Assembly (NCBI GenBank): GCA_037140415.1
Contig: JBAXEN010000001.1
Location: 1-45,384 of the forward strand
Source of the DNA: Betaproteobacteria bacterium
Lineage (GTDB): Bacteria; Pseudomonadota; Gammaproteobacteria; Burkholderiales; Burkholderiaceae_C
Length of the DNA stretch: 45,384 nt
Reading direction: 5' to 3'
Shown piece after piece: positions 1-45,384 of this stretch. The position numbers were made by a program, and so were the translations under genes. The notes beneath the pieces are model-generated. The model was not told where the DNA came from and ran no database searches. It was given only the letters and a program-made list of their open reading frames with translations. Numbering within the stretch: the first letter of the stretch is position 1; every line of letters starts with the position of its first letter.

Positions 1-1
1 A

Positions 2-967
2 GCGGCGAGCATGCTGGCCAGCCTGGGTGCGCTCGGCGGCCTGGCCGGCGCCGCCTCCGGGCTGAAGAACCCCTCTGACCAGTACCTGGCCTTTCTCAAG
101 AGCCTGAGCGTGCAAGATTCCCTGATCGATCGCTTTGACCTCATCAAACGTTATGAGGGCGATCTGCGCGAAGACGCTCGCAAGACCTTGCAAACCGCCG
201 CCCGCGCCAGCAGCGGCACCAAGGATGGTCTGATCACGGTGGAGGTCGATGACAAGGATCCGAAATTTGCTGCTCAGCTGGCCAATGCCCATGTGGACGA
301 GCTCCAAAAGCTGCTGGCCCGACTAGCGGTGACCGAGGCTCAGCAGCGGCGGGTGTTTTTTGAAAAGCAGTTGCAGCAGGCCAGGGACAACCTGACCCGG
401 GCCGAGCAGGCGCTCAAGTCCAGCGGCGTCAATAGCAGCGCGCTCAAGACCAGTCCTCAGGCGGCGGTCGAGGGGGTGGCGCGCCTGCGCGCTGGCATCA
501 CCGCGCAGGAAATCAAGATCGCCAGCCTGCGGGGCTACCTCAGTGAGACCGCGCCGGAATTCCGCCAGGCCCTGACCGAGCTGTCTGCCATGCGCACTCA
601 GCTGGTGCGGGCCGAGGCGCAGGAAACGCCGGTGGTCGGTGGCAGCGACTATGTGGCCCGCTATCGCGACTTCAAATACTATGAAACGCTGTTTGATCTG
701 TTTGCCAAGCAGTATGAGCTGGCCCGGGTCGACGAGAGCCGCGAGGGCGCGGTCATTCAGGTGCTCGACGTAGCCCAACCGCCCGAGCGCAAGTCCAAGC
801 CCAAGAAGGCGCTCATTGCCGTCATCGCTACGTTGGCGACGGGCTTTGCCCTCTTGCTCTTCGTGTTTGTGCGCCAGGCCCTGGCCAATGCCCGCCGGGA
901 TCAGGAGTCGGCTGAAAAACTGAGCCGGCTCAAGAGCGCATTCGGCCGTGCGATAGGGCGGGGCTGA
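2..967 (+). CDS. Wzz/GNVR-type polysaccharide chain-length determinant (5' truncated by window)
   Basis: Coiled-coil region, VIQVLDVAQPPERKSKPK motif and C-terminal TM helix; frame is open to the window edge. Confidence 0.8.
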   Translation, partial: AASMLASLGALGGLAGAASGLKNPSDQYLAFLKSLSVQDSLIDRFDLIKRYEGDLREDARKTLQTAARASSGTKDGLITVEVDDKDPKFAAQLANAHVDELQKLLARLAVTEAQQRRVFFEKQLQQARDNLTRAEQALKSSGVNSSALKTSPQAAVEGVARLRAGITAQEIKIASLRGYLSETAPEFRQALTELSAMRTQLVRAEAQETPVVGGSDYVARYRDFKYYETLFDLFAKQYELARVDESREGAVIQVLDVAQPPERKSKPKKALIAVIATLATGFALLLFVFVRQALANARRDQESAEKLSRLKSAFGRAIGRG

Positions 968-1003
968 TCGTCGCGGGCCTTGTCCGTCGATAGGGGGCGA
1001 CTT

Positions 1004-1675
1004 TCAGCTGATGGTCCCGCCGACCCGCTTAAGGTCGACCGGGGTGCTCAGGGCTGTCAGTGCGATGACGTGCAGCGCCTTGATCATGTCGGCCAGGGGC
1101 AGACTGGGCGAACCTTGCTCGGGCAGCCAGGGCAGATGCACAAAGCCAGCGCGCACCGCTGAGCAGGCCGGGTCATCGCCGCGCTCGGCCAGTGCGTGCA
1201 TCAGGCTGTAGAACACATGGTTGCAGACAAAGGTGCCGGCGCTGTTGGAGACCTCGGCCGGCAGGCCTGCATCGCCTAAAGCTTGCACGCAGGCCTTCAA
1301 AGGCAGGCTGCTGAAATAGGCGGCGGGCCCACCCATGACGACCGGCTCGTCGATGGGCTGCCGACCCGCGTTGTCGGGGATGCGCGCATCGTCCACATTG
1401 ATCGCGACCCGTTCGAGCCCGATATTGGCGCGACCGCCCGCTTGGCCCAGGCACAGCACCAACGCCGGAAGCGGCCCGCTCAGCAGTGACAATAAGTGAG
1501 CCCGGGCCGCGCCAAACTCGGTAGGCAGGCTGGCCGCCGCGACCCGGTGGCCTGACAGGTTCGCGCCGTGCAGGGCCTGGGCTGCCAGTGCACTGGGGTT
1601 GGGGCCCTGGTCCCGGTGCTCGCCGAAAGGCTCGAAGCCGGTGATCAGGATGCGACGCGCCGCCAGCAGGCTCAG
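1004..1675 (-). CDS. pcp: Pyroglutamyl-peptidase I (C15)
   Basis: ILITGFEPF, ERVAIN, SNSAGTFVCN (catalytic Cys), GFVHLP (His). Start uncertain; CTG at 1675 proposed. Confidence 0.92.
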   Translation of the reverse strand: MSLLAARRILITGFEPFGEHRDQGPNPSALAAQALHGANLSGHRVAAASLPTEFGAARAHLLSLLSGPLPALVLCLGQAGGRANIGLERVAINVDDARIPDNAGRQPIDEPVVMGGPAAYFSSLPLKACVQALGDAGLPAEVSNSAGTFVCNHVFYSLMHALAERGDDPACSAVRAGFVHLPWLPEQGSPSLPLADMIKALHVIALTALSTPVDLKRVGGTIS

Positions 1676-2253
1676 ACCAGCCCTCGCATGCGGGCCAGGT
1701 GACTGGCCTGGGAGCGGCTCTTGACGTTCATGCGGCGAAACAGGCGCCACAGATGAACCTTGACGGTGTGCTCGCTGATCTTGAGTTCGTCCGCAATATC
1801 GCGGTTGCTCAGACCCCGATCCAGCATGATCAGCAGCTGCTTTTGGCGTTTGGACAGCTTTTCCGGTGCCGCGCCCAGTTCCTCCCCCTCCTGCAACAGG
1901 AGGGCCTTGAGCTGCTTGGTGATTTCCGCCGCGCCGGCAGATTTGGTCACAAATGCTTCGGCACCGGCCTCCATGGCCAGATCCTCATAGTCTTGCGCTG
2001 CGGCCGCAGACAGAACGACGACCGGCACATCGGGCAGTTGCTGCTTGAGCTCGCGCACCCCGGAGACGCCATGGGTGTCCGGCAATTTGAGATCCAGACA
2101 AATCAGCTCGGGCGCGCCATGAACCTGGATCGCCGGGGCTATAGCGGCCAGCCGGTCAAGTTCGACCACATTGAATTTGCTGTCGAGGCGGCGGATCAAC
2201 ATCACCACAGCCTCGCGCAGCAGGGGATGATCGTCTACAACAAAAATGCTCAT
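1672..2253 (-). CDS. NarL/LuxR-family response regulator
   Basis: REC domain (VVDDHP, CLDLKLP, FVTKS) plus LuxR HTH (LSKRQ..GLSNRDIADEL.ISEHTVKVHL). Confidence 0.93.
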   Translation of the reverse strand: MSIFVVDDHPLLREAVVMLIRRLDSKFNVVELDRLAAIAPAIQVHGAPELICLDLKLPDTHGVSGVRELKQQLPDVPVVVLSAAAAQDYEDLAMEAGAEAFVTKSAGAAEITKQLKALLLQEGEELGAAPEKLSKRQKQLLIMLDRGLSNRDIADELKISEHTVKVHLWRLFRRMNVKSRSQASHLARMRGLV

Positions 2254-2360
2254 TAGTATCTGTCGCTTCGAAAGGCCCACATTGCAAGAGTCGGTCTTGG
2301 CAGGACAGTCGCTGATTGGCGATTGGGCTTGTAGATGGCCTGCCGACGATTAGAGACCAT

Positions 2361-2389
2361 AGGATAAAGTAATTTCACAATTAAGTAAA
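2361..2389 (-). promoter_or_regulatory. Candidate sigma70 promoter for the response regulator
   Basis: Minus strand TTTACT-17 nt-TATCCT in an AT-rich patch; TAATT-N4-AATTA inverted repeat in the spacer. Confidence 0.45.
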
Positions 2390-2410
2390 TACCAAAAATA
2401 AAACTTTTGT

Positions 2411-3715
2411 CTAGTCTTGCTTGACGGCCTTGGCCAGTTTGAAGTCCAGCAAAGCCTGCGTCAGGATCTGAGCTTGCGCACCCTCAAGCGGGGGCGCATG
2501 GCCCTGCAGCGCAGCAATATCGCCCTGTTTGAGTCGGTTTAGCACCACTCCAGCTTCTTGGGGCGTATCAAAAGCCAGGCTTTGCAGCAGTAATTTGCCA
2601 TCGGCTGCCAGCACCTTGAAATAAAACTTTCCATCGCTCTCACGGTATTGTTTGAAGCTTAACAATGCTGGCTTTAGCGGGCCTGGTGCCGATGTGGCAG
2701 GGGCTGCCGAGCGCAAACTCCGTAGGCCCACCCGTTGCCTGAGTTCGGCCATGAAAGGGCTGGCGATCTGACGCGCTTTGTTGGCGCCGGCCAGCAAGAT
2801 GTCTTCGATCCGATCGGGCTCAGACATCAGGGCATCGTAGGCTTGGCGCATCGGCTCCATCTCGCGGTCGATGCGCTCGAACAGCATTTGCTTGGCGTCG
2901 GCCCAAGCGATGCCCTCGGCATAGGCCTGGCGCAAAGCCTGGGTTTCTGAGGCACTGGCGAAAGCGCGGTAGATGTCGAACAGCGCCGAGCCTTCGGTGG
3001 ACTTGGGCTCGCCAGGCTTGCGTGAGTCGGTCACCAGCGATGCAATTTGCTTGCGCAAGACGTCCCGTCCGGCAAACAAGGCGATGGTGTTGTCATAGCT
3101 CTTGCTCATCTTGCGCCCGTCCAGGCCAGGCAGGGTGGCCACAGACTCTTCAATGGCCGCCTCGGGCAGCACCAGGTGGTTGCCGTAAAGGTGGTTGAAG
3201 CTCGCTGCCATGTCGCGCGCCATCTCGATGTGCTGGACCTGATCGCGTCCGACGGGGACCTGCTGCGCCTTGAAGATCAGGATGTCGGCAGCCATCAGCA
3301 CCGGGTACATGAACAGGCCGGCTGTGACGTCGGCGTCTGGGTCGTTGCCGGCACTGATGTTCTTGTCGAGTTGGGCCTTGTAGGCATGGGCGCGGTTGAG
3401 CAGGCCCTTGCCGGTCAGGCAGGTGAGAAACCAGGTCAACTCGGGAATCTCCGGAATGTCAGACTGGCGATAGAAGGTCACGCGCTGAGGATCGAGACCC
3501 GCAGCCAGCCAAGTCGCGGCAATCTCCAGCGTCGAGCGCTGTATCCGTTCGGGCTCACCGACTTTGATGAGCGCGTGGTAGTCGGCCAGGAAATAAAAGC
3601 TTTGCACGCCCTCTAGTCGGCTGGCCTGAACGGCAGGGCGTATCGCGCCGACATAGTTGCCCAGATGAGGGGTGCCCGAGGTGGTGATGCCAGTCAGTAC
3701 GCGCATATTTTTCAT
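2411..3715 (-). CDS. trpS: Tryptophan--tRNA ligase with C-terminal extension
   Basis: TTSGTPHLGNY (HIGH-like), VPVGRDQ, KMSKS. Confidence 0.97.
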   Translation of the reverse strand: MKNMRVLTGITTSGTPHLGNYVGAIRPAVQASRLEGVQSFYFLADYHALIKVGEPERIQRSTLEIAATWLAAGLDPQRVTFYRQSDIPEIPELTWFLTCLTGKGLLNRAHAYKAQLDKNISAGNDPDADVTAGLFMYPVLMAADILIFKAQQVPVGRDQVQHIEMARDMAASFNHLYGNHLVLPEAAIEESVATLPGLDGRKMSKSYDNTIALFAGRDVLRKQIASLVTDSRKPGEPKSTEGSALFDIYRAFASASETQALRQAYAEGIAWADAKQMLFERIDREMEPMRQAYDALMSEPDRIEDILLAGANKARQIASPFMAELRQRVGLRSLRSAAPATSAPGPLKPALLSFKQYRESDGKFYFKVLAADGKLLLQSLAFDTPQEAGVVLNRLKQGDIAALQGHAPPLEGAQAQILTQALLDFKLAKAVKQD

Positions 3716-3733
3716 GGGGTCAAAGCCATCTAT

Positions 3734-4405
3734 TCAATGTCCGAGCAGCCAGGCCAGCGGCTTGAGGAGCAGCGCTACCGCCTGGTAGCTCAGATCCATC
3801 AGGGGGCGCATCCAGAGTGTGCTGACCAGGCCAGTGAGTACCAGGGCCATCACCACGAAAAAGCCCCAGGGCTCGATGCGCGAGAGCAGCACCGCCTGGC
3901 GCCAAGGCAGCAGGCCGACCAGAATGCGGCCGCCATCGAGTGGCGGCAGCGGGAACAGGTTGAAGGCAAACATAACCAGGTTGACCAGCACGCCGGCCTT
4001 GCACATCTCGAGGAAGAATTTTTCACTCACCCCGGCGCTGCCCAGCAGGTAAAAAGCCGCGCCCCAGACCAGTGCTTGCAGAAAGTTCACGCCCGGGCCA
4101 GCCAGTGCCACCCAGACCATGTGTTGCTTGGGCTTGCGCAGTCGGCCGAAATCCACCGGCACCGGCTTGGCATAGCCAAACAGAAAGCTGCCGCCGGTGG
4201 CAAAGTAGAGCAGCACCGGCATCAGCAGCGTGCCGATCGGGTCGATATGGCGCAAGGGATTGAGGCTCAGTCGCCCCATCTGCCAGGCGGTGGGGTCGCC
4301 AAAGTAGCGCGCCGCGTAGCCATGGGCGGCCTCGTGCACCGTGATGGCAAACAGCACCGGCAGCGCATACAGAGCCACCGTCTGAATCAGTTGAGCGAAA
4401 TCCAT
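3734..4405 (-). CDS. Site-2 protease family (M50) membrane metalloprotease
   Basis: HEAAH and NLFPLPPLDGG motifs; hydrophobic. Confidence 0.93.
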   Translation of the reverse strand: MDFAQLIQTVALYALPVLFAITVHEAAHGYAARYFGDPTAWQMGRLSLNPLRHIDPIGTLLMPVLLYFATGGSFLFGYAKPVPVDFGRLRKPKQHMVWVALAGPGVNFLQALVWGAAFYLLGSAGVSEKFFLEMCKAGVLVNLVMFAFNLFPLPPLDGGRILVGLLPWRQAVLLSRIEPWGFFVVMALVLTGLVSTLWMRPLMDLSYQAVALLLKPLAWLLGH

Positions 4406-4460
4406 GGCAGGATTGTCTCAGAGGCCAAGCGCCGAGCTGCTGCGCCCCTCTTGGGGCGTC

Positions 4461-5099
4461 TTACTGTAGGCCAATGGCGGCCAGGCTGCCCCGGCCCGCT
4501 CTGATCAGTTCAGGCTCCTGACCCTTGCCCATGGGCACCAGGTCGATCACGGTGGTGGGCTCGAGCGGGCAGGCCCCAGCCTCGATGACGCCGGCCAGTT
4601 CATGCTCCAGGCGTTGACGGATCTGACCCGCATCAAGCAGCGGCTCGCTCTGGCCCGGCAAGATGAGCGTGGTCGATAGCAGCGCCGCCCCATGCTCCTC
4701 CAGCAGGGCCTGCAGCGCGCGATGGTCTGGCAGCCGCAGCCCGATGGTCTTGCGTGACGGATGGCTGAGTCGGCGCGGCACCTCCTTGCTGGCGTCAAGG
4801 ATGAAGGTGTAGGGGCCGGGCGTGGCGGCTTTGAGCAAGCGGAACTGGCGGTTGTCGACGCGCGCATAGCTGGCCAGCTCGCTCAAGTCTCGGCACAGCA
4901 GGGTCAGGTGATGGCGCTCATCGACCCCGCGGATGCGCCGCAGCCTATCGGCTGCCTGCTTGTCGTCGAGGTGGCAGACCAGGGCATAACTGGAGTCTGT
5001 GGGGACCGCCAAGACGCCGCCTTCGGCCAGAAGTTCACTGGCCCGCTTGAGCAGGCGCCGCTGTGGGTTGTCGGGATGGATTTCAAACAGCTGTGCCAT
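4461..5099 (-). CDS. yciO: Sua5/YciO/YrdC family protein (YciO-like)
   Basis: IHPDNPQ.RL, PTDSSYAL, PGPYTFIL, PTTVIDL; close to a PHP gene as in the yciV-yciO arrangement. Confidence 0.88.
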   Translation of the reverse strand: MAQLFEIHPDNPQRRLLKRASELLAEGGVLAVPTDSSYALVCHLDDKQAADRLRRIRGVDERHHLTLLCRDLSELASYARVDNRQFRLLKAATPGPYTFILDASKEVPRRLSHPSRKTIGLRLPDHRALQALLEEHGAALLSTTLILPGQSEPLLDAGQIRQRLEHELAGVIEAGACPLEPTTVIDLVPMGKGQEPELIRAGRGSLAAIGLQ

Positions 5100-5136
5100 G
5101 GCCTGGACTCTGGTCAGACGCTTGTGAGGCCGCGCC

Positions 5137-6051
5137 TCAGGCTGGCTCGAGGGCAGATTCCTGCGCCGCGCGCGCGGCCCGCGCCTGCCGCAGTGTCAGC
5201 CAGGTTCCCCCGGCCCCACAAGCGGCGATCACGCACATACCGAGCAGCGACCAGCCATCGGGCGTGTGAGAAAACACCAGCCAGCCCCCGATCACCGCGA
5301 AAGCGATCTGGGCGTACATATAGGGCGCCATGGTGGCCACTGCGGTGCGCTCGAAAGCCAGGATGAGCAGGAAATGGCCGATCGAGGCGGACAGCCCCAT
5401 CAGCACCATCAGGCCCCATTGCAGCAGGCTGAGTTCGGTCCAGACCCAGGGCAAAGCCAGCGAGGACACCAAGGTTCCCACCCAGCCGGTGTACAGGTGC
5501 ATGGTCAGCGGGTCTTCCGTGCGTACCATGCGGCTGGTCAGCAATTGAAAGAAAGAATTGAGCACCAGTACGCCCAGCGGCAGTAAGGCCACCCCGGTAA
5601 ATGTTTCAGCCCCGGGTCGGATGATGATCAGGGCGCCAGAAAATCCGCCCACCACCAACAGCCAGCGCAGACGCGAGACAGCGTCCTTGAAGATCAGCCA
5701 GGCCAGCACGGTGATCAGCAAGGGCACCAGCGAGACGATGGCGGTGAATTCGGCCACCGCAATATGCTGCAAGGCGACAAAGGCGCCCAGGCTGCTCGAG
5801 ACCAGCAGCAGGCCACGCAGCAATTGCAACCAGGGACTGGCGGTGCGCCAGATTGAGCGGCCCCGCCGCGGCGCGAGCACCACGGTGGTGAAGAGGGCCT
5901 GGAAAAAATAGCGGAACCACAATGCCATCAACATGGGCACTGTGCCCAGTACCAGCTTGGTGACGGTGTCGAGTGTGGCAAACAAGGCCACCGCACCCAG
6001 CGTCATGCCAATGCCGGTCAGGGCCGAGCTCGCAACAGCCGCCGACCTCAC
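5137..6051 (-). CDS. DMT/EamA family transporter
   Basis: About 10 hydrophobic segments, IIIRPG, APYMYAQI; GTGA overlap with upstream gene. Confidence 0.85.
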   Translation of the reverse strand: MRSAAVASSALTGIGMTLGAVALFATLDTVTKLVLGTVPMLMALWFRYFFQALFTTVVLAPRRGRSIWRTASPWLQLLRGLLLVSSSLGAFVALQHIAVAEFTAIVSLVPLLITVLAWLIFKDAVSRLRWLLVVGGFSGALIIIRPGAETFTGVALLPLGVLVLNSFFQLLTSRMVRTEDPLTMHLYTGWVGTLVSSLALPWVWTELSLLQWGLMVLMGLSASIGHFLLILAFERTAVATMAPYMYAQIAFAVIGGWLVFSHTPDGWSLLGMCVIAACGAGGTWLTLRQARAARAAQESALEPA

Positions 6052-6911
6052 TGAATTCGCTCTTGCAGCAGCTCCCAGACCGGGATCAGGCCGCCGGGCA
6101 GGTAGGGCAGGGTGCCCAGATCGGTGTGGCTCTCATCGGGGCTGTGAAAGTCACTGCCCCGTGAGGCCGCCAGCGAAAACTCCTGCGCCATCTCAGCGTA
6201 CTTGATCGCCTCTTGCGCGCTGTGGCTGCCAGTGACGACCTCAACCGCCCGCCCGCCATGCAGCTTGAATTCGGTAAACAGGGCGTATTCCTCGTTTGGC
6301 GTGAACTTGTAGCGGGCTGGGTGGGCGATGACCGCGACCCCACCGGCCTCGGTGATCCAGCTGACGGCGCCTTTGAGCGAGGCCCATCGGTGGGGCACAA
6401 AGCCGGGTTTGCCTTCGGTCAGGTATTTGCGAAAAACCTCGTTGGTGTCTTTACACACGCCCACTTCCACCAAAAAACGGGCGAAGTGGGTGCGCGAGAC
6501 CAGATCGGGATTGCCCACAAACTTGAGCGCGCCTTCATAGGCGCCGCTGATGCCTACCCGCGCCAGGCCGTCGGCCATCTCTTGCGCCCGCTGCGCCCGC
6601 CCACCGCGGGTCGCTTGCAAGCCGACCCGCAGTTGCTCATTGTCGGCATCGAAACCCAGGCCGACGATATGCACTGTCTCGCCGGCAAAGGTCACCGAGA
6701 TCTCGGTGCCGGTCAGGTAGCCCAGGCCATGGCTGCGAGCGGCCGCTGCAGCCCGCTTTTGGCCGCCGATCTCATCGTGGTCAGTCAGAGCCCACAGCTC
6801 GACCCCGCCGCGATGGGCCCGCTCGGCCAGTTCCTCTGGCGTCAAGGTGCCGTCGGAAACCACCGAATGGCAGTGCAAGTCGGCGTTGAGAATATTTTGA
6901 GCTGGGGTCAC
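6048..6911 (-). CDS. PHP-domain phosphoesterase (YciV/TrpH/RNase AM-like)
   Basis: DLHCHS..SDG, ALTDHD, GTEIS, AHP, GSDFH. Confidence 0.92.
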   Translation of the reverse strand: MTPAQNILNADLHCHSVVSDGTLTPEELAERAHRGGVELWALTDHDEIGGQKRAAAAARSHGLGYLTGTEISVTFAGETVHIVGLGFDADNEQLRVGLQATRGGRAQRAQEMADGLARVGISGAYEGALKFVGNPDLVSRTHFARFLVEVGVCKDTNEVFRKYLTEGKPGFVPHRWASLKGAVSWITEAGGVAVIAHPARYKFTPNEEYALFTEFKLHGGRAVEVVTGSHSAQEAIKYAEMAQEFSLAASRGSDFHSPDESHTDLGTLPYLPGGLIPVWELLQERIQ

Positions 6912-6998
6912 CCCTGAATTTTACGTGCCGAGCGCTCAGTGTGTGTGCCGTGCCGCGTCCGCTGCGCGACCCGGCGGGGTATTCGGCCCTGCAGGCCG

Positions 6999-8735
6999 TC
7001 AAGCCTGAGCGGCCTCGACGATAAATCGCACCCGCCGGACCCCCTGCCATTCATCGGCATCGAGCCGAAAAGCCAGGTGGACCCGCTGGGCCAGCGGTTC
7101 GGTGCGGCCGAACCAGATGCCGTCCACATCCTGGCCCTGGTGCTTGAGCTTGAGCATCAGGTGTTTGTCGCTGACCAGGCGCTGAGACAGCACCTGCAGC
7201 TCTTCACTGAAAGTAGGCGCTGCAAACCCTTGGCCCCAGACCTGCTGCTGCAGCGCATCGACCACATCTGCGCGGCGATATTCGGGCGCCAGCGGCCCGT
7301 CTGTTTCCAGCCTGCGGGTCAGGGTGGCCTCGTCCAGCCACTCTCTGGCCACCTGCTCCAGGGCTGATTTGAAAACCTCAAATTGATCGATCGCCACCGT
7401 GCAGCCGGCGGCCATGGCATGCCCCCCAAAGCGCAGCAGCACGCCCGGGTGGCGCTTGGCGACCAGGTCCAGCGCGTCGCGCAGGTGAAAGCCGGCGATC
7501 GAGCGGCCCGAGCCTTTGAGCTCATGCGACTTGCCCTCGGCGCCGCTGGCGGCGAAAACAAAGCAGGGCCTGTGCATCTTGTCCTTGATGCGCGAGGCCA
7601 CGATACCCACCACGCCCTCGTGAAAGTCCGGATGGAAGATCACCACCGCCGGCGGCGCTTGTTCCTGCTCCAAAGCCATGGCGTCTGCCGCCAGCATGGC
7701 TTGCTCGCGCATATGGCCTTCGATGTCGCGGCGCTCGCGGTTGATGCGGTCAAGCTCGCCGGCCAGCGTTGCGGCTCGGCCCGCATCGTCGGTGAGCAGG
7801 CATTCGATGCCCAGCGTCATATCGGCCAGGCGGCCGGCGGCGTTGATGCGTGGCCCCAGGGCAAAGCCGAAGTCCATGCTGCTGGCGGTGGCCGCTTTTC
7901 GACCAGCCACCTGCAGCAGCGCACTCAGGCCCGCCGGCATCTGCCCGGTCCGGATGCGTTTGAGGCCTTGTGCCACCAGGCGCCGGTTGTTGGCGTCGAG
8001 TTTGACCACATCGGCCACCGTTCCCAGCGCCACCAGGGGCAGCAGACTGTCGAGCCGGGGCTGGCTTCTGCCACTGAAAATGCCGCGCTCTCGCAGCTCA
8101 GCTCTGAGGGCGAGCAGCACATAGAACATCACGCCGACGCCGGCGATGGACTTGCTCGGGAATGGACAGCCGGGCTGATTGGGGTTGACGATCACATCGG
8201 CCTCGGGCAGCCGAATCTGGCCGTTGATCAGCGCCGGCAGGTGGTGGTCGGTGACCAGCACCTGCAGGCCAAGCGCGCGCGCTCTGGCCACGCCGTCCAT
8301 GCTGGCGATGCCGTTGTCCACCGTGACCAGCACATCGGCGCCACTGGCTTTGACCCGCTCGGCAATGCTGGCCGTCAGGCCATAGCCATCAATCACCCGG
8401 TCCGGGACCAGGTAGCTGACCCGGTGAAAGCCCATGGCCTGGCCCAGCAGGCGCAGGCCGCGCACCGCCACCGCGCAGGCAGTGGCGCCGTCGCAGTCGT
8501 AATCGGCCACGATGCAGATGGAGCGTTTGGCATGCATGGCATCGGCCAGCAGTTGCGCAGCCGCATCGGCCTGCAGCAATTGCGCAGGCTCGATCAGCAG
8601 GGCCAGGCCGTCGTCGAGCTCGGCCGGGTTGTGCACGCCCCGCGCGGCGTAGAGCTGCGCCAGCAGCGGATGTATGCCGGCCTGCTGCAGGGCCCAGACG
8701 CTGCGCGGCGGTGCATCCCTGACGGTGATTTTCAT
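6999..8735 (-). CDS. recJ: ssDNA exonuclease RecJ
   Basis: DYDCDG, TVDNG, TDHH, PRINAAGR, GGHAMAAG; ATG 8735 overlaps upstream stop (ATGA). Confidence 0.97.
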   Translation of the reverse strand: MKITVRDAPPRSVWALQQAGIHPLLAQLYAARGVHNPAELDDGLALLIEPAQLLQADAAAQLLADAMHAKRSICIVADYDCDGATACAVAVRGLRLLGQAMGFHRVSYLVPDRVIDGYGLTASIAERVKASGADVLVTVDNGIASMDGVARARALGLQVLVTDHHLPALINGQIRLPEADVIVNPNQPGCPFPSKSIAGVGVMFYVLLALRAELRERGIFSGRSQPRLDSLLPLVALGTVADVVKLDANNRRLVAQGLKRIRTGQMPAGLSALLQVAGRKAATASSMDFGFALGPRINAAGRLADMTLGIECLLTDDAGRAATLAGELDRINRERRDIEGHMREQAMLAADAMALEQEQAPPAVVIFHPDFHEGVVGIVASRIKDKMHRPCFVFAASGAEGKSHELKGSGRSIAGFHLRDALDLVAKRHPGVLLRFGGHAMAAGCTVAIDQFEVFKSALEQVAREWLDEATLTRRLETDGPLAPEYRRADVVDALQQQVWGQGFAAPTFSEELQVLSQRLVSDKHLMLKLKHQGQDVDGIWFGRTEPLAQRVHLAFRLDADEWQGVRRVRFIVEAAQA

Positions 8736-9733
8736 AATCCTTCCTTGAGCAGACGGGGCCAGGGGCTGGGCCGAAAGAGACCGGCCAGTCGGCCCATCAG
8801 GCTCGCTCCTGCGGTCTGCAGTGTCAAGCAGCCGCGCTCGCCGCACAGACTGAGCTGCACGGCTTCGCCAGCTTGTTGCCGCGCCAGCAGCGGGCGCAGT
8901 ACCTGTGCATCCAATTCAAACCAGGCTTGGGCGTAGGCGCTCCAGTCGCCGGCCATGGCTGCCGGGGCCAGCAGTCGGCTCAGATGCACCGCCTGTGGCG
9001 GGCGAGTCGCAGCGGGCAGGCGCCCGGTGCCGCTGAACCACAGCGAGTTGATGGCCAGCTCGCGGCGGCCGGCCCGCGCCTCGTTGATCGGGTGGGTGTA
9101 TAGCAGCATCTGCATCTCATTTTGAAGGCGCCGCAAGAGACGCGCCGCTGGGCCGCCCGCAAGCCAGGGGTCGACGTCGCGCCCGATCACCCGCTCCAGC
9201 GAGGCGGTGGGCAGATCCATGGGCTGGCCCTGCACCAGCCACTGGCCGGGGCGCAGGTGGTGCAGCTCGAGACCGTCGGCGGCAAAGTAGGGCGCCATAT
9301 CTTGCATCAGCGCCAGCGACTCCGAGGCGCTGATGGGCAGCAGCGATGGGTCGCTCATGCTGGCCTGCTCCCGCCCCATGACCCAATGACACAGCCTGAT
9401 TTGACCCCATGGGCCTTGTGACTTGAGACCCCGTGCAGCCGCTTGTCGCGCGGCCCAGGGCAAGAGCCCATCGGCCAGCTCCGGCCAGCCCAGGGCGCTG
9501 GCCAAGGCCCGCTCATGCGGCGGGCTCAGGCTGTCGGGCTCGCCCCGCAGTTGCGCGCTCGGGCGCATGCTGCCGAGCAATTGCCGTGCGGCGGCAGTGT
9601 GCTCGGCTGGCAAAGCTTCGATGGCTGCAGCCCAATCAGGGCTGTCACAGGCCGCAAAGGCAATGATCAGGTGCCTGGCCTGGTGCGCACCGACCGGGTC
9701 GGTTTCAAAAACATCGAAATCAGCAATTGCCAT
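8732..9733 (-). CDS. Conserved protein upstream of recJ (RpfE-like / phosphoglycerate-mutase-like)
   Basis: RRLQNEMQMLLYTHPIN..R...INSLW motif; translationally coupled to recJ. Confidence 0.7.
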   Translation of the reverse strand: MAIADFDVFETDPVGAHQARHLIIAFAACDSPDWAAAIEALPAEHTAAARQLLGSMRPSAQLRGEPDSLSPPHERALASALGWPELADGLLPWAARQAAARGLKSQGPWGQIRLCHWVMGREQASMSDPSLLPISASESLALMQDMAPYFAADGLELHHLRPGQWLVQGQPMDLPTASLERVIGRDVDPWLAGGPAARLLRRLQNEMQMLLYTHPINEARAGRRELAINSLWFSGTGRLPAATRPPQAVHLSRLLAPAAMAGDWSAYAQAWFELDAQVLRPLLARQQAGEAVQLSLCGERGCLTLQTAGASLMGRLAGLFRPSPWPRLLKEGL

Positions 9734-9794
9734 GCGTGTATTGTCCCGATTCCGACGGGCCCGTGGCCCCGACGCCCGGTGCCACAATGTTGGG

Positions 9795-11045
9795 ATGGCT
9801 ATTCCTTATGAGCTGATGCTGGGCTGGCGCTACACCCGGGCGGGGCGGGCTGCACGGCGCAATGGCTTCATTTCCTTTATTTCCGGTGTGTCCATGCTGG
9901 GCATCGCCCTGGGCGTGGCGGCGCTCATCATCGTGCTCAGCGTGATGAACGGCTTCCAAAAAGAGGTGCGCGACCGCATGCTCGGCGTGATCTCGCACAT
10001 CGAGGTGCAGGCGGCCGATGGCGGCGCGATCAAGGACCTGAGCGGCACTTTAGAGGCCCTGCGCCGCCACCCGGCCGTCATCGGCGCCGCTCCCTTCGTC
10101 TCGGCCCAGGCTCTGCTGGCCCGAGGCGAGGAGATGAAGGGCGTTTTGCTGCGCGGCATCGACCCCAGCCTAGAAGGACAGGTCAGCGAATTGGCGGGGC
10201 AGCAAAGGCTGCTCGAGCAGCTGCGGCCCGGCGAATTTGGCATCGTCCTCGGTGTTGAATTGGGTCGATCCATGGGCCTGCGGGTGGGGGACGCCCTCAC
10301 TTTGATCGTTCCGGGTGGGCAGGTCACGCCGGCCGGCGTGGTGCCGCGCCTCAAGCAGATGCGGGTGGCAGGATTTTTCGAATCGGGCCATTTTGAATTC
10401 GACGCGGGCCTGGCCCTGATGCACCAGGATGATGTGCAGCGCCTGATGCGGCTGGAGGGCCCGGGCGGCATCCGCATCAAGCTGCGCGACCTGCACCAGG
10501 CCCGCAGCGTCGGCCAGCAACTGGCCGCGATGCTGCCGCCCGATCTGGTGGTGCGCGATTGGACCAGCCACAACCGGATCTGGTTTGCTGCGGTCCAGCT
10601 GGAAAAACGCATGATGTTCATCATCCTCACCCTGATCGTGGCGGTGGCTGCCTTCAACCTGGTCAGCACCTTGGTGATGACGGTGACCGACAAGCGGGCT
10701 GACATCGCGATCTTGCGCACCTTGGGCGCGAGCCCGCGCAGCATCATGGGCATCTTCATGGTGCAAGGTGCGATGGTGGGCCTGGTCGGCACCGGCGCTG
10801 GTCTGGCGCTGGGCCTTTTGGTTGCCTTCAATATCGATGTCATCGTGCCGGCGCTTGAGCGCCTGCTCAGCGCCAGCTTCCTGCCGCGTGAGATTTACCT
10901 GATCAGCCGCATGCCCAGCGATCCGCAGGCGGCCGATATCTTGCCTATTGCCCTGATTGCACTGGTGCTGGCCTTCCTGGCTACCCTCTATCCGAGCTGG
11001 CGCGCCAGCCGCGTCAACCCGGCCCAGGCCCTGCGCTATGAGTGA
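9795..11045 (+). CDS. lolC: Lipoprotein-releasing ABC permease LolC/E
   Basis: [43 protein letters not shown]; a single LolC/E-type copy here. Confidence 0.93.
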
Positions 11046-11748
11046 GACCTCCTTACCCCGTTCGGATGCGGAGACCCCGGTGCTGCAGGCGCAGGGTCTG
11101 AGCAAGCGCTTTGTCGAGGGTCCGCTGGATGTGCAGGTGCTCAGCGGCGTGGACCTGCAGGTTTCGGCCGGCCAGACCCTGGCCATCGTTGGCGCCTCTG
11201 GCTCGGGCAAAAGCACCTTGCTGCATCTGCTGGGCGGGCTCGATGCGCCCAGTGCGGGCCGTGTATTTTTGATGGGGCAGGAGTTGTCAACCCTGCCCGT
11301 CAGTGAGCAAGGTCGCCTGCGCAACCGCCACCTGGGTTTTGTGTACCAGTTCCACCATTTGCTGCTGGAATTGAGCGCGCTCGAAAATGTGGCCATGCCT
11401 TTGCTGATTGCTCGCCAGACTAAAGCGGCTGCGCTGCAGGCCGCTGCGGCCACCTTGGAGGCGGTTGGGCTGGGCCACCGGCTGCAGCACCGCCCGGCCG
11501 AGCTCTCCGGCGGCGAGCGCCAGCGGGTGGCCATAGCCCGCGCCTTGGTCAACCGACCCGACTGCGTGCTCGCCGATGAACCCACTGGCAACCTCGACCG
11601 CAGCACGGCCGCGATGGTGTTCGATCTGATGCTCGGGCTCGCCCGTGAGCAGGGCACGGCCTTTGTGGTGGTCACCCACGACGAGAGTCTGGCTGAGCGC
11701 TGCCAGCAGCGCTTGCGCTTGCAGCAGGGTCGTCTGGTTGCTGCCTGA
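11038..11748 (+). CDS. lolD: Lipoprotein-releasing ABC ATPase
   Basis: [33 protein letters not shown]. Confidence 0.95.
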
Positions 11749-11776
11749 GCGGCTGGCCGGCGTGGGCAGGCGGGCC

Positions 11777-12817
11777 TTAAGCGATGCGGTTGAACCAGAG
11801 CATGGACAGGCCAGCCGACAGCAGGGCCAGCGCAGCGCCGAGCAGGGCCAACAGACCTGAAATCTCAGTGTCCTTTTTTTGCAGGGTGAGCTTGGAGCTC
11901 AGCGTGGTGTAGACCTTCTTGAGGTCTTGTGCAGTGCCGGCATAAAAATACTCGGCCTGGGTTTTGGCGGCAATCGCCTTGAGCGACTCCTCATCCAGCC
12001 GCACCCGCATCGACCAGCCTTCAAAGCCGATGGTTTCGCCGTTGACCGTGCCCACTCCCACGGTGTAGATGCGCACACCATAGTCGGCGGCCAGCTTGGC
12101 CGCCTCCATCGGATCGACCCCGGTGGTGCGCTGTCCGTCGGTCAGCAAGATGATGGCGGCCGAGTCGTTGGAGCCGGGCGCAACCGGCTCGTAGGTTTTC
12201 TTGGCGGTCTTGGCCTTGTCATCTAGGCTGGCGCCTTGGGGCCGGCCTCCGTATTGCATCTTGGACAGGTCGATGTCGGCATCCGGAAACAGCTCGGCCA
12301 ATGACATCACGATGCCGTTGCCGATGGCGGTGCCGCGCTGCATCTGGAATTTGTCAATCGCCGCCACCAGGTCTTCTCGGTTGACCGTGGCCGGCTGCAC
12401 CACCGAGGCGGTGCCGGCAAAGGCCACGATCGCCACCTTCACATGGCGTGGCAGATCCGCCAGAAAAGCCTTGGCCGCGTTTTGCGCAGCCACCAATCGG
12501 TTGGGCTCGACGTCGGTGGCGCGCATGCTCCCCGAAACATCCATGGCCAGCACAATGGTGTCTTGCTGCGAGGGCAGGCGGATGGTGGCAAATGGCCGGG
12601 CCGACGCCAGCAGCAGGGCCGTCAAGGCCAGCGCAAACAGCAGCGGCGGCAGGTGCCTGCGCCAGCTGCTGCTGCCCGCCATGGCCTCGCGCACCATGGC
12701 CAGGCTGGCGTAGCGCAAGGCCGCTTGCCGTTTGCGCTTCATCAGCCACAGGTAAAACAGCACCAAGGCCGGCAGGATCAGCAGCAACCAGAGGAGATCG
12801 GGCCAGAAGAAGGTCAT
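11777..12817 (-). CDS. BatA-like VWA domain membrane protein
   Basis: N-terminal TM segments, MIDAS DVSGS, LLTDG, C-terminal TM. Confidence 0.9.
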   Translation of the reverse strand: MTFFWPDLLWLLLILPALVLFYLWLMKRKRQAALRYASLAMVREAMAGSSSWRRHLPPLLFALALTALLLASARPFATIRLPSQQDTIVLAMDVSGSMRATDVEPNRLVAAQNAAKAFLADLPRHVKVAIVAFAGTASVVQPATVNREDLVAAIDKFQMQRGTAIGNGIVMSLAELFPDADIDLSKMQYGGRPQGASLDDKAKTAKKTYEPVAPGSNDSAAIILLTDGQRTTGVDPMEAAKLAADYGVRIYTVGVGTVNGETIGFEGWSMRVRLDEESLKAIAAKTQAEYFYAGTAQDLKKVYTTLSSKLTLQKKDTEISGLLALLGAALALLSAGLSMLWFNRIA

Positions 12818-12850
12818 GGGCTTAGCTTGGGGTGTGAATCGGGCGGGGCG

Positions 12851-13840
12851 TCAGGCCGCCTGCAAGCGACCGCCCGGACCGCGCAGACGCCGTTTGCGCA
12901 GTTGGCAAAATCGCACCAGGGCGTCGAGCAGATCGTCGTCGGTGCGCAACTCCAGCGCGTCCACACCGCTGCGCGCCAGTGCCAGCCTGAGATTGTGTTC
13001 GCGCGCCAGGGCGAGGTCGGCAAAGCGACGCCGAAAGCGCTTGTCCTGGGTATCGACCCACAGGGTCTGACCGGTTTCTGCATCGCGCAGCGGCAGCAGT
13101 CCGATGTCGGGCAGGGCCATCTCCAGCGGGTCATAGAGGCGCACCGCCACCACATCGTGGCGCTGCGCCAGCAGGCCCAGGGCCTGCTCCCAGCCGGACT
13201 CGCTGATGAAATCGGACACCACAATCACCGTTGAGCGCCGGCGCACGCTCTGCGAGGCTGTGCGCAGCAGGTCTTGCAGCCGGGTCGGCCCGCTCAGGGC
13301 CTGTGCGGGGCGTTGGCGCAGCAGGTGCATCAGTTGCAGCACCTGCGCCCGCCCACCGCGTGCTGGCAAAACCGCATCGACTTGCGAGCGGTAAGTCATG
13401 GCGCCGACCCGATTGCCTTCACGGGTGAGCATGCGCGCGAGCACCGCCACCAGGTCCTGCGCCAGATCGCTCTTGCGCTGACGACCCGAGCCGAAATCGA
13501 CCGAGCCGCTCAGATCGAGCAGAAACCAGGCGCTCATCTCGCGGTCTTCGGTGAACACCCGCACATGCGGATGGTCCATGCGGGCCGTCAGGTTCCAGTC
13601 GATGTGCCGCACATCGTCATGGTGCTGGTATTCGCGCAGGTCGGCCAGGTCCATGCCCTGGCCACGCATCAGGGTGCGGTGGTGGCCTTGCAGCAGCCCG
13701 TCGAGGCGGCGCAGTACCGTCCATTCGAGCCGGCGCAGCACAGCCTCGGCACGCTCGGCCGCTGGCTCGGGCACATGCTCGGCCGTTGGTGGGGGCTTGG
13801 GCTGGCGCCCGCGCAACAGCTTAGGCAGCCAGTTTTTCAT
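12851..13840 (-). CDS. DUF58 family protein
   Basis: LREYQHHDDVRHIDWNLTAR, DLSGS, VSDF. Confidence 0.9.
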   Translation of the reverse strand: MKNWLPKLLRGRQPKPPPTAEHVPEPAAERAEAVLRRLEWTVLRRLDGLLQGHHRTLMRGQGMDLADLREYQHHDDVRHIDWNLTARMDHPHVRVFTEDREMSAWFLLDLSGSVDFGSGRQRKSDLAQDLVAVLARMLTREGNRVGAMTYRSQVDAVLPARGGRAQVLQLMHLLRQRPAQALSGPTRLQDLLRTASQSVRRRSTVIVVSDFISESGWEQALGLLAQRHDVVAVRLYDPLEMALPDIGLLPLRDAETGQTLWVDTQDKRFRRRFADLALAREHNLRLALARSGVDALELRTDDDLLDALVRFCQLRKRRLRGPGGRLQAA

Positions 13841-14822
13841 GCTCGAGCGGTTTGGCGGGCGCAGCGATTTTGGCCATGATGCGTGAGATCACCGCGTCGC
13901 TGTCCAGGCCCTCAGACAGCGCCTCATACGACAGCACCAGGCGGTGGCGCAGCACATCGGGCACCAGATCGCTCATGTCTTCGGGCAGCACGTAGCTGCG
14001 TCCACGCAGCAGCGCCAGCGCGCGGGCACCCTCGGTCAGGGCAATGGTGGCGCGAGGACTGGCGCCGAAGGTGATCAGCCGCTTCAGATCGGCCAGGTCA
14101 TGGCGCTCAGGGTGCCGGGTGGCCGAGACCAGCCGCACCGCATAGTGCAGCAGCGAGGGATCGACATAGACCTTGCGGCACTCGGCCTGTAAGGCAGCGA
14201 TCTGCTCGATGCTGGCCACCGCGCCGACTTCGACCTTGGGGCCGATCATGCGCTCGACGATGACGTACTCTTCTTCGTCGCTGGGGTAGTCGACCAGCAC
14301 CTTCATCATGAAACGGTCCACCTGCGCCTCGGGCAGCGGGTAAGTGCCTTCGGTCTCGATCGGGTTTTGCGTGGCCATCACCAAAAACGGGCGCGGCACC
14401 GGGTGGCTTTGGCCGGCAATCGTGACCTGTCTTTCCTGCATCACCTCCAGCAAGGCGCTTTGCACCTTGGCGGGCGCCCGGTTGATCTCGTCGGCCAGCA
14501 GTAAGTTGGTAAACACCGGTCCCAAAGAGGTGCCGAATTCGCCGGTTTTTTGGTTGTAGATACGGGTGCCCACCAGATCGGCCGGCACCAGATCGGGGGT
14601 GAACTGGATGCGCTTGAACTGCCCGCGCACGGTATCGGCCAGGGTTTTGACGGTCAGCGTTTTGGCCAGGCCTGGCACACCCTCGACCAGCAGATGGCCC
14701 TGCGCGAGTATGGCGATCATCACCCGCTCAAGGAAGCGGTCTTGGCCGACCACCACCCGCTTGACCTCGTAGAGGATCTGTTCCATCAGCGCGGCGGTGT
14801 GGGTGGCGGGTTCAGAGTTCAT
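13821..14822 (-). CDS. moxR: MoxR family AAA+ ATPase
   Basis: GVPGLAKT, RIQFTPDL.P.D, LADEINRA, ATQNPIE.EGTYPLPEAQ.DRF. Confidence 0.95.
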   Translation of the reverse strand: MNSEPATHTAALMEQILYEVKRVVVGQDRFLERVMIAILAQGHLLVEGVPGLAKTLTVKTLADTVRGQFKRIQFTPDLVPADLVGTRIYNQKTGEFGTSLGPVFTNLLLADEINRAPAKVQSALLEVMQERQVTIAGQSHPVPRPFLVMATQNPIETEGTYPLPEAQVDRFMMKVLVDYPSDEEEYVIVERMIGPKVEVGAVASIEQIAALQAECRKVYVDPSLLHYAVRLVSATRHPERHDLADLKRLITFGASPRATIALTEGARALALLRGRSYVLPEDMSDLVPDVLRHRLVLSYEALSEGLDSDAVISRIMAKIAAPAKPLEHEKLAA

Positions 14823-14847
14823 GGGCTGTCCTGAGCAAGCAAGGGGT

Positions 14848-15747
14848 TTAGAACGGAGGCATACCGACGGCCGACGCTGCGTTTTCAATCGGCACGGCAA
14901 ATCCGATGCCGATGAAGGTGCGCTGCTGCGAGGGGTTGTAGATGGCGGTCACGATGCCCACCACTTGACCGTCCATGGTCACCAGCGGTCCGCCCGAATT
15001 GCCGGGGTTGGCCGCTGCGTCAAATTGAATCAGATTGCGCATCTCCTGCTGCCCCTCGGGCGAGCGAAAGGCGCGCTGCAAGCCCGAAATGACGCCGGCC
15101 GAGGCCGAAGGCCCGATGCCAAAGGGAAAGCCCACCGCCAGCACCTCGTCGCCGGGCGCCAGGTCGCTGGTTGAGCGCATCGTGGCGGCAATCAGGTCAT
15201 CGGGAATTTTGTGGGCCTGCAGCACCGCCAGATCGTTTTCCGGCTGGGCGCCAGTGACCGAGGCGGTGGTCTCCAGCCCATCGTAGAACTCGATGCGGAT
15301 CACGCTGGCGCCTTGCACCACATGCAGATTGGTCAGGATGATGCCCTTGTCGACGATGACCACGCCGGTGCCCACGCTGCGTTGCACCAGCTCGCCGGTT
15401 TTCGGGTCGGGGCTCATGCCCAGTACCCGCACCACGGAAGGCCGGATCGCCTCGTAGGCCTTGGCCGCCTTCGAGGGCAGTGGCACCGTCTCCAGGGTTT
15501 TGAGCACCGCCGCGTCGATGTCTTTTTGCGTCAGCGCGCGCGGCATGTTCAAAGCCAGGGTGAGCAAGCTGGCGATCGTGGTCAAGGCCAGCAGGGCGAT
15601 GACGCCCCACAGCAGCCGGGGGTCTGCGCGCAGGCGCCGCCAACGCTGCCACGCCGACGGCGCTGGGGGCGTGTCAGCGCCGTCCTGCTCGAGCGGGGGC
15701 GGGCCCGGTCGGGACGCGGAGCTGCTGTAGAGGGCGGACCTTCGCAT
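14848..15747 (-). CDS. Membrane-anchored S1C (HtrA/DegS-like) serine protease without PDZ domain
   Basis: TM helix, TNLHV (His), DLAVL (Asp), NPGNSGGPL (Ser); ends shortly after GIGFAVP. Confidence 0.9.
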   Translation of the reverse strand: MRRSALYSSSASRPGPPPLEQDGADTPPAPSAWQRWRRLRADPRLLWGVIALLALTTIASLLTLALNMPRALTQKDIDAAVLKTLETVPLPSKAAKAYEAIRPSVVRVLGMSPDPKTGELVQRSVGTGVVIVDKGIILTNLHVVQGASVIRIEFYDGLETTASVTGAQPENDLAVLQAHKIPDDLIAATMRSTSDLAPGDEVLAVGFPFGIGPSASAGVISGLQRAFRSPEGQQEMRNLIQFDAAANPGNSGGPLVTMDGQVVGIVTAIYNPSQQRTFIGIGFAVPIENAASAVGMPPF

Positions 15748-15863
15748 CAGATCACCTGCAAGGGGAGGGGCGCTCGCTGCTCAGCGAGCTGCTTGATCTG
15801 CCACGGTATCACGTTCGGCGCGGTTTTGCATGCTGCAGGAAAGGCTTGAGGCATCATGGCGTC

Positions 15864-16730
15864 ATGGTCTGGATCGACACCCACTGCCACCTTGATGCGT
15901 CTGAGTTCGCCCATGACCAGGACGCCATGCGCAGCCGCGCCCGTGCTGCCGGGGTGCAGCACTGCGTGATTCCGGCTGTGGCGCCGACTCATTTTTCCGC
16001 GGTGCGGCAGCTGGCGCACCGCTTCGGCGACAGTTACGCCCTGGGGATACACCCCCTCTATGTCGCCGATGTGACCGATCGGCACCTGGTCGAGCTTGAG
16101 CAAGAGCTGCGGGCCCACCGATCGGACCCGCGGCTTGTTGCGCTGGGCGAAATCGGTCTGGATTTTTTCGTGCCTGCCCTGTGCACGCCGGCCATGCGCG
16201 TTCACCAGGAGCGCATCTACCGCCAGCAACTGCTGCTGGCGCGCCGCCTGGAATTGCCGGTGATTTTGCATGTGCGGCGCTCGGCCGACCGCCTGCTCAA
16301 ACATTTGCGCGAGCTCGCGCCCGCCGCCGGTTGGCACGGCATTGCCCACGCCTTCAACGGCAGTGTGCAGCAGGCCCACGCCTTCGTGGAGCTGGGCTTC
16401 AAGCTCGGCTTTGGCGGTGCCTTGACCTTCCCCGCCGCGCGGCAGCTGCAGCATCTGGCCACCACCTTGCCGATGCAGGCCTTGGTGCTCGAGACCGACG
16501 CGCCCGACATCCCGCCGCAGTGGCTCTACCGCAGCGCTGCCGAGCGTGCCGGCGGGCTGCCCCAAGGGCGCAACGAGCCGGCCGAGTTGCCGCGCATCGC
16601 GCTGCAGTTGGCCCAGCTGCGCGGCCTGGCCCTGCCTGTTCTGGCTGAGCAGCTGCATCACAATGCGCTGGCGGCCTTGCCCGGGCTGTCTGCCTTGCTC
16701 GACCCCACGCCCGCGACCCACCCTGCTTGA
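15864..16730 (+). CDS. tatD: TatD family hydrolase
   Basis: IDTHCHL, GIHP, GEIGLD, ILHVR, LETDAP. Confidence 0.9.
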   Translation: MVWIDTHCHLDASEFAHDQDAMRSRARAAGVQHCVIPAVAPTHFSAVRQLAHRFGDSYALGIHPLYVADVTDRHLVELEQELRAHRSDPRLVALGEIGLDFFVPALCTPAMRVHQERIYRQQLLLARRLELPVILHVRRSADRLLKHLRELAPAAGWHGIAHAFNGSVQQAHAFVELGFKLGFGGALTFPAARQLQHLATTLPMQALVLETDAPDIPPQWLYRSAAERAGGLPQGRNEPAELPRIALQLAQLRGLALPVLAEQLHHNALAALPGLSALLDPTPATHPA

Positions 16731-17500
16731 AGCCGCACCACCGCATGCCCACGCCCGTACCTGCCCAGCTGCCCGAAGTCAGTTTTTCCGAAGACGATGT
16801 GGTGCGTCATTTGCACCTGGGCACCCCGTGGATACAAGGCTCGATGCGACGCGACGCGCCCTATGACATCGAGCTGGAGTACGTGCAGCGCATGATGGCC
16901 TGGTTGCTGTTCGTCCCGGCCGAGACCGTGGCCGAGCGGCATGCGATGCAACTCGGTCTGGGCGCGGCCGCCTTGACCAAGTTTTGCTACAAAAAACTGA
17001 TGATGCGCGCCACCGCCATTGAGCTCAATGAGCAGGTGGTGCTGGCCTGCCGCCAGTGGTTCAGGCTGCCGGCGCCCAATGAGCGTCTGCGCATTGTGCT
17101 GGCCGATGCGGCGCAAGAGATCACCCGGCCGCAGTATGCGGGCACGGTCGACGCGCTGCAGGTTGACCTGTACGACGAAGACGCCGCCGCACCGGTTCTT
17201 GACAGCCCCGCCTTCTATGCCGATTGCCGCCGCCTGCTCACCGACGACGGGGTGATGAGCGTCAATCTGTTTGGCCGCCATGCCAGCTACGAGCAGTCGC
17301 TGGCCAAGATGGCGAGCGCTTTTGGCCCGGAGGCACTCTGGGCCTTTCGGCCCACACGCGAGGGCAATACCGTGGTGCTGGCCCAACGCCGGCCCCAGGC
17401 TCTTGAGCGCCCGCTTCTGGTGCAGCGCGCTCAGGTCATCGCCTCCAAATGGGGCTTGCCTGCCCCTAAGTGGCTCAAAACCTTGCAGCATCCGGGCTGA
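16727..17500 (+). CDS. Spermidine-synthase-like SAM-dependent methyltransferase fold protein
   Basis: LEYVQRMM, LGLGAAAL, IELN, VDLYD; start TTG 16727 or ATG 16745. Confidence 0.75.
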   Translation: MKPHHRMPTPVPAQLPEVSFSEDDVVRHLHLGTPWIQGSMRRDAPYDIELEYVQRMMAWLLFVPAETVAERHAMQLGLGAAALTKFCYKKLMMRATAIELNEQVVLACRQWFRLPAPNERLRIVLADAAQEITRPQYAGTVDALQVDLYDEDAAAPVLDSPAFYADCRRLLTDDGVMSVNLFGRHASYEQSLAKMASAFGPEALWAFRPTREGNTVVLAQRRPQALERPLLVQRAQVIASKWGLPAPKWLKTLQHPG

Positions 17501-17612
17501 GCGCTGTGGCAGCCGCTGGGTCATCGCTGGCATCTAGGTGTAAGCCACATGCCAGAGTGCGTCAGATTGCATGCACAATCGGCCGGTTTTGGAACTTCGA
17601 GGAGTCTGTTTC

Positions 17613-18101
17613 GTGAATATCAAAAGTCAGAAGGACTTTGTGTCCGGGGTGATGTTCATGGTGGTCGGGGCTGCATTTGCCTGGGGTGCCACCAAGTACA
17701 GCGTGGGAACCGGTGCGCGCATGGGCCCGGGCTACTTTCCGCTGATGCTGGGCATCTTGTTGACCGTTCTCGGTGCGGTGGTGACCTTCAACGGTCTGGC
17801 CATTGAGCGGGTCGGTGGTGACAAGATTGGCAAGTGGGCCTGGAAGCCACTGTGCTACATCATTGGCGCCAACCTGATCTTTGGCATCTGCCTGGGCGGC
17901 CTGCCTTCGATCGGCCTGAAGTCGCTGGGGCTGATGGCCGGCATTTACGCGCTGACCTTTGTGGCCAGCATGGCCGAGCCCGGTTGGAAGGTGAAAAACA
18001 CCCTCGCCCTGGCCACTGTGTTGGCCGTTCTGAGCTACCTGGCTTTCATCATGCTGCTCAAGTTGCAGTTTCCGGTCTGGCCGGTAATTTTCACCGCCTG
18101 A
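17613..18101 (+). CDS. tctB: Tripartite tricarboxylate transporter small subunit
   Basis: MGPGYFP motif, TM helices, GAGGAG SD before GTG. Confidence 0.9.
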   Translation: MNIKSQKDFVSGVMFMVVGAAFAWGATKYSVGTGARMGPGYFPLMLGILLTVLGAVVTFNGLAIERVGGDKIGKWAWKPLCYIIGANLIFGICLGGLPSIGLKSLGLMAGIYALTFVASMAEPGWKVKNTLALATVLAVLSYLAFIMLLKLQFPVWPVIFTA

Positions 18102-18124
18102 TCGGCTAGCAAGGAATCAAGACC

Positions 18125-19636
18125 ATGGATCTCATTTCCAATTTGTCGCTGGGTTTTGGCGTGGCATTCACGCCCATCAACCTGCTCTATGCCCTGATCG
18201 GCTGCGTGCTGGGCACCCTCATCGGGGTGCTGCCCGGCATTGGACCGGTGGCCACCATCGCCATGCTGCTGCCGGCCACCTACGCACTGCCGCCGGTGTC
18301 AGCCCTCATCATGCTGGCCGGTATTTACTACGGCGCCCAGTATGGTGGCTCGACCACCGCGATTTTGGTGAACCTGCCGGGAGAATCATCCTCGGTGGTG
18401 ACCTGTATCGACGGCTACCAAATGGCTCGCAAGGGCCGGGCGGGTCCGGCTCTGGCGGCCGCCGGCATAGGCTCGTTCTTCGCCGGCTGCGTGGGCACGC
18501 TGATTCTGGCGGCCTTTGCACCGCCGCTGACCGAGTTGGCCTTCAAATTCGGCCCGGCTGAATACTTTGCCCTGATGGTGCTCGGCCTGATCGGCGCGGT
18601 GGTGCTGGCTTCGGGCTCGCTGGTCAAAGCCATCGCCATGATCATTCTGGGCCTGTTGCTCGGGCTGGTGGGTACCGACGTTAATTCGGGCGTGGCGCGC
18701 TTCTCGTTTGACGTGCCCGAACTGACCGACGGCATCGGCTTTGTGGTGATTGCCATGGGCGTGTTTGGCTACGGCGAGATCATTGCCAACCTGGCTCAGC
18801 CCGAGAGCGAGCGCGAGGTGTTCACCTCCAAAGTCAGCGGCTTGTTCCCCACTGCCGAGGACCTCAAGAACATGGCCCCAGCAGTGCTGCGCGGCACCAC
18901 CTTGGGTTCCCTGCTCGGCATCTTGCCAGGCGGCGGCGCGCTGTTGGCGGCTTTTGCGGCCTATGCCTTGGAAAAGAAGATCAAGCTCAAGCCCGGTGAA
19001 GTTCCCTTCGGTCAGGGCAATATCCGGGGAGTGGCCGGTCCCGAGTCGGCCAACAACTCCGGCGCCCAGACTTCCTTCATTCCGCTGCTCACGCTGGGCA
19101 TTCCGCCCAACGCGGTGATGGCGCTGATGGTCGGTGCGATGACCATCCACAACATCCAGCCCGGCCCGCAGGTGATGACCAGCAACCCCGAGCTGTTCTG
19201 GGGCCTGATCGCCTCGATGTGGATCGGCAATGCGATGCTGGTGATCTTGAACCTGCCGCTGATCGGCATGTGGATCAAGCTGCTGACCGTGCCCTACCGT
19301 TATCTCTTCCCAGCCATCGTCTTGTTCTGTGCGATCGGCGTGTATTCCACCAACAACAACACCTTCGACGTCTGGATGGTGGCCATGTTTGGTGTGATCG
19401 GCTACGCCTTCGTCAAGCTCGGATGCGAGCCGGCCCCCTTGCTGCTTGGCTTCATCTTGGGCCCGATGATGGAAGAAAACCTGCGCCGCGCCTTGCTGCT
19501 GTCACGCGGCGACTGGTCGGTGTTCGTGACCCGGCCACTGTCGGCCTCCCTGCTGGCCGTGGCGGTGATCATGCTTGTGATCGTGCTGCTGCCCTCGGTG
19601 AAAAACAAGCGCGAGGAAGCCTTCGTCGAGGAGTGA
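18125..19636 (+). CDS. tctA: Tripartite tricarboxylate transporter large subunit
   Basis: GVLPGIG, GAQYGGS, PESANN, PLLTLGIP. Confidence 0.96.
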   Translation: MDLISNLSLGFGVAFTPINLLYALIGCVLGTLIGVLPGIGPVATIAMLLPATYALPPVSALIMLAGIYYGAQYGGSTTAILVNLPGESSSVVTCIDGYQMARKGRAGPALAAAGIGSFFAGCVGTLILAAFAPPLTELAFKFGPAEYFALMVLGLIGAVVLASGSLVKAIAMIILGLLLGLVGTDVNSGVARFSFDVPELTDGIGFVVIAMGVFGYGEIIANLAQPESEREVFTSKVSGLFPTAEDLKNMAPAVLRGTTLGSLLGILPGGGALLAAFAAYALEKKIKLKPGEVPFGQGNIRGVAGPESANNSGAQTSFIPLLTLGIPPNAVMALMVGAMTIHNIQPGPQVMTSNPELFWGLIASMWIGNAMLVILNLPLIGMWIKLLTVPYRYLFPAIVLFCAIGVYSTNNNTFDVWMVAMFGVIGYAFVKLGCEPAPLLLGFILGPMMEENLRRALLLSRGDWSVFVTRPLSASLLAVAVIMLVIVLLPSVKNKREEAFVEE

Positions 19637-19655
19637 CGCAGTCTGCCTGAGCGTG

Positions 19656-19685
19656 CAACGGCCCCTGCGGGGGCCGTTGTCGTTT
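19656..19685 (+). terminator. Intrinsic terminator-like hairpin after tctA
   Basis: CAACGGCCCC-TGCG-GGGGCCGTTG perfect 10-bp stem followed by TCGTTT. Confidence 0.7.
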
Positions 19686-19738
19686 GGAGCCCTGCGCTCC
19701 TCGTCGACCCAATTGCCCGGCTCTGACACAATCAAATG

Positions 19739-20716
19739 ATGAATAAGCGTCTCGTTTGGGCCTGGCTTGCCTGCGCCGGTCTTTGCAGCTTCCTGGGGCC
19801 CGCCGCGGCCCAGGCACAGACCTACCCCAGCAAGTCCATTCGCCTGGTCGTGCCCTTTCCGGCTGGCGGCGCCACCGACCTGTTTGCCCGCACCGTCTCG
19901 CAAAAGCTCAGCGAGCGGCTGGGTCAGACGGTGGTGGTCGACAACAAGCCCGGTGCCGGCGGCACGCTGGGTGCCGACCTGGCCGCCAAGGCCCCGGCCG
20001 ATGGCTACACCTTGCTGCTGAGCACCACCAGCACCCATTCCATCGGGCCCAACCTCAACCCGAAAATTCCGTATGACGCGGTGCGTGACTTCACGCCGGT
20101 CTCGCATCTGGGCAACGCCCCCAGCATCATGTTGGTGCCCAACAGCTCGCCGGCCAAGACGGTCAAGGAATGGATAGACCATGCCCGTAAGAACCCGGGC
20201 CGATTGAACTACGCCTCCAGCGGCAACGGCACCATCGTGCAACTGACGGCCGAGCTGTTCAAAGCCCAGGCCAATGTGTTCGTGGTGCATATCCCCTACA
20301 AGGGGACGGCGCTGGCCATTCCCGACTTGGTCAGCGGCAAGCTTGATGTGCTGTTCGACTCGCTGCCCACCGGCTTGCCGCATGTCAGGGACGGCCGGCT
20401 GCGCGCGCTGGGCGTGACTTCGGCCCAGCGCACCCCGCTGGCGCCTGATCTGCCGCCGATCTCGGATGTGCTGCCCGGCTACGAGTCCAACACCTGGTTC
20501 GGCCTGTTCGGCCCGCGCGGCCTGCCGACCGAGGTGGTGGTCCGGCTCAATGCAGCGGCCAACCTGGTGCTCAAGGACGCCGAGGCCATCGACAAGCTCA
20601 CCCGCCTGGGCATCGAGCCGGTGGGCGGCACGCCGGCCCAGTTCGCGACCATGTTGGCGGGGGAATCGGCCAAGTGGAAAAAGATCATCCAAGAGCGAAA
20701 GATCACCCTCGAGTGA
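19739..20716 (+). CDS. tctC: Bug/TctC substrate-binding protein
   Basis: Signal peptide, VPFPAGGATD, DNKPGAGG, HIPYKG; start 19736 or 19739. Confidence 0.93.
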   Translation: MNKRLVWAWLACAGLCSFLGPAAAQAQTYPSKSIRLVVPFPAGGATDLFARTVSQKLSERLGQTVVVDNKPGAGGTLGADLAAKAPADGYTLLLSTTSTHSIGPNLNPKIPYDAVRDFTPVSHLGNAPSIMLVPNSSPAKTVKEWIDHARKNPGRLNYASSGNGTIVQLTAELFKAQANVFVVHIPYKGTALAIPDLVSGKLDVLFDSLPTGLPHVRDGRLRALGVTSAQRTPLAPDLPPISDVLPGYESNTWFGLFGPRGLPTEVVVRLNAAANLVLKDAEAIDKLTRLGIEPVGGTPAQFATMLAGESAKWKKIIQERKITLE

Positions 20717-20724
20717 CGCAGCCT

Positions 20725-22347
20725 ATGCCCTTTGATTTCGGAAAAACCTATCCCAGCGCGCGCCTGCCCCTGTTCGCGCGCAACATCGTCTCCACCTCGC
20801 ACCCGTCGGCTGCTCAGGCGGGGCTGCGCATGCTGCAGCAGGGCGGCAATGCGGTCGATGCGGCGATTGCTGCTGCTGCGGCCATGACCATCGTCGAGCC
20901 GGTCAGCAACGGCCTGGGCTCGGACGCGTTTTGCATCCTCTGGGACGGCCAGCGTCTGCATGGCCTCAATGCCTCGGGCCCGGCGCCGGCAGCTTGGTCC
21001 CCCCAGTACTTCCATCGCAAGTACGGCGATGCGGCCAAGACCCCACCCAAGCGCGGCTTTGATGCGGTCACCGTGCCCGGTGCGGTGGCAGCCTGGGTGG
21101 CGCTGTCGGAACGCTTTGGCAAGCTGCCCTTTGCCGACCTCCTCGAGCCGGCCATTGAGATTGCCGAGCGCGGCTATTTGGTGCCGGTGGTGGTGCAGCA
21201 AAAATGGCTGGCAGCGACCGCCGAACTGCAGTCGCTGCCCGGGTTTGCGCAGAACTTTCTGCCCTGGGGGCGGGCGCCGCAGGTGGGCGAGCTGTTTCGC
21301 TTTCCGGCCGCAGCGCGCGGCCTCAAAGCCATTGCGCAAAGCCGAGGCCAGGCGTTCTACTGTGGTGAGATCGCGCAGGCGCTGGAGAAGTTCTCGGCCG
21401 AGCACGGCGGCAGTTTGACCGCGCGTGATCTGGCCGACTACCGGCCCGAGTGGGTCGAGCCCATTGCCAAGAGCTACCGAGGGTACACGCTGCACGAGAT
21501 TCCCCCCAATGGCCAGGGCATTGCAGCCTTGATCGCGCTGGGCATCGTCTCGCACTTTGACCTGGCCAGCCTGCCGGTTGACGGTGTGGCCGCGCAGCAC
21601 CTGCAGATCGAGGCGATGAAGCTCGCCTTTGCCGACGTCTACCGCTATGTGGCCGATCCGCGCAGCATGGACATCTCGCCCGAGCAGATGCTCGACGATG
21701 CGTATTTGGCCAGCCGCGCCAAGTTGATCGACCCCAAGCGCGCGCAGGACTTTCAGGCCGGCAACCCGGTCAAGGGCGGCACCATCTACCTGAGCGCCGC
21801 CGACGAAAGCGGCATGATGGTCAGCTTCATTCAGAGCAACTACATGGGCTTTGGCTCGGGCGTGGTTGAGCCGAGCTTCGGCATCAGCCTGCAAAACCGC
21901 GGCCACGGCTTTTCCACCGACCCGGCTGCAGCCAACCTTGCCAATCTGGTGGCGCCGGGCAAGCGGCCCTTCCACACCATCATCCCGGCCTTCCTCACCC
22001 AGGCGGGCCAGCCGGTCATGAGCTATGGCGTGATGGGCGGCAATATGCAGCCGCAAGGCCATATGCAGACCCTGGTGCGTATGCTGGACCACGGACAGAA
22101 CCCGCAGACCGCGTGTGACGCGCCGCGTTGGCGCTACAACGCGGGCCTGAGCATCAATGCCGAGGGCACCATGGCACCCCAGACGGTGCAGGGCCTGCAG
22201 GAGCTGGGCCACCAGCCCGAAGTCATCAACGATTCTTACCAGGACTTCGGCGCTGGCCAGTTCATTTGGCGCATGGGTGATCCGGCGGTTGAGGGCTATC
22301 TGGCCGCCAGCGACCCGCGCCGCGACGGGCAGGCGGTGGGCTTTTGA
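20725..22347 (+). CDS. ggt: Gamma-glutamyltransferase family Ntn hydrolase (cytoplasmic, YwrD-like)
   Basis: GGNAVDAA, GLGSDAF, GG|TIYL cleavage Thr, KRPFHTIIP, SDPRRDG. Confidence 0.9.
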   Translation: MPFDFGKTYPSARLPLFARNIVSTSHPSAAQAGLRMLQQGGNAVDAAIAAAAAMTIVEPVSNGLGSDAFCILWDGQRLHGLNASGPAPAAWSPQYFHRKYGDAAKTPPKRGFDAVTVPGAVAAWVALSERFGKLPFADLLEPAIEIAERGYLVPVVVQQKWLAATAELQSLPGFAQNFLPWGRAPQVGELFRFPAAARGLKAIAQSRGQAFYCGEIAQALEKFSAEHGGSLTARDLADYRPEWVEPIAKSYRGYTLHEIPPNGQGIAALIALGIVSHFDLASLPVDGVAAQHLQIEAMKLAFADVYRYVADPRSMDISPEQMLDDAYLASRAKLIDPKRAQDFQAGNPVKGGTIYLSAADESGMMVSFIQSNYMGFGSGVVEPSFGISLQNRGHGFSTDPAAANLANLVAPGKRPFHTIIPAFLTQAGQPVMSYGVMGGNMQPQGHMQTLVRMLDHGQNPQTACDAPRWRYNAGLSINAEGTMAPQTVQGLQELGHQPEVINDSYQDFGAGQFIWRMGDPAVEGYLAASDPRRDGQAVGF

Positions 22348-23279
22348 GCGTGAGTCAGGCGCCAGTGCCGGCCGGCGCTGCGCGGCCTGAATCGGCGAAC
22401 CCGCGCCGGGCCGCAGGCCTGAGCCTGGCCATCGTGGGGGCAATCGCCTTCAGTGGCAAGGCCATCATCATCAAGCTGGCCTACCGCTACGGCGTGGACT
22501 CGGTCACGCTGATCATGTACCGGATGTTGATCGCACTGCCTTTTTTCCTGGTCATGGCGTGGTGGTCCGGGCGTGGCAAGCCGGCTTTGCGCCCGCGCGA
22601 CCTGCTTGGCGTGGCCTTGCTGGGCATGAGCGGTTACTACATGTCCAGCTTTCTGGATTTTCTGGGCCTGCTGTACATCTCCGCTTCACTGGAGCGCTTG
22701 ATCCTCTACCTGAGCCCCACCATGGTGATGCTGCTCGGGCTGGCGCTGTACAAACGCTCGATTTCTCGCGGCCAGGCGCTGGGCATGGCGGTGAGCTACA
22801 GTGGCATCGTGCTGGTGTTTGTGCACGAGATCACCCTGCAAGGCAGCGATGCGGTGCTGGGCGCGGCACTGGTGTTTGCCAGCGCCTTGCTTTATGCGAT
22901 TTATCTGGTCTATAGCGGCGAGTTGGTCCAGCGACTGGGCTCGCTGCGGCTGGTCGGCTGGGCCACCAGCGTGGCCTGCTTGTGCTGCATTGTGCAATTC
23001 GCATTCTTGCGGCCCCTGGCGGCCGCGCAGGTGGCGCCCGAGGTGCTGGGCCTGTCCCTGATTAACTCTCTGGTGTGCACCGTGGCGCCCGTGCTCATGA
23101 TCATGATGGCCGTTGAGCGCATAGGCCCTGGCGCCACCTCGCAGGCCGGCATGGTCGGGCCCATCGCGACCCTGGTCATGGGCGTGCTCATCCTGGGCGA
23201 GCCCTTCACCATCTGGGTGCTGGCCGGCGCTTCGCTGGTGATCGCTGGTATTTATATTTTCACGCGCAGCAAGGCCTGA
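22344..23279 (+). CDS. DMT/EamA family transporter
   Basis: Multi-TM, duplicated EamA pattern, LGEP. Confidence 0.87.
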   Translation: MSVSQAPVPAGAARPESANPRRAAGLSLAIVGAIAFSGKAIIIKLAYRYGVDSVTLIMYRMLIALPFFLVMAWWSGRGKPALRPRDLLGVALLGMSGYYMSSFLDFLGLLYISASLERLILYLSPTMVMLLGLALYKRSISRGQALGMAVSYSGIVLVFVHEITLQGSDAVLGAALVFASALLYAIYLVYSGELVQRLGSLRLVGWATSVACLCCIVQFAFLRPLAAAQVAPEVLGLSLINSLVCTVAPVLMIMMAVERIGPGATSQAGMVGPIATLVMGVLILGEPFTIWVLAGASLVIAGIYIFTRSKA

Positions 23280-23317
23280 GTCGGCCCGCTTTCAAACATC
23301 TCAAAAGGAGAACTCTC

Positions 23318-24106
23318 ATGGATCTTGGTATTGCAGGCAAATGGGCGCTGGTCGGCGGCGCGAGCAAGGGCTTGGGCCTGGGCTGCGCGCAGGCCCTGGC
23401 CCGTGAAGGCGTTCATGTGCTCATGGTGGCACGTGGCGCACCCGCGCTCGAGGCGGCAGCGGCCCAGCTGCGCGCTCAGGTGCCCGCTGGTACCCAGGTG
23501 CAGGCCTTGGCCTGCGACATCACCACCGTGGTTGGGCGCGAGGCCATTTTTTCCCAGCGCCGCGACTTTGACATCATCGTCACCAACGCCGGTGGCCCAC
23601 CGCCCGGTGACTTTCGCAGCTGGGACCGCGATGCCTGGATCGCAGCGGTCGACGCCAATATGCTCACCCCCATCGAGCTGATCAAGGCCAGCATTGACGG
23701 CATGGCCACGCGCGGTTTCGGTCGCATCATCAACATCACCTCGAGCTCGGTCAAGGCGCCGATCGACATCCTGGGCTTGTCCAATGGTGCGCGCAGCGGG
23801 CTGACCGGCTTTGTCGCCGGGCTGGCACGCAGCAAGATTGCGGCTCAGGGCGTGACCCTCAATAACCTGCTGCCAGGCGCTTTTGACACCGACAGGCTGC
23901 GCGCCACCCAGGCCGCTTCGGCCGCCAAGATGGGCAAGAGCGTCGACGAAGTCGCCGACAGCCGCCGCCTGGCCATTCCGGCGCAGCGCTTTGGCACCGC
24001 TGAGGAATTCGGTCAGATCTGCGCCTTCCTGTGCAGCATGCAGGCCGGCTACCTGACGGGCCAGAATATCTTGCTTGATGGCGGGGCTTATCCGGGCACG
24101 TTCTGA
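23318..24106 (+). CDS. SDR family oxidoreductase (SNxxR-type)
   Basis: GGASKGLG, NAGGP, TGQNILLDGG; AGGAG SD. Confidence 0.88.
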   Translation: MDLGIAGKWALVGGASKGLGLGCAQALAREGVHVLMVARGAPALEAAAAQLRAQVPAGTQVQALACDITTVVGREAIFSQRRDFDIIVTNAGGPPPGDFRSWDRDAWIAAVDANMLTPIELIKASIDGMATRGFGRIINITSSSVKAPIDILGLSNGARSGLTGFVAGLARSKIAAQGVTLNNLLPGAFDTDRLRATQAASAAKMGKSVDEVADSRRLAIPAQRFGTAEEFGQICAFLCSMQAGYLTGQNILLDGGAYPGTF

Positions 24107-24224
24107 GCCCGGCCGCCGTGCGGCTGCGGGCCCATGGTGGAAATCCCTGTAGGCTGAACCGGCCTTCGCCTTGTACAAACCATTTCACGGTTAATTGCTG
24201 TTTGTTTCACAGGAGATCAGAATC

Positions 24225-25205
24225 ATGAACACCCGCCGCCATTTGATTCAAAGCGCTGGCGCTGCCGCCTTGCTCGGGATGGGCCTGCCCGCTCTGGCCC
24301 AGACCCGGGTCGAGACCCTGCGCATTATTGTGGGCTTCCCCCCGGGCGGCACCACCGATGCCTTTGCCAGGCGCGTCGGTGACAAGCTGCGCGGCAGCTA
24401 TGCCAACACCGTGATCGTCGACAACAAGCCGGGGGCTGGCGGGCAGGTGGGGGTGACCACCTTGAAAAATGCGCCGGCCGACGGGGCTCACATTCTCTAC
24501 ACCCCGGCCTCGATGTTCACCATCTTCCCGCACTCGTTTGCCAAGCTGCCTTATGCGTTTGGCGACGCGACTCCGATCGGCCTGGGTCACTCCACCGATC
24601 ACGGTTTTGTGGTCGGCCCTGCGGTGCCTGAGTCGGTCAAGAACCTCAAGGATTTCATCGACTGGGCCAAGGCCAATCCCGGCAAGGCGACGATTGCCAA
24701 CCCGGGCTCGGGCTCGATGCCGCATCTGCTGGCCGGGCGGCTGGCCATGCTCGGTGGCTTTCAGATCACCAATGTGCCCTTCGCCGGCTCCGGACCGGCG
24801 ATTCCGCAGGTGCTGGGCGGTCAGGTGGCCGGCATGTCCTCGCCCCTGGGCGATTTGCTGCAGCATCACAAGTCGGGCAAGGTGCGGGTGCTGGCGACCT
24901 CTGGGCCCGAGCGCTCACCCTATACCCCTGAGGTGGCGACCTACCGCGAGCAAGGGCAGGGCGAGCTGGTTGTGCGCGAATGGTTCGGCTTTTTCGCGCC
25001 GGCGGGCACACCCGACGCGGTGCGCGAGAGCCTCAACGCCGCCTTGCGCGCTGCCATGGCCCAGCAGGACCTGCGTGATTTTGTGACCCCTCTGGCCGGC
25101 CACATCGAGGCCAGCACGGTGGCCGACCACGCCCGCCGCCTGGCGGCTGATTCCGACATGGGCCGCCGTTTGGTCGGCGCCTTGGGCTTTAAGGCCGACT
25201 CCTGA
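24225..25205 (+). CDS. Bug/TctC substrate-binding protein with twin-arginine signal
   Basis: NTRRHLI signal, GFPPGGTTD, DNKPGAGG; AGGAG SD. Confidence 0.9.
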   Translation: MNTRRHLIQSAGAAALLGMGLPALAQTRVETLRIIVGFPPGGTTDAFARRVGDKLRGSYANTVIVDNKPGAGGQVGVTTLKNAPADGAHILYTPASMFTIFPHSFAKLPYAFGDATPIGLGHSTDHGFVVGPAVPESVKNLKDFIDWAKANPGKATIANPGSGSMPHLLAGRLAMLGGFQITNVPFAGSGPAIPQVLGGQVAGMSSPLGDLLQHHKSGKVRVLATSGPERSPYTPEVATYREQGQGELVVREWFGFFAPAGTPDAVRESLNAALRAAMAQQDLRDFVTPLAGHIEASTVADHARRLAADSDMGRRLVGALGFKADS

Positions 25206-25297
25206 TTGAGAAGGGGTTTGTGTGCGCCATCAGCCAGCCAGAGCGGCTGCGCTGAGTCGCCCCCCGTGAGCACCTGACTGCTGAGGTTTCTCGCGGG

Positions 25298-25326
25298 TTG
25301 ACCGCCTCAATTTTTGCATGCAAAAT
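25298..25326 (+). promoter_or_regulatory. Sigma70 promoter of the catabolic cluster overlapped by a palindromic operator
   Basis: TTGACC(25298)-17 nt-CAAAAT(25321); perfect palindrome TTTTGCATGCAAAA at 25312-25325. Confidence 0.65.
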
Positions 25327-25335
25327 TGCACACAT

Positions 25336-26553
25336 ATGTCTGAATCGCCTCCTCCATCCACCGGCAAGCCGCCTGAGTCCAAGCCCAAGGCCATGATTCG
25401 CAGCGGGGATGACTCCCCCGTTCTGAGCGACGAGCAGATCGAAGACGCCAAGAAACTCATCGGCGTCTGGCTGCGCCGCGATGTCCACACCCCCGCGATC
25501 TACGAGCCGCTGTCGGTGCACGACATCCGGCGCTGGGCCCACTACAGCGTGGGCGACGACAACCCCCTGTTTAGCGACGTCGAGTACGCCAAGCGAACCT
25601 CGCTGGGCGTGGTGGTGGCGCCCCCCACCTTTCTCTACACCATCGACAGCGGCATCATTGCGCCGGGTCTGCCAGGCATCCAGTGGATTTTTGCCGGCTC
25701 GCGCTTCGAGCATTTCCTGCCGGTCAAGGCGGGCGACACCATCACCGCCCGCGCCCGGCTGATTGATGTGCAGATCAAGTCCAGCCGCAACGTGGCGCGC
25801 TATGTCAATCAGGTGGGTGAGGTCCTCTATACCAACCAATATGGCCAATTGGTCACTCGCTATGAAGGTGACATCTACCGCATTCCGCGCAAGCGCAGTG
25901 GCGGTGGATTCAAGTTTGCCGTCAATAGCGCTGCCGAAGCCCCCAAGCCCTACCGATACACCGACGATGAAATCGAGGCCATCGCAGAGGGCTACCGCAG
26001 CGAATTTCGCCGTGGCAGCCAGGTGCTGTACTGGGAAGAGGTGCAGGCCGGCGACCTGTTGCCTGTGGTGCAAAAAGGCCCGCTGACCCTGGTCGACATC
26101 GTCGGCTTTTATTCGGGCCGCAGAACCGTCTACAGCGTCATGAAGCTGGCTTTTGCCGAACGCGACCGCCACCCGCGCAATGTCTACTACTCGCCCTCGC
26201 GCAACATTCCCATGCATCCGGCGGCAGGGCATTTTGATGCCGAGATCGCCCACGAGATCGGCATGCCTGGCGCCTACGACCAGGGTTGGCAGCGCATCAA
26301 CTGGGCCGGCCATATGCTGACCAACTGGTGCGGCGACCAAGGCTTTGTGCGCAAGCTCGAAGGCAAGGTGACCCGCCCCAACCTGGTCGGCGACCTCACC
26401 CGCATGCACGCCGAAGTCACCGGCAAGCGCAAGGACGCCAATGAGGCGCTGGTTGAAATTCGCTGGTGGGGCGAAAACCAGCGTGGCGAACAAAACTGTA
26501 GTGGTAAGGCCGAGGTGCGCCTGCCCTCGCGTGACATCAGCCTGCGCTGCTAA
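25336..26553 (+). CDS. Double hot-dog MaoC/FAS1-like acyl-CoA dehydratase
   Basis: DIRRWA..VGDDNPLF, APPTF, GHFD...A...G.PGAYD.G; alternative start ATG 25393 has an AAGG SD. Confidence 0.8.
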   Translation: MSESPPPSTGKPPESKPKAMIRSGDDSPVLSDEQIEDAKKLIGVWLRRDVHTPAIYEPLSVHDIRRWAHYSVGDDNPLFSDVEYAKRTSLGVVVAPPTFLYTIDSGIIAPGLPGIQWIFAGSRFEHFLPVKAGDTITARARLIDVQIKSSRNVARYVNQVGEVLYTNQYGQLVTRYEGDIYRIPRKRSGGGFKFAVNSAAEAPKPYRYTDDEIEAIAEGYRSEFRRGSQVLYWEEVQAGDLLPVVQKGPLTLVDIVGFYSGRRTVYSVMKLAFAERDRHPRNVYYSPSRNIPMHPAAGHFDAEIAHEIGMPGAYDQGWQRINWAGHMLTNWCGDQGFVRKLEGKVTRPNLVGDLTRMHAEVTGKRKDANEALVEIRWWGENQRGEQNCSGKAEVRLPSRDISLRC

Positions 26554-26567
26554 GGAGCAATAACAAA

Positions 26568-27779
26568 ATGCGTAAACCGCTAGAGGGCATCAAGGTGCTC
26601 GACCTCACCCACGGCGTGGCCGGGCCCTACTGCACCATGGTGCTGGGCGATCTCGGCGCCGAGATCATCAAGATCGAAAAACCCGAGCGCGGTGACGCCA
26701 CGCGCTACATGAACGTCAGCGACCGCTTTCACACCGACATCCCCAAGGTGGGCGGCGATTATTTTCTGGCCATCAACCGCAACAAGCGCAGCATGGCGCT
26801 TGAGCTCAAAACCCCAGAAGGCCGCCAGATCTGCGAGGAGCTTGCCGGCTGGGCCGACATCGTGGTGCAAAACTTCCGCCCGGGTGTGACGGGCCGACTC
26901 GGGCTGGACTACGCCAGCCTCAAGCGCTTTAACCCCAGGCTGATCTACGCCAACATCTCGGCCTATGGCATGGGCGGTGCCCACGCCGACAAGGCCGGCA
27001 TGGACATCGCCGTGCAGGCACGCTCGGGCCTGATGCGCATCACCGGCTCGCCCGACTCCAAAGAGCCAATGCGCGCTGGCGCGTCCATGGCCGACTTTGG
27101 CGGCGGCATCTACCTGGTGACGGCAGTGCTTGCCGCGCTCTACGACCGCGAGCGCACCGGCGAGGGCCAAGAGGTCAGCGTCTCCCTGATGGATGCGACC
27201 ATGAGCCTGCTGATCAACTATTCGGTAGCCGTGATGGACGGGGGCGCTGAGGTCGCACCGCTGGGCTCGGGGCACCCGCAGCTGGTGCCCTACCAGTCCT
27301 TCCCCACCCGCGACGGCTTTGTGGTGGTGGCCACTGGCACCAACAAAACCTACCGCACCTTTTGCGATGCGATCGAGCGGCCCGACCTCAGCGTCGACCC
27401 GCGCTTTGCCTCCAACCAGAGTCGGGTCAAGAATCGCGCTGCCATCGTCGCTGAGCTGTCCCAGGTGTTCAGCCAGCGCAGCACCGAGCAGTGGATTGCG
27501 ATTTTGGAAAAAGCCGACATCCCCTGCGCCCCGGTCAATGAGCTGGCCGATGCCTACGAGGAGCTGCGCAGCACCTCGCCCGATATGGTGACTCAGGTGC
27601 AGCACCCGCAGCTCGGAGGCCTGACGCAGCTGGGCGTGCCGTTTCGCTTTTCCAACTGCGGCGGCGACATCCGCCGCCCGCCCCCCATGCTCGGCGAGCA
27701 CACCGAAGAGGTGCTGGCGCAACTGCTCGGGCGCAGCAGCGAGGCCATCGCCACCTTGCGCGCGCAAAAAGTCATCTGA
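26568..27779 (+). CDS. CaiB/BaiF class III CoA-transferase
   Basis: PLEGIKVLDL..AGP, NRNKRS, NFRPG, catalytic-type Asp in MADFGGG, PPMLGEHT. Confidence 0.93.
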   Translation: MRKPLEGIKVLDLTHGVAGPYCTMVLGDLGAEIIKIEKPERGDATRYMNVSDRFHTDIPKVGGDYFLAINRNKRSMALELKTPEGRQICEELAGWADIVVQNFRPGVTGRLGLDYASLKRFNPRLIYANISAYGMGGAHADKAGMDIAVQARSGLMRITGSPDSKEPMRAGASMADFGGGIYLVTAVLAALYDRERTGEGQEVSVSLMDATMSLLINYSVAVMDGGAEVAPLGSGHPQLVPYQSFPTRDGFVVVATGTNKTYRTFCDAIERPDLSVDPRFASNQSRVKNRAAIVAELSQVFSQRSTEQWIAILEKADIPCAPVNELADAYEELRSTSPDMVTQVQHPQLGGLTQLGVPFRFSNCGGDIRRPPPMLGEHTEEVLAQLLGRSSEAIATLRAQKVI

Positions 27780-29923
27780 TGAACGGTGCGCTTGCAGCCG
27801 CTGCGGGTCAGCTGGGGGAGCGCTATGGCGACCCCTTGGATTTCATTTTCCATGCCCGCTCGATCGCTCTGATCGGCCTGTCGAGCGACCCCCGCAAAAT
27901 GACCGGCGCGCCGCTGGGCATCTTGCGGCAGACCGGATTTGCCGGGCCGATTTACCCCGTCAATCCCCGCGTTGCCGAGATCGGTGGCTTGCGCTCTTAC
28001 CCCAGCATTGCGTCCTTGCCGCAAGCGCCAGATGTGGCCATGATCATGCTTGGCGCCAAACACTGCGCTCAAGCGGTGCGTGAATGCGCGGCCAAAGGCA
28101 CCCGGGCGGTGGTGGTGCTCAGCTCAGGCTTTGAAGAAACCGACGGTGGCCAGCAGGCCGCTGCCGAGCTGCTGGCTGCGGCGCGCGAGAGCGGCGTGGC
28201 GGTGGTCGGGCCCAATTGCGAGGGCGTGTGGTCGGTGGCCCCGCGCGTGGTGCTCACCTTTGGGTCCGCGGCCAAGCGTGATGTGCTGACCCATGCGCCG
28301 GTGGCGATCTTGTCGCAAAGCGGGGCCATGGCCGGGGCCATCGCGCGGCACCTGCAAAACGACGCCATAGGTTGCGCCTACATGGTCTCGGTGGGCAACG
28401 AGACCGTCCTGACCCTGGCCGACTACATGGAGTGGATGATCCGCCAGCCCGATGTGCGGGTTCTGCTGCTGTTCATTGAAGGGCTGCGCGATGGCGAGCG
28501 CCTGGTGCGCTTGATTGGCCAGGCCACCGCACGCGGCATACGGGTGGCAGCGCTCAAGTCGGGCAACTCTAAAGCCGGCGTCGAAGTGGCGGCCTCCCAC
28601 ACCGGCAAGATTGCCAGCGACTACCAGGTCTACCGCGACCTGCTTGCGGGCGCTGGTGCAATTTTGGTCGACAGCCTGACCGATTTGATTGCTGCCGGTG
28701 AGGTCTTGAGTGTGGCGCCGGATCCGGCGGCGCGGCTGCCAGAACTGAGCCAACCCAGCGAGCGCGGCGTGGCGGTGTTCAGCATCCCCGGCGGCACCCG
28801 GGCCTTGACGGTGGACCAATGCGAGGCCCACGGGGTGCCGTTGTCGACCTTTGCCCGCAGCACGGTGGCGCAGCTTAGTGCCGCCCTGCCCGAATTCGGG
28901 GGTGTTGAAAACCCCACCGACCTGACCGGCCAGGTGCTGTCGCACCAGGGGCTGTTTGACCAGACCTTGTCCATCATCGCGGCCGATCCAAACACCGAGG
29001 CGCTGATTGTTCAGGTGGCCAATCGCGGCCCCAGCGATGTGATCGAGCGCACCGAACTGCTGGGCCAGATGGCCCGCGACACTGGGGTGCCGGTGATCGC
29101 CACCTTTTTGGGCGACAGCCTGCCAGCCGCAGACCGAGCCCGGCTGCGCGCGCACAAAGTGCTGTGTGCCCGCGATCCGGCCGAGGCCGCGCTGTTTCTC
29201 GGCTGGCTGTACCGGGCTCGGGCGGCGGCAGCGCAGCCCCTGGCGCCCGCGCCCACCCCTCTGGCCGATGCCCCAGCGCCAGCCGATTGGGCCTCCACCA
29301 TGGCCTGGCTGCAGGCTTGCGGCATTGCGGTGCCGCCTTGGCGTGAGCTGGCCGCAGGCGATGATGTGGCGCAGGTGTGCGCCGGCATGGCGCGGGTGGC
29401 GGTCAAGGCGCTGCCTGAAGATGCGGCCCACAAAACCGAGGCTGGGCTGCTGGCCCTGGATGTGCAGGGTGCGAAGGCGATTGCGCAGGAGGCCGCCCGC
29501 ATACGCCAGGCGCTGGGCAAGCCCCAGGCCCGCATCCTGGTGCAGGCCATGGTGGAAGGCGGCGTTGAAGTGGTGCTGGCTGCTCGCCATAACCCCGACT
29601 TCGGCCCGGTGATGGCCATTGGCCTGGGCGGCATCGCGGTGGAACTGTTTCAGGACATCACCTGGCTGGCTTTGCCCACCAGTGAGGCCGCCGTTCGCAA
29701 AGCCCTGGCTCGCCTGAAGCTGGCCCAGGTGCTGGCGGGCTTTCGCGGCAAACCCCCCGCCGATGCGCAGGCCTTGGTTCGGGCTGCAGTAGCATTTGGC
29801 CAGCGCTTTGTCGCCACCCGACCCAGCCTGGCTGAGTTCGAAATCAACCCCCTGCTGGTGCTGGCTCGCGGTGTGGTGGCCGTCGATGCCTTGCTGGCCA
29901 ACACTGCCCAGGCGCAGCCATAG
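27779..29923 (+). CDS. ADP-forming acyl-CoA synthetase (fused AcdA/B, ATP-grasp)
   Basis: IYPVNP, GPNCEG, SQSG, phospho-His motif ASHTG, NPTDL, HKTE, EINPL. Confidence 0.9.
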   Translation: MNGALAAAAGQLGERYGDPLDFIFHARSIALIGLSSDPRKMTGAPLGILRQTGFAGPIYPVNPRVAEIGGLRSYPSIASLPQAPDVAMIMLGAKHCAQAVRECAAKGTRAVVVLSSGFEETDGGQQAAAELLAAARESGVAVVGPNCEGVWSVAPRVVLTFGSAAKRDVLTHAPVAILSQSGAMAGAIARHLQNDAIGCAYMVSVGNETVLTLADYMEWMIRQPDVRVLLLFIEGLRDGERLVRLIGQATARGIRVAALKSGNSKAGVEVAASHTGKIASDYQVYRDLLAGAGAILVDSLTDLIAAGEVLSVAPDPAARLPELSQPSERGVAVFSIPGGTRALTVDQCEAHGVPLSTFARSTVAQLSAALPEFGGVENPTDLTGQVLSHQGLFDQTLSIIAADPNTEALIVQVANRGPSDVIERTELLGQMARDTGVPVIATFLGDSLPAADRARLRAHKVLCARDPAEAALFLGWLYRARAAAAQPLAPAPTPLADAPAPADWASTMAWLQACGIAVPPWRELAAGDDVAQVCAGMARVAVKALPEDAAHKTEAGLLALDVQGAKAIAQEAARIRQALGKPQARILVQAMVEGGVEVVLAARHNPDFGPVMAIGLGGIAVELFQDITWLALPTSEAAVRKALARLKLAQVLAGFRGKPPADAQALVRAAVAFGQRFVATRPSLAEFEINPLLVLARGVVAVDALLANTAQAQP

Positions 29924-29935
29924 GACGATGAGGAC

Positions 29936-30742
29936 ATGAGCGATCTGAACCCGACAAGCAGTCCTGAAGCCAGACCCTTGGCGGGGCGCACCGCCGTGGT
30001 CACCGGTTCGGGCCGCAACATTGGGCGTGCCATCGCGATGGCCCTGGCCAGGGACGGGGCCAATGTGGTCATCAACGGTCATGGCAAGCCCGAGGCATTG
30101 GAGGCGGTGGCTGCGCAAGCCCGGGCTTTTGGGGTCCAGGCCATGGTGGCCGTGGCCGACGTGGGCGATCCCAGTGCTGTTGCGGCCATGGTCGATGCAA
30201 CGGTTCAGCGCTTTGGCAGCTTGGACATCGCGGTCTCCAACGTCTCGGTGCGCCTGCACCAGCCCTTTCTCGACATCAGCATCGATGACTGGCAGCGTGT
30301 CATCAACACCAACCTGAGTTCAGCGTTTTACCTGGCGCGCGCCTGCCTGCCGCACATGGTCAGCCGGCAATGGGGCCGGATCATCCACATCTCGGGACGC
30401 GATGGCTTTTCGCCCAAACCCAACCGGGCCCACAATGTGACCGCTAAGGCCGGTGTGTTTGCCCTGGCCAAGGCGATTGCCACCGAGTTCGGTCCCATGG
30501 GCATTACCGCCAATGCGGTGGCGCCGGGCATCGTGGATACCGAGCGTGACCTGAACCACTATCCGGACGTCACCAACGCGGCCCTGCAAAACAGCTTTGC
30601 GGTGCGCAAGGCGGCCATGCCGCTGCGACGCTTCGGCCATGTCGATGAGATCGGGGCGGCCTGTAGCTATTTGTGTTCGGAGGCGGGTGGCTTCATGACC
30701 GGCCAGATCCTGCACCTCAATGGCGGCGAGTTCATGTTCTGA
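29936..30742 (+). CDS. SDR family oxidoreductase, atypical active site
   Basis: TGSGRNIG, NAVAPG, TGQILHLNGG; NVTAK in place of YxxxK. Confidence 0.88.
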   Translation: MSDLNPTSSPEARPLAGRTAVVTGSGRNIGRAIAMALARDGANVVINGHGKPEALEAVAAQARAFGVQAMVAVADVGDPSAVAAMVDATVQRFGSLDIAVSNVSVRLHQPFLDISIDDWQRVINTNLSSAFYLARACLPHMVSRQWGRIIHISGRDGFSPKPNRAHNVTAKAGVFALAKAIATEFGPMGITANAVAPGIVDTERDLNHYPDVTNAALQNSFAVRKAAMPLRRFGHVDEIGAACSYLCSEAGGFMTGQILHLNGGEFMF

Positions 30743-30802
30743 TCGAGGTCTGACCATCGCATGAAGCCCAACCCTCCTCATCTCAAGTCTGGTGTCTGAG
30801 CC

Positions 30803-32194
30803 ATGAACACACGTCCTGCTGGAGTGACCGATGCGATGGCCGACTTTGCGGTCGGCCACAGGCCCTATCCGGCACTGGCCCGCCAGCGTGCGCTGGACGC
30901 GATGATCGATTGCCTGGCTTGCATGTACGCGGGCAGTCGCGAGCCCTTGGCGGCGCCCCTGCTCAAGGTGCTGCCGACCGCGGACGGCGAGTCGCAGCGC
31001 TATCCCGCGCTGTTCATCGGTACCGGGCGCTATGGCTCGGCTGCTGATGCGGCGCTCTACAACGGCGCCGTTGCCCATGCGCTGGACTATGACGACACCA
31101 ACCATCCGGCCTATGCCCACCCCAGCGCGGTGCTGTTGCCGGCCTTGCTGGCGGCGGCCCGGATGGCCGGTGCCAGCGGCAGCGAACTGATAGACGGCTA
31201 TATCGCCGGCTTTGAAATTTTCGGCAAGCTCGGCCGCGCGATGAACACCCAGCACTACAAGCGCGGCTGGCATGCGACCTCGAGTTTTGGCACGCTGGCC
31301 GCAACCGTTGCGATCGCTCGTATCTTGAAGCTCAGTCATCGCCAGACGGTGATGGCGCTCGGGATTGCGGCCTCCTCGGCCTCGGGTCTGCGGGCCAATT
31401 TCGGCAGCATGGTCAAACCCTTGCACGCCGGCTATGCAGCCCGCAATGCGGTGCTGGCTGCGCTGCTCGCGCGCGAGGATTTTGATGCGGCGCCACAGGC
31501 GCTGGAGCACCCCTATGGCTATCTGTCGGTGTTCAACGCCGGCATCGGCTTTGACACGGCTCCCCTGATGGCGCTGGGTGAGGACTTGGAGATCCTCACC
31601 GAGCACGGCCTGGCGCTCAAGCCCTATCCAGCCTGCGGGGCCACGCACCCTGGCATCGAAGCGGCGCTGAGCCTGCATCCGCAGTTGGCAGGCGAGGGCA
31701 TTGCTCAGGTTCAGGCGGGTGTCTGTGAGATGGCCTTCTCGCCCCTGATCTACGTCATGCCCCATACCCCGCTGGAGGGCAAATTCAGCCTGCATTACTG
31801 CATTGCGGCAGCCCTGGTGTTTGGTGAGGTGAACCTGTCGACCTTCACAGACGCCAAGGTGGCCGATCCGCGTGTGCGCAGCCTGATTCCAAAAATCTCG
31901 ATGAAAACCGATGAGCGCTGGCGAGATGACAGCGAGTTTGCAACCGAAGTCATCGTCACCACCGAAACCGGCAGACGCTTAGCCCGGCACATTGCGCTGG
32001 CCGCGGGCAAGCCCGATCGCTGGTTCAGCCCAGAGCAGTTACGCGCGAAATTCGATGACTGCACCCACGCCTTCGGCAGTGCCTTCCAGCACCGGGTATT
32101 CACCGCTTTGCGTGGGCTCGACAGCGCTGATGATGTGTTGCCCTTGATCGAGCAGTTGCGACTTCAGGAGCCGGCGTCGCAGCGGGCCGCGTGA
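30803..32194 (+). CDS. MmgE/PrpD family protein
   Basis: HALDYDD..HP, RGWHAT, KPLHAG, KPYPAC..TH, KFS. Confidence 0.92.
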   Translation: MNTRPAGVTDAMADFAVGHRPYPALARQRALDAMIDCLACMYAGSREPLAAPLLKVLPTADGESQRYPALFIGTGRYGSAADAALYNGAVAHALDYDDTNHPAYAHPSAVLLPALLAAARMAGASGSELIDGYIAGFEIFGKLGRAMNTQHYKRGWHATSSFGTLAATVAIARILKLSHRQTVMALGIAASSASGLRANFGSMVKPLHAGYAARNAVLAALLAREDFDAAPQALEHPYGYLSVFNAGIGFDTAPLMALGEDLEILTEHGLALKPYPACGATHPGIEAALSLHPQLAGEGIAQVQAGVCEMAFSPLIYVMPHTPLEGKFSLHYCIAAALVFGEVNLSTFTDAKVADPRVRSLIPKISMKTDERWRDDSEFATEVIVTTETGRRLARHIALAAGKPDRWFSPEQLRAKFDDCTHAFGSAFQHRVFTALRGLDSADDVLPLIEQLRLQEPASQRAA

Positions 32195-32244
32195 AGCCTG
32201 AGATCGGGCCATTTCAGACCCAACCCTGACCCAAGGACCCCCCC

Positions 32245-33213
32245 ATGAAAGCAGCCTCCCCACTGGTCAGCCTCGCAGCCGCTGCGATGCTTGCCCTAGC
32301 CCCTCTGGCCCAAGCGCAGGACTATCCTAGCAAGCCTGTGCGTCTGGTCGATCCTTATGCGCCCGGCGGCTCCACCAGCGTGGTCTCGCAAGCCCTGTCC
32401 AAAAAATTCCAGGAATACACCGGTCAGCCTATGGTGGTGGACCACAAACCCGGCGCGGGCAGCAACATCGGCGCTGAAATCGTCGCCAAGTCAGCGCCCG
32501 ACGGCTACACCGTCTTGGTTGCGGCCAGCAGCTTGGCCATCAACCCGAGCCTGTACCGCAATATGGCCTTTGACCCCATCAAGGATCTGGCGCCGATTGC
32601 CATGCTGATTCGCACGCCCAATGTGCTGGCGGTTCATCCGGCCTTGCCGGTGCGCAGCACCGCCGAGCTGATCGCTTATGCCAAGGCCAATCCCGGCAAG
32701 CTCAACTACGGCTCTTCCGGCAACGGCGCGACCAACCACATGGCGGCAGAACTCCTCAAGGTACTGGCCAAGGTGGAGATGCAGCATGTTCCTTATAAAG
32801 GCGGCGGTGAGGCCATGGCGGCGCTGCTCAGCGGCCAGGTTCAGGTGCTGTTCAACCCGGCATCGACCTTGGCCCCTCAGGACAAGGCCGGGCGCCTGCG
32901 CATGATTGCGGTGGGCAGTGCCGAGCGCGTGCCGGGGCTCAATCTGCCCACGCTGGCCGAGTCTGGCCTGCCCGGCTTTCAGTCGGATGTGTGGTTTGCC
33001 CTGCTCGCGCCTGCAGGTACGCCCGCACCGGTGATCGCCAAGCTCAATGCGCTGACCAATCGCATCCTGAAGGATCCGGCGGTGACGGCCACTTTGAACA
33101 AGGCCGGCCTGGAGCCCGTCGGCGGCAGTGCCGAGGACATGGCCAAATTGCTCAAAGCAGATACCGCGCGCTGGGCCGAGGTGGTCAAGAGCGCCGGCAT
33201 CAAGATCGAATAA
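32245..33213 (+). CDS. Bug/TctC substrate-binding protein
   Basis: Signal peptide, PYAPGGST, KPGAGSNIG, HVPYKG. Confidence 0.93.
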   Translation: MKAASPLVSLAAAAMLALAPLAQAQDYPSKPVRLVDPYAPGGSTSVVSQALSKKFQEYTGQPMVVDHKPGAGSNIGAEIVAKSAPDGYTVLVAASSLAINPSLYRNMAFDPIKDLAPIAMLIRTPNVLAVHPALPVRSTAELIAYAKANPGKLNYGSSGNGATNHMAAELLKVLAKVEMQHVPYKGGGEAMAALLSGQVQVLFNPASTLAPQDKAGRLRMIAVGSAERVPGLNLPTLAESGLPGFQSDVWFALLAPAGTPAPVIAKLNALTNRILKDPAVTATLNKAGLEPVGGSAEDMAKLLKADTARWAEVVKSAGIKIE

Positions 33214-33249
33214 GTCGCCACCCATCGTCTCGAGTTCAGTGCCCCCCAG

Positions 33250-33996
33250 ATGACCACCGATTCCATGCCTCCCCCTGAGGAGGTGCTCGATGTGCTGGTA
33301 CAGAGCACTTACCAGGCGATCAAGGATGCAATCCTGGGTAACCGCTTGCGGCCTGGACACAAGTTGATTCATCAGGCGCTGGCCGAAAACCTGGGCGTCT
33401 CGCGAACGCCGGTGCGCGAGTCGCTGGAGCGTCTGTACCAGGAAGGCTATGTGACGCGCATTGCCAACCGCGGCTACTTTGTCGCGGAGATCGATGTGCA
33501 GGAGGTCCGCGACCTCTACCAGACGCGCGAGGCGCTGGAGGTTTTTTCCCTGCAACTCATCTTCAAAGCGGGCCTGCAAAGCCAGGCGCTGTCCCAACTC
33601 GAAGCCATCAACGCGCGGTATAAAAAGCTGTGCATGGAAAGCCTGAGCCGAGAGCGTTTGCTGGTGGACCGGGAGTTTCATCTGGCGCTGGCATGGCTGT
33701 CGGGCAACCGGTACCTGCACAAGACGCTCAGCAGCATCTTTGATCGACTGATCCTCAAACGCCGGGTCGAGGGATTTCACGATCTGCGGGGCATTGAGCC
33801 CTACAAAGACCATGTCAGTTTGCTGGCGGCCATCGAGTCTGGCGACGAGGCAGCCGCACTCGACTTGCTCAGCGCGCACATCACCGGCGCCAGTGCCCGC
33901 TTCATCCAATACCTCGAGCCCGCTGTGGCCTCGACATCAGGCATCGCTGGGCCTGCTCGCAAGGCCAAGTCTGCGCTCAAGAAAGCAGGGTCCTGA
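33250..33996 (+). CDS. GntR/FadR (FCD) transcriptional regulator
   Basis: wHTH LAENLGVSRTPVRESL; FCD motifs DREFH, GNRYL. Confidence 0.93.
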   Translation: MTTDSMPPPEEVLDVLVQSTYQAIKDAILGNRLRPGHKLIHQALAENLGVSRTPVRESLERLYQEGYVTRIANRGYFVAEIDVQEVRDLYQTREALEVFSLQLIFKAGLQSQALSQLEAINARYKKLCMESLSRERLLVDREFHLALAWLSGNRYLHKTLSSIFDRLILKRRVEGFHDLRGIEPYKDHVSLLAAIESGDEAAALDLLSAHITGASARFIQYLEPAVASTSGIAGPARKAKSALKKAGS

Positions 33997-33997
33997 G

Positions 33998-35377
33998 ATG
34001 CCGGTCACCCGTGTGCTTGTGGCCAATCGGGGCGAAATTGCGCTGCGCGTGATCAGGGCTTGCCAGCAGATGGGCCTAGAAACCGTGCTGGCCGTGTCTG
34101 CAGCCGATCGCGACAGCCTGCCTGCTCGGCTGGCCGATCAGGTGCTGTGCATAGGTCCTGCGCCCGCAGCGCAAAGTTACCTGCAGATCCCCGCGCTGAT
34201 CATGGCTGCCATGGGCTCTGGTGCTGACGCCTTGCATCCCGGCTATGGATTTCTGTCGGAGTCGCCGGAGTTGGCCACAGCCTGCGCAGAGGCTGGGCTG
34301 GTTTTTGTGGGTCCTAGAGCGGACAACATCCGCGACATGGGCAACAAGCTGCGAGCGCGCGAGAAGGCGCAGGCCTTTGGACTGCCCTTGTTGCCCGGCT
34401 CCGAGCAGGTGTGCAGCTGGCAGGAGGCGCTGGCCGTCGCGGAGCAGATCGGCTTTCCGGTTTTGCTCAAGGCGGCGGCCGGTGGTGGCGGCAAGGGCAT
34501 GAAAGTGGTCCGCGAGGGTGCTCAGATGCAGGCCCTGTTTGAAGCGGCGACCGGCGAGGCCGCGGCCTCCTTTGGCGACAACACGCTGTATTTGGAGCGC
34601 TATATCGACAGGGCCCGCCACATCGAGGTACAGGTGCTCGGTGACGATTATGGCCAGGTGATTCATTTGGGCGAGCGCGATTGCTCCTTGCAGCGCAGGC
34701 ATCAGAAACTGGTGGAGGAATCGCCAGCGCCGGCGCTCTCGGACGCCTTGCGGGGCGAGATCTGTCAAGCGGCCGTGACCTTGGCAAAAAACATAGGCTA
34801 TGTCAGTGCGGGCACGGTGGAGTTCATCTACGACGAAGCGCTCGGGCATTTTTACTTCCTGGAAATGAACACCCGGATACAGGTGGAACACCCGGTCACT
34901 GAGATGGTCACCGGCATTGATCTGGTGCAGGAGCAATTGCGGGTGGCGCGCGGCGAGAAGCTGCGCTTTGCCCAGAGCGATCTTGTGTTTCGGGGCCATG
35001 CGATCGAGTGCCGCATCAACGCCGAGCTTCCCCTGGAGGGCTTCAGGCCCAGCCCTGGGCGCATCAGCCAATGGTCGCCGCCGCAGGGGCCCAATATCCG
35101 GCTGGACAGCCATTGCCACGAAGGCTATTTAGTGCCCCCTTATTACGACTCGCTGATGGCCAAGCTGATTGTGTATGGCGTTAATCGGCAAGAGGCGATT
35201 GAGCGCATGGTCCGGGCCTTGAAGCAATTTCAGGTGCAAGGTCCAGGCACGACCATCGACTTTTTGGGGCATGTGGTGGCCCATCCAGAGTTTGCGCAGG
35301 GCCGGGTCACCACCGGCTTGGTCGAGCAGTTGATCGAGGAATTTGCCCTAGAGCAGGAGCGCTTGCATGCGCCCTGA
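33998..35377 (+). CDS. Biotin carboxylase subunit
   Basis: VLVANRGEIA, HPGYGFLSE, GGGGKGM, ERDCSLQRRHQK, EMNTRIQVEHPVTE. Confidence 0.95.
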   Translation: MPVTRVLVANRGEIALRVIRACQQMGLETVLAVSAADRDSLPARLADQVLCIGPAPAAQSYLQIPALIMAAMGSGADALHPGYGFLSESPELATACAEAGLVFVGPRADNIRDMGNKLRAREKAQAFGLPLLPGSEQVCSWQEALAVAEQIGFPVLLKAAAGGGGKGMKVVREGAQMQALFEAATGEAAASFGDNTLYLERYIDRARHIEVQVLGDDYGQVIHLGERDCSLQRRHQKLVEESPAPALSDALRGEICQAAVTLAKNIGYVSAGTVEFIYDEALGHFYFLEMNTRIQVEHPVTEMVTGIDLVQEQLRVARGEKLRFAQSDLVFRGHAIECRINAELPLEGFRPSPGRISQWSPPQGPNIRLDSHCHEGYLVPPYYDSLMAKLIVYGVNRQEAIERMVRALKQFQVQGPGTTIDFLGHVVAHPEFAQGRVTTGLVEQLIEEFALEQERLHAP

Positions 35378-35462
35378 GTGGCGCGCCTGTCAGGGGGCAT
35401 TGGCGTCAAGCCTTGCCTAGGCCATGGCGGCTGCCTCGGGTCATGCAGCTGACAGTCCGGCA

Positions 35463-35491
35463 TGGACGCCTGCCGGTTCTGTGCGCACAAT
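35463..35491 (+). promoter_or_regulatory. Candidate internal sigma70 promoter
   Basis: TGGACG-17 nt-CACAAT in the largest gap of the cluster; TGTGCGCACA palindrome at 35480-35489. Confidence 0.4.
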
Positions 35492-35592
35492 GATTCGCGT
35501 TGACGCTGGCACGAAGAGGCAAAACCCGCGCTGCCGCAGATCGCCAGGCCTTGCGCCAAGCGGGCGAGGTGAGAAAAAAGCACGAGGAGGAG

Positions 35593-36576
35593 ATGAATAT
35601 GTTCAAACGGATTCTTGGTTCCTTGGCCTTGGCCGCAACTGGCGCGCTGAGCCTGACTGCACTCGCGCAGGACTACCCGGCAGCGCCGATACGGGTGGTG
35701 ATCCCTTATGCGCCGGGCGGCGGCAGTGACATCCTGGCACGTCCAGTGGGGGTTTATATCGAAGGCGCGCTCAAGCAGCCGGTGGTGATCGATAACAAGG
35801 GCGGCGCGGGCGGCAATATCGGCTCGGAGTTTGTGGCACGGTCGGCGCCCAATGGCTATACCTTGCTGCTGGCCAACAACTCCCAGGTGATCAATCAGTT
35901 CGTCTATAAAAGACCGGGCTATGACATGGAAAAGGACTTCGCGCCGATCTCGCTACTGGGCACCTCGCCCACCGTGGTGGTGGTCAACAAGTCCCTGCCG
36001 GTCAATTCCATCCGGGAGTTGATCGAGTACGCGCAGAAGAATGAAGGCAAGCTCAACTTCAGCAGCGCAGGGGTAGGCACTCCGGGGCACCTGGCTGGTC
36101 TGCTGTTTAACAAGCAGGCCGGTCTGAACATTGTTCATGTGGCCTACAAGGGAACCGGACCTGCGATCCTGGCTTTGCTGCAAAACGAGGTGCAGGTCCA
36201 TTTTGCGACGCCAGCGGCGGCCGATCCGCATGTGAAGTCGGGCGAATTCAAGGCCCTGGCGGTGACGTCGCAGGGCCGTTTTGCCCAACTGCCCAACCTG
36301 CCTACCGTGGCCGAGTCGGGTGTGCCTTCATTGCGTGATTACCACATCGATGTCTGGTGGGGCCTGCTCGCCCCGGCGGGCACGTCGGCGTCCATCCTTG
36401 AAAAACTCAATGCCTCGGTGGCTGCTGCCCTGCGCGATCCCAAGTTGCGCGACAGTTGGCTCTCGCGCGGCATGGTGCCCACCAGCAATTCGGTGGTGGC
36501 CTTTCAAAGCTTGATCAGAAGCGACCTGCAGAAATGGGAAAAGCTGGTGCGCGACAACGATATCAAGGTCGATTGA
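35593..36576 (+). CDS. Bug/TctC substrate-binding protein
   Basis: GAGGAGG SD, signal peptide, PYAPGGGSD, HVAYKG. Confidence 0.93.
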   Translation: MNMFKRILGSLALAATGALSLTALAQDYPAAPIRVVIPYAPGGGSDILARPVGVYIEGALKQPVVIDNKGGAGGNIGSEFVARSAPNGYTLLLANNSQVINQFVYKRPGYDMEKDFAPISLLGTSPTVVVVNKSLPVNSIRELIEYAQKNEGKLNFSSAGVGTPGHLAGLLFNKQAGLNIVHVAYKGTGPAILALLQNEVQVHFATPAAADPHVKSGEFKALAVTSQGRFAQLPNLPTVAESGVPSLRDYHIDVWWGLLAPAGTSASILEKLNASVAAALRDPKLRDSWLSRGMVPTSNSVVAFQSLIRSDLQKWEKLVRDNDIKVD

Positions 36577-36618
36577 CTCCACACTTTATCTTCGGTCAGT
36601 CATGAATTGGATAGACAC

Positions 36619-38100
36619 ATGGGACGTCTGATCACCATCAGGGACACCACGCTGCGCGACGGCCATCAGTCGCTGTGGGCCACGCGCATGTCCACCGAGA
36701 TGATGCTACCGGTGGCCCGCCACATCGAGCGCTCTGGCATCAACTCGGTCGACATCATGGCGCACGTGATCATCGACTCGGCGGTGCGATTTACCAAGGA
36801 CAACCCCTGGGATCGGGCCAATGCGCTGCGCAAACTCATGCCCACGCCCGACATGGCCGGCTACACGGCAGGCAAGGTGGCCTGGGGTTTCAGGTTGGCT
36901 CCCACCGACATCCTGGAGCTGTGTACCGAACTGACGATACGCAACGGCGTCAACATGGTCACCGCCATGAACGGCTTGCTCGATCTGGACATGATGGTCG
37001 ACCAACTCAAGCAGGCCAAAGCCCTGGGTGCCAAGACGGCGGCAGCGCTGGTCTACTCGATCAGCCCGGTGCACACCGACGCGCTTTATGAGGAAAAAGC
37101 CCGCGCCCTGGTCGAACGCGCCGATGTCGACTACATCATGATCAAGGACTCCGGCGGGCTGATCACGCCCGACGCAGCCGGCTCCTTGTTTGACGCGGTC
37201 CGCCGTGGCGCGGGCCGCAAAAAGATCACATTGCACAGCCACGCCATGACGGGCATGGCTGGTCGGGTCTACATGATCGGCGTCGATCACGGCGTGGACG
37301 ACCTGCAATGCGGAGTTTGGCCGCTGGCGCAAGGCGCGGCCCAGCCCTCGACCCAGATGGTGGTCAAGAATTTGCGGGCCAAGGGCTATCAGGTCGATAT
37401 CGATGACGAGCAGATCGAGGCTATCAGTCAGCACCTGATTGCCGTGGCCAAGCGCCATGGTTTTCCTTTGGGCGGGCCGGTCGAATACGACGACACGCAC
37501 TACGAGCATCAGATTCCGGGCGGCATGCTCAGCAATTTGCGATCGCAGCTGGCCGATGCGAATTTGCTGGAGCGCTTTCCCGAATTGGTGGGTGAAATTA
37601 AGCGGGTCAGGGCCGAATTGGGCTGGCCCACCATGGTCACCCCGTTCGCGCAATTGGTGGCCAACCAGGCGCTCTTCAATGTGGTCACGGGTGAGCGCTA
37701 CGGCACGGTGCCCGACGAAATCACCCACTATGTGCTCGGTCACTATGGCCAGTTGCTGGCGCCGGTCGATGCGAATGTGCTCGATAAGATCCTGTCCAAG
37801 AGCTCGGCCGATGCCCGGCTAGCTCCCTGGGACATGCCGCCAGCGCTGCCGGAGCTGCGCAAGCGCTACCCCCATGCCAGCGATGAAGAGCGCTTTCTGC
37901 GCTACATGATTCCCGAGGCAGCGGTGGAGGACATGCTCAAACGCCAGGGCGATGCCAAAGCGCAGGACAGCGCGCGCAGGCGTGATTTCGGCCCCATCAG
38001 CAGCGCCTTGGTGCAGCTGATGGCCAAGGCGGCGAGCATGAGCGATGTCGGTGAGGTCGACATCCGCAGCGGCGATCTGCGCCTGCGTGTGGTGCGCTAA
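36619..38100 (+). CDS. Stand-alone carboxyltransferase, pyruvate carboxylase B / oxaloacetate decarboxylase alpha / 5S type
   Basis: DTTLRDGHQSL, IKDSGG, HSH, HQIPGGMLSNL, PTMVTP; no biotinyl domain. Confidence 0.9.
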   Translation: MGRLITIRDTTLRDGHQSLWATRMSTEMMLPVARHIERSGINSVDIMAHVIIDSAVRFTKDNPWDRANALRKLMPTPDMAGYTAGKVAWGFRLAPTDILELCTELTIRNGVNMVTAMNGLLDLDMMVDQLKQAKALGAKTAAALVYSISPVHTDALYEEKARALVERADVDYIMIKDSGGLITPDAAGSLFDAVRRGAGRKKITLHSHAMTGMAGRVYMIGVDHGVDDLQCGVWPLAQGAAQPSTQMVVKNLRAKGYQVDIDDEQIEAISQHLIAVAKRHGFPLGGPVEYDDTHYEHQIPGGMLSNLRSQLADANLLERFPELVGEIKRVRAELGWPTMVTPFAQLVANQALFNVVTGERYGTVPDEITHYVLGHYGQLLAPVDANVLDKILSKSSADARLAPWDMPPALPELRKRYPHASDEERFLRYMIPEAAVEDMLKRQGDAKAQDSARRRDFGPISSALVQLMAKAASMSDVGEVDIRSGDLRLRVVR

Positions 38101-38103
38101 GCC

Positions 38104-39516
38104 ATGGACAAGGTCTGGCCCACCCCGCAGGAGGCGGTTCGTGACATCAGCGAGGGCGCCAGCATTGCGATTGCCGGCTTCAGCGTTGACCATGGTTTTG
38201 CTGTCAGCCTGATCCAGGCCCTGAAGGATCAGGGCACAAAAAGGCTGTGCATCGTCTGCAACTCGCTGGGCGCCCCTGGGCAGTTGCGGCCTCAGATTCT
38301 GGTGGAGAACCAGCAGGTCAGCCGCTTGATTGCCTCGTTCTCGGCCCGCCCCGGCGTGCCCACCGACGCTGAGCGCCAGATCGCCAGCGGCGAGATCTCG
38401 CTGGAGTTGGTCCCCCAAGGCACCTTGGTCGAGCGCCTGCGCGCCGGTGGCGCCGGCATCGCCGCCTTCTACACCCAGGCCGGGCTGGATACGGCCATCG
38501 CACGTGGCAAGGAGGTGCGCGAATTCAAGGGCCAACGCTATCTGATGGAAGAGGCGCTGACGGTGGACTACGCCTTTCTCAGTGCCTGCCGGGCCGACCG
38601 CGCCGGCAACCTGGAATTTCGCGGCGGTAGTCAAAGCTTTAACCCGAGTTTTGCCAAGGCAGCGCGGGTGGCCATTGCCGAGGTCGATGAAATCGTTGAA
38701 GTCGGGCAGATCCCGCCCGAGCGCATAGGCTTGCCGGGCATTTTTGTCTCCCGGGTGGTGCAGCGTGTGCTGCAGCCCGATCCGCCAGGCGCACGCAAGA
38801 AGCGGCGTGGTGATGACACCTTCAAGACCTATCACGGCAAGCCGGGGCTGTCGCGCATGGACATTGCCCGCCGCGCCGCTTTGCTGCTCGATGACCACAG
38901 CTATGTCAATTTAGGCGTAGGCATTCCCACCCTGATCGCTAACCACATCGGCAGCAAGGACCTGATGCTGCATGCCGAAAATGGCATCCTCGGCTACGGC
39001 CCCTTGCCGGCCGATCAGCCCATTGACCGCGACCATTACAACGCCAGCGGTGAGTTCGTCGGGCTGATTCCAGGGGCCTCTTTCTTTGACAGCGTGACCT
39101 CCTTTGAAGTCGCCCGCTCCGGCCGGCTTGCCGCGGTGGTGCTCGGTGCCTACCAGGTGGACGCTCAGGGCAATCTGGCCAATTGGTCGACGCCGAACAT
39201 GGTCGGTGGCGGCATTGGCGGTGCGATGGACCTGATCGCCAGCCCCAGCCGTCTCATCATCTTGATGGAGCACACCGACAGCAAGGACAGGCCCAAGCTC
39301 GTTGCGCAATGCACCTTCCCACTGACCGCCGAGCGCCGTGTGGACACGGTGGTGACCGATCTGGCGCTGCTGCGGCGGGTCGATGGCGTGTTCTGGCTCG
39401 AGGAGATCGCACGCGGCTTTGAGCTTGAGGAGGTGCTTGCGTTGACGCCGATGGGCGTGCGTGTGGCGCCTCAGGTCGGCGTCATGCAGGACGCATTTGA
39501 GACGAACCAGGCCTGA
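38104..39516 (+). CDS. Fused 3-oxoacid CoA-transferase (A+B subunits)
   Basis: PQGTLVERLRAGGAGI, YVNLGVGIP, catalytic-type Glu in AENG, GGAMDL. Confidence 0.92.
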   Translation: MDKVWPTPQEAVRDISEGASIAIAGFSVDHGFAVSLIQALKDQGTKRLCIVCNSLGAPGQLRPQILVENQQVSRLIASFSARPGVPTDAERQIASGEISLELVPQGTLVERLRAGGAGIAAFYTQAGLDTAIARGKEVREFKGQRYLMEEALTVDYAFLSACRADRAGNLEFRGGSQSFNPSFAKAARVAIAEVDEIVEVGQIPPERIGLPGIFVSRVVQRVLQPDPPGARKKRRGDDTFKTYHGKPGLSRMDIARRAALLLDDHSYVNLGVGIPTLIANHIGSKDLMLHAENGILGYGPLPADQPIDRDHYNASGEFVGLIPGASFFDSVTSFEVARSGRLAAVVLGAYQVDAQGNLANWSTPNMVGGGIGGAMDLIASPSRLIILMEHTDSKDRPKLVAQCTFPLTAERRVDTVVTDLALLRRVDGVFWLEEIARGFELEEVLALTPMGVRVAPQVGVMQDAFETNQA

Positions 39517-39551
39517 GTCCTCGGATTGAATCTATGGAAAGAGCCCAAACC

Positions 39552-40079
39552 ATGCCAATGTCCCACGAAGAAATTCTCGATATCCTCGATGCGATTGACA
39601 AGATGAATTGCGCCTCGGTGGAGGTGACGCTGGGTGATGTGAGCATTGCGGTACACCGGGGCCAGGCCCCTGCGGCGCGCAGCGCCGAGGCGCCACAGGC
39701 CCAACACATGCCATCGGTTCATGCGCAAGCGCGCGCCAACCCGCAGCCCTCGCAAGCCGCTCCTGCTGCGTCGCGGGCGCAAGCTCAACCGAACGCTGAT
39801 CTGGCGCCCTGGCTGGAGCGGGAGGCTCAAGGGCAGGTTCGCATCGTGCGCGCCCCGATGATCGGCACTTTCTACCGGGCCAAAGCCCCGGGCGAGCCGG
39901 CTTTCGTTGAGGTGGGCCAGACGGTGAGCCCAGGCGATACCCTGGGCTTGATGGAGGTGATGAAGTTGTTCAATTCGCTGCTCGCCAATGCGGCCGGAAC
40001 GGTCGATGCCATCCTGGCGGGCAACGGCGATCTGCTGGAATTCGATCAGCCGGTTTTTGTGATCAGGACCGCTGTATGA
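39552..40079 (+). CDS. Biotin carboxyl carrier protein
   Basis: Ala/Pro linker, APMIGTFY, biotinylation motif EVMKL. Confidence 0.93.
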   Translation: MPMSHEEILDILDAIDKMNCASVEVTLGDVSIAVHRGQAPAARSAEAPQAQHMPSVHAQARANPQPSQAAPAASRAQAQPNADLAPWLEREAQGQVRIVRAPMIGTFYRAKAPGEPAFVEVGQTVSPGDTLGLMEVMKLFNSLLANAAGTVDAILAGNGDLLEFDQPVFVIRTAV

Positions 40080-40128
40080 ACCGACAGACGCGCAACACGG
40101 GCTGCCGCGGCCCAGGGAGCAGCACCCC

Positions 40129-41292
40129 ATGAGCCGGTCGATGGCCTATATCGTCGGTGCTTACGAGCACCCCACCCGCAAAGCGCCCGACAAATCGGTC
40201 GCCCAGCTGCATGCCGAGTGCGCCCGCGGCGCTCTGGCCGACGCCGGCCTGAGTCTGCGCGATGTCGATGGCTATTTCTGCGCCGGCGACGCGCCGGGCC
40301 TGGGCGCGCTCAATATGGCCGATTACCTGGGCCTGAACTGCCGGCACATTGATTCGACCGACACCGGCGGATCTTCTTATCTGGTTCATGTGGCCCATGC
40401 GGCGCAGGCGATTGCCGCCGGCAAGTGCCATGTTGCGCTGATCACCCTGGCCGGAAGGCCTCGCTCCGAGGCCACCAACGGCACCCGCCAGCGCGACGCC
40501 AGGCCCAATGTGCCCGATGAGCCCTTCGAGCTGCCTTATGGCGTGGTGACGGTGAACAACTACGCCTTGGTTGCAGCCCGACATATGCACGATTGGGGAA
40601 CCACGCCTGAGCAGCTGGCCTGGATCAAGGTGGCCGCTTCGCGGCATGCGCAGCACAACCCCCATGCGATGCTGCGCGATCCGGTCAGCCTCGATGATGT
40701 GCTCGCATCGCCCTTGATTTCTGATCCGCTGCGGCGCATGGACTGCTGTGTGGTGAGCGACGGCGGCGGTGCCCTGGTGGTCACCCGCCCTGAAATCGCC
40801 CGCACGCTCAAGCAGCCGCTGGTGGCGGTGCGCGGCACTGGCGAGGCCATCAAAGGCCTGGATGGCGGGCGCATCGATCTGTCTTATTCGGCGGCCGCCT
40901 GGTCGGGCCGGGCGGCTTTTGAGCAAGCCGGTGTGACGCCGGCAGACATTCAATACGCATCGATCTACGACAGCTTCACCATCACCGTGTTGGTGCAGCT
41001 CGAAGACCTGGGCTTTTGCGCCAAGGGCGAGGGCGGGCGCTTTGTCGCTGACGGCAATCTGATTTCAGGTGTCGGCAGGCTGCCGGTCAATACCGACGGT
41101 GGCGGGCTGTGCAACAACCATCCGGCCAACCGTGGCGGCATCACCAAGGTCATTGAGGCGGTCCGACAATTGCGAGGGCAGGCCCATCCGGCGGTACAGG
41201 TCAAGGACTGCACCCTGGCCCTGGCGCAGGGCATGGGGGGCTATCTGGGCACCCGCCACGGCAGCGCCACCTTGGTACTGGAAAGGCTGTAA
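40129..41292 (+). CDS. SCP2/Ltp2-type thiolase-like protein
   Basis: DCCVVSDGGGA, IYDSFT, LEDLGFC.KGEGG, VNTDGGGL, EAVRQLRG. Confidence 0.9.
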   Translation: MSRSMAYIVGAYEHPTRKAPDKSVAQLHAECARGALADAGLSLRDVDGYFCAGDAPGLGALNMADYLGLNCRHIDSTDTGGSSYLVHVAHAAQAIAAGKCHVALITLAGRPRSEATNGTRQRDARPNVPDEPFELPYGVVTVNNYALVAARHMHDWGTTPEQLAWIKVAASRHAQHNPHAMLRDPVSLDDVLASPLISDPLRRMDCCVVSDGGGALVVTRPEIARTLKQPLVAVRGTGEAIKGLDGGRIDLSYSAAAWSGRAAFEQAGVTPADIQYASIYDSFTITVLVQLEDLGFCAKGEGGRFVADGNLISGVGRLPVNTDGGGLCNNHPANRGGITKVIEAVRQLRGQAHPAVQVKDCTLALAQGMGGYLGTRHGSATLVLERL

Positions 41293-41296
41293 ACCC

Positions 41297-41698
41297 ATGA
41301 GCACTCCTTGGCAAGCAAGAATTGCGACAGAGCCGGCGGTCTATCCGGAGACCGAGGCCTTCTGGCAGGCGGCCAATGAAGGTCGGCTGCTGCTCAAACG
41401 CTGCGTGGACTGCGGGCAATTTCATTGGTATCCCCGCGCCATCTGTCCGTTTTGCGCCAGCGACCGCACCGAGTGGGTACAGGCCAGCGGCAAGGCCGTG
41501 GTGTATTCAGTCACCGTCAGCCGCAAGTCGGGCCCTGTGCCTTACGCCCTGGCCTATGTGACCCTGGAAGAAGGGGTGACGATGCTCAGCAACATCGTCG
41601 AGTGCGATTTGGATGCGGTGCGCATCGGCGATGCGGTCGAGCTGACCTTCGTGAGCACCGCGGCCGGCCACGCGATCCCCGTCTTTCGCCCCGCCTGA
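41297..41698 (+). CDS. DUF35 Zn-ribbon/OB-fold protein
   Basis: FWQA, CxxC...PR..CPxC, PYALAYV.LEEG, PVFRP. Confidence 0.92.
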   Translation: MSTPWQARIATEPAVYPETEAFWQAANEGRLLLKRCVDCGQFHWYPRAICPFCASDRTEWVQASGKAVVYSVTVSRKSGPVPYALAYVTLEEGVTMLSNIVECDLDAVRIGDAVELTFVSTAAGHAIPVFRPA

Positions 41699-41731
41699 TC
41701 AGCCCCTGAGCGCAGCTCGGCAAGCGCCGGA

Positions 41732-42631
41732 TCAGGGCCGCGATGACACCACGATGCCGCCGACGATCATGACGAAGGCCAGAAGGTGGTAGATCTGGGG
41801 CGCCTCGCCCAGCAGCACGGTCGACAGCAGGGCCGTGAAGACCGGCGCCAGGTTGCTGAAAAACGAGGCGATCTGCGGCCCGGCGCGCCGCACGCCTATG
41901 CCCCAGAAGCGGTAGGCCAGCACCGCCGGCCCAACCGCGATGAAAACAACCGCGGCCACCACCGGGATGCTCCAGATGATGCGCGGTGATCCCAGGGTCC
42001 ATTCCGCGCCGGCAAACAGGCCCGACCAGACCAGCCCAAACAGGATCTGCGCCATCAGGTAGCCAGCCCAGTCCTCGCGCAGGCTTTGCGGCTCGCTGGG
42101 CCGCGCCAGCAGCCAGCTGTAGACGCTCCAGCACACGGTGGCCAGAAGAACATAGGCGTCGCCCGGGACAAAGCGCAGCTGCTGCAAGACCGCCCATTGG
42201 CCGCGGCACAGGACCAGCAGCACGCCGCCGATGGACAGCAGGGCGCCCAGCCACTGGCGCTTGGAGATGGTCTGAGCGTGCAGCATTCGGCCCAGCAGCA
42301 AGGTCCACACCGGCATGCTGCCCGCGACCAGGGTGACGTTGACCGCGGTCGATGTCTGCAGCGCCATGTATTGCAAGGCGTTGTAGGCACCGATGCTCAT
42401 CAGGCCGAGCAGGGCCAGGCGGCGCCAGTGCGGCCAGACCGGGCCGTCCCGGCGTAAAAAGCGCCACGACAGAGGCAGCAGGATCAGGAAGGCCAGCACC
42501 CAGCGCAGGAAATTGAGCGTCAGCGGCGGCACCTGCCCATGGATCCAGCGGCCGACCAGGGAGTTGCAGGCCCACAGCAGCGAGGCTGCGCTGAGCATCA
42601 GCACGGTCGCCGGGGTCAATGGTGAAGACAT
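41732..42631 (-). CDS. DMT/EamA family transporter
   Basis: Multi-TM, PPLTLNFLRW, LLGE. Confidence 0.87.
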   Translation of the reverse strand: MSSPLTPATVLMLSAASLLWACNSLVGRWIHGQVPPLTLNFLRWVLAFLILLPLSWRFLRRDGPVWPHWRRLALLGLMSIGAYNALQYMALQTSTAVNVTLVAGSMPVWTLLLGRMLHAQTISKRQWLGALLSIGGVLLVLCRGQWAVLQQLRFVPGDAYVLLATVCWSVYSWLLARPSEPQSLREDWAGYLMAQILFGLVWSGLFAGAEWTLGSPRIIWSIPVVAAVVFIAVGPAVLAYRFWGIGVRRAGPQIASFFSNLAPVFTALLSTVLLGEAPQIYHLLAFVMIVGGIVVSSRP

Positions 42632-42741
42632 GTCCCGACTGTAGCGCGCTCGGGAATGCGCCCCGGTCTCCTGCGCGCAGGCGCGTTTCGTGTCACCATC
42701 GCGGTTTTTGATGTTTGAGCGCTCGCTAAAAGGAGATTGAG

Positions 42742-43737
42742 ATGAGCAGTACCCTGTCCAAGGCCGTCCGTATTGAACGCTTTGGTGGTCCGGAGGAGAT
42801 GAAACTGGTCGACGTGAATGTGGGTGAGCCCGGCCCGGGCGAGATTCGCATCCGTCACAAGGCGGTCGGCCTCAATTTCATCGACGTCTACCAGCGCACC
42901 GGCATGTATCCGCTGCCCTTGCCCCTGAACATGGGCATGGAGGCCTCGGGCCTCATTGAGGCGGTCGGCGAGGGTGTTTCCCACCTGAAGGTGGGCGACC
43001 GCGCCGCCTACGCCAGCCAGCCCCCCGGCAGCTATTGCGAGCTGCGGGTGATGCCGGCGCGCAGCGTGTGCAAACTGCCCGATGCGATTTCCTTTGAGAC
43101 TGGCGCGGCCATGATGCTCAAGGGCATGACGGTGCAGTACCTGCTGCGTCGCACTTTGCCGCAAGCTGGGCTGCAGGCCGGTGATTTTGTGCTGTTTCAT
43201 GCCGCTGCCGGCGGCGTCGGCCTGATCGCCTGCCAGTGGGCGCGTGCCTTGGGCCTGCAACTCATCGGCACCGCCGGCTCGGACGAAAAATGCGCGCTGG
43301 CCAAGTCCAACGGCGCAGCCCATGTGATCAATTACGCCAAGGAAGACTTCGTGGCCAGGGTCAAGGAGATCACCGGCGGCCAGGGCGTGAAAGTCGTCTA
43401 TGACTCTGTCGGTGCCGATACCTTCATGAAGTCGCTTGACTGCCTGCGCCCCTTCGGCCTGATCGCCAACTTTGGCAATGCCTCGGGCAAGGTGCCTCCG
43501 TTTGACATCAATGTGCTGGCCGGCAAGGGCTCGCTGTATGCCACCCGGCCGACCCTGTTCAGCCATCTGGCCACCCGTGAAGCCACGCAGGAAATCGCCG
43601 ACGATTTGTTTGGCATGGTTGCCAGCGGCAAGGTCAAGATCCAGATCGACCAAAGCTTCCCGCTGGATCGGGTGGCCGACGCTCACCGCGATTTAGAGGC
43701 CCGCAAGACCACAGGCTGCACCATTTTGACCCTCTGA
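42742..43737 (+). CDS. qor: NADPH:quinone oxidoreductase (zeta-crystallin family)
   Basis: GLNFIDVY, HAAAGGVG, YDSVG, RKTTG; AAGGAG SD. Confidence 0.92.
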   Translation: MSSTLSKAVRIERFGGPEEMKLVDVNVGEPGPGEIRIRHKAVGLNFIDVYQRTGMYPLPLPLNMGMEASGLIEAVGEGVSHLKVGDRAAYASQPPGSYCELRVMPARSVCKLPDAISFETGAAMMLKGMTVQYLLRRTLPQAGLQAGDFVLFHAAAGGVGLIACQWARALGLQLIGTAGSDEKCALAKSNGAAHVINYAKEDFVARVKEITGGQGVKVVYDSVGADTFMKSLDCLRPFGLIANFGNASGKVPPFDINVLAGKGSLYATRPTLFSHLATREATQEIADDLFGMVASGKVKIQIDQSFPLDRVADAHRDLEARKTTGCTILTL

Positions 43738-43822
43738 CGGGGGCTGTGGGAGCCGCGGCCTCGGGCCGAGCGCGCGGCCCGTTCTCAGGCCGATCTCACC
43801 GGGGCGGCGCTTGCGCAAGCTG

Positions 43823-43860
43823 GGCTTGCTGCGACGGCTGGGGGAGCTGCGCTGCAAGCC
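43823..43860. terminator. Long imperfect hairpin between convergent qor and lspA
   Basis: GGCTTGC-T-GCG-A-CGGCT-(GGGGG)-AGCTG-CGC-T-GCAAGCC; no U-tract. Confidence 0.35.
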
Positions 43861-44360
43861 TAGCGCGAGCGGCGCACCCGCAGCAGCTCGTCAGCGATCA
43901 GGCAAACCGCACCGACGGTGATGGTGCTGTCGGCCAGGTTGAAGGCCGGGAAGTGCCAGCCGGCCCAGTGAAAGTCCAGAAAGTCGATCACATGGCCATG
44001 GAGCAGGCGGTCGATCACATTGCCGACCGCGCCGCCCAAAATGCAGGCCAGGGCGAAGCAAAACAGCTTTTGCCCCGGATGCGCCTTGAGCAGATAGACA
44101 ATGAACACGGTAGCGACGGCGCCGACCCCGGTGAAGAACCAGCGTTGCCAGCCCGAGGCGCCCGCCAGGAATGAAAACGCTGCCCCGCTGTTGTGAACCC
44201 GCACCAGGTTGAAAAACGAGGCCACCGGCGTCGATTCGCCGAACTGGAAAGCACCCAGAATCAGCACCTTGCTCAGCTGGTCAAGCACGACGATCAAAAT
44301 CGCCAGCGCCAGCCAGGGCAGCAGGCCGTTAGCGCCTTGGGTTTTTCCGCCCTTGGCCAT
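43860..44360 (-). CDS. lspA: Lipoprotein signal peptidase II
   Basis: DQLSK, NSGAAFS, GNVIDR, VIDF, FNLAD; TGATG overlap with ileS. Confidence 0.96.
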
Positions 44361-45384
44361 CACGCCACCTGCCGCACTTCGCCAGTGCCGTGGAGGTTGC
44401 TGGTGCAGCGGCCGCACAAGCTGGGGTGGGCGCTGTCGTGCCCAACATCTTCGCGGTAGTGCCAGCAGCGCTCGCACTTGGCCGCTGAGCTCGGCTGGAC
44501 CCGGATCGCCAGCGTATCGCCCATGTGGCACTGCAGCGCCGAGGTGATGAAAACGAATTTGGCGTCATCGCCCAGGGCGGTGATCAGCGCGTGATCAGGC
44601 GGCGGCAATTGCAGGCTGACGCTGGCCTGCAACGAGGAGCCAACCTGCCCGGCAGCGCGCAGCGTTTCGATCTCCTTGTTGACCGCATCGCGGATCTCGC
44701 GGATGCGCGACCAGCGCTGTAGCAAGTCGGTATCGGGCGCGCCCATCTGCGAAAAAGTTTCCAAGAAAATCGTCTCGGAGCTGCCGATGCTGCCCCAGGC
44801 CTCTTCGGCGGTGAAGGACAGAAACGGGGCCATCCAGCGCAGCATGGCCTGGGTGATGCGGTAGAGCGCGGTTTGGGCGCTGCGGCGGGCCAGGCTTTTC
44901 GGAGCGGTGGTGTAGAGCCGGTCCTTGAGCACATCCAGGTAGAAGGCGCCCAGGTCCTCCGAGCAGTAGACCTGCAGCTTGGACACCACCGGGTGGAACT
45001 CGTAGACCTCGTAGTGCGCCAGGATCTCGGCCTGCAATTGCGCCGCGCGTGCCAGGGCGTAGCGGTCGATCTCCAGCAGCTGCGCATCGGGCACCGCGTC
45101 GCGATGCGGGTCGAAGTCGCTCACATTGGCCAGCAAAAAGCGCAGGGTGTTGCGGATACGCCGGTAGGCATCGACCACCCGGGCCAGGATCTTGTCGTCA
45201 ATGTTCAGGTCGCCCGAGTAGTCGGTCGAGGCCACCCACAGGCGCACGATCTCGGCACCCAGTTTTTGCGTCACGCTTTGCGGCTCGACCGTATTGCCCA
45301 GGCTCTTGCTCATCTTGCGGCCCTGGCCGTCGGTGGCAAAGCCGTGCGTGAGCAGGCCGCGATAGGGCGCGCGGTCAAACAGCG
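44360..45384 (-). CDS. ileS: Isoleucine--tRNA ligase, C-terminal part (5' truncated)
   Basis: [25 protein letters not shown]-terminal zinc finger CERCW..CGRC; canonical ileS-lspA order. Confidence 0.97.

Follow-up and report, generated by a model that had tools for sequence, protein, structure and literature searches.

A two-module gene cluster that may join substituted-succinate catabolism to kinase-free ketone carboxylation

Introduction

What might be degraded by a cluster that combines a three-subunit biotin carboxylase with CoA-transferases, a CoA ligase and a thiolase-like protein? The question is posed by 14 genes in a 45,384-nucleotide stretch of bacterial DNA (the window). Ketone carboxylation as a design is already known from lignin-ketone pathways; the Hpe (PMC9618137) and Acv (bioRxiv 2022.04.28.489975) models involve phosphorylated aryl ketones and require a kinase and a phosphatase. 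What differs here is the kinase-free version, and no description of such a version, or of its substrate, was found in the literature. Our best reading is that a substituted succinate-type acid would be converted to a keto acid, then to a β-keto acid and its CoA ester, which would be cleaved independently of a cysteine.

Results

All 14 open reading frames are intact and lie on the + strand between 25336 and 41698 in the order reported earlier, with 15,837 of 16,363 bases coding (Table 1). Pfam and NCBIfam profile matches, by which each of the 14 genes was assigned to a family, bear out the initial annotation of 14 co-oriented genes of named families, and its view that the combination is not a described pathway holds. 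The genes form two modules: A, with the hot-dog, CaiB, ligase, SDR, PrpD, Bug and GntR genes, and B, with the BC, Bug, CT, SCOT, BCCP, thiolase-like and DUF35 genes. The host is a freshwater bacterium; DNA runs of two other studies contain near-identical contig pieces along the cluster, none among the pieces listed spanning the whole of it.

Table 1. Positions of the cluster's genes and control sites in the window
Feature	Position	Strand	Basis
Sigma-70-like promoter TTGACC-17-CAAAAT	25298..25326	+	Consensus match only, chance level; overlaps conserved operator
Palindromic operator TTTTGCATGCAAAA, putative GntR/FCD repressor target	25312..25325	.	Rare, conserved palindrome
Double hot-dog hydratase-like protein, 405 aa	25336..26553 (alternative start 25393)	+	FAS1_DH+MaoC
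CaiB/family III CoA-transferase	26568..27779	+	CoA_transf_3
ADP-forming acyl-CoA ligase, fused	27779..29923	+	CoA_binding_2/Succ_CoA_lig/ATP-grasp_5
Atypical SDR	29936..30742	+	adh_short
MmgE/PrpD protein	30803..32194	+	MmgE_PrpD
Bug/TctC solute-binding protein 1, stays with module A	32245..33213	+	TctC
GntR/FCD regulator	33250..33996	+	GntR+FCD
Biotin carboxylase (BC)	33998..35377	+	Three BC domains
Bug/TctC solute-binding protein 2, stays with module B	35593..36576	+	TctC
PC/5S-type carboxyltransferase (CT)	36619..38100	+	HMGL-like+PYC_OADA
Fused 3-oxoacid CoA-transferase (SCOT)	38104..39516	+	CoA_trans, A and B fused; E292 kept
Biotin carboxyl carrier protein (BCCP)	39558..40079 (alternative start 39534)	+	Biotin_lipoyl; EVMKL, K136
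Thiolase-fold protein without nucleophilic Cys	40129..41292	+	Thiolase_C_1; PRK08142
Stand-alone DUF35 (Zn ribbon C36/C39/C50/C53 + OB fold)	41297..41698	+	zf-ChsH2+OB_ChsH2_C

The palindrome TTTTGCATGCAAAA, conserved in relatives, is a single-copy sequence in the 4.3 Mb of genome G000. Five related genomes have 12 exact 12-mer sites between them, of which nine precede genes of the cluster and three lie at other genes; a reversed control gave none. Where the modules are split, this rare palindrome is kept ahead of both, which suggests that they likely form one regulon; the cluster's GntR/FCD repressor is predicted, as the likely case, to bind it. A variant palindrome precedes both modules in G822, and no operator was found in the 205 bases examined at the CT operon of G043. 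The operator overlaps the −10 box of a sigma-70-like site whose −35 hexamer, at 25298, is where the initial annotation began the cluster; scanning for such sites gave chance-level numbers (4 found, 3.2 expected). Of the one promoter and operator claimed for all 14 genes, the shared operator stands and the single promoter is at most a possibility for the full set, because a 215-base gap separates BC from bug2 and relatives have two operons. An ATG at 25318 falls within the operator, and the hot-dog gene likely starts at 25336 or 25393.

Like IDS epimerase (PDB 2HP0/2HP3), the MmgE/PrpD protein has the full His/Tyr/Lys set, all seven residues (H92, D95, H106, Y152, H157, K205, K273) being kept in five of five close orthologues. 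Characterized members of this family all act on a 1,4-dicarboxylate backbone (PMC12290011), and this one is likely, judging by its residues, an epimerase of a C2-substituted succinate. As in the itaconate/methylsuccinate clusters of Pseudomonas and Cupriavidus, MmgE/PrpD, CoA-transferase and hot-dog hydratase genes occur with a nearby Bug gene; methylsuccinyl-CoA dehydrogenase, which according to PMC12290011 always lies next to methylsuccinate isomerases, is missing here, as is citramalyl-CoA lyase. The itaconate/methylsuccinate set first invoked is thus a different one, this cluster lacking an acyl-CoA dehydrogenase and that lyase. In a fold search the hot-dog protein, a 400-aa protein, was 16% identical to PaIch; its N-domain has GDDNPLF without the His, and its C-domain has HPAAGH (H294, H299) and D315. 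The CaiB protein, best matched by succinate:glutarate/HMG CoA-transferases, has D176 at what we take to be the family III motif, and the ligase has H274 and H551 in motifs that are presumably those of its family. The SDR named earlier is atypical: Gly154 occupies the catalytic Ser site and Asn167 the Tyr site in four of four orthologues aligned, and it probably reduces C=C or C=N bonds instead of acting as an alcohol dehydrogenase. In the anaerobic benzylsuccinate route, that of the benzoylsuccinyl-CoA thiolase BbsAB, a CaiB, hydratase and SDR series acts on a substituted succinate, followed by a thiolase-fold protein with DUF35, and the same families are present here; unlike that route, the cluster lacks an acyl-CoA dehydrogenase and has a biotin carboxylase.

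As with HpeCBA of Rhodococcus rhodochrous GD02 and AcvCDE of Sphingobium SYK-6 and, as cited in the papers on those two, XccABC of Aromatoleum aromaticum EbN1, the BC, BCCP and PC-type CT are free-standing. BC matches orthologues adjoining CT at 68–75%. CT is a TIM-barrel protein like PycB (5KS8), oxaloacetate decarboxylase alpha (2NX9) and transcarboxylase 5S (1RQB), and has their common motifs (RD..Q, carbamylated Lys, HxH, Thr), keeping the metal, biotin and enolate residues R13, D14, Q17, K176, H206, H208 and T341. Unlike them, it has no Arg at the LLRG position and no fused biotinyl domain, and scores under every NCBIfam cut-off. Ala84 stands at the pyruvate-carboxylate Arg site, where Arg occurs in 0/40 rows of the window's clade, 0/9 kinase/HAD-linked rows and 126/142 other rows; the Arg-less site is thus shared with Hpe/Acv/Xcc relatives, represented by context-defined proxies (kinase/HAD-linked relatives), not the named proteins. 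CT is 32–39% identical to kinase/HAD-linked CTs, and its own clade is separate from the kinase-linked Hpe/Acv-like CTs at 100/100. Among the cluster genes no kinase or phosphatase adjoins CT, unlike the Hpe/Acv systems with their kinase (HpeHI/AcvAB) and HAD phosphatase. Together, the missing pyruvate-binding Arg and the missing kinase and phosphatase suggest that CT likely carboxylates a non-phosphorylated ketone. The comparison with Hpe/Acv drawn at the outset holds for the free-standing subunits and is not supported for the phosphorylated-ketone route.

Also unlike Hpe/Acv, the cluster has SCOT in place of an AMP-forming ligase or BKACE, a Cys-less thiolase-fold/DUF35 pair in place of HpeF or VceAB, and a substituted-succinate module with Bug transporters joined to it. 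The SFSARPG loop of SCOT resembles the PcaI-type SFPRQ loop, agreeing with PcaI of the same genome and not with its ScoA. The thiolase-like protein scores 729 bits against PRK08142 (cut-off 462); among solved structures it comes nearest to 4U4E (E 2.5e-90), itself uncharacterised. Gly81 occupies its nucleophilic Cys site, Tyr280 lies in the HDxF loop (giving YDSF), and His331 is present. The first two features exclude classical thiolysis as the form of the cleavage first proposed for the pair (PMC12329534, PMC12960953). BbsAB (PDB 7PXP; PMC12960953) uses the HDxF motif that is absent here, and of the archaeal thiolase/DUF35 structures set beside the pair (6ESQ, 7YVY), 7YVY keeps both the Cys and HDAF, neither of which this protein has.

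Discussion

With slightly less than even confidence, we propose that the two modules form one cluster under one operator, in which a branched dicarboxylic acid would give a non-phosphorylated keto acid that gains CO2, then CoA, and undergoes Cys-independent cleavage to acetyl-CoA. A C2-substituted succinate-type acid would be bound by Bug1 and epimerized by MmgE/PrpD via a two-base mechanism (His106/Tyr152). CaiB and the ADP-forming ligase would make its CoA ester, to be reworked by the double hot-dog protein, possibly with the Tyr-less SDR as well; the route from this ester to a ketone is the weakest link of the scheme. BC would then load CO2 onto BCCP-K136 at the expense of ATP, and CT would carboxylate a CoA-free ketone lacking an α-carboxylate, probably a levulinate-type aliphatic keto acid that Bug2 may also import. 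SCOT would give the 3-oxoacyl-CoA, probably of a dicarboxylic β-keto acid, and the thiolase-fold/DUF35 pair may cleave it without an acyl-enzyme to acetyl-CoA and an acid. Tyr280 would then serve as the base acting on the hydrated ketone, and His331 would supply either the acid or the oxyanion hole. GntR would repress both modules at TTTTGCATGCAAAA. The sequence from ketone through β-keto acid and CoA ester to acetyl-CoA loss would be that of Hpe/Acv/Xcc. Organic acid import, a CoA-free ketone as the substrate carboxylated by BC, BCCP and the PC-type CT, and activation by SCOT, all suggested in the initial annotation, are supported at the level of sequence.

A rather unlikely alternative places the pair upstream of the carboxylase as an Ltp2/Sal-type retro-aldolase. 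Here the hot-dog protein would form a tertiary 3-hydroxyacyl-CoA by hydrating an alkylidene-succinyl-CoA or a comparable ester. Cleavage of that product by the pair would release a ketone together with succinyl- or acetyl-CoA; once the ketone had been carboxylated and SCOT had activated it, a host thiolase would complete the route, a role for which a PcaF-like thiolase is available in the genome. This would explain the origin of the ketone. The aldolase signature is present, since, as in TcLtp2-ChsH2(DUF35) (6OK1) and CtSal-Shy(DUF35) (9MYR; PMC12329534), a thiolase fold has Gly at the nucleophile site and Tyr in a YDx[FY] loop, with a DUF35 partner gene and a hot-dog hydratase in the cluster, a design known from ChsH/Ltp2 and Shy/Sal. 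For thiolase-fold/DUF35 enzymes that lack the Cys and bear the Tyr, no activity other than retro-aldol cleavage is established (PMC12329534), and no keto-cleaving one was found in the literature examined. In G495, moreover, a PrpB-like lyase follows the hot-dog trio. Against this, neither Tyr344 of Ltp2 nor Cys304 of Sal, in each case the second catalytic residue, is conserved, the loop and residue being YDSF and His331 versus YDHF/Tyr344 or YDCY; DUF35 stands alone instead of being fused to the hydratase; and the thiolase-like protein tracks SCOT or a ligase and the carboxylase, not the hydratase. In loci lacking the hot-dog gene (L012, L031, L034, L050, L051, L071, L094), which span Beta- and Alphaproteobacteria, Bacillota and Actinomycetota, it follows a carboxylase and a CoA-activating enzyme; nothing in G045 or G823 matches the hot-dog protein closely; and G041, whose cluster is otherwise joined, lacks the pair.

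Cleavage after carboxylation, as in the preferred reading, is favoured by what fills the same slot elsewhere. A true Cys thiolase with DUF35 occupies it in L171, SCOT and thiolase genes are paired in L201, and AcnX-bearing CT loci have either BKACE (three loci) or SCOT, thiolase-like and DUF35 (three loci). BKACE (9 loci) and the thiolase-like protein (12 loci) co-occur in none of 161 CT loci, many of them short or kin, but with only ~0.7 overlaps expected by chance. Also in favour of this reading, paralogues of the thiolase-like gene adjoin PRK07791-type SDRs in three beta-oxidation-like clusters; against it, one close paralogue lies next to an aldehyde dehydrogenase (L210), and L012 has DmpF/DmpG.

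It is improbable that the modules are co-regulated but parallel, each importing and degrading a different member of a related acid family (say, a substituted succinate with a co-occurring keto acid), or with module B rescuing a ketone left by spontaneous CO2 loss from a β-keto acid. Each module has its own Bug, and the Acv report (bioRxiv 2022.04.28.489975) describes non-enzymatic decarboxylation of such β-keto acids. G495, G845 and G848 have module A but not this CT, so that module A does not always need module B, and two actinomycete MAGs have module B but not module A. The cluster recurs in five Comamonadaceae MAGs, which are related freshwater genomes and not independent, with all 14 gene types in two (G042, G044); in these two and G043 the modules are on separate operons or contigs. 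The shared operator and the interleaved gene orders of G000, G041 and G822 are nevertheless simpler to explain by a single pathway. In favour of one pathway, a hot-dog match at 80–90% is present in all five genomes with CT at 72–85% (8 of 49 genomes matched), against background rates of 0/400 in the family and 1/400 in the order; against it, hot-dog clusters (at least 76%) number ~70, versus 13 full-length CT clusters (at least 70%).

That CT is a divergent 2-oxoacid carboxylase (pyruvate/2-oxoglutarate type), or mainly a decarboxylase or transcarboxylase, anaplerotic for a CoA pathway, is highly unlikely. In its favour, the solved structures that match CT best are OadA, PycB and transcarboxylase 5S, the genome has no other close PC-type CT, and Lys86 is close to the lost Arg. 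Against it, that loss is clade-wide, the score of CT reaches no NCBIfam cut-off, SCOT is next to CT or not far from it wherever a locus with CT of at least 72% extends far enough, and a dedicated BC is always nearby, which argues for ATP-driven carboxylation. A BPL/LplA/LipB-family gene elsewhere in the genome is only a candidate for the biotin ligase.

Gene content of the cluster

All 14 co-oriented genes claimed in the initial annotation are intact, with 15,837 of 16,363 bases coding, and each gene family named there was recovered by Pfam and NCBIfam. Base composition along the cluster (GC 0.60-0.68, GC3 0.71-0.85) is in line with the genome (0.64) and the flanks. The source genome (4.3 Mb, 91.5% complete) contains the window as its contig C1, and near-identical pieces along the cluster, none of those listed spanning it, occur in DNA runs of two other studies. 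The 14-gene cluster is a real feature. No RNA run was among those listed as carrying the sequence, and one RNA run of the possible source sample yielded short unlike pieces only; neither result has a bearing on expression. Runs with a small share of matches were left out of any reading of habitat. Promoter and terminator scans of the window gave chance-level results only.

The genes lying immediately 5' were excluded from the cluster because they were not seen in orthologous loci and have no copy of the operator. With each Bug protein as query, tblastn gave about 160 matches in the source genome; CaiB gave 39, the thiolase-like protein 13 and MmgE/PrpD 8. The genome is rich in uncharacterised organic-acid catabolism.

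Positions of the cluster, its operator and the related features discussed in the text
Feature	Sequence	Position	Strand
Cluster of 14 genes	window	25336-41698	+
Operator TTTTGCATGCAAAA	window	25312-25325	
ATG of longest ORF	window	25318	
Co-oriented gamma-glutamyltranspeptidase, EamA, SDR and Bug genes, 5' of cluster	window	20674-25205	
Last 30 CT residues	window	38011-38100	
N-terminal helix-hairpin of BCCP	window	39558-39660	
Fused double-CaiB protein	L176	2696-5002	
Fused double-CaiB protein	L177	2495-4873	
Fused double-CaiB protein	L185	1-2932	
Variant palindrome TTTTGGATCCA(T/A)AA	L008	upstream of 342	
Variant palindrome	L178	upstream of 2248	
Variant palindrome	L085		
Variant palindrome	L086		
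Second MmgE/PrpD with NMT1-type ABC transporter	L196 (G042)	8491-14484	
Second MmgE/PrpD with NMT1-type ABC transporter	L009 (G041)	2333-9410	
Operator between TcuA-like/ETF-like/PrpF-like genes and PrpB-like lyase with LeuC-like gene	L199	3382-9225	
Acv-like BCCP-BC-CT-HAD with BKACE, thioesterase and UPF0261-like genes	L170 (Sphingomonas bisphenolicum pBAR1)	3058-9348	
Cys-less thiolase-like paralogue beside LeuA-like synthase and AMP-forming ligase	L203	1995-7636	
Cys-less thiolase-like paralogue beside LeuA-like synthase and AMP-forming ligase	L204	4690-10696	

Conservation and two-module layout

The genome scan for the PC/5S-type carboxyltransferase (CT) confirmed 482 relatives, retained 79 loci and found CTs at 72-85% identity in five Comamonadaceae MAGs and at 56-59% in two actinomycete MAGs. 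The metagenome scan confirmed 495 relatives and kept 79 loci, among them two further CT loci at 74-76%. In another CT search, at least 13 full-length clusters reached 70-87% among the best 120 of 1,049 matches. Within its own genome the CT is the sole close copy. The co-occurrence of the genes in other genomes was confirmed: all 14 gene types are present in two of the Comamonadaceae MAGs, G042 and G044. In a third, G041, a single run contains 11 types and lacks Bug2, the thiolase-like protein and DUF35; in G043 the types are spread over three places, and the regions retrieved include no close SDR or Bug2; in G822 the cluster is fragmented.

Gene maps of the related loci resolve the cluster into module A (hot-dog, CaiB, ligase, SDR, PrpD, Bug1 and GntR) and module B (BC, Bug2, CT, SCOT, BCCP, thiolase-like and DUF35). 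Searching 50 of the 79 genome loci, from 49 genomes, with the double hot-dog hydratase-like protein gave matches in 8 genomes, at 80-90% in all five with a close CT and at 69-71% in three others, against a background of 0 of 400 family genomes and 1 of 400 order genomes; a set of 401 genomes of another class, which lacked a positive control, gave none. Three observations argue against a fixed link between the modules: three genomes have module A but not this CT, two actinomycete MAGs have module B but not hot-dog, and close hot-dog relatives are several times commoner than close CT relatives. The hot-dog matches include isolates of Paraburkholderia, Caballeronia, Ramlibacter, Devosia and Bosea. 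The distribution of the cluster is patchy, since no CT match was found among 24 same-genus genomes. Plasmids carried only distant relatives (CT ≤44%, hot-dog ≤37%).

A fused double-CaiB protein is encoded 3' of module A in G043 and G044, accompanied in G044 by a Bug gene. Orthologues of both, at 61-62%, lie on contig C98 of the source genome; the pathway may include these as well.

Operator and probable shared regulation

The operator palindrome occurs once in the genome and overlaps a predicted -10 box; six other genome sites, mostly intragenic, match it with two or fewer mismatches. Its 12-base core has 12 copies in five related genomes (reversed control, 0), of which nine sit 5' of hot-dog, BC, CT or SDR genes and three at genes outside the cluster types; no statistic is claimed on these sites because the five genomes are kin. 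In G042 and G044, where the modules are separate operons, an operator lies 5' of each, so that the two modules probably make up one regulon; none was found in the 205 bases 5' of the G043 CT. We infer that the cluster's own GntR binds this site. G822 and two metagenome loci have a variant palindrome in the operator's place, in G822 5' of both modules and in the metagenome loci 5' of Bug2, which suggests a regulator swap.

The ATG of the longest ORF falls inside the operator; the ATG at 25336 is about 10 bases past the -10 box, as in locus L007, a position that suggests a near-leaderless transcript. Operator sites outside the cluster, followed for a clue to the substrate, led to PrpD/ABC and TcuA/PrpF/PrpB-like loci and to no named compound. 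In G042 this operator also precedes the second MmgE/PrpD gene, which in G041 lies next to it; the source genome has no close copy of that gene (best 34%). The operator locus of L199 would belong to another uncharacterised polycarboxylate pathway.

A probable ketone carboxylase, compared with the Hpe/Acv/Xcc enzymes

BC, BCCP and a PC-type CT are encoded by separate genes in one cluster. The CT can be aligned with OadA, PycB and transcarboxylase 5S. It retains R13, D14, Q17, K176, H206, H208 and T341 (the RD..Q, K, HxH and T positions for metal and biotin) and scores under every curated family cut-off (best 354 bits vs 402); BCCP retains EVMKL. The Arg of the LLRG motif binds the alpha-carboxylate of pyruvate; the CT has Ala84 at this position. 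None of the 40 rows of the window clade and none of the 9 kinase/HAD-linked rows has Arg there, compared with 126 of the 142 remaining rows. An IQ-TREE phylogeny of 54 rows picked to span gene contexts placed the window CT clade (100/100) and the kinase/HAD-linked group (98/97) on separate branches; the window CT is 32-39% identical to kinase/HAD-linked CTs. The window CT thus lies outside the kinase/HAD-linked clade, a comparison with Hpe, Acv and Xcc made via context-defined proxies (L147, L154, L162, L170 and L171) rather than the named HpeB, AcvE and Xcc CT.

According to PMC9618137 and bioRxiv 2022.04.28.489975, HpeCBA and AcvCDE act on the aryl ketone only in its phosphorylated form, and they need a kinase and a phosphatase. 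No two-subunit phenol kinase (HpeHI/AcvAB) was found in the cluster or close orthologous loci, and in the 91.5%-complete source genome one kinase query matched a single stretch on contig C260, at 33-40%, which is probably a PEP synthase. An HAD phosphatase (HpeD/AcvF) was likewise absent from the cluster, and one HAD query gave no tblastn match in the genome at 1e-8. The carboxylase would work like HpeCBA, yet is not a member of the Hpe pathway, because kinase and phosphatase are missing from the cluster and its CT falls in a different clade. Kinase-free carboxylation of a plain ketone by a separate CT clade is likely.

The SCOT loop, SFSARPG, is nearer that of the genome's PcaI (SFPRQ) than that of its ScoA (SSYVGEN); together with the dedicated Bug it points to a keto acid as the probable carboxylase substrate and a dicarboxylic beta-keto acid as the product.

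The tabulated stretch of L170 contains no kinase, and UPF0261 flanks several other distant CTs. The last 30 CT residues, a tail present in all 10 CTs compared, resemble the N-terminal helix-hairpin of BCCP, the best local profile match being weak (probability 4%, E 0.01). The tail may be an assembly motif; complex prediction with two copies each of the CT tail (400-493) and the BCCP N-terminus (1-42) scored 0.01, which speaks neither for nor against.

The thiolase-like protein and DUF35

Thiolysis by the thiolase/DUF35 pair, as initially proposed, did not hold. Alignment of the thiolase-like (PRK08142) protein to solved structures places Gly81 where the nucleophilic Cys (CxS loop) would be; the HDxF loop reads YDSF, with Tyr280, and the GHP loop contains His331. 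As stated in PMC12329534, Gly at the nucleophile site excludes thiolysis, and Tyr is the base in retro-aldolases; in the part of PMC12960953 dealing with PfACAT, changing His to Tyr in the HDxF loop nearly abolished thiolysis. Taking these passages together, classical thiolysis is the wrong chemistry because of Gly81 and the His-to-Tyr replacement. Unlike SCP2-type, BbsAB and archaeal thiolases, the protein has neither the nucleophilic Cys nor the HDxF His; in common with them it has the GHP-loop His and a DUF35 partner gene, which begins 4 bases 3' and encodes a stand-alone protein of 133 aa. Like the Ltp2/Sal retro-aldolases, it carries Gly instead of the Cys and has the catalytic Tyr in YDx[FY], but has His331 and Ser282 in place of their second catalytic residue (Ltp2 Tyr344, Sal Cys304), and its DUF35 is not fused to a hot-dog hydratase. 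Among thiolase-fold genes in 12 CT loci, 11 encode the Cys-less YD[SA]F/HP form (two being identical copies) and the twelfth, in L002, a divergent Cys-less form.

We somewhat favour action after SCOT. The thiolase-like protein travels with carboxylase and CoA-activating enzyme in three phyla without hot-dog; in a plasmid cluster of Rhodococcus its position is taken by a true Cys thiolase with DUF35; AcnX-bearing CT loci end in BKACE (3) or in SCOT, thiolase-like protein and DUF35 (3); and three paralogues adjoin PRK07791-type SDRs in beta-oxidation-like clusters. An aldolase acting upstream of CT, the less favoured placement, would supply the ketone, and aldolase chemistry is the only activity shown for such Cys-less, Tyr-bearing enzymes (PMC12329534); one paralogue adjoins an aldehyde dehydrogenase, and L012 has DmpF/DmpG.

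The mutual exclusion of BKACE and the thiolase-like protein does not count as evidence by itself, since only about 0.7 overlaps are expected by chance. Genes of L203 and L204, considered as CT-like, were rejected as LeuA-like synthases; the Cys-less paralogues beside them are at 73-74%.

Module A and the substrate

The nearest match of the MmgE/PrpD protein is IDS epimerase, and all seven residues listed for that enzyme are kept in 5 of 5 close orthologues. The cluster thus shares with itaconate/methylsuccinate clusters an MmgE/PrpD isomerase with its full catalytic set, but differs in having no adjacent methylsuccinyl-CoA dehydrogenase or citramalyl-CoA lyase, neither being found among the 14 genes or in close loci. 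Passages of PMC12290011 place all characterised MmgE/PrpD members on a 1,4-dicarboxylate backbone and describe an acyl-CoA dehydrogenase as always adjacent to methylsuccinate isomerases. By the rule in those passages, the PrpD substrate is likely to be a substituted succinate other than methylsuccinate, as no acyl-CoA dehydrogenase is adjacent here.

CaiB is closest to succinate:glutarate/HMG CoA-transferases. The hot-dog protein has a double hot-dog fold with 12-17% identity to solved structures; the catalytic His is missing from the first domain, and the motif HPAAGH is invariant in the second. Its model (pLDDT 73, unsure over the putative active-site loops) matches PaIch, an Ich-type hydratase, with a Foldseek E of 1e-11 and 16% identity, other MaoC proteins matching closer. 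The fold search named no specific function, and in the Atlas a homologue fell in generic FAS1_DH clusters only. Neither the catalytic Ser nor the catalytic Tyr is present in the SDR, as in all 4 orthologues aligned, which makes it an unlikely maker of the ketone from an alcohol; going by its motifs, it may be a C=C or C=N reductase.

Related loci carry extra TcuA-like, PrpF-like and PrpB-like genes, which point to branched polycarboxylic acids. The substrates considered, which sequence does not tell apart, are levulinate (giving 3-oxoadipate or acetylsuccinate), 5-oxohexanoate, terebate/teraconate, paraconates and terpenoid ketones.

Proposed mechanism and its place among known systems

To our knowledge, biotin enzymes carboxylating plain ketones were first characterised in 2022, with phosphorylated lignin aromatics only. 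The overall ketone-carboxylase design is already known; what is new here is a CT clade that is kinase-free, a cleavage pair lacking the Cys, and their connection with a succinate module. No description of this gene combination was found in literature consisting mostly of open-access main texts; the hpe-like clusters of Fig. S5 in PMC9618137 may be relevant to its novelty.

The overall mechanism proposed for the cluster is tentative, a little short of an even chance. The joint claim of a biotin carboxylase for an unactivated aliphatic keto acid (of levulinate type, and not aromatic, phosphorylated, a CoA ester or a 2-oxoacid) together with Cys-free retro-Claisen cleavage of 3-oxoacyl-CoA by PRK08142/PRK06158 proteins is on balance unlikely. 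If true, such cleavage would be a third chemistry of the thiolase fold, and the cluster would let freshwater bacteria use branched succinate-type acids by a route that fixes CO2 and needs no oxygen. PRK08142/PRK06158 proteins are widespread and currently annotated as thiolases. By itself the cluster settles no long-standing question; it is a clean test case for the function of the common Cys-less 'thiolases' with DUF35, and, with its unique operator, two Bug proteins and FCD domain, ligand screening could find its substrate. Ketone carboxylases matter for carbon-fixing biocatalysis and for keto-acid degradation in water.

The window CT clade is part of a large CT family, as yet uncharacterised, for which the two scans confirmed 482 and 495 relatives. 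The wider PC-type family has many paralogues per genome, with six in G495 and four in one 17-kb locus, and most members retain the pyruvate-site Arg. Its partners vary, including BKACE, AcnX, an FAD oxidase, a TPP enzyme, an AccD-type CT and an amidohydrolase (G495, L101, L061, L064 and L050).

Follow-up and report, generated by a model that had tools for sequence, protein, structure and literature searches.

According to the passages of the report on HpeCBA drawn on here (PMC9618137), biotin-dependent carboxylation of lignin-type aryl ketones has been known since 2022, in kinase-dependent pathways. The same passages describe HpeCBA of Rhodococcus rhodochrous GD02 as a biochemically shown three-subunit methyl-ketone carboxylase that consumes 1 ATP per turnover and acts on phosphorylated ketones only. 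AcvCDE is known from Sphingobium SYK-6 (bioRxiv 10.1101/2022.04.28.489975), and a Novosphingobium version is accompanied by MarK (PMC12624787). Both HpeCBA and AcvCDE gave poor expression in E. coli. In the part of a further study considered here, the kinase genes often lie apart from the carboxylase genes (52/836 clusters; PMC13101465). These systems and the predicted XccABC of Aromatoleum aromaticum EbN1 consist of a biotin carboxylase (BC), a BCCP and a stand-alone, PycB-like carboxyltransferase (CT) of about 490 aa on separate chains, and their pathways encode a CoA-activating enzyme for the beta-keto acid. No description of a kinase-free member was found in the open literature. Here, we analyzed a 45,384-nucleotide stretch (the window) from a betaproteobacterial genome that is 91.5% complete.

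Gene organization and annotation of the locus

The window contains the following features, all of which are on the + strand.

25318..26553, +, double hot-dog (MaoC/FAS1-DH) hydratase-like protein, upstream module (domain calls, orthologs)
26568..27779, +, family III CoA-transferase, upstream module
27779..29923, +, ADP-forming acyl-CoA synthetase (ACD type), upstream module
29936..30742, +, SDR oxidoreductase, upstream module (domain calls)
30803..32194, +, MmgE/PrpD family protein, upstream module (best PDB match, iminodisuccinate epimerase)
32245..33213, +, Bug/TctC receptor, upstream module
33250..33996, +, GntR/FCD regulator, with its stop 1 nt ahead of the BC start
33998..35377, +, BC subunit, 459 aa (Pfam Biotin_carb_N/CPSase_L_D2/Biotin_carb_C)
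35596..36576, +, Bug/TctC solute receptor, directly 5′ of CT (Pfam TctC)
36619..38100, +, stand-alone TIM-barrel CT, 493 aa (HMGL-like and PYC_OADA)
37915..38100, +, C-terminal helix and beta-hairpin tail of CT, a candidate docking module similar to the BCCP N-terminus (model, tail HMM)
38104..39516, +, fused two-domain CoA_trans protein, a SCOT-type 3-oxoacid CoA-transferase, 470 aa (TIGR02429, PDB matches)
39552..40079, +, BCCP, with the biotinylation Lys within an EVMK motif (Pfam Biotin_lipoyl, sequence)
40129..41292, +, SCP2-thiolase-like protein, nucleophilic Cys absent, YDSF motif present (PRK08142 family, PDB matches, motif table)
41297..41698, +, DUF35/ChsH2-type protein with zinc ribbon and OB-fold, partner of the thiolase-like protein (Pfam zf-ChsH2 and OB_ChsH2_C)

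The reading frames of BC, CT and BCCP are intact and, as the preliminary description had stated, are separated by the Bug and SCOT genes. A further in-frame ATG for BCCP lies at 39534. The SCOT gene starts 3 nt past the CT stop. In the four close orthologous loci, which come from four genomes related to one another, SCOT lies directly 3′ of CT and a dedicated BC is co-inherited with CT in every case, and a Bug ortholog (68–82%) precedes CT in three. In two of the four, BC directly follows BCCP (order CT-SCOT-BCCP-BC), and the non-adjacency of the subunits was therefore rejected as a meaningful trait; the order seen here is a local rearrangement, incidental and no property of the enzyme. Contigs from two other DNA sequencing runs covered 30/30 bins of positions 24000–42000, with no single contig spanning the region. 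The search of sequencing runs matched no RNA run to the region and was uninformative on expression, and a promoter/terminator scan performed no better than shuffles (4 vs 2.6 and 16 vs 13.2, respectively).

The preliminary description had forecast that the genes would be mislabelled as accB, accC or pycB. This held for BC, which passes the accC cut-off (TIGR00514, 633.8 vs 626.5), and for relatives, which carry labels such as 'pyruvate carboxylase subunit B', accB, accC and 'oxaloacetate decarboxylase alpha'; BCCP (111.8 vs 115.2) and CT (354 vs 402 for PRK09282), however, fell just under their cut-offs. The CoA-transferase passed TIGR02429 (209 vs 128.5), scored 222 vs 243.55 against TIGR02428, and had SCOTs as its best PDB matches. 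No crotonase-fold acyl-CoA CT partner was found among the cluster genes, a housekeeping accB-accC pair is located elsewhere on contig C44, and BC clustered with BCs of three-subunit loci (support 98), separately from PycA and from the AccC of this genome. These results uphold the earlier view that the enzyme is probably not an acetyl-CoA carboxylase. The genome contains one match to the biotin/lipoate ligase family (PF03099).

Active site, tail and phylogenetic position of the carboxyltransferase

The CT model superimposed on PycB, 5S and OadA with a Foldseek TM of about 0.81 and about 29% identity in the structural alignment. CT shares with PycB (5ks8), OadA (2nx9) and 5S (1rqb) the TIM-barrel and funnel fold, RDxxQ, the carbamyl-Lys, HxH and VTP. 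In the sequence alignment it keeps R13, D14, K176, H206, H208 and T341 (RDGHQ at 13–17, HSH at 206–208), each invariant in 15/15 members of the CT clade. By motif and spacing these correspond to Arg533, Asp534, Lys703, His732, His734 and Thr867, respectively, the metal ligands and Thr of Lactococcus lactis pyruvate carboxylase as given in the consulted part of PMC9581989. The assignment to the metal-dependent TIM-barrel type thus stands. CT has dN/dS values of about 0.08–0.18 relative to four orthologs and is subject to purifying selection.

The substrate pocket differs from that of the canonical enzymes. In L. lactis pyruvate carboxylase, pyruvate/oxaloacetate is bound by Arg606, and the enzyme loses its activity when this residue is mutated, according to the same part of PMC9581989. 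This column is occupied by Ala84 in CT; it holds Arg in 10/10 PC/PycB/OadA rows, 0/15 clade rows and 0/6 Acv-type proxies, and Arg is retained in 18/18 sister-group rows and 11/11 BKACE-linked rows. Because of this retention, absence of the Arg does not mark ketone use across the family, and it counts more strongly against pyruvate than in favour of a ketone. The N-terminal region that had been called divergent is indeed so: the DIMAHVIID segment of CT pairs gap-free with the stretch that reads WGGATFD in OadA, PycB and 5S. Judged from the alignment, the change from Arg to Ala84, which the preliminary description had overlooked, is more telling than this altered segment. Asn118 stands where the Asp of the FD motif is expected, and the Met of the KDM motif of canonical CTs is also replaced. 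Unlike two-subunit PycB, the CT chain has no fused biotinyl domain; the Pfam search gave HMGL-like and PYC_OADA only and no Biotin_lipoyl, in agreement with the preliminary description.

AU tests (32 rows, LG+G4, no 5S sequence in the tree) rejected the grouping of the CT clade with PycB/OadA (p-AU 2.3e-07), in line with the earlier claim that the enzyme is probably not a housekeeping pyruvate carboxylase. A single clade with Acv/Hpe-type proxies was also rejected (p-AU 0.0017), these proxies being loci L011, L012, L013 and L160, picked by gene content rather than true HpeB/AcvE/Xcc sequences and grouped after inspection of an earlier tree. CT fell within a stand-alone-CT radiation alongside the Acv proxies (support 100, stem 1.06), and its clade is, as judged from these trees, a separate branch of this large radiation. 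CT is 37% identical to the L013 proxy, and its pocket motifs MAHVIID, YTAGK and MNG differ from TxSTHM, FxTTG and xDP of the Acv-type proxies. Among 50%-identity representatives, the best profile matches include many stand-alone CTs with rewritten pockets.

Close relatives are rare. In 150 genomes of the genus, one had a close CT and the same one a close SCOT, and in 400 genomes of the family to which the window belongs no match exceeded 45%. A metagenome scan with the clade alignment yielded only relatives of 31–49% identity (79 loci), so that neighbourhoods of the deeper clade members (P0015 to P0032) are known for one genome only; 250 genomes of the order of that genome contained no further member. 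A Nocardioides-labelled genome carries a CT of 59% identity and, on another contig, a 64% SCOT adjoining a 62% thiolase-like gene. Double hot-dog orthologs (79–88%) occurred in 4/4 close CT-bearing genomes and in 2/150 genus genomes, and a close SDR match in three of the four. Across 86 stand-alone-CT loci of at least 8 kb, a SCOT, BKACE or acetoacetate-CoA ligase was encoded in 41, a kinase in 13 and OadB in none, and 45/86 had no beta-keto-acid enzyme within the fetched flank, these being raw counts over non-independent loci without a background rate.

The CT tail forms a helix (433–473) and two strands (479–484 and 487–492) in the model. Its HMM scored at least 9 bits on 21/68 BCCP N-termini, with no hit in 20 shuffles and none on reversal. 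In contrast to CT, 12 listed canonical rows gave no detectable motif (at most 1.3 bits), whereas CTs of the Acv/Hpe-type proxies share the helix-hairpin tail. The tail is thus a candidate docking module. A complex prediction for CT 425–493 with BCCP 1–45 scored 0.10 against a mark of 0.34, run without controls, and is evidence neither way.

Proposed reaction and alternative explanations

From its sequence features, we consider, with a probability of roughly 65%, that the locus encodes a biotin enzyme with three subunits, built like Hpe/Acv/Xcc, which would use ATP to convert an unphosphorylated, non-pyruvate ketone into a beta-keto acid for the adjacent SCOT. The substrate is probably a methyl ketone that also bears an acid group. 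BC would carboxylate biotin on BCCP using ATP and bicarbonate, the metal/carbamyl-Lys site of CT would enolize the ketone with Thr341 shuttling a proton, and SCOT would convert the beta-keto acid to a beta-ketoacyl-CoA ahead of C–C cleavage. The CT tail may pair with the BCCP N-terminus and keep the separate subunits associated, and the ketone may come from the upstream CoA-ligase/transferase/hydratase block. The CT and BC lie in the same radiations as the gene-content proxies of the Hpe/Acv/Xcc systems. In contrast to those systems, the locus has a fused SCOT where they have an acetoacetate-type CoA ligase, and HpeF/VceB are replaced by a Cys-less thiolase-like/DUF35 pair.

The preliminary description had proposed a non-pyruvate ketone or 2-oxoacid as the substrate; pyruvate is disfavoured by the lost Arg and the AU test, and the remaining choice can be narrowed. 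Carboxylation of another 2-oxoacid, such as 2-oxobutyrate or 2-oxoglutarate, with Lys86 or His49 replacing the Arg, would fit a fold and metal site that are those of 2-oxoacid CTs, and Arg13 and Gln17 are kept, with His49 in 12/15 and Lys86 in 7/15 clade rows. Bug receptors, moreover, bind carboxylates. We nevertheless regard this as unlikely and favour a ketone, because the pyruvate/oxaloacetate-binding Arg is gone throughout the clade and the gene most tightly linked to CT encodes a 3-oxoacid CoA-transferase rather than a dehydrogenase; the proxies of Acv-type ketone carboxylases likewise lack the Arg. An unlikely role, too, is that CT uses a CoA ester or other activated carbonyl, or is mainly a decarboxylase or transcarboxylase, with SCOT acting before it. 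Three CoA-loading enzymes in the cluster (CoA-transferase III, ACD and SCOT) and a pocket lacking two charged residues (at 84 and 118), which could fit a bulkier group, favour such a role, whereas the dedicated BC conserved in 4/4 close loci fits ATP-driven carboxylation, and we know of no acyl-CoA-using TIM-barrel CT in this superfamily.

A phospho-ketone enzyme like Hpe/Acv would agree with the reported restriction of HpeCBA, the frequent unlinking of kinase genes and the incompleteness of the genome; its kinase and phosphatase would then have escaped assembly or represent a family not yet recognized. Since HpeCBA requires a phosphorylated substrate in the passages cited above, a kinase-free version is an extrapolation. 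However, as the preliminary description had noted for the cluster, no kinase of AcvAB/HpeHI type is apparent: in the 91.5%-complete genome, AcvAB-type proxies matched one place only (contig C260, 35–39%), probably an ordinary PEP synthase, neither UPF0261/MarK nor the HAD phosphatase proxy found a match, and the four close loci gave no AcvAB, MarK or HAD proxy match. Together with the rejected joint clade and the 37% identity to one proxy, this makes a phospho-ketone enzyme quite improbable. A divergent split pyruvate carboxylase for anaplerosis is hardly credible. No other PYC_OADA gene was detected in the genome, and the best PDB matches of CT are OadA, PycB and 5S, but CT is excluded from PycB/OadA in the tree, has neither the Arg nor the WGGATFD segment, carries no fused biotinyl domain, has a close ortholog in only 1/150 genus genomes and is located in a catabolic island. 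A Na+-pumping oxaloacetate decarboxylase differs in its OadB, for which the same genome, searched with OAD_beta (PF03977), gave no match, bearing out the earlier remark that none is nearby.

Cleavage step, possible pathway and significance

The thiolase-like protein belongs to the PRK08142 family (728 vs 462), and its best PDB matches are 4u4e, 9myr (Sal) and 6ok1 (Ltp2). A Gly occupies the column of the Cys in the CASG/CATG thiolases of four other loci (L009, L010, L153 and L173). The Ltp2-ChsH2(DUF35) and Sal-Shy(DUF35) retro-aldolases (6ok1, 9myr; PMC12329534) likewise have an SCP2-thiolase fold without the nucleophilic Cys, retain the Tyr of YDxx and have an adjoining DUF35 partner gene. 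In contrast to their YDHF or YDCY, the motif here is YDSF, with Ser replacing His/Cys, and C304S inactivates Sal (PMC12329534). In addition, a His aligns with the second Tyr of Ltp2, and the cluster has no steroid context. The protein is a candidate aldolase-like enzyme or C–C hydrolase. Its lack of the catalytic Cys leaves the cleavage step unaccounted for, which counts against the proposed ketone carboxylation; the last cleavage would fall to this pair or to an ordinary thiolase encoded elsewhere. The thiolase-like gene occurs in 9/150 genus genomes, of which a single one has a close CT, and this weakened it as a specific marker of CT. Also counting against the proposal, the upstream block occurs without the carboxylase in genome G917, which is 93% complete.

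A more tentative and rather doubtful possibility is that the cluster as a whole encodes a pathway, so far undescribed, that bypasses a beta-methyl branch and ends in kinase-free ketone carboxylation and SCOT. A branched dicarboxylate would receive CoA and be hydrated (ACD, CoA-transferase III, MmgE and hot-dog hydratase), the thiolase-like/DUF35 pair would cleave a tertiary 3-hydroxyacyl-CoA by retro-aldol reaction to yield acetyl-CoA plus a methyl-keto acid, the biotin enzyme would add bicarbonate to the latter, and SCOT would activate the beta-keto acid. Such a route would parallel citramalyl-CoA lyase plus pyruvate carboxylase at another chain length, namely from 3-hydroxy-3-methyladipyl-CoA via levulinate to 3-oxoadipate. 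Levulinate itself was set aside as the substrate, having no direct support; a locus on contig C33 with a SCOT pair and a thiolase is putatively pcaIJF, and with this label a second 3-oxoadipate transferase would be redundant.

The cluster is likely an uncharacterized relative of the lignin-ketone carboxylases reported in 2022. Its three Bug solute receptors (genes at 24195, 32245 and 35596) and regulator make ligand screening practical for substrate discovery. If the beta-methyl route is true, its biotin-dependent carboxylase would act on a free aliphatic ketone and would assemble through mimicry of the BCCP N-terminus by the CT tail. A kinase-free member, if true, would mean that phosphorylation is not intrinsic to biotin-dependent ketone carboxylation, would offer a cheap C–C-forming, CO2-fixing biocatalyst for free ketones, and would correct the labels of many genes now called pycB, oadA or accBC.

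Gene organization of the cluster and its counterparts in related genomes

The catabolic genes, all in one direction, span approximately 24195 to 41698 in the window. Their order is Bug (TctC-type solute receptor), double hot-dog hydratase-like, family III CoA-transferase, ADP-forming acyl-CoA synthetase (ACD), SDR, MmgE/PrpD, Bug, and GntR, followed by biotin carboxylase (BC), Bug, stand-alone carboxyltransferase (CT), fused 3-oxoacid CoA-transferase (SCOT), biotin carboxyl carrier protein (BCCP), thiolase-like, and DUF35 OB-fold (OB) genes. From the hydratase gene onward, intergenic gaps were −1 to 60 nt, with the sole exception of the 218 nt between BC and the next Bug gene. The carboxylase subunits are as follows:

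33998–35377, BC
36619–38100, CT with HMGL-like and PYC_OADA domains and without a biotinyl domain
39552–40079, BCCP

This gene order agreed with the preliminary description, in which Bug and SCOT genes separated the three subunits, and the CT, described there as lacking a biotinyl domain, yielded only the two domains listed. In the 91.5%-complete genome, no OadB-type or MarK-type domain was detected, and Acv kinase proxies matched only one place, read as PEP synthase, consistent with the earlier claim that there is no OadB nearby and no Acv-like kinase in the cluster. The window's CT was the only PYC_OADA match in this genome, and a second accB-accC pair was located apart from the cluster on contig C44 of the same genome. 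Elsewhere in the window, the minus strand (11777–15747) carries an ordinary run of trypsin-like protease, MoxR AAA, DUF58, and vWA genes.

A genome scan yielded five loci, four Comamonadaceae-labelled (75–85%) and one Nocardioides-labelled (59%). The CT-SCOT-BCCP block was unbroken in all four close loci, and BC was located before the block in two and after BCCP in two. The subunit spacing noted in the preliminary description therefore represents a rearrangement. All four close genomes hold the hydratase (79–88%), the CoA-transferase III, the ACD block, and the thiolase-like gene (72–87%), sometimes on other contigs. Among 150 genus genomes, a close CT and a close SCOT were found in the same single genome, apparently the L002 record and thus no independent case; CT relatives of 34–47% occurred in four others, the hydratase in two, and the thiolase-like gene in nine. 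The Nocardioides-labelled genome carried SCOT (64%), thiolase-like (62%), and OB genes side by side on another contig. A third contig of this genome carried a BCCP-BC pair, and the hydratase had no match there or elsewhere in the genome. The upstream block (hydratase to GntR, 76–83% identity) occurred without the carboxylase in locus L199 (G917:C2; genome 93% complete), where the genes after it encode another CoA-transferase III and an enoyl-CoA hydratase.

Phylogeny and active site of the CT

The CT homolog search gave 1068 matches among 7998 candidates scored, and the 120 matches listed included an upper identity tier of 70–87% and a deeper tier of 48–60%. In a 74-row IQ-TREE (quick mode, SH-aLRT support only, marked with an asterisk), the stand-alone CTs of about 490 aa all split from PycB/OadA (stem 1.06, 100*). 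The 15-row clade containing the window's CT (100*, stem 0.54) paired with a sister group that keeps the pyruvate-binding Arg (99*), and the Acv-type CTs and other CTs linked to kinases fell elsewhere. This tree and an earlier FastTree include one outgroup row from the unpublished genome G294; a 32-row tree without that row recovered the same groups. AU tests on the 32-row tree rejected grouping of the clade with PycB/OadA (p 2.3e-07), the placement that the preliminary description had set against its own reading, and with the Acv proxies (p 0.0017), a group named only after the FastTree was seen. The proxies, which stand in for published sequences, are loci combining a kinase or MarK with BCCP, BC, CT, and HAD phosphatase, the gene set given for Acv/Hpe in PMC9618137, bioRxiv 10.1101/2022.04.28.489975, and PMC12624787. 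PMC9618137 assigns xccC to CT and xccA to BC, and the Acv preprint assigns the reverse (XccA, CT; XccC, BC).

In a 38-row tree, the window's BC joined the BCs of three-subunit loci (98*), away from PycA and the genome's AccC. The BCs closest to those of the window's clade (98*) came from loci L075 (G015:C28) and L165, whose CTs belong to a different subgroup, and L075 additionally has genes for SCOT subunits, a thiolase-like protein without the Cys, and an OB protein; this hints at CT exchange within a shared scaffold.

The CT aligned with OadA (2nx9), PycB (5ks8), and 5S (1rqb) without gaps across residues 5–160, and its AlphaFold model (pLDDT 86) gave a TM score of about 0.81 to all three. 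According to PMC9581989, the metal ligands of L. lactis PC are Arg533, Asp534, carboxy-Lys703, His732, and His734, with Thr867 in addition, and Arg606 binds pyruvate/oxaloacetate, its mutation abolishing activity; these residues were placed on the CT by motif and spacing rather than by direct pairwise alignment. In a residue table of 73 rows (one unpublished row dropped), R13, D14, Q17, K176, H206, H208, and T341 were invariant across 15/15 clade rows. At the pyruvate-binding column, Arg was present in 10/10 PC/PycB/OadA, 18/18 sister-group, and 11/11 BKACE-linked rows, in six of eight rows of a second kinase-linked group, in 0/6 Acv-type proxies, and in 0/15 clade rows, the window's CT having Ala84; for a fifth small group, this column was not reliably aligned. 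The FD-motif Asp was missing solely in the window's clade (0/15; Asn118 in the window's CT). Because the metal and Thr residues are invariant and the Arg and FD-Asp are replaced, the catalytic core is intact and the substrate pocket rebuilt. The dN/dS of the CT against four orthologs was about 0.08–0.18, and the pocket changes therefore do not reflect decay.

Proposed reaction and alternatives

The most likely reading (probability about 0.65) is kinase-free ketone carboxylation by BC/CT/BCCP, followed by SCOT activation and cleavage. BC would use ATP and bicarbonate to carboxylate the biotin on BCCP, the CT metal site would enolise an unphosphorylated ketone and pass CO2 onto it, and SCOT would convert the resulting beta-keto acid to a CoA ester, whose cleavage would yield acetyl-CoA plus an acyl unit. 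The presence of Bug receptors and of the CoA block suggests that the ketone bears an acid group. The enzyme design is already known from HpeCBA/AcvCDE; no description of the CT subclade, of its coupling to SCOT in the absence of a kinase, or of its substrate was found in the open-access literature, where papers' supplements may cover the clade in phylogenies or gene lists.

Pyruvate is a highly improbable substrate, as the Arg that binds it in L. lactis PC is replaced by Ala84; since sister groups keep this Arg, its loss speaks against pyruvate but does not alone prove a ketone. It is unlikely that another 2-oxoacid is carboxylated, and equally so that the enzyme acts on a CoA ester or in the reverse direction. 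A phospho-ketone substrate, which would imply an unseen kinase, appears rather improbable.

At the position that holds the nucleophilic Cys in true SCP2 thiolases from related clusters, the thiolase-like protein has Gly, and its motif is YDSF. PMC12329534 states that Cys-less SCP2-thiolase-like proteins are incapable of thiolysis, that Tyr drives retro-aldol cleavage in Ltp2 and Sal, and that Ser at the third motif position inactivates Sal. The protein, with Ser at that position, may therefore make the ketone by retro-aldol cleavage or hydrolyse the product, or its connection to the pathway may be loose. A bolder and less probable reading is that the cluster bypasses a beta-methyl branch by retro-aldol cleavage and subsequent carboxylation, levulinate to 3-oxoadipate being one hypothetical example.

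The CT tail and the wider stand-alone CT family

The modelled CT ends in a long helix (433–473) and a beta-hairpin. A tail profile built from 225 CT C-termini scored at least 9 bits on 21 of 68 BCCP N-termini and on none in each of 20 shuffles or in reversed sequences; shuffling leaves a generic amphipathic helix-hairpin pattern uncontrolled. It scored at most 1.3 bits on 12 listed canonical PycB/OadA C-terminal regions, and the AccB of this genome scored just 2.4 bits. We hypothesize that the CT tail pairs with the BCCP N-terminus to assemble the enzyme. In one protein of another subgroup (P0136, 674 aa), a stand-alone-type CT, the tail, and the N-terminus and biotinyl domain of an AccB-type BCCP form one chain; this is a single sequence, possibly a sequencing or calling artefact.

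BKACE cleaves beta-keto acids. Among 86 stand-alone-CT loci of at least 8 kb from the wider radiation, excluding two near-duplicates and canonical PycB/OadA loci, 41 carried SCOT (7), BKACE (29), or acetoacetate-CoA ligase (5), 13 carried a kinase, and none carried OadB; these are raw counts of loci that are not mutually independent. A widespread, uniform CT subfamily (many of L108–L154, L157–L159, L066, L073) has GGAVFD, TRGQ, and VSP instead of VTP, neighbours BC, BCCP, a BKACE, and an SDR, and appears to belong to a distinct ketone-to-beta-keto-acid pathway that has not yet been described. Kinase-linked CTs of L009, L067, L152, L161, and L173 have Tyr or Glu at the carbamylated-Lys position, and some of these loci contain three tandem CT paralogs. 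In a named actinobacterial strain, a plasmid operon (L008, 8932–15616) encodes CT-BCCP-BC-BioY-ScoA-ScoB-classical thiolase, and the flanking sequence retrieved with it contains no kinase. Although its CT retains the pyruvate-binding Arg, this operon would be a convenient system in which to test the kinase-free reading.
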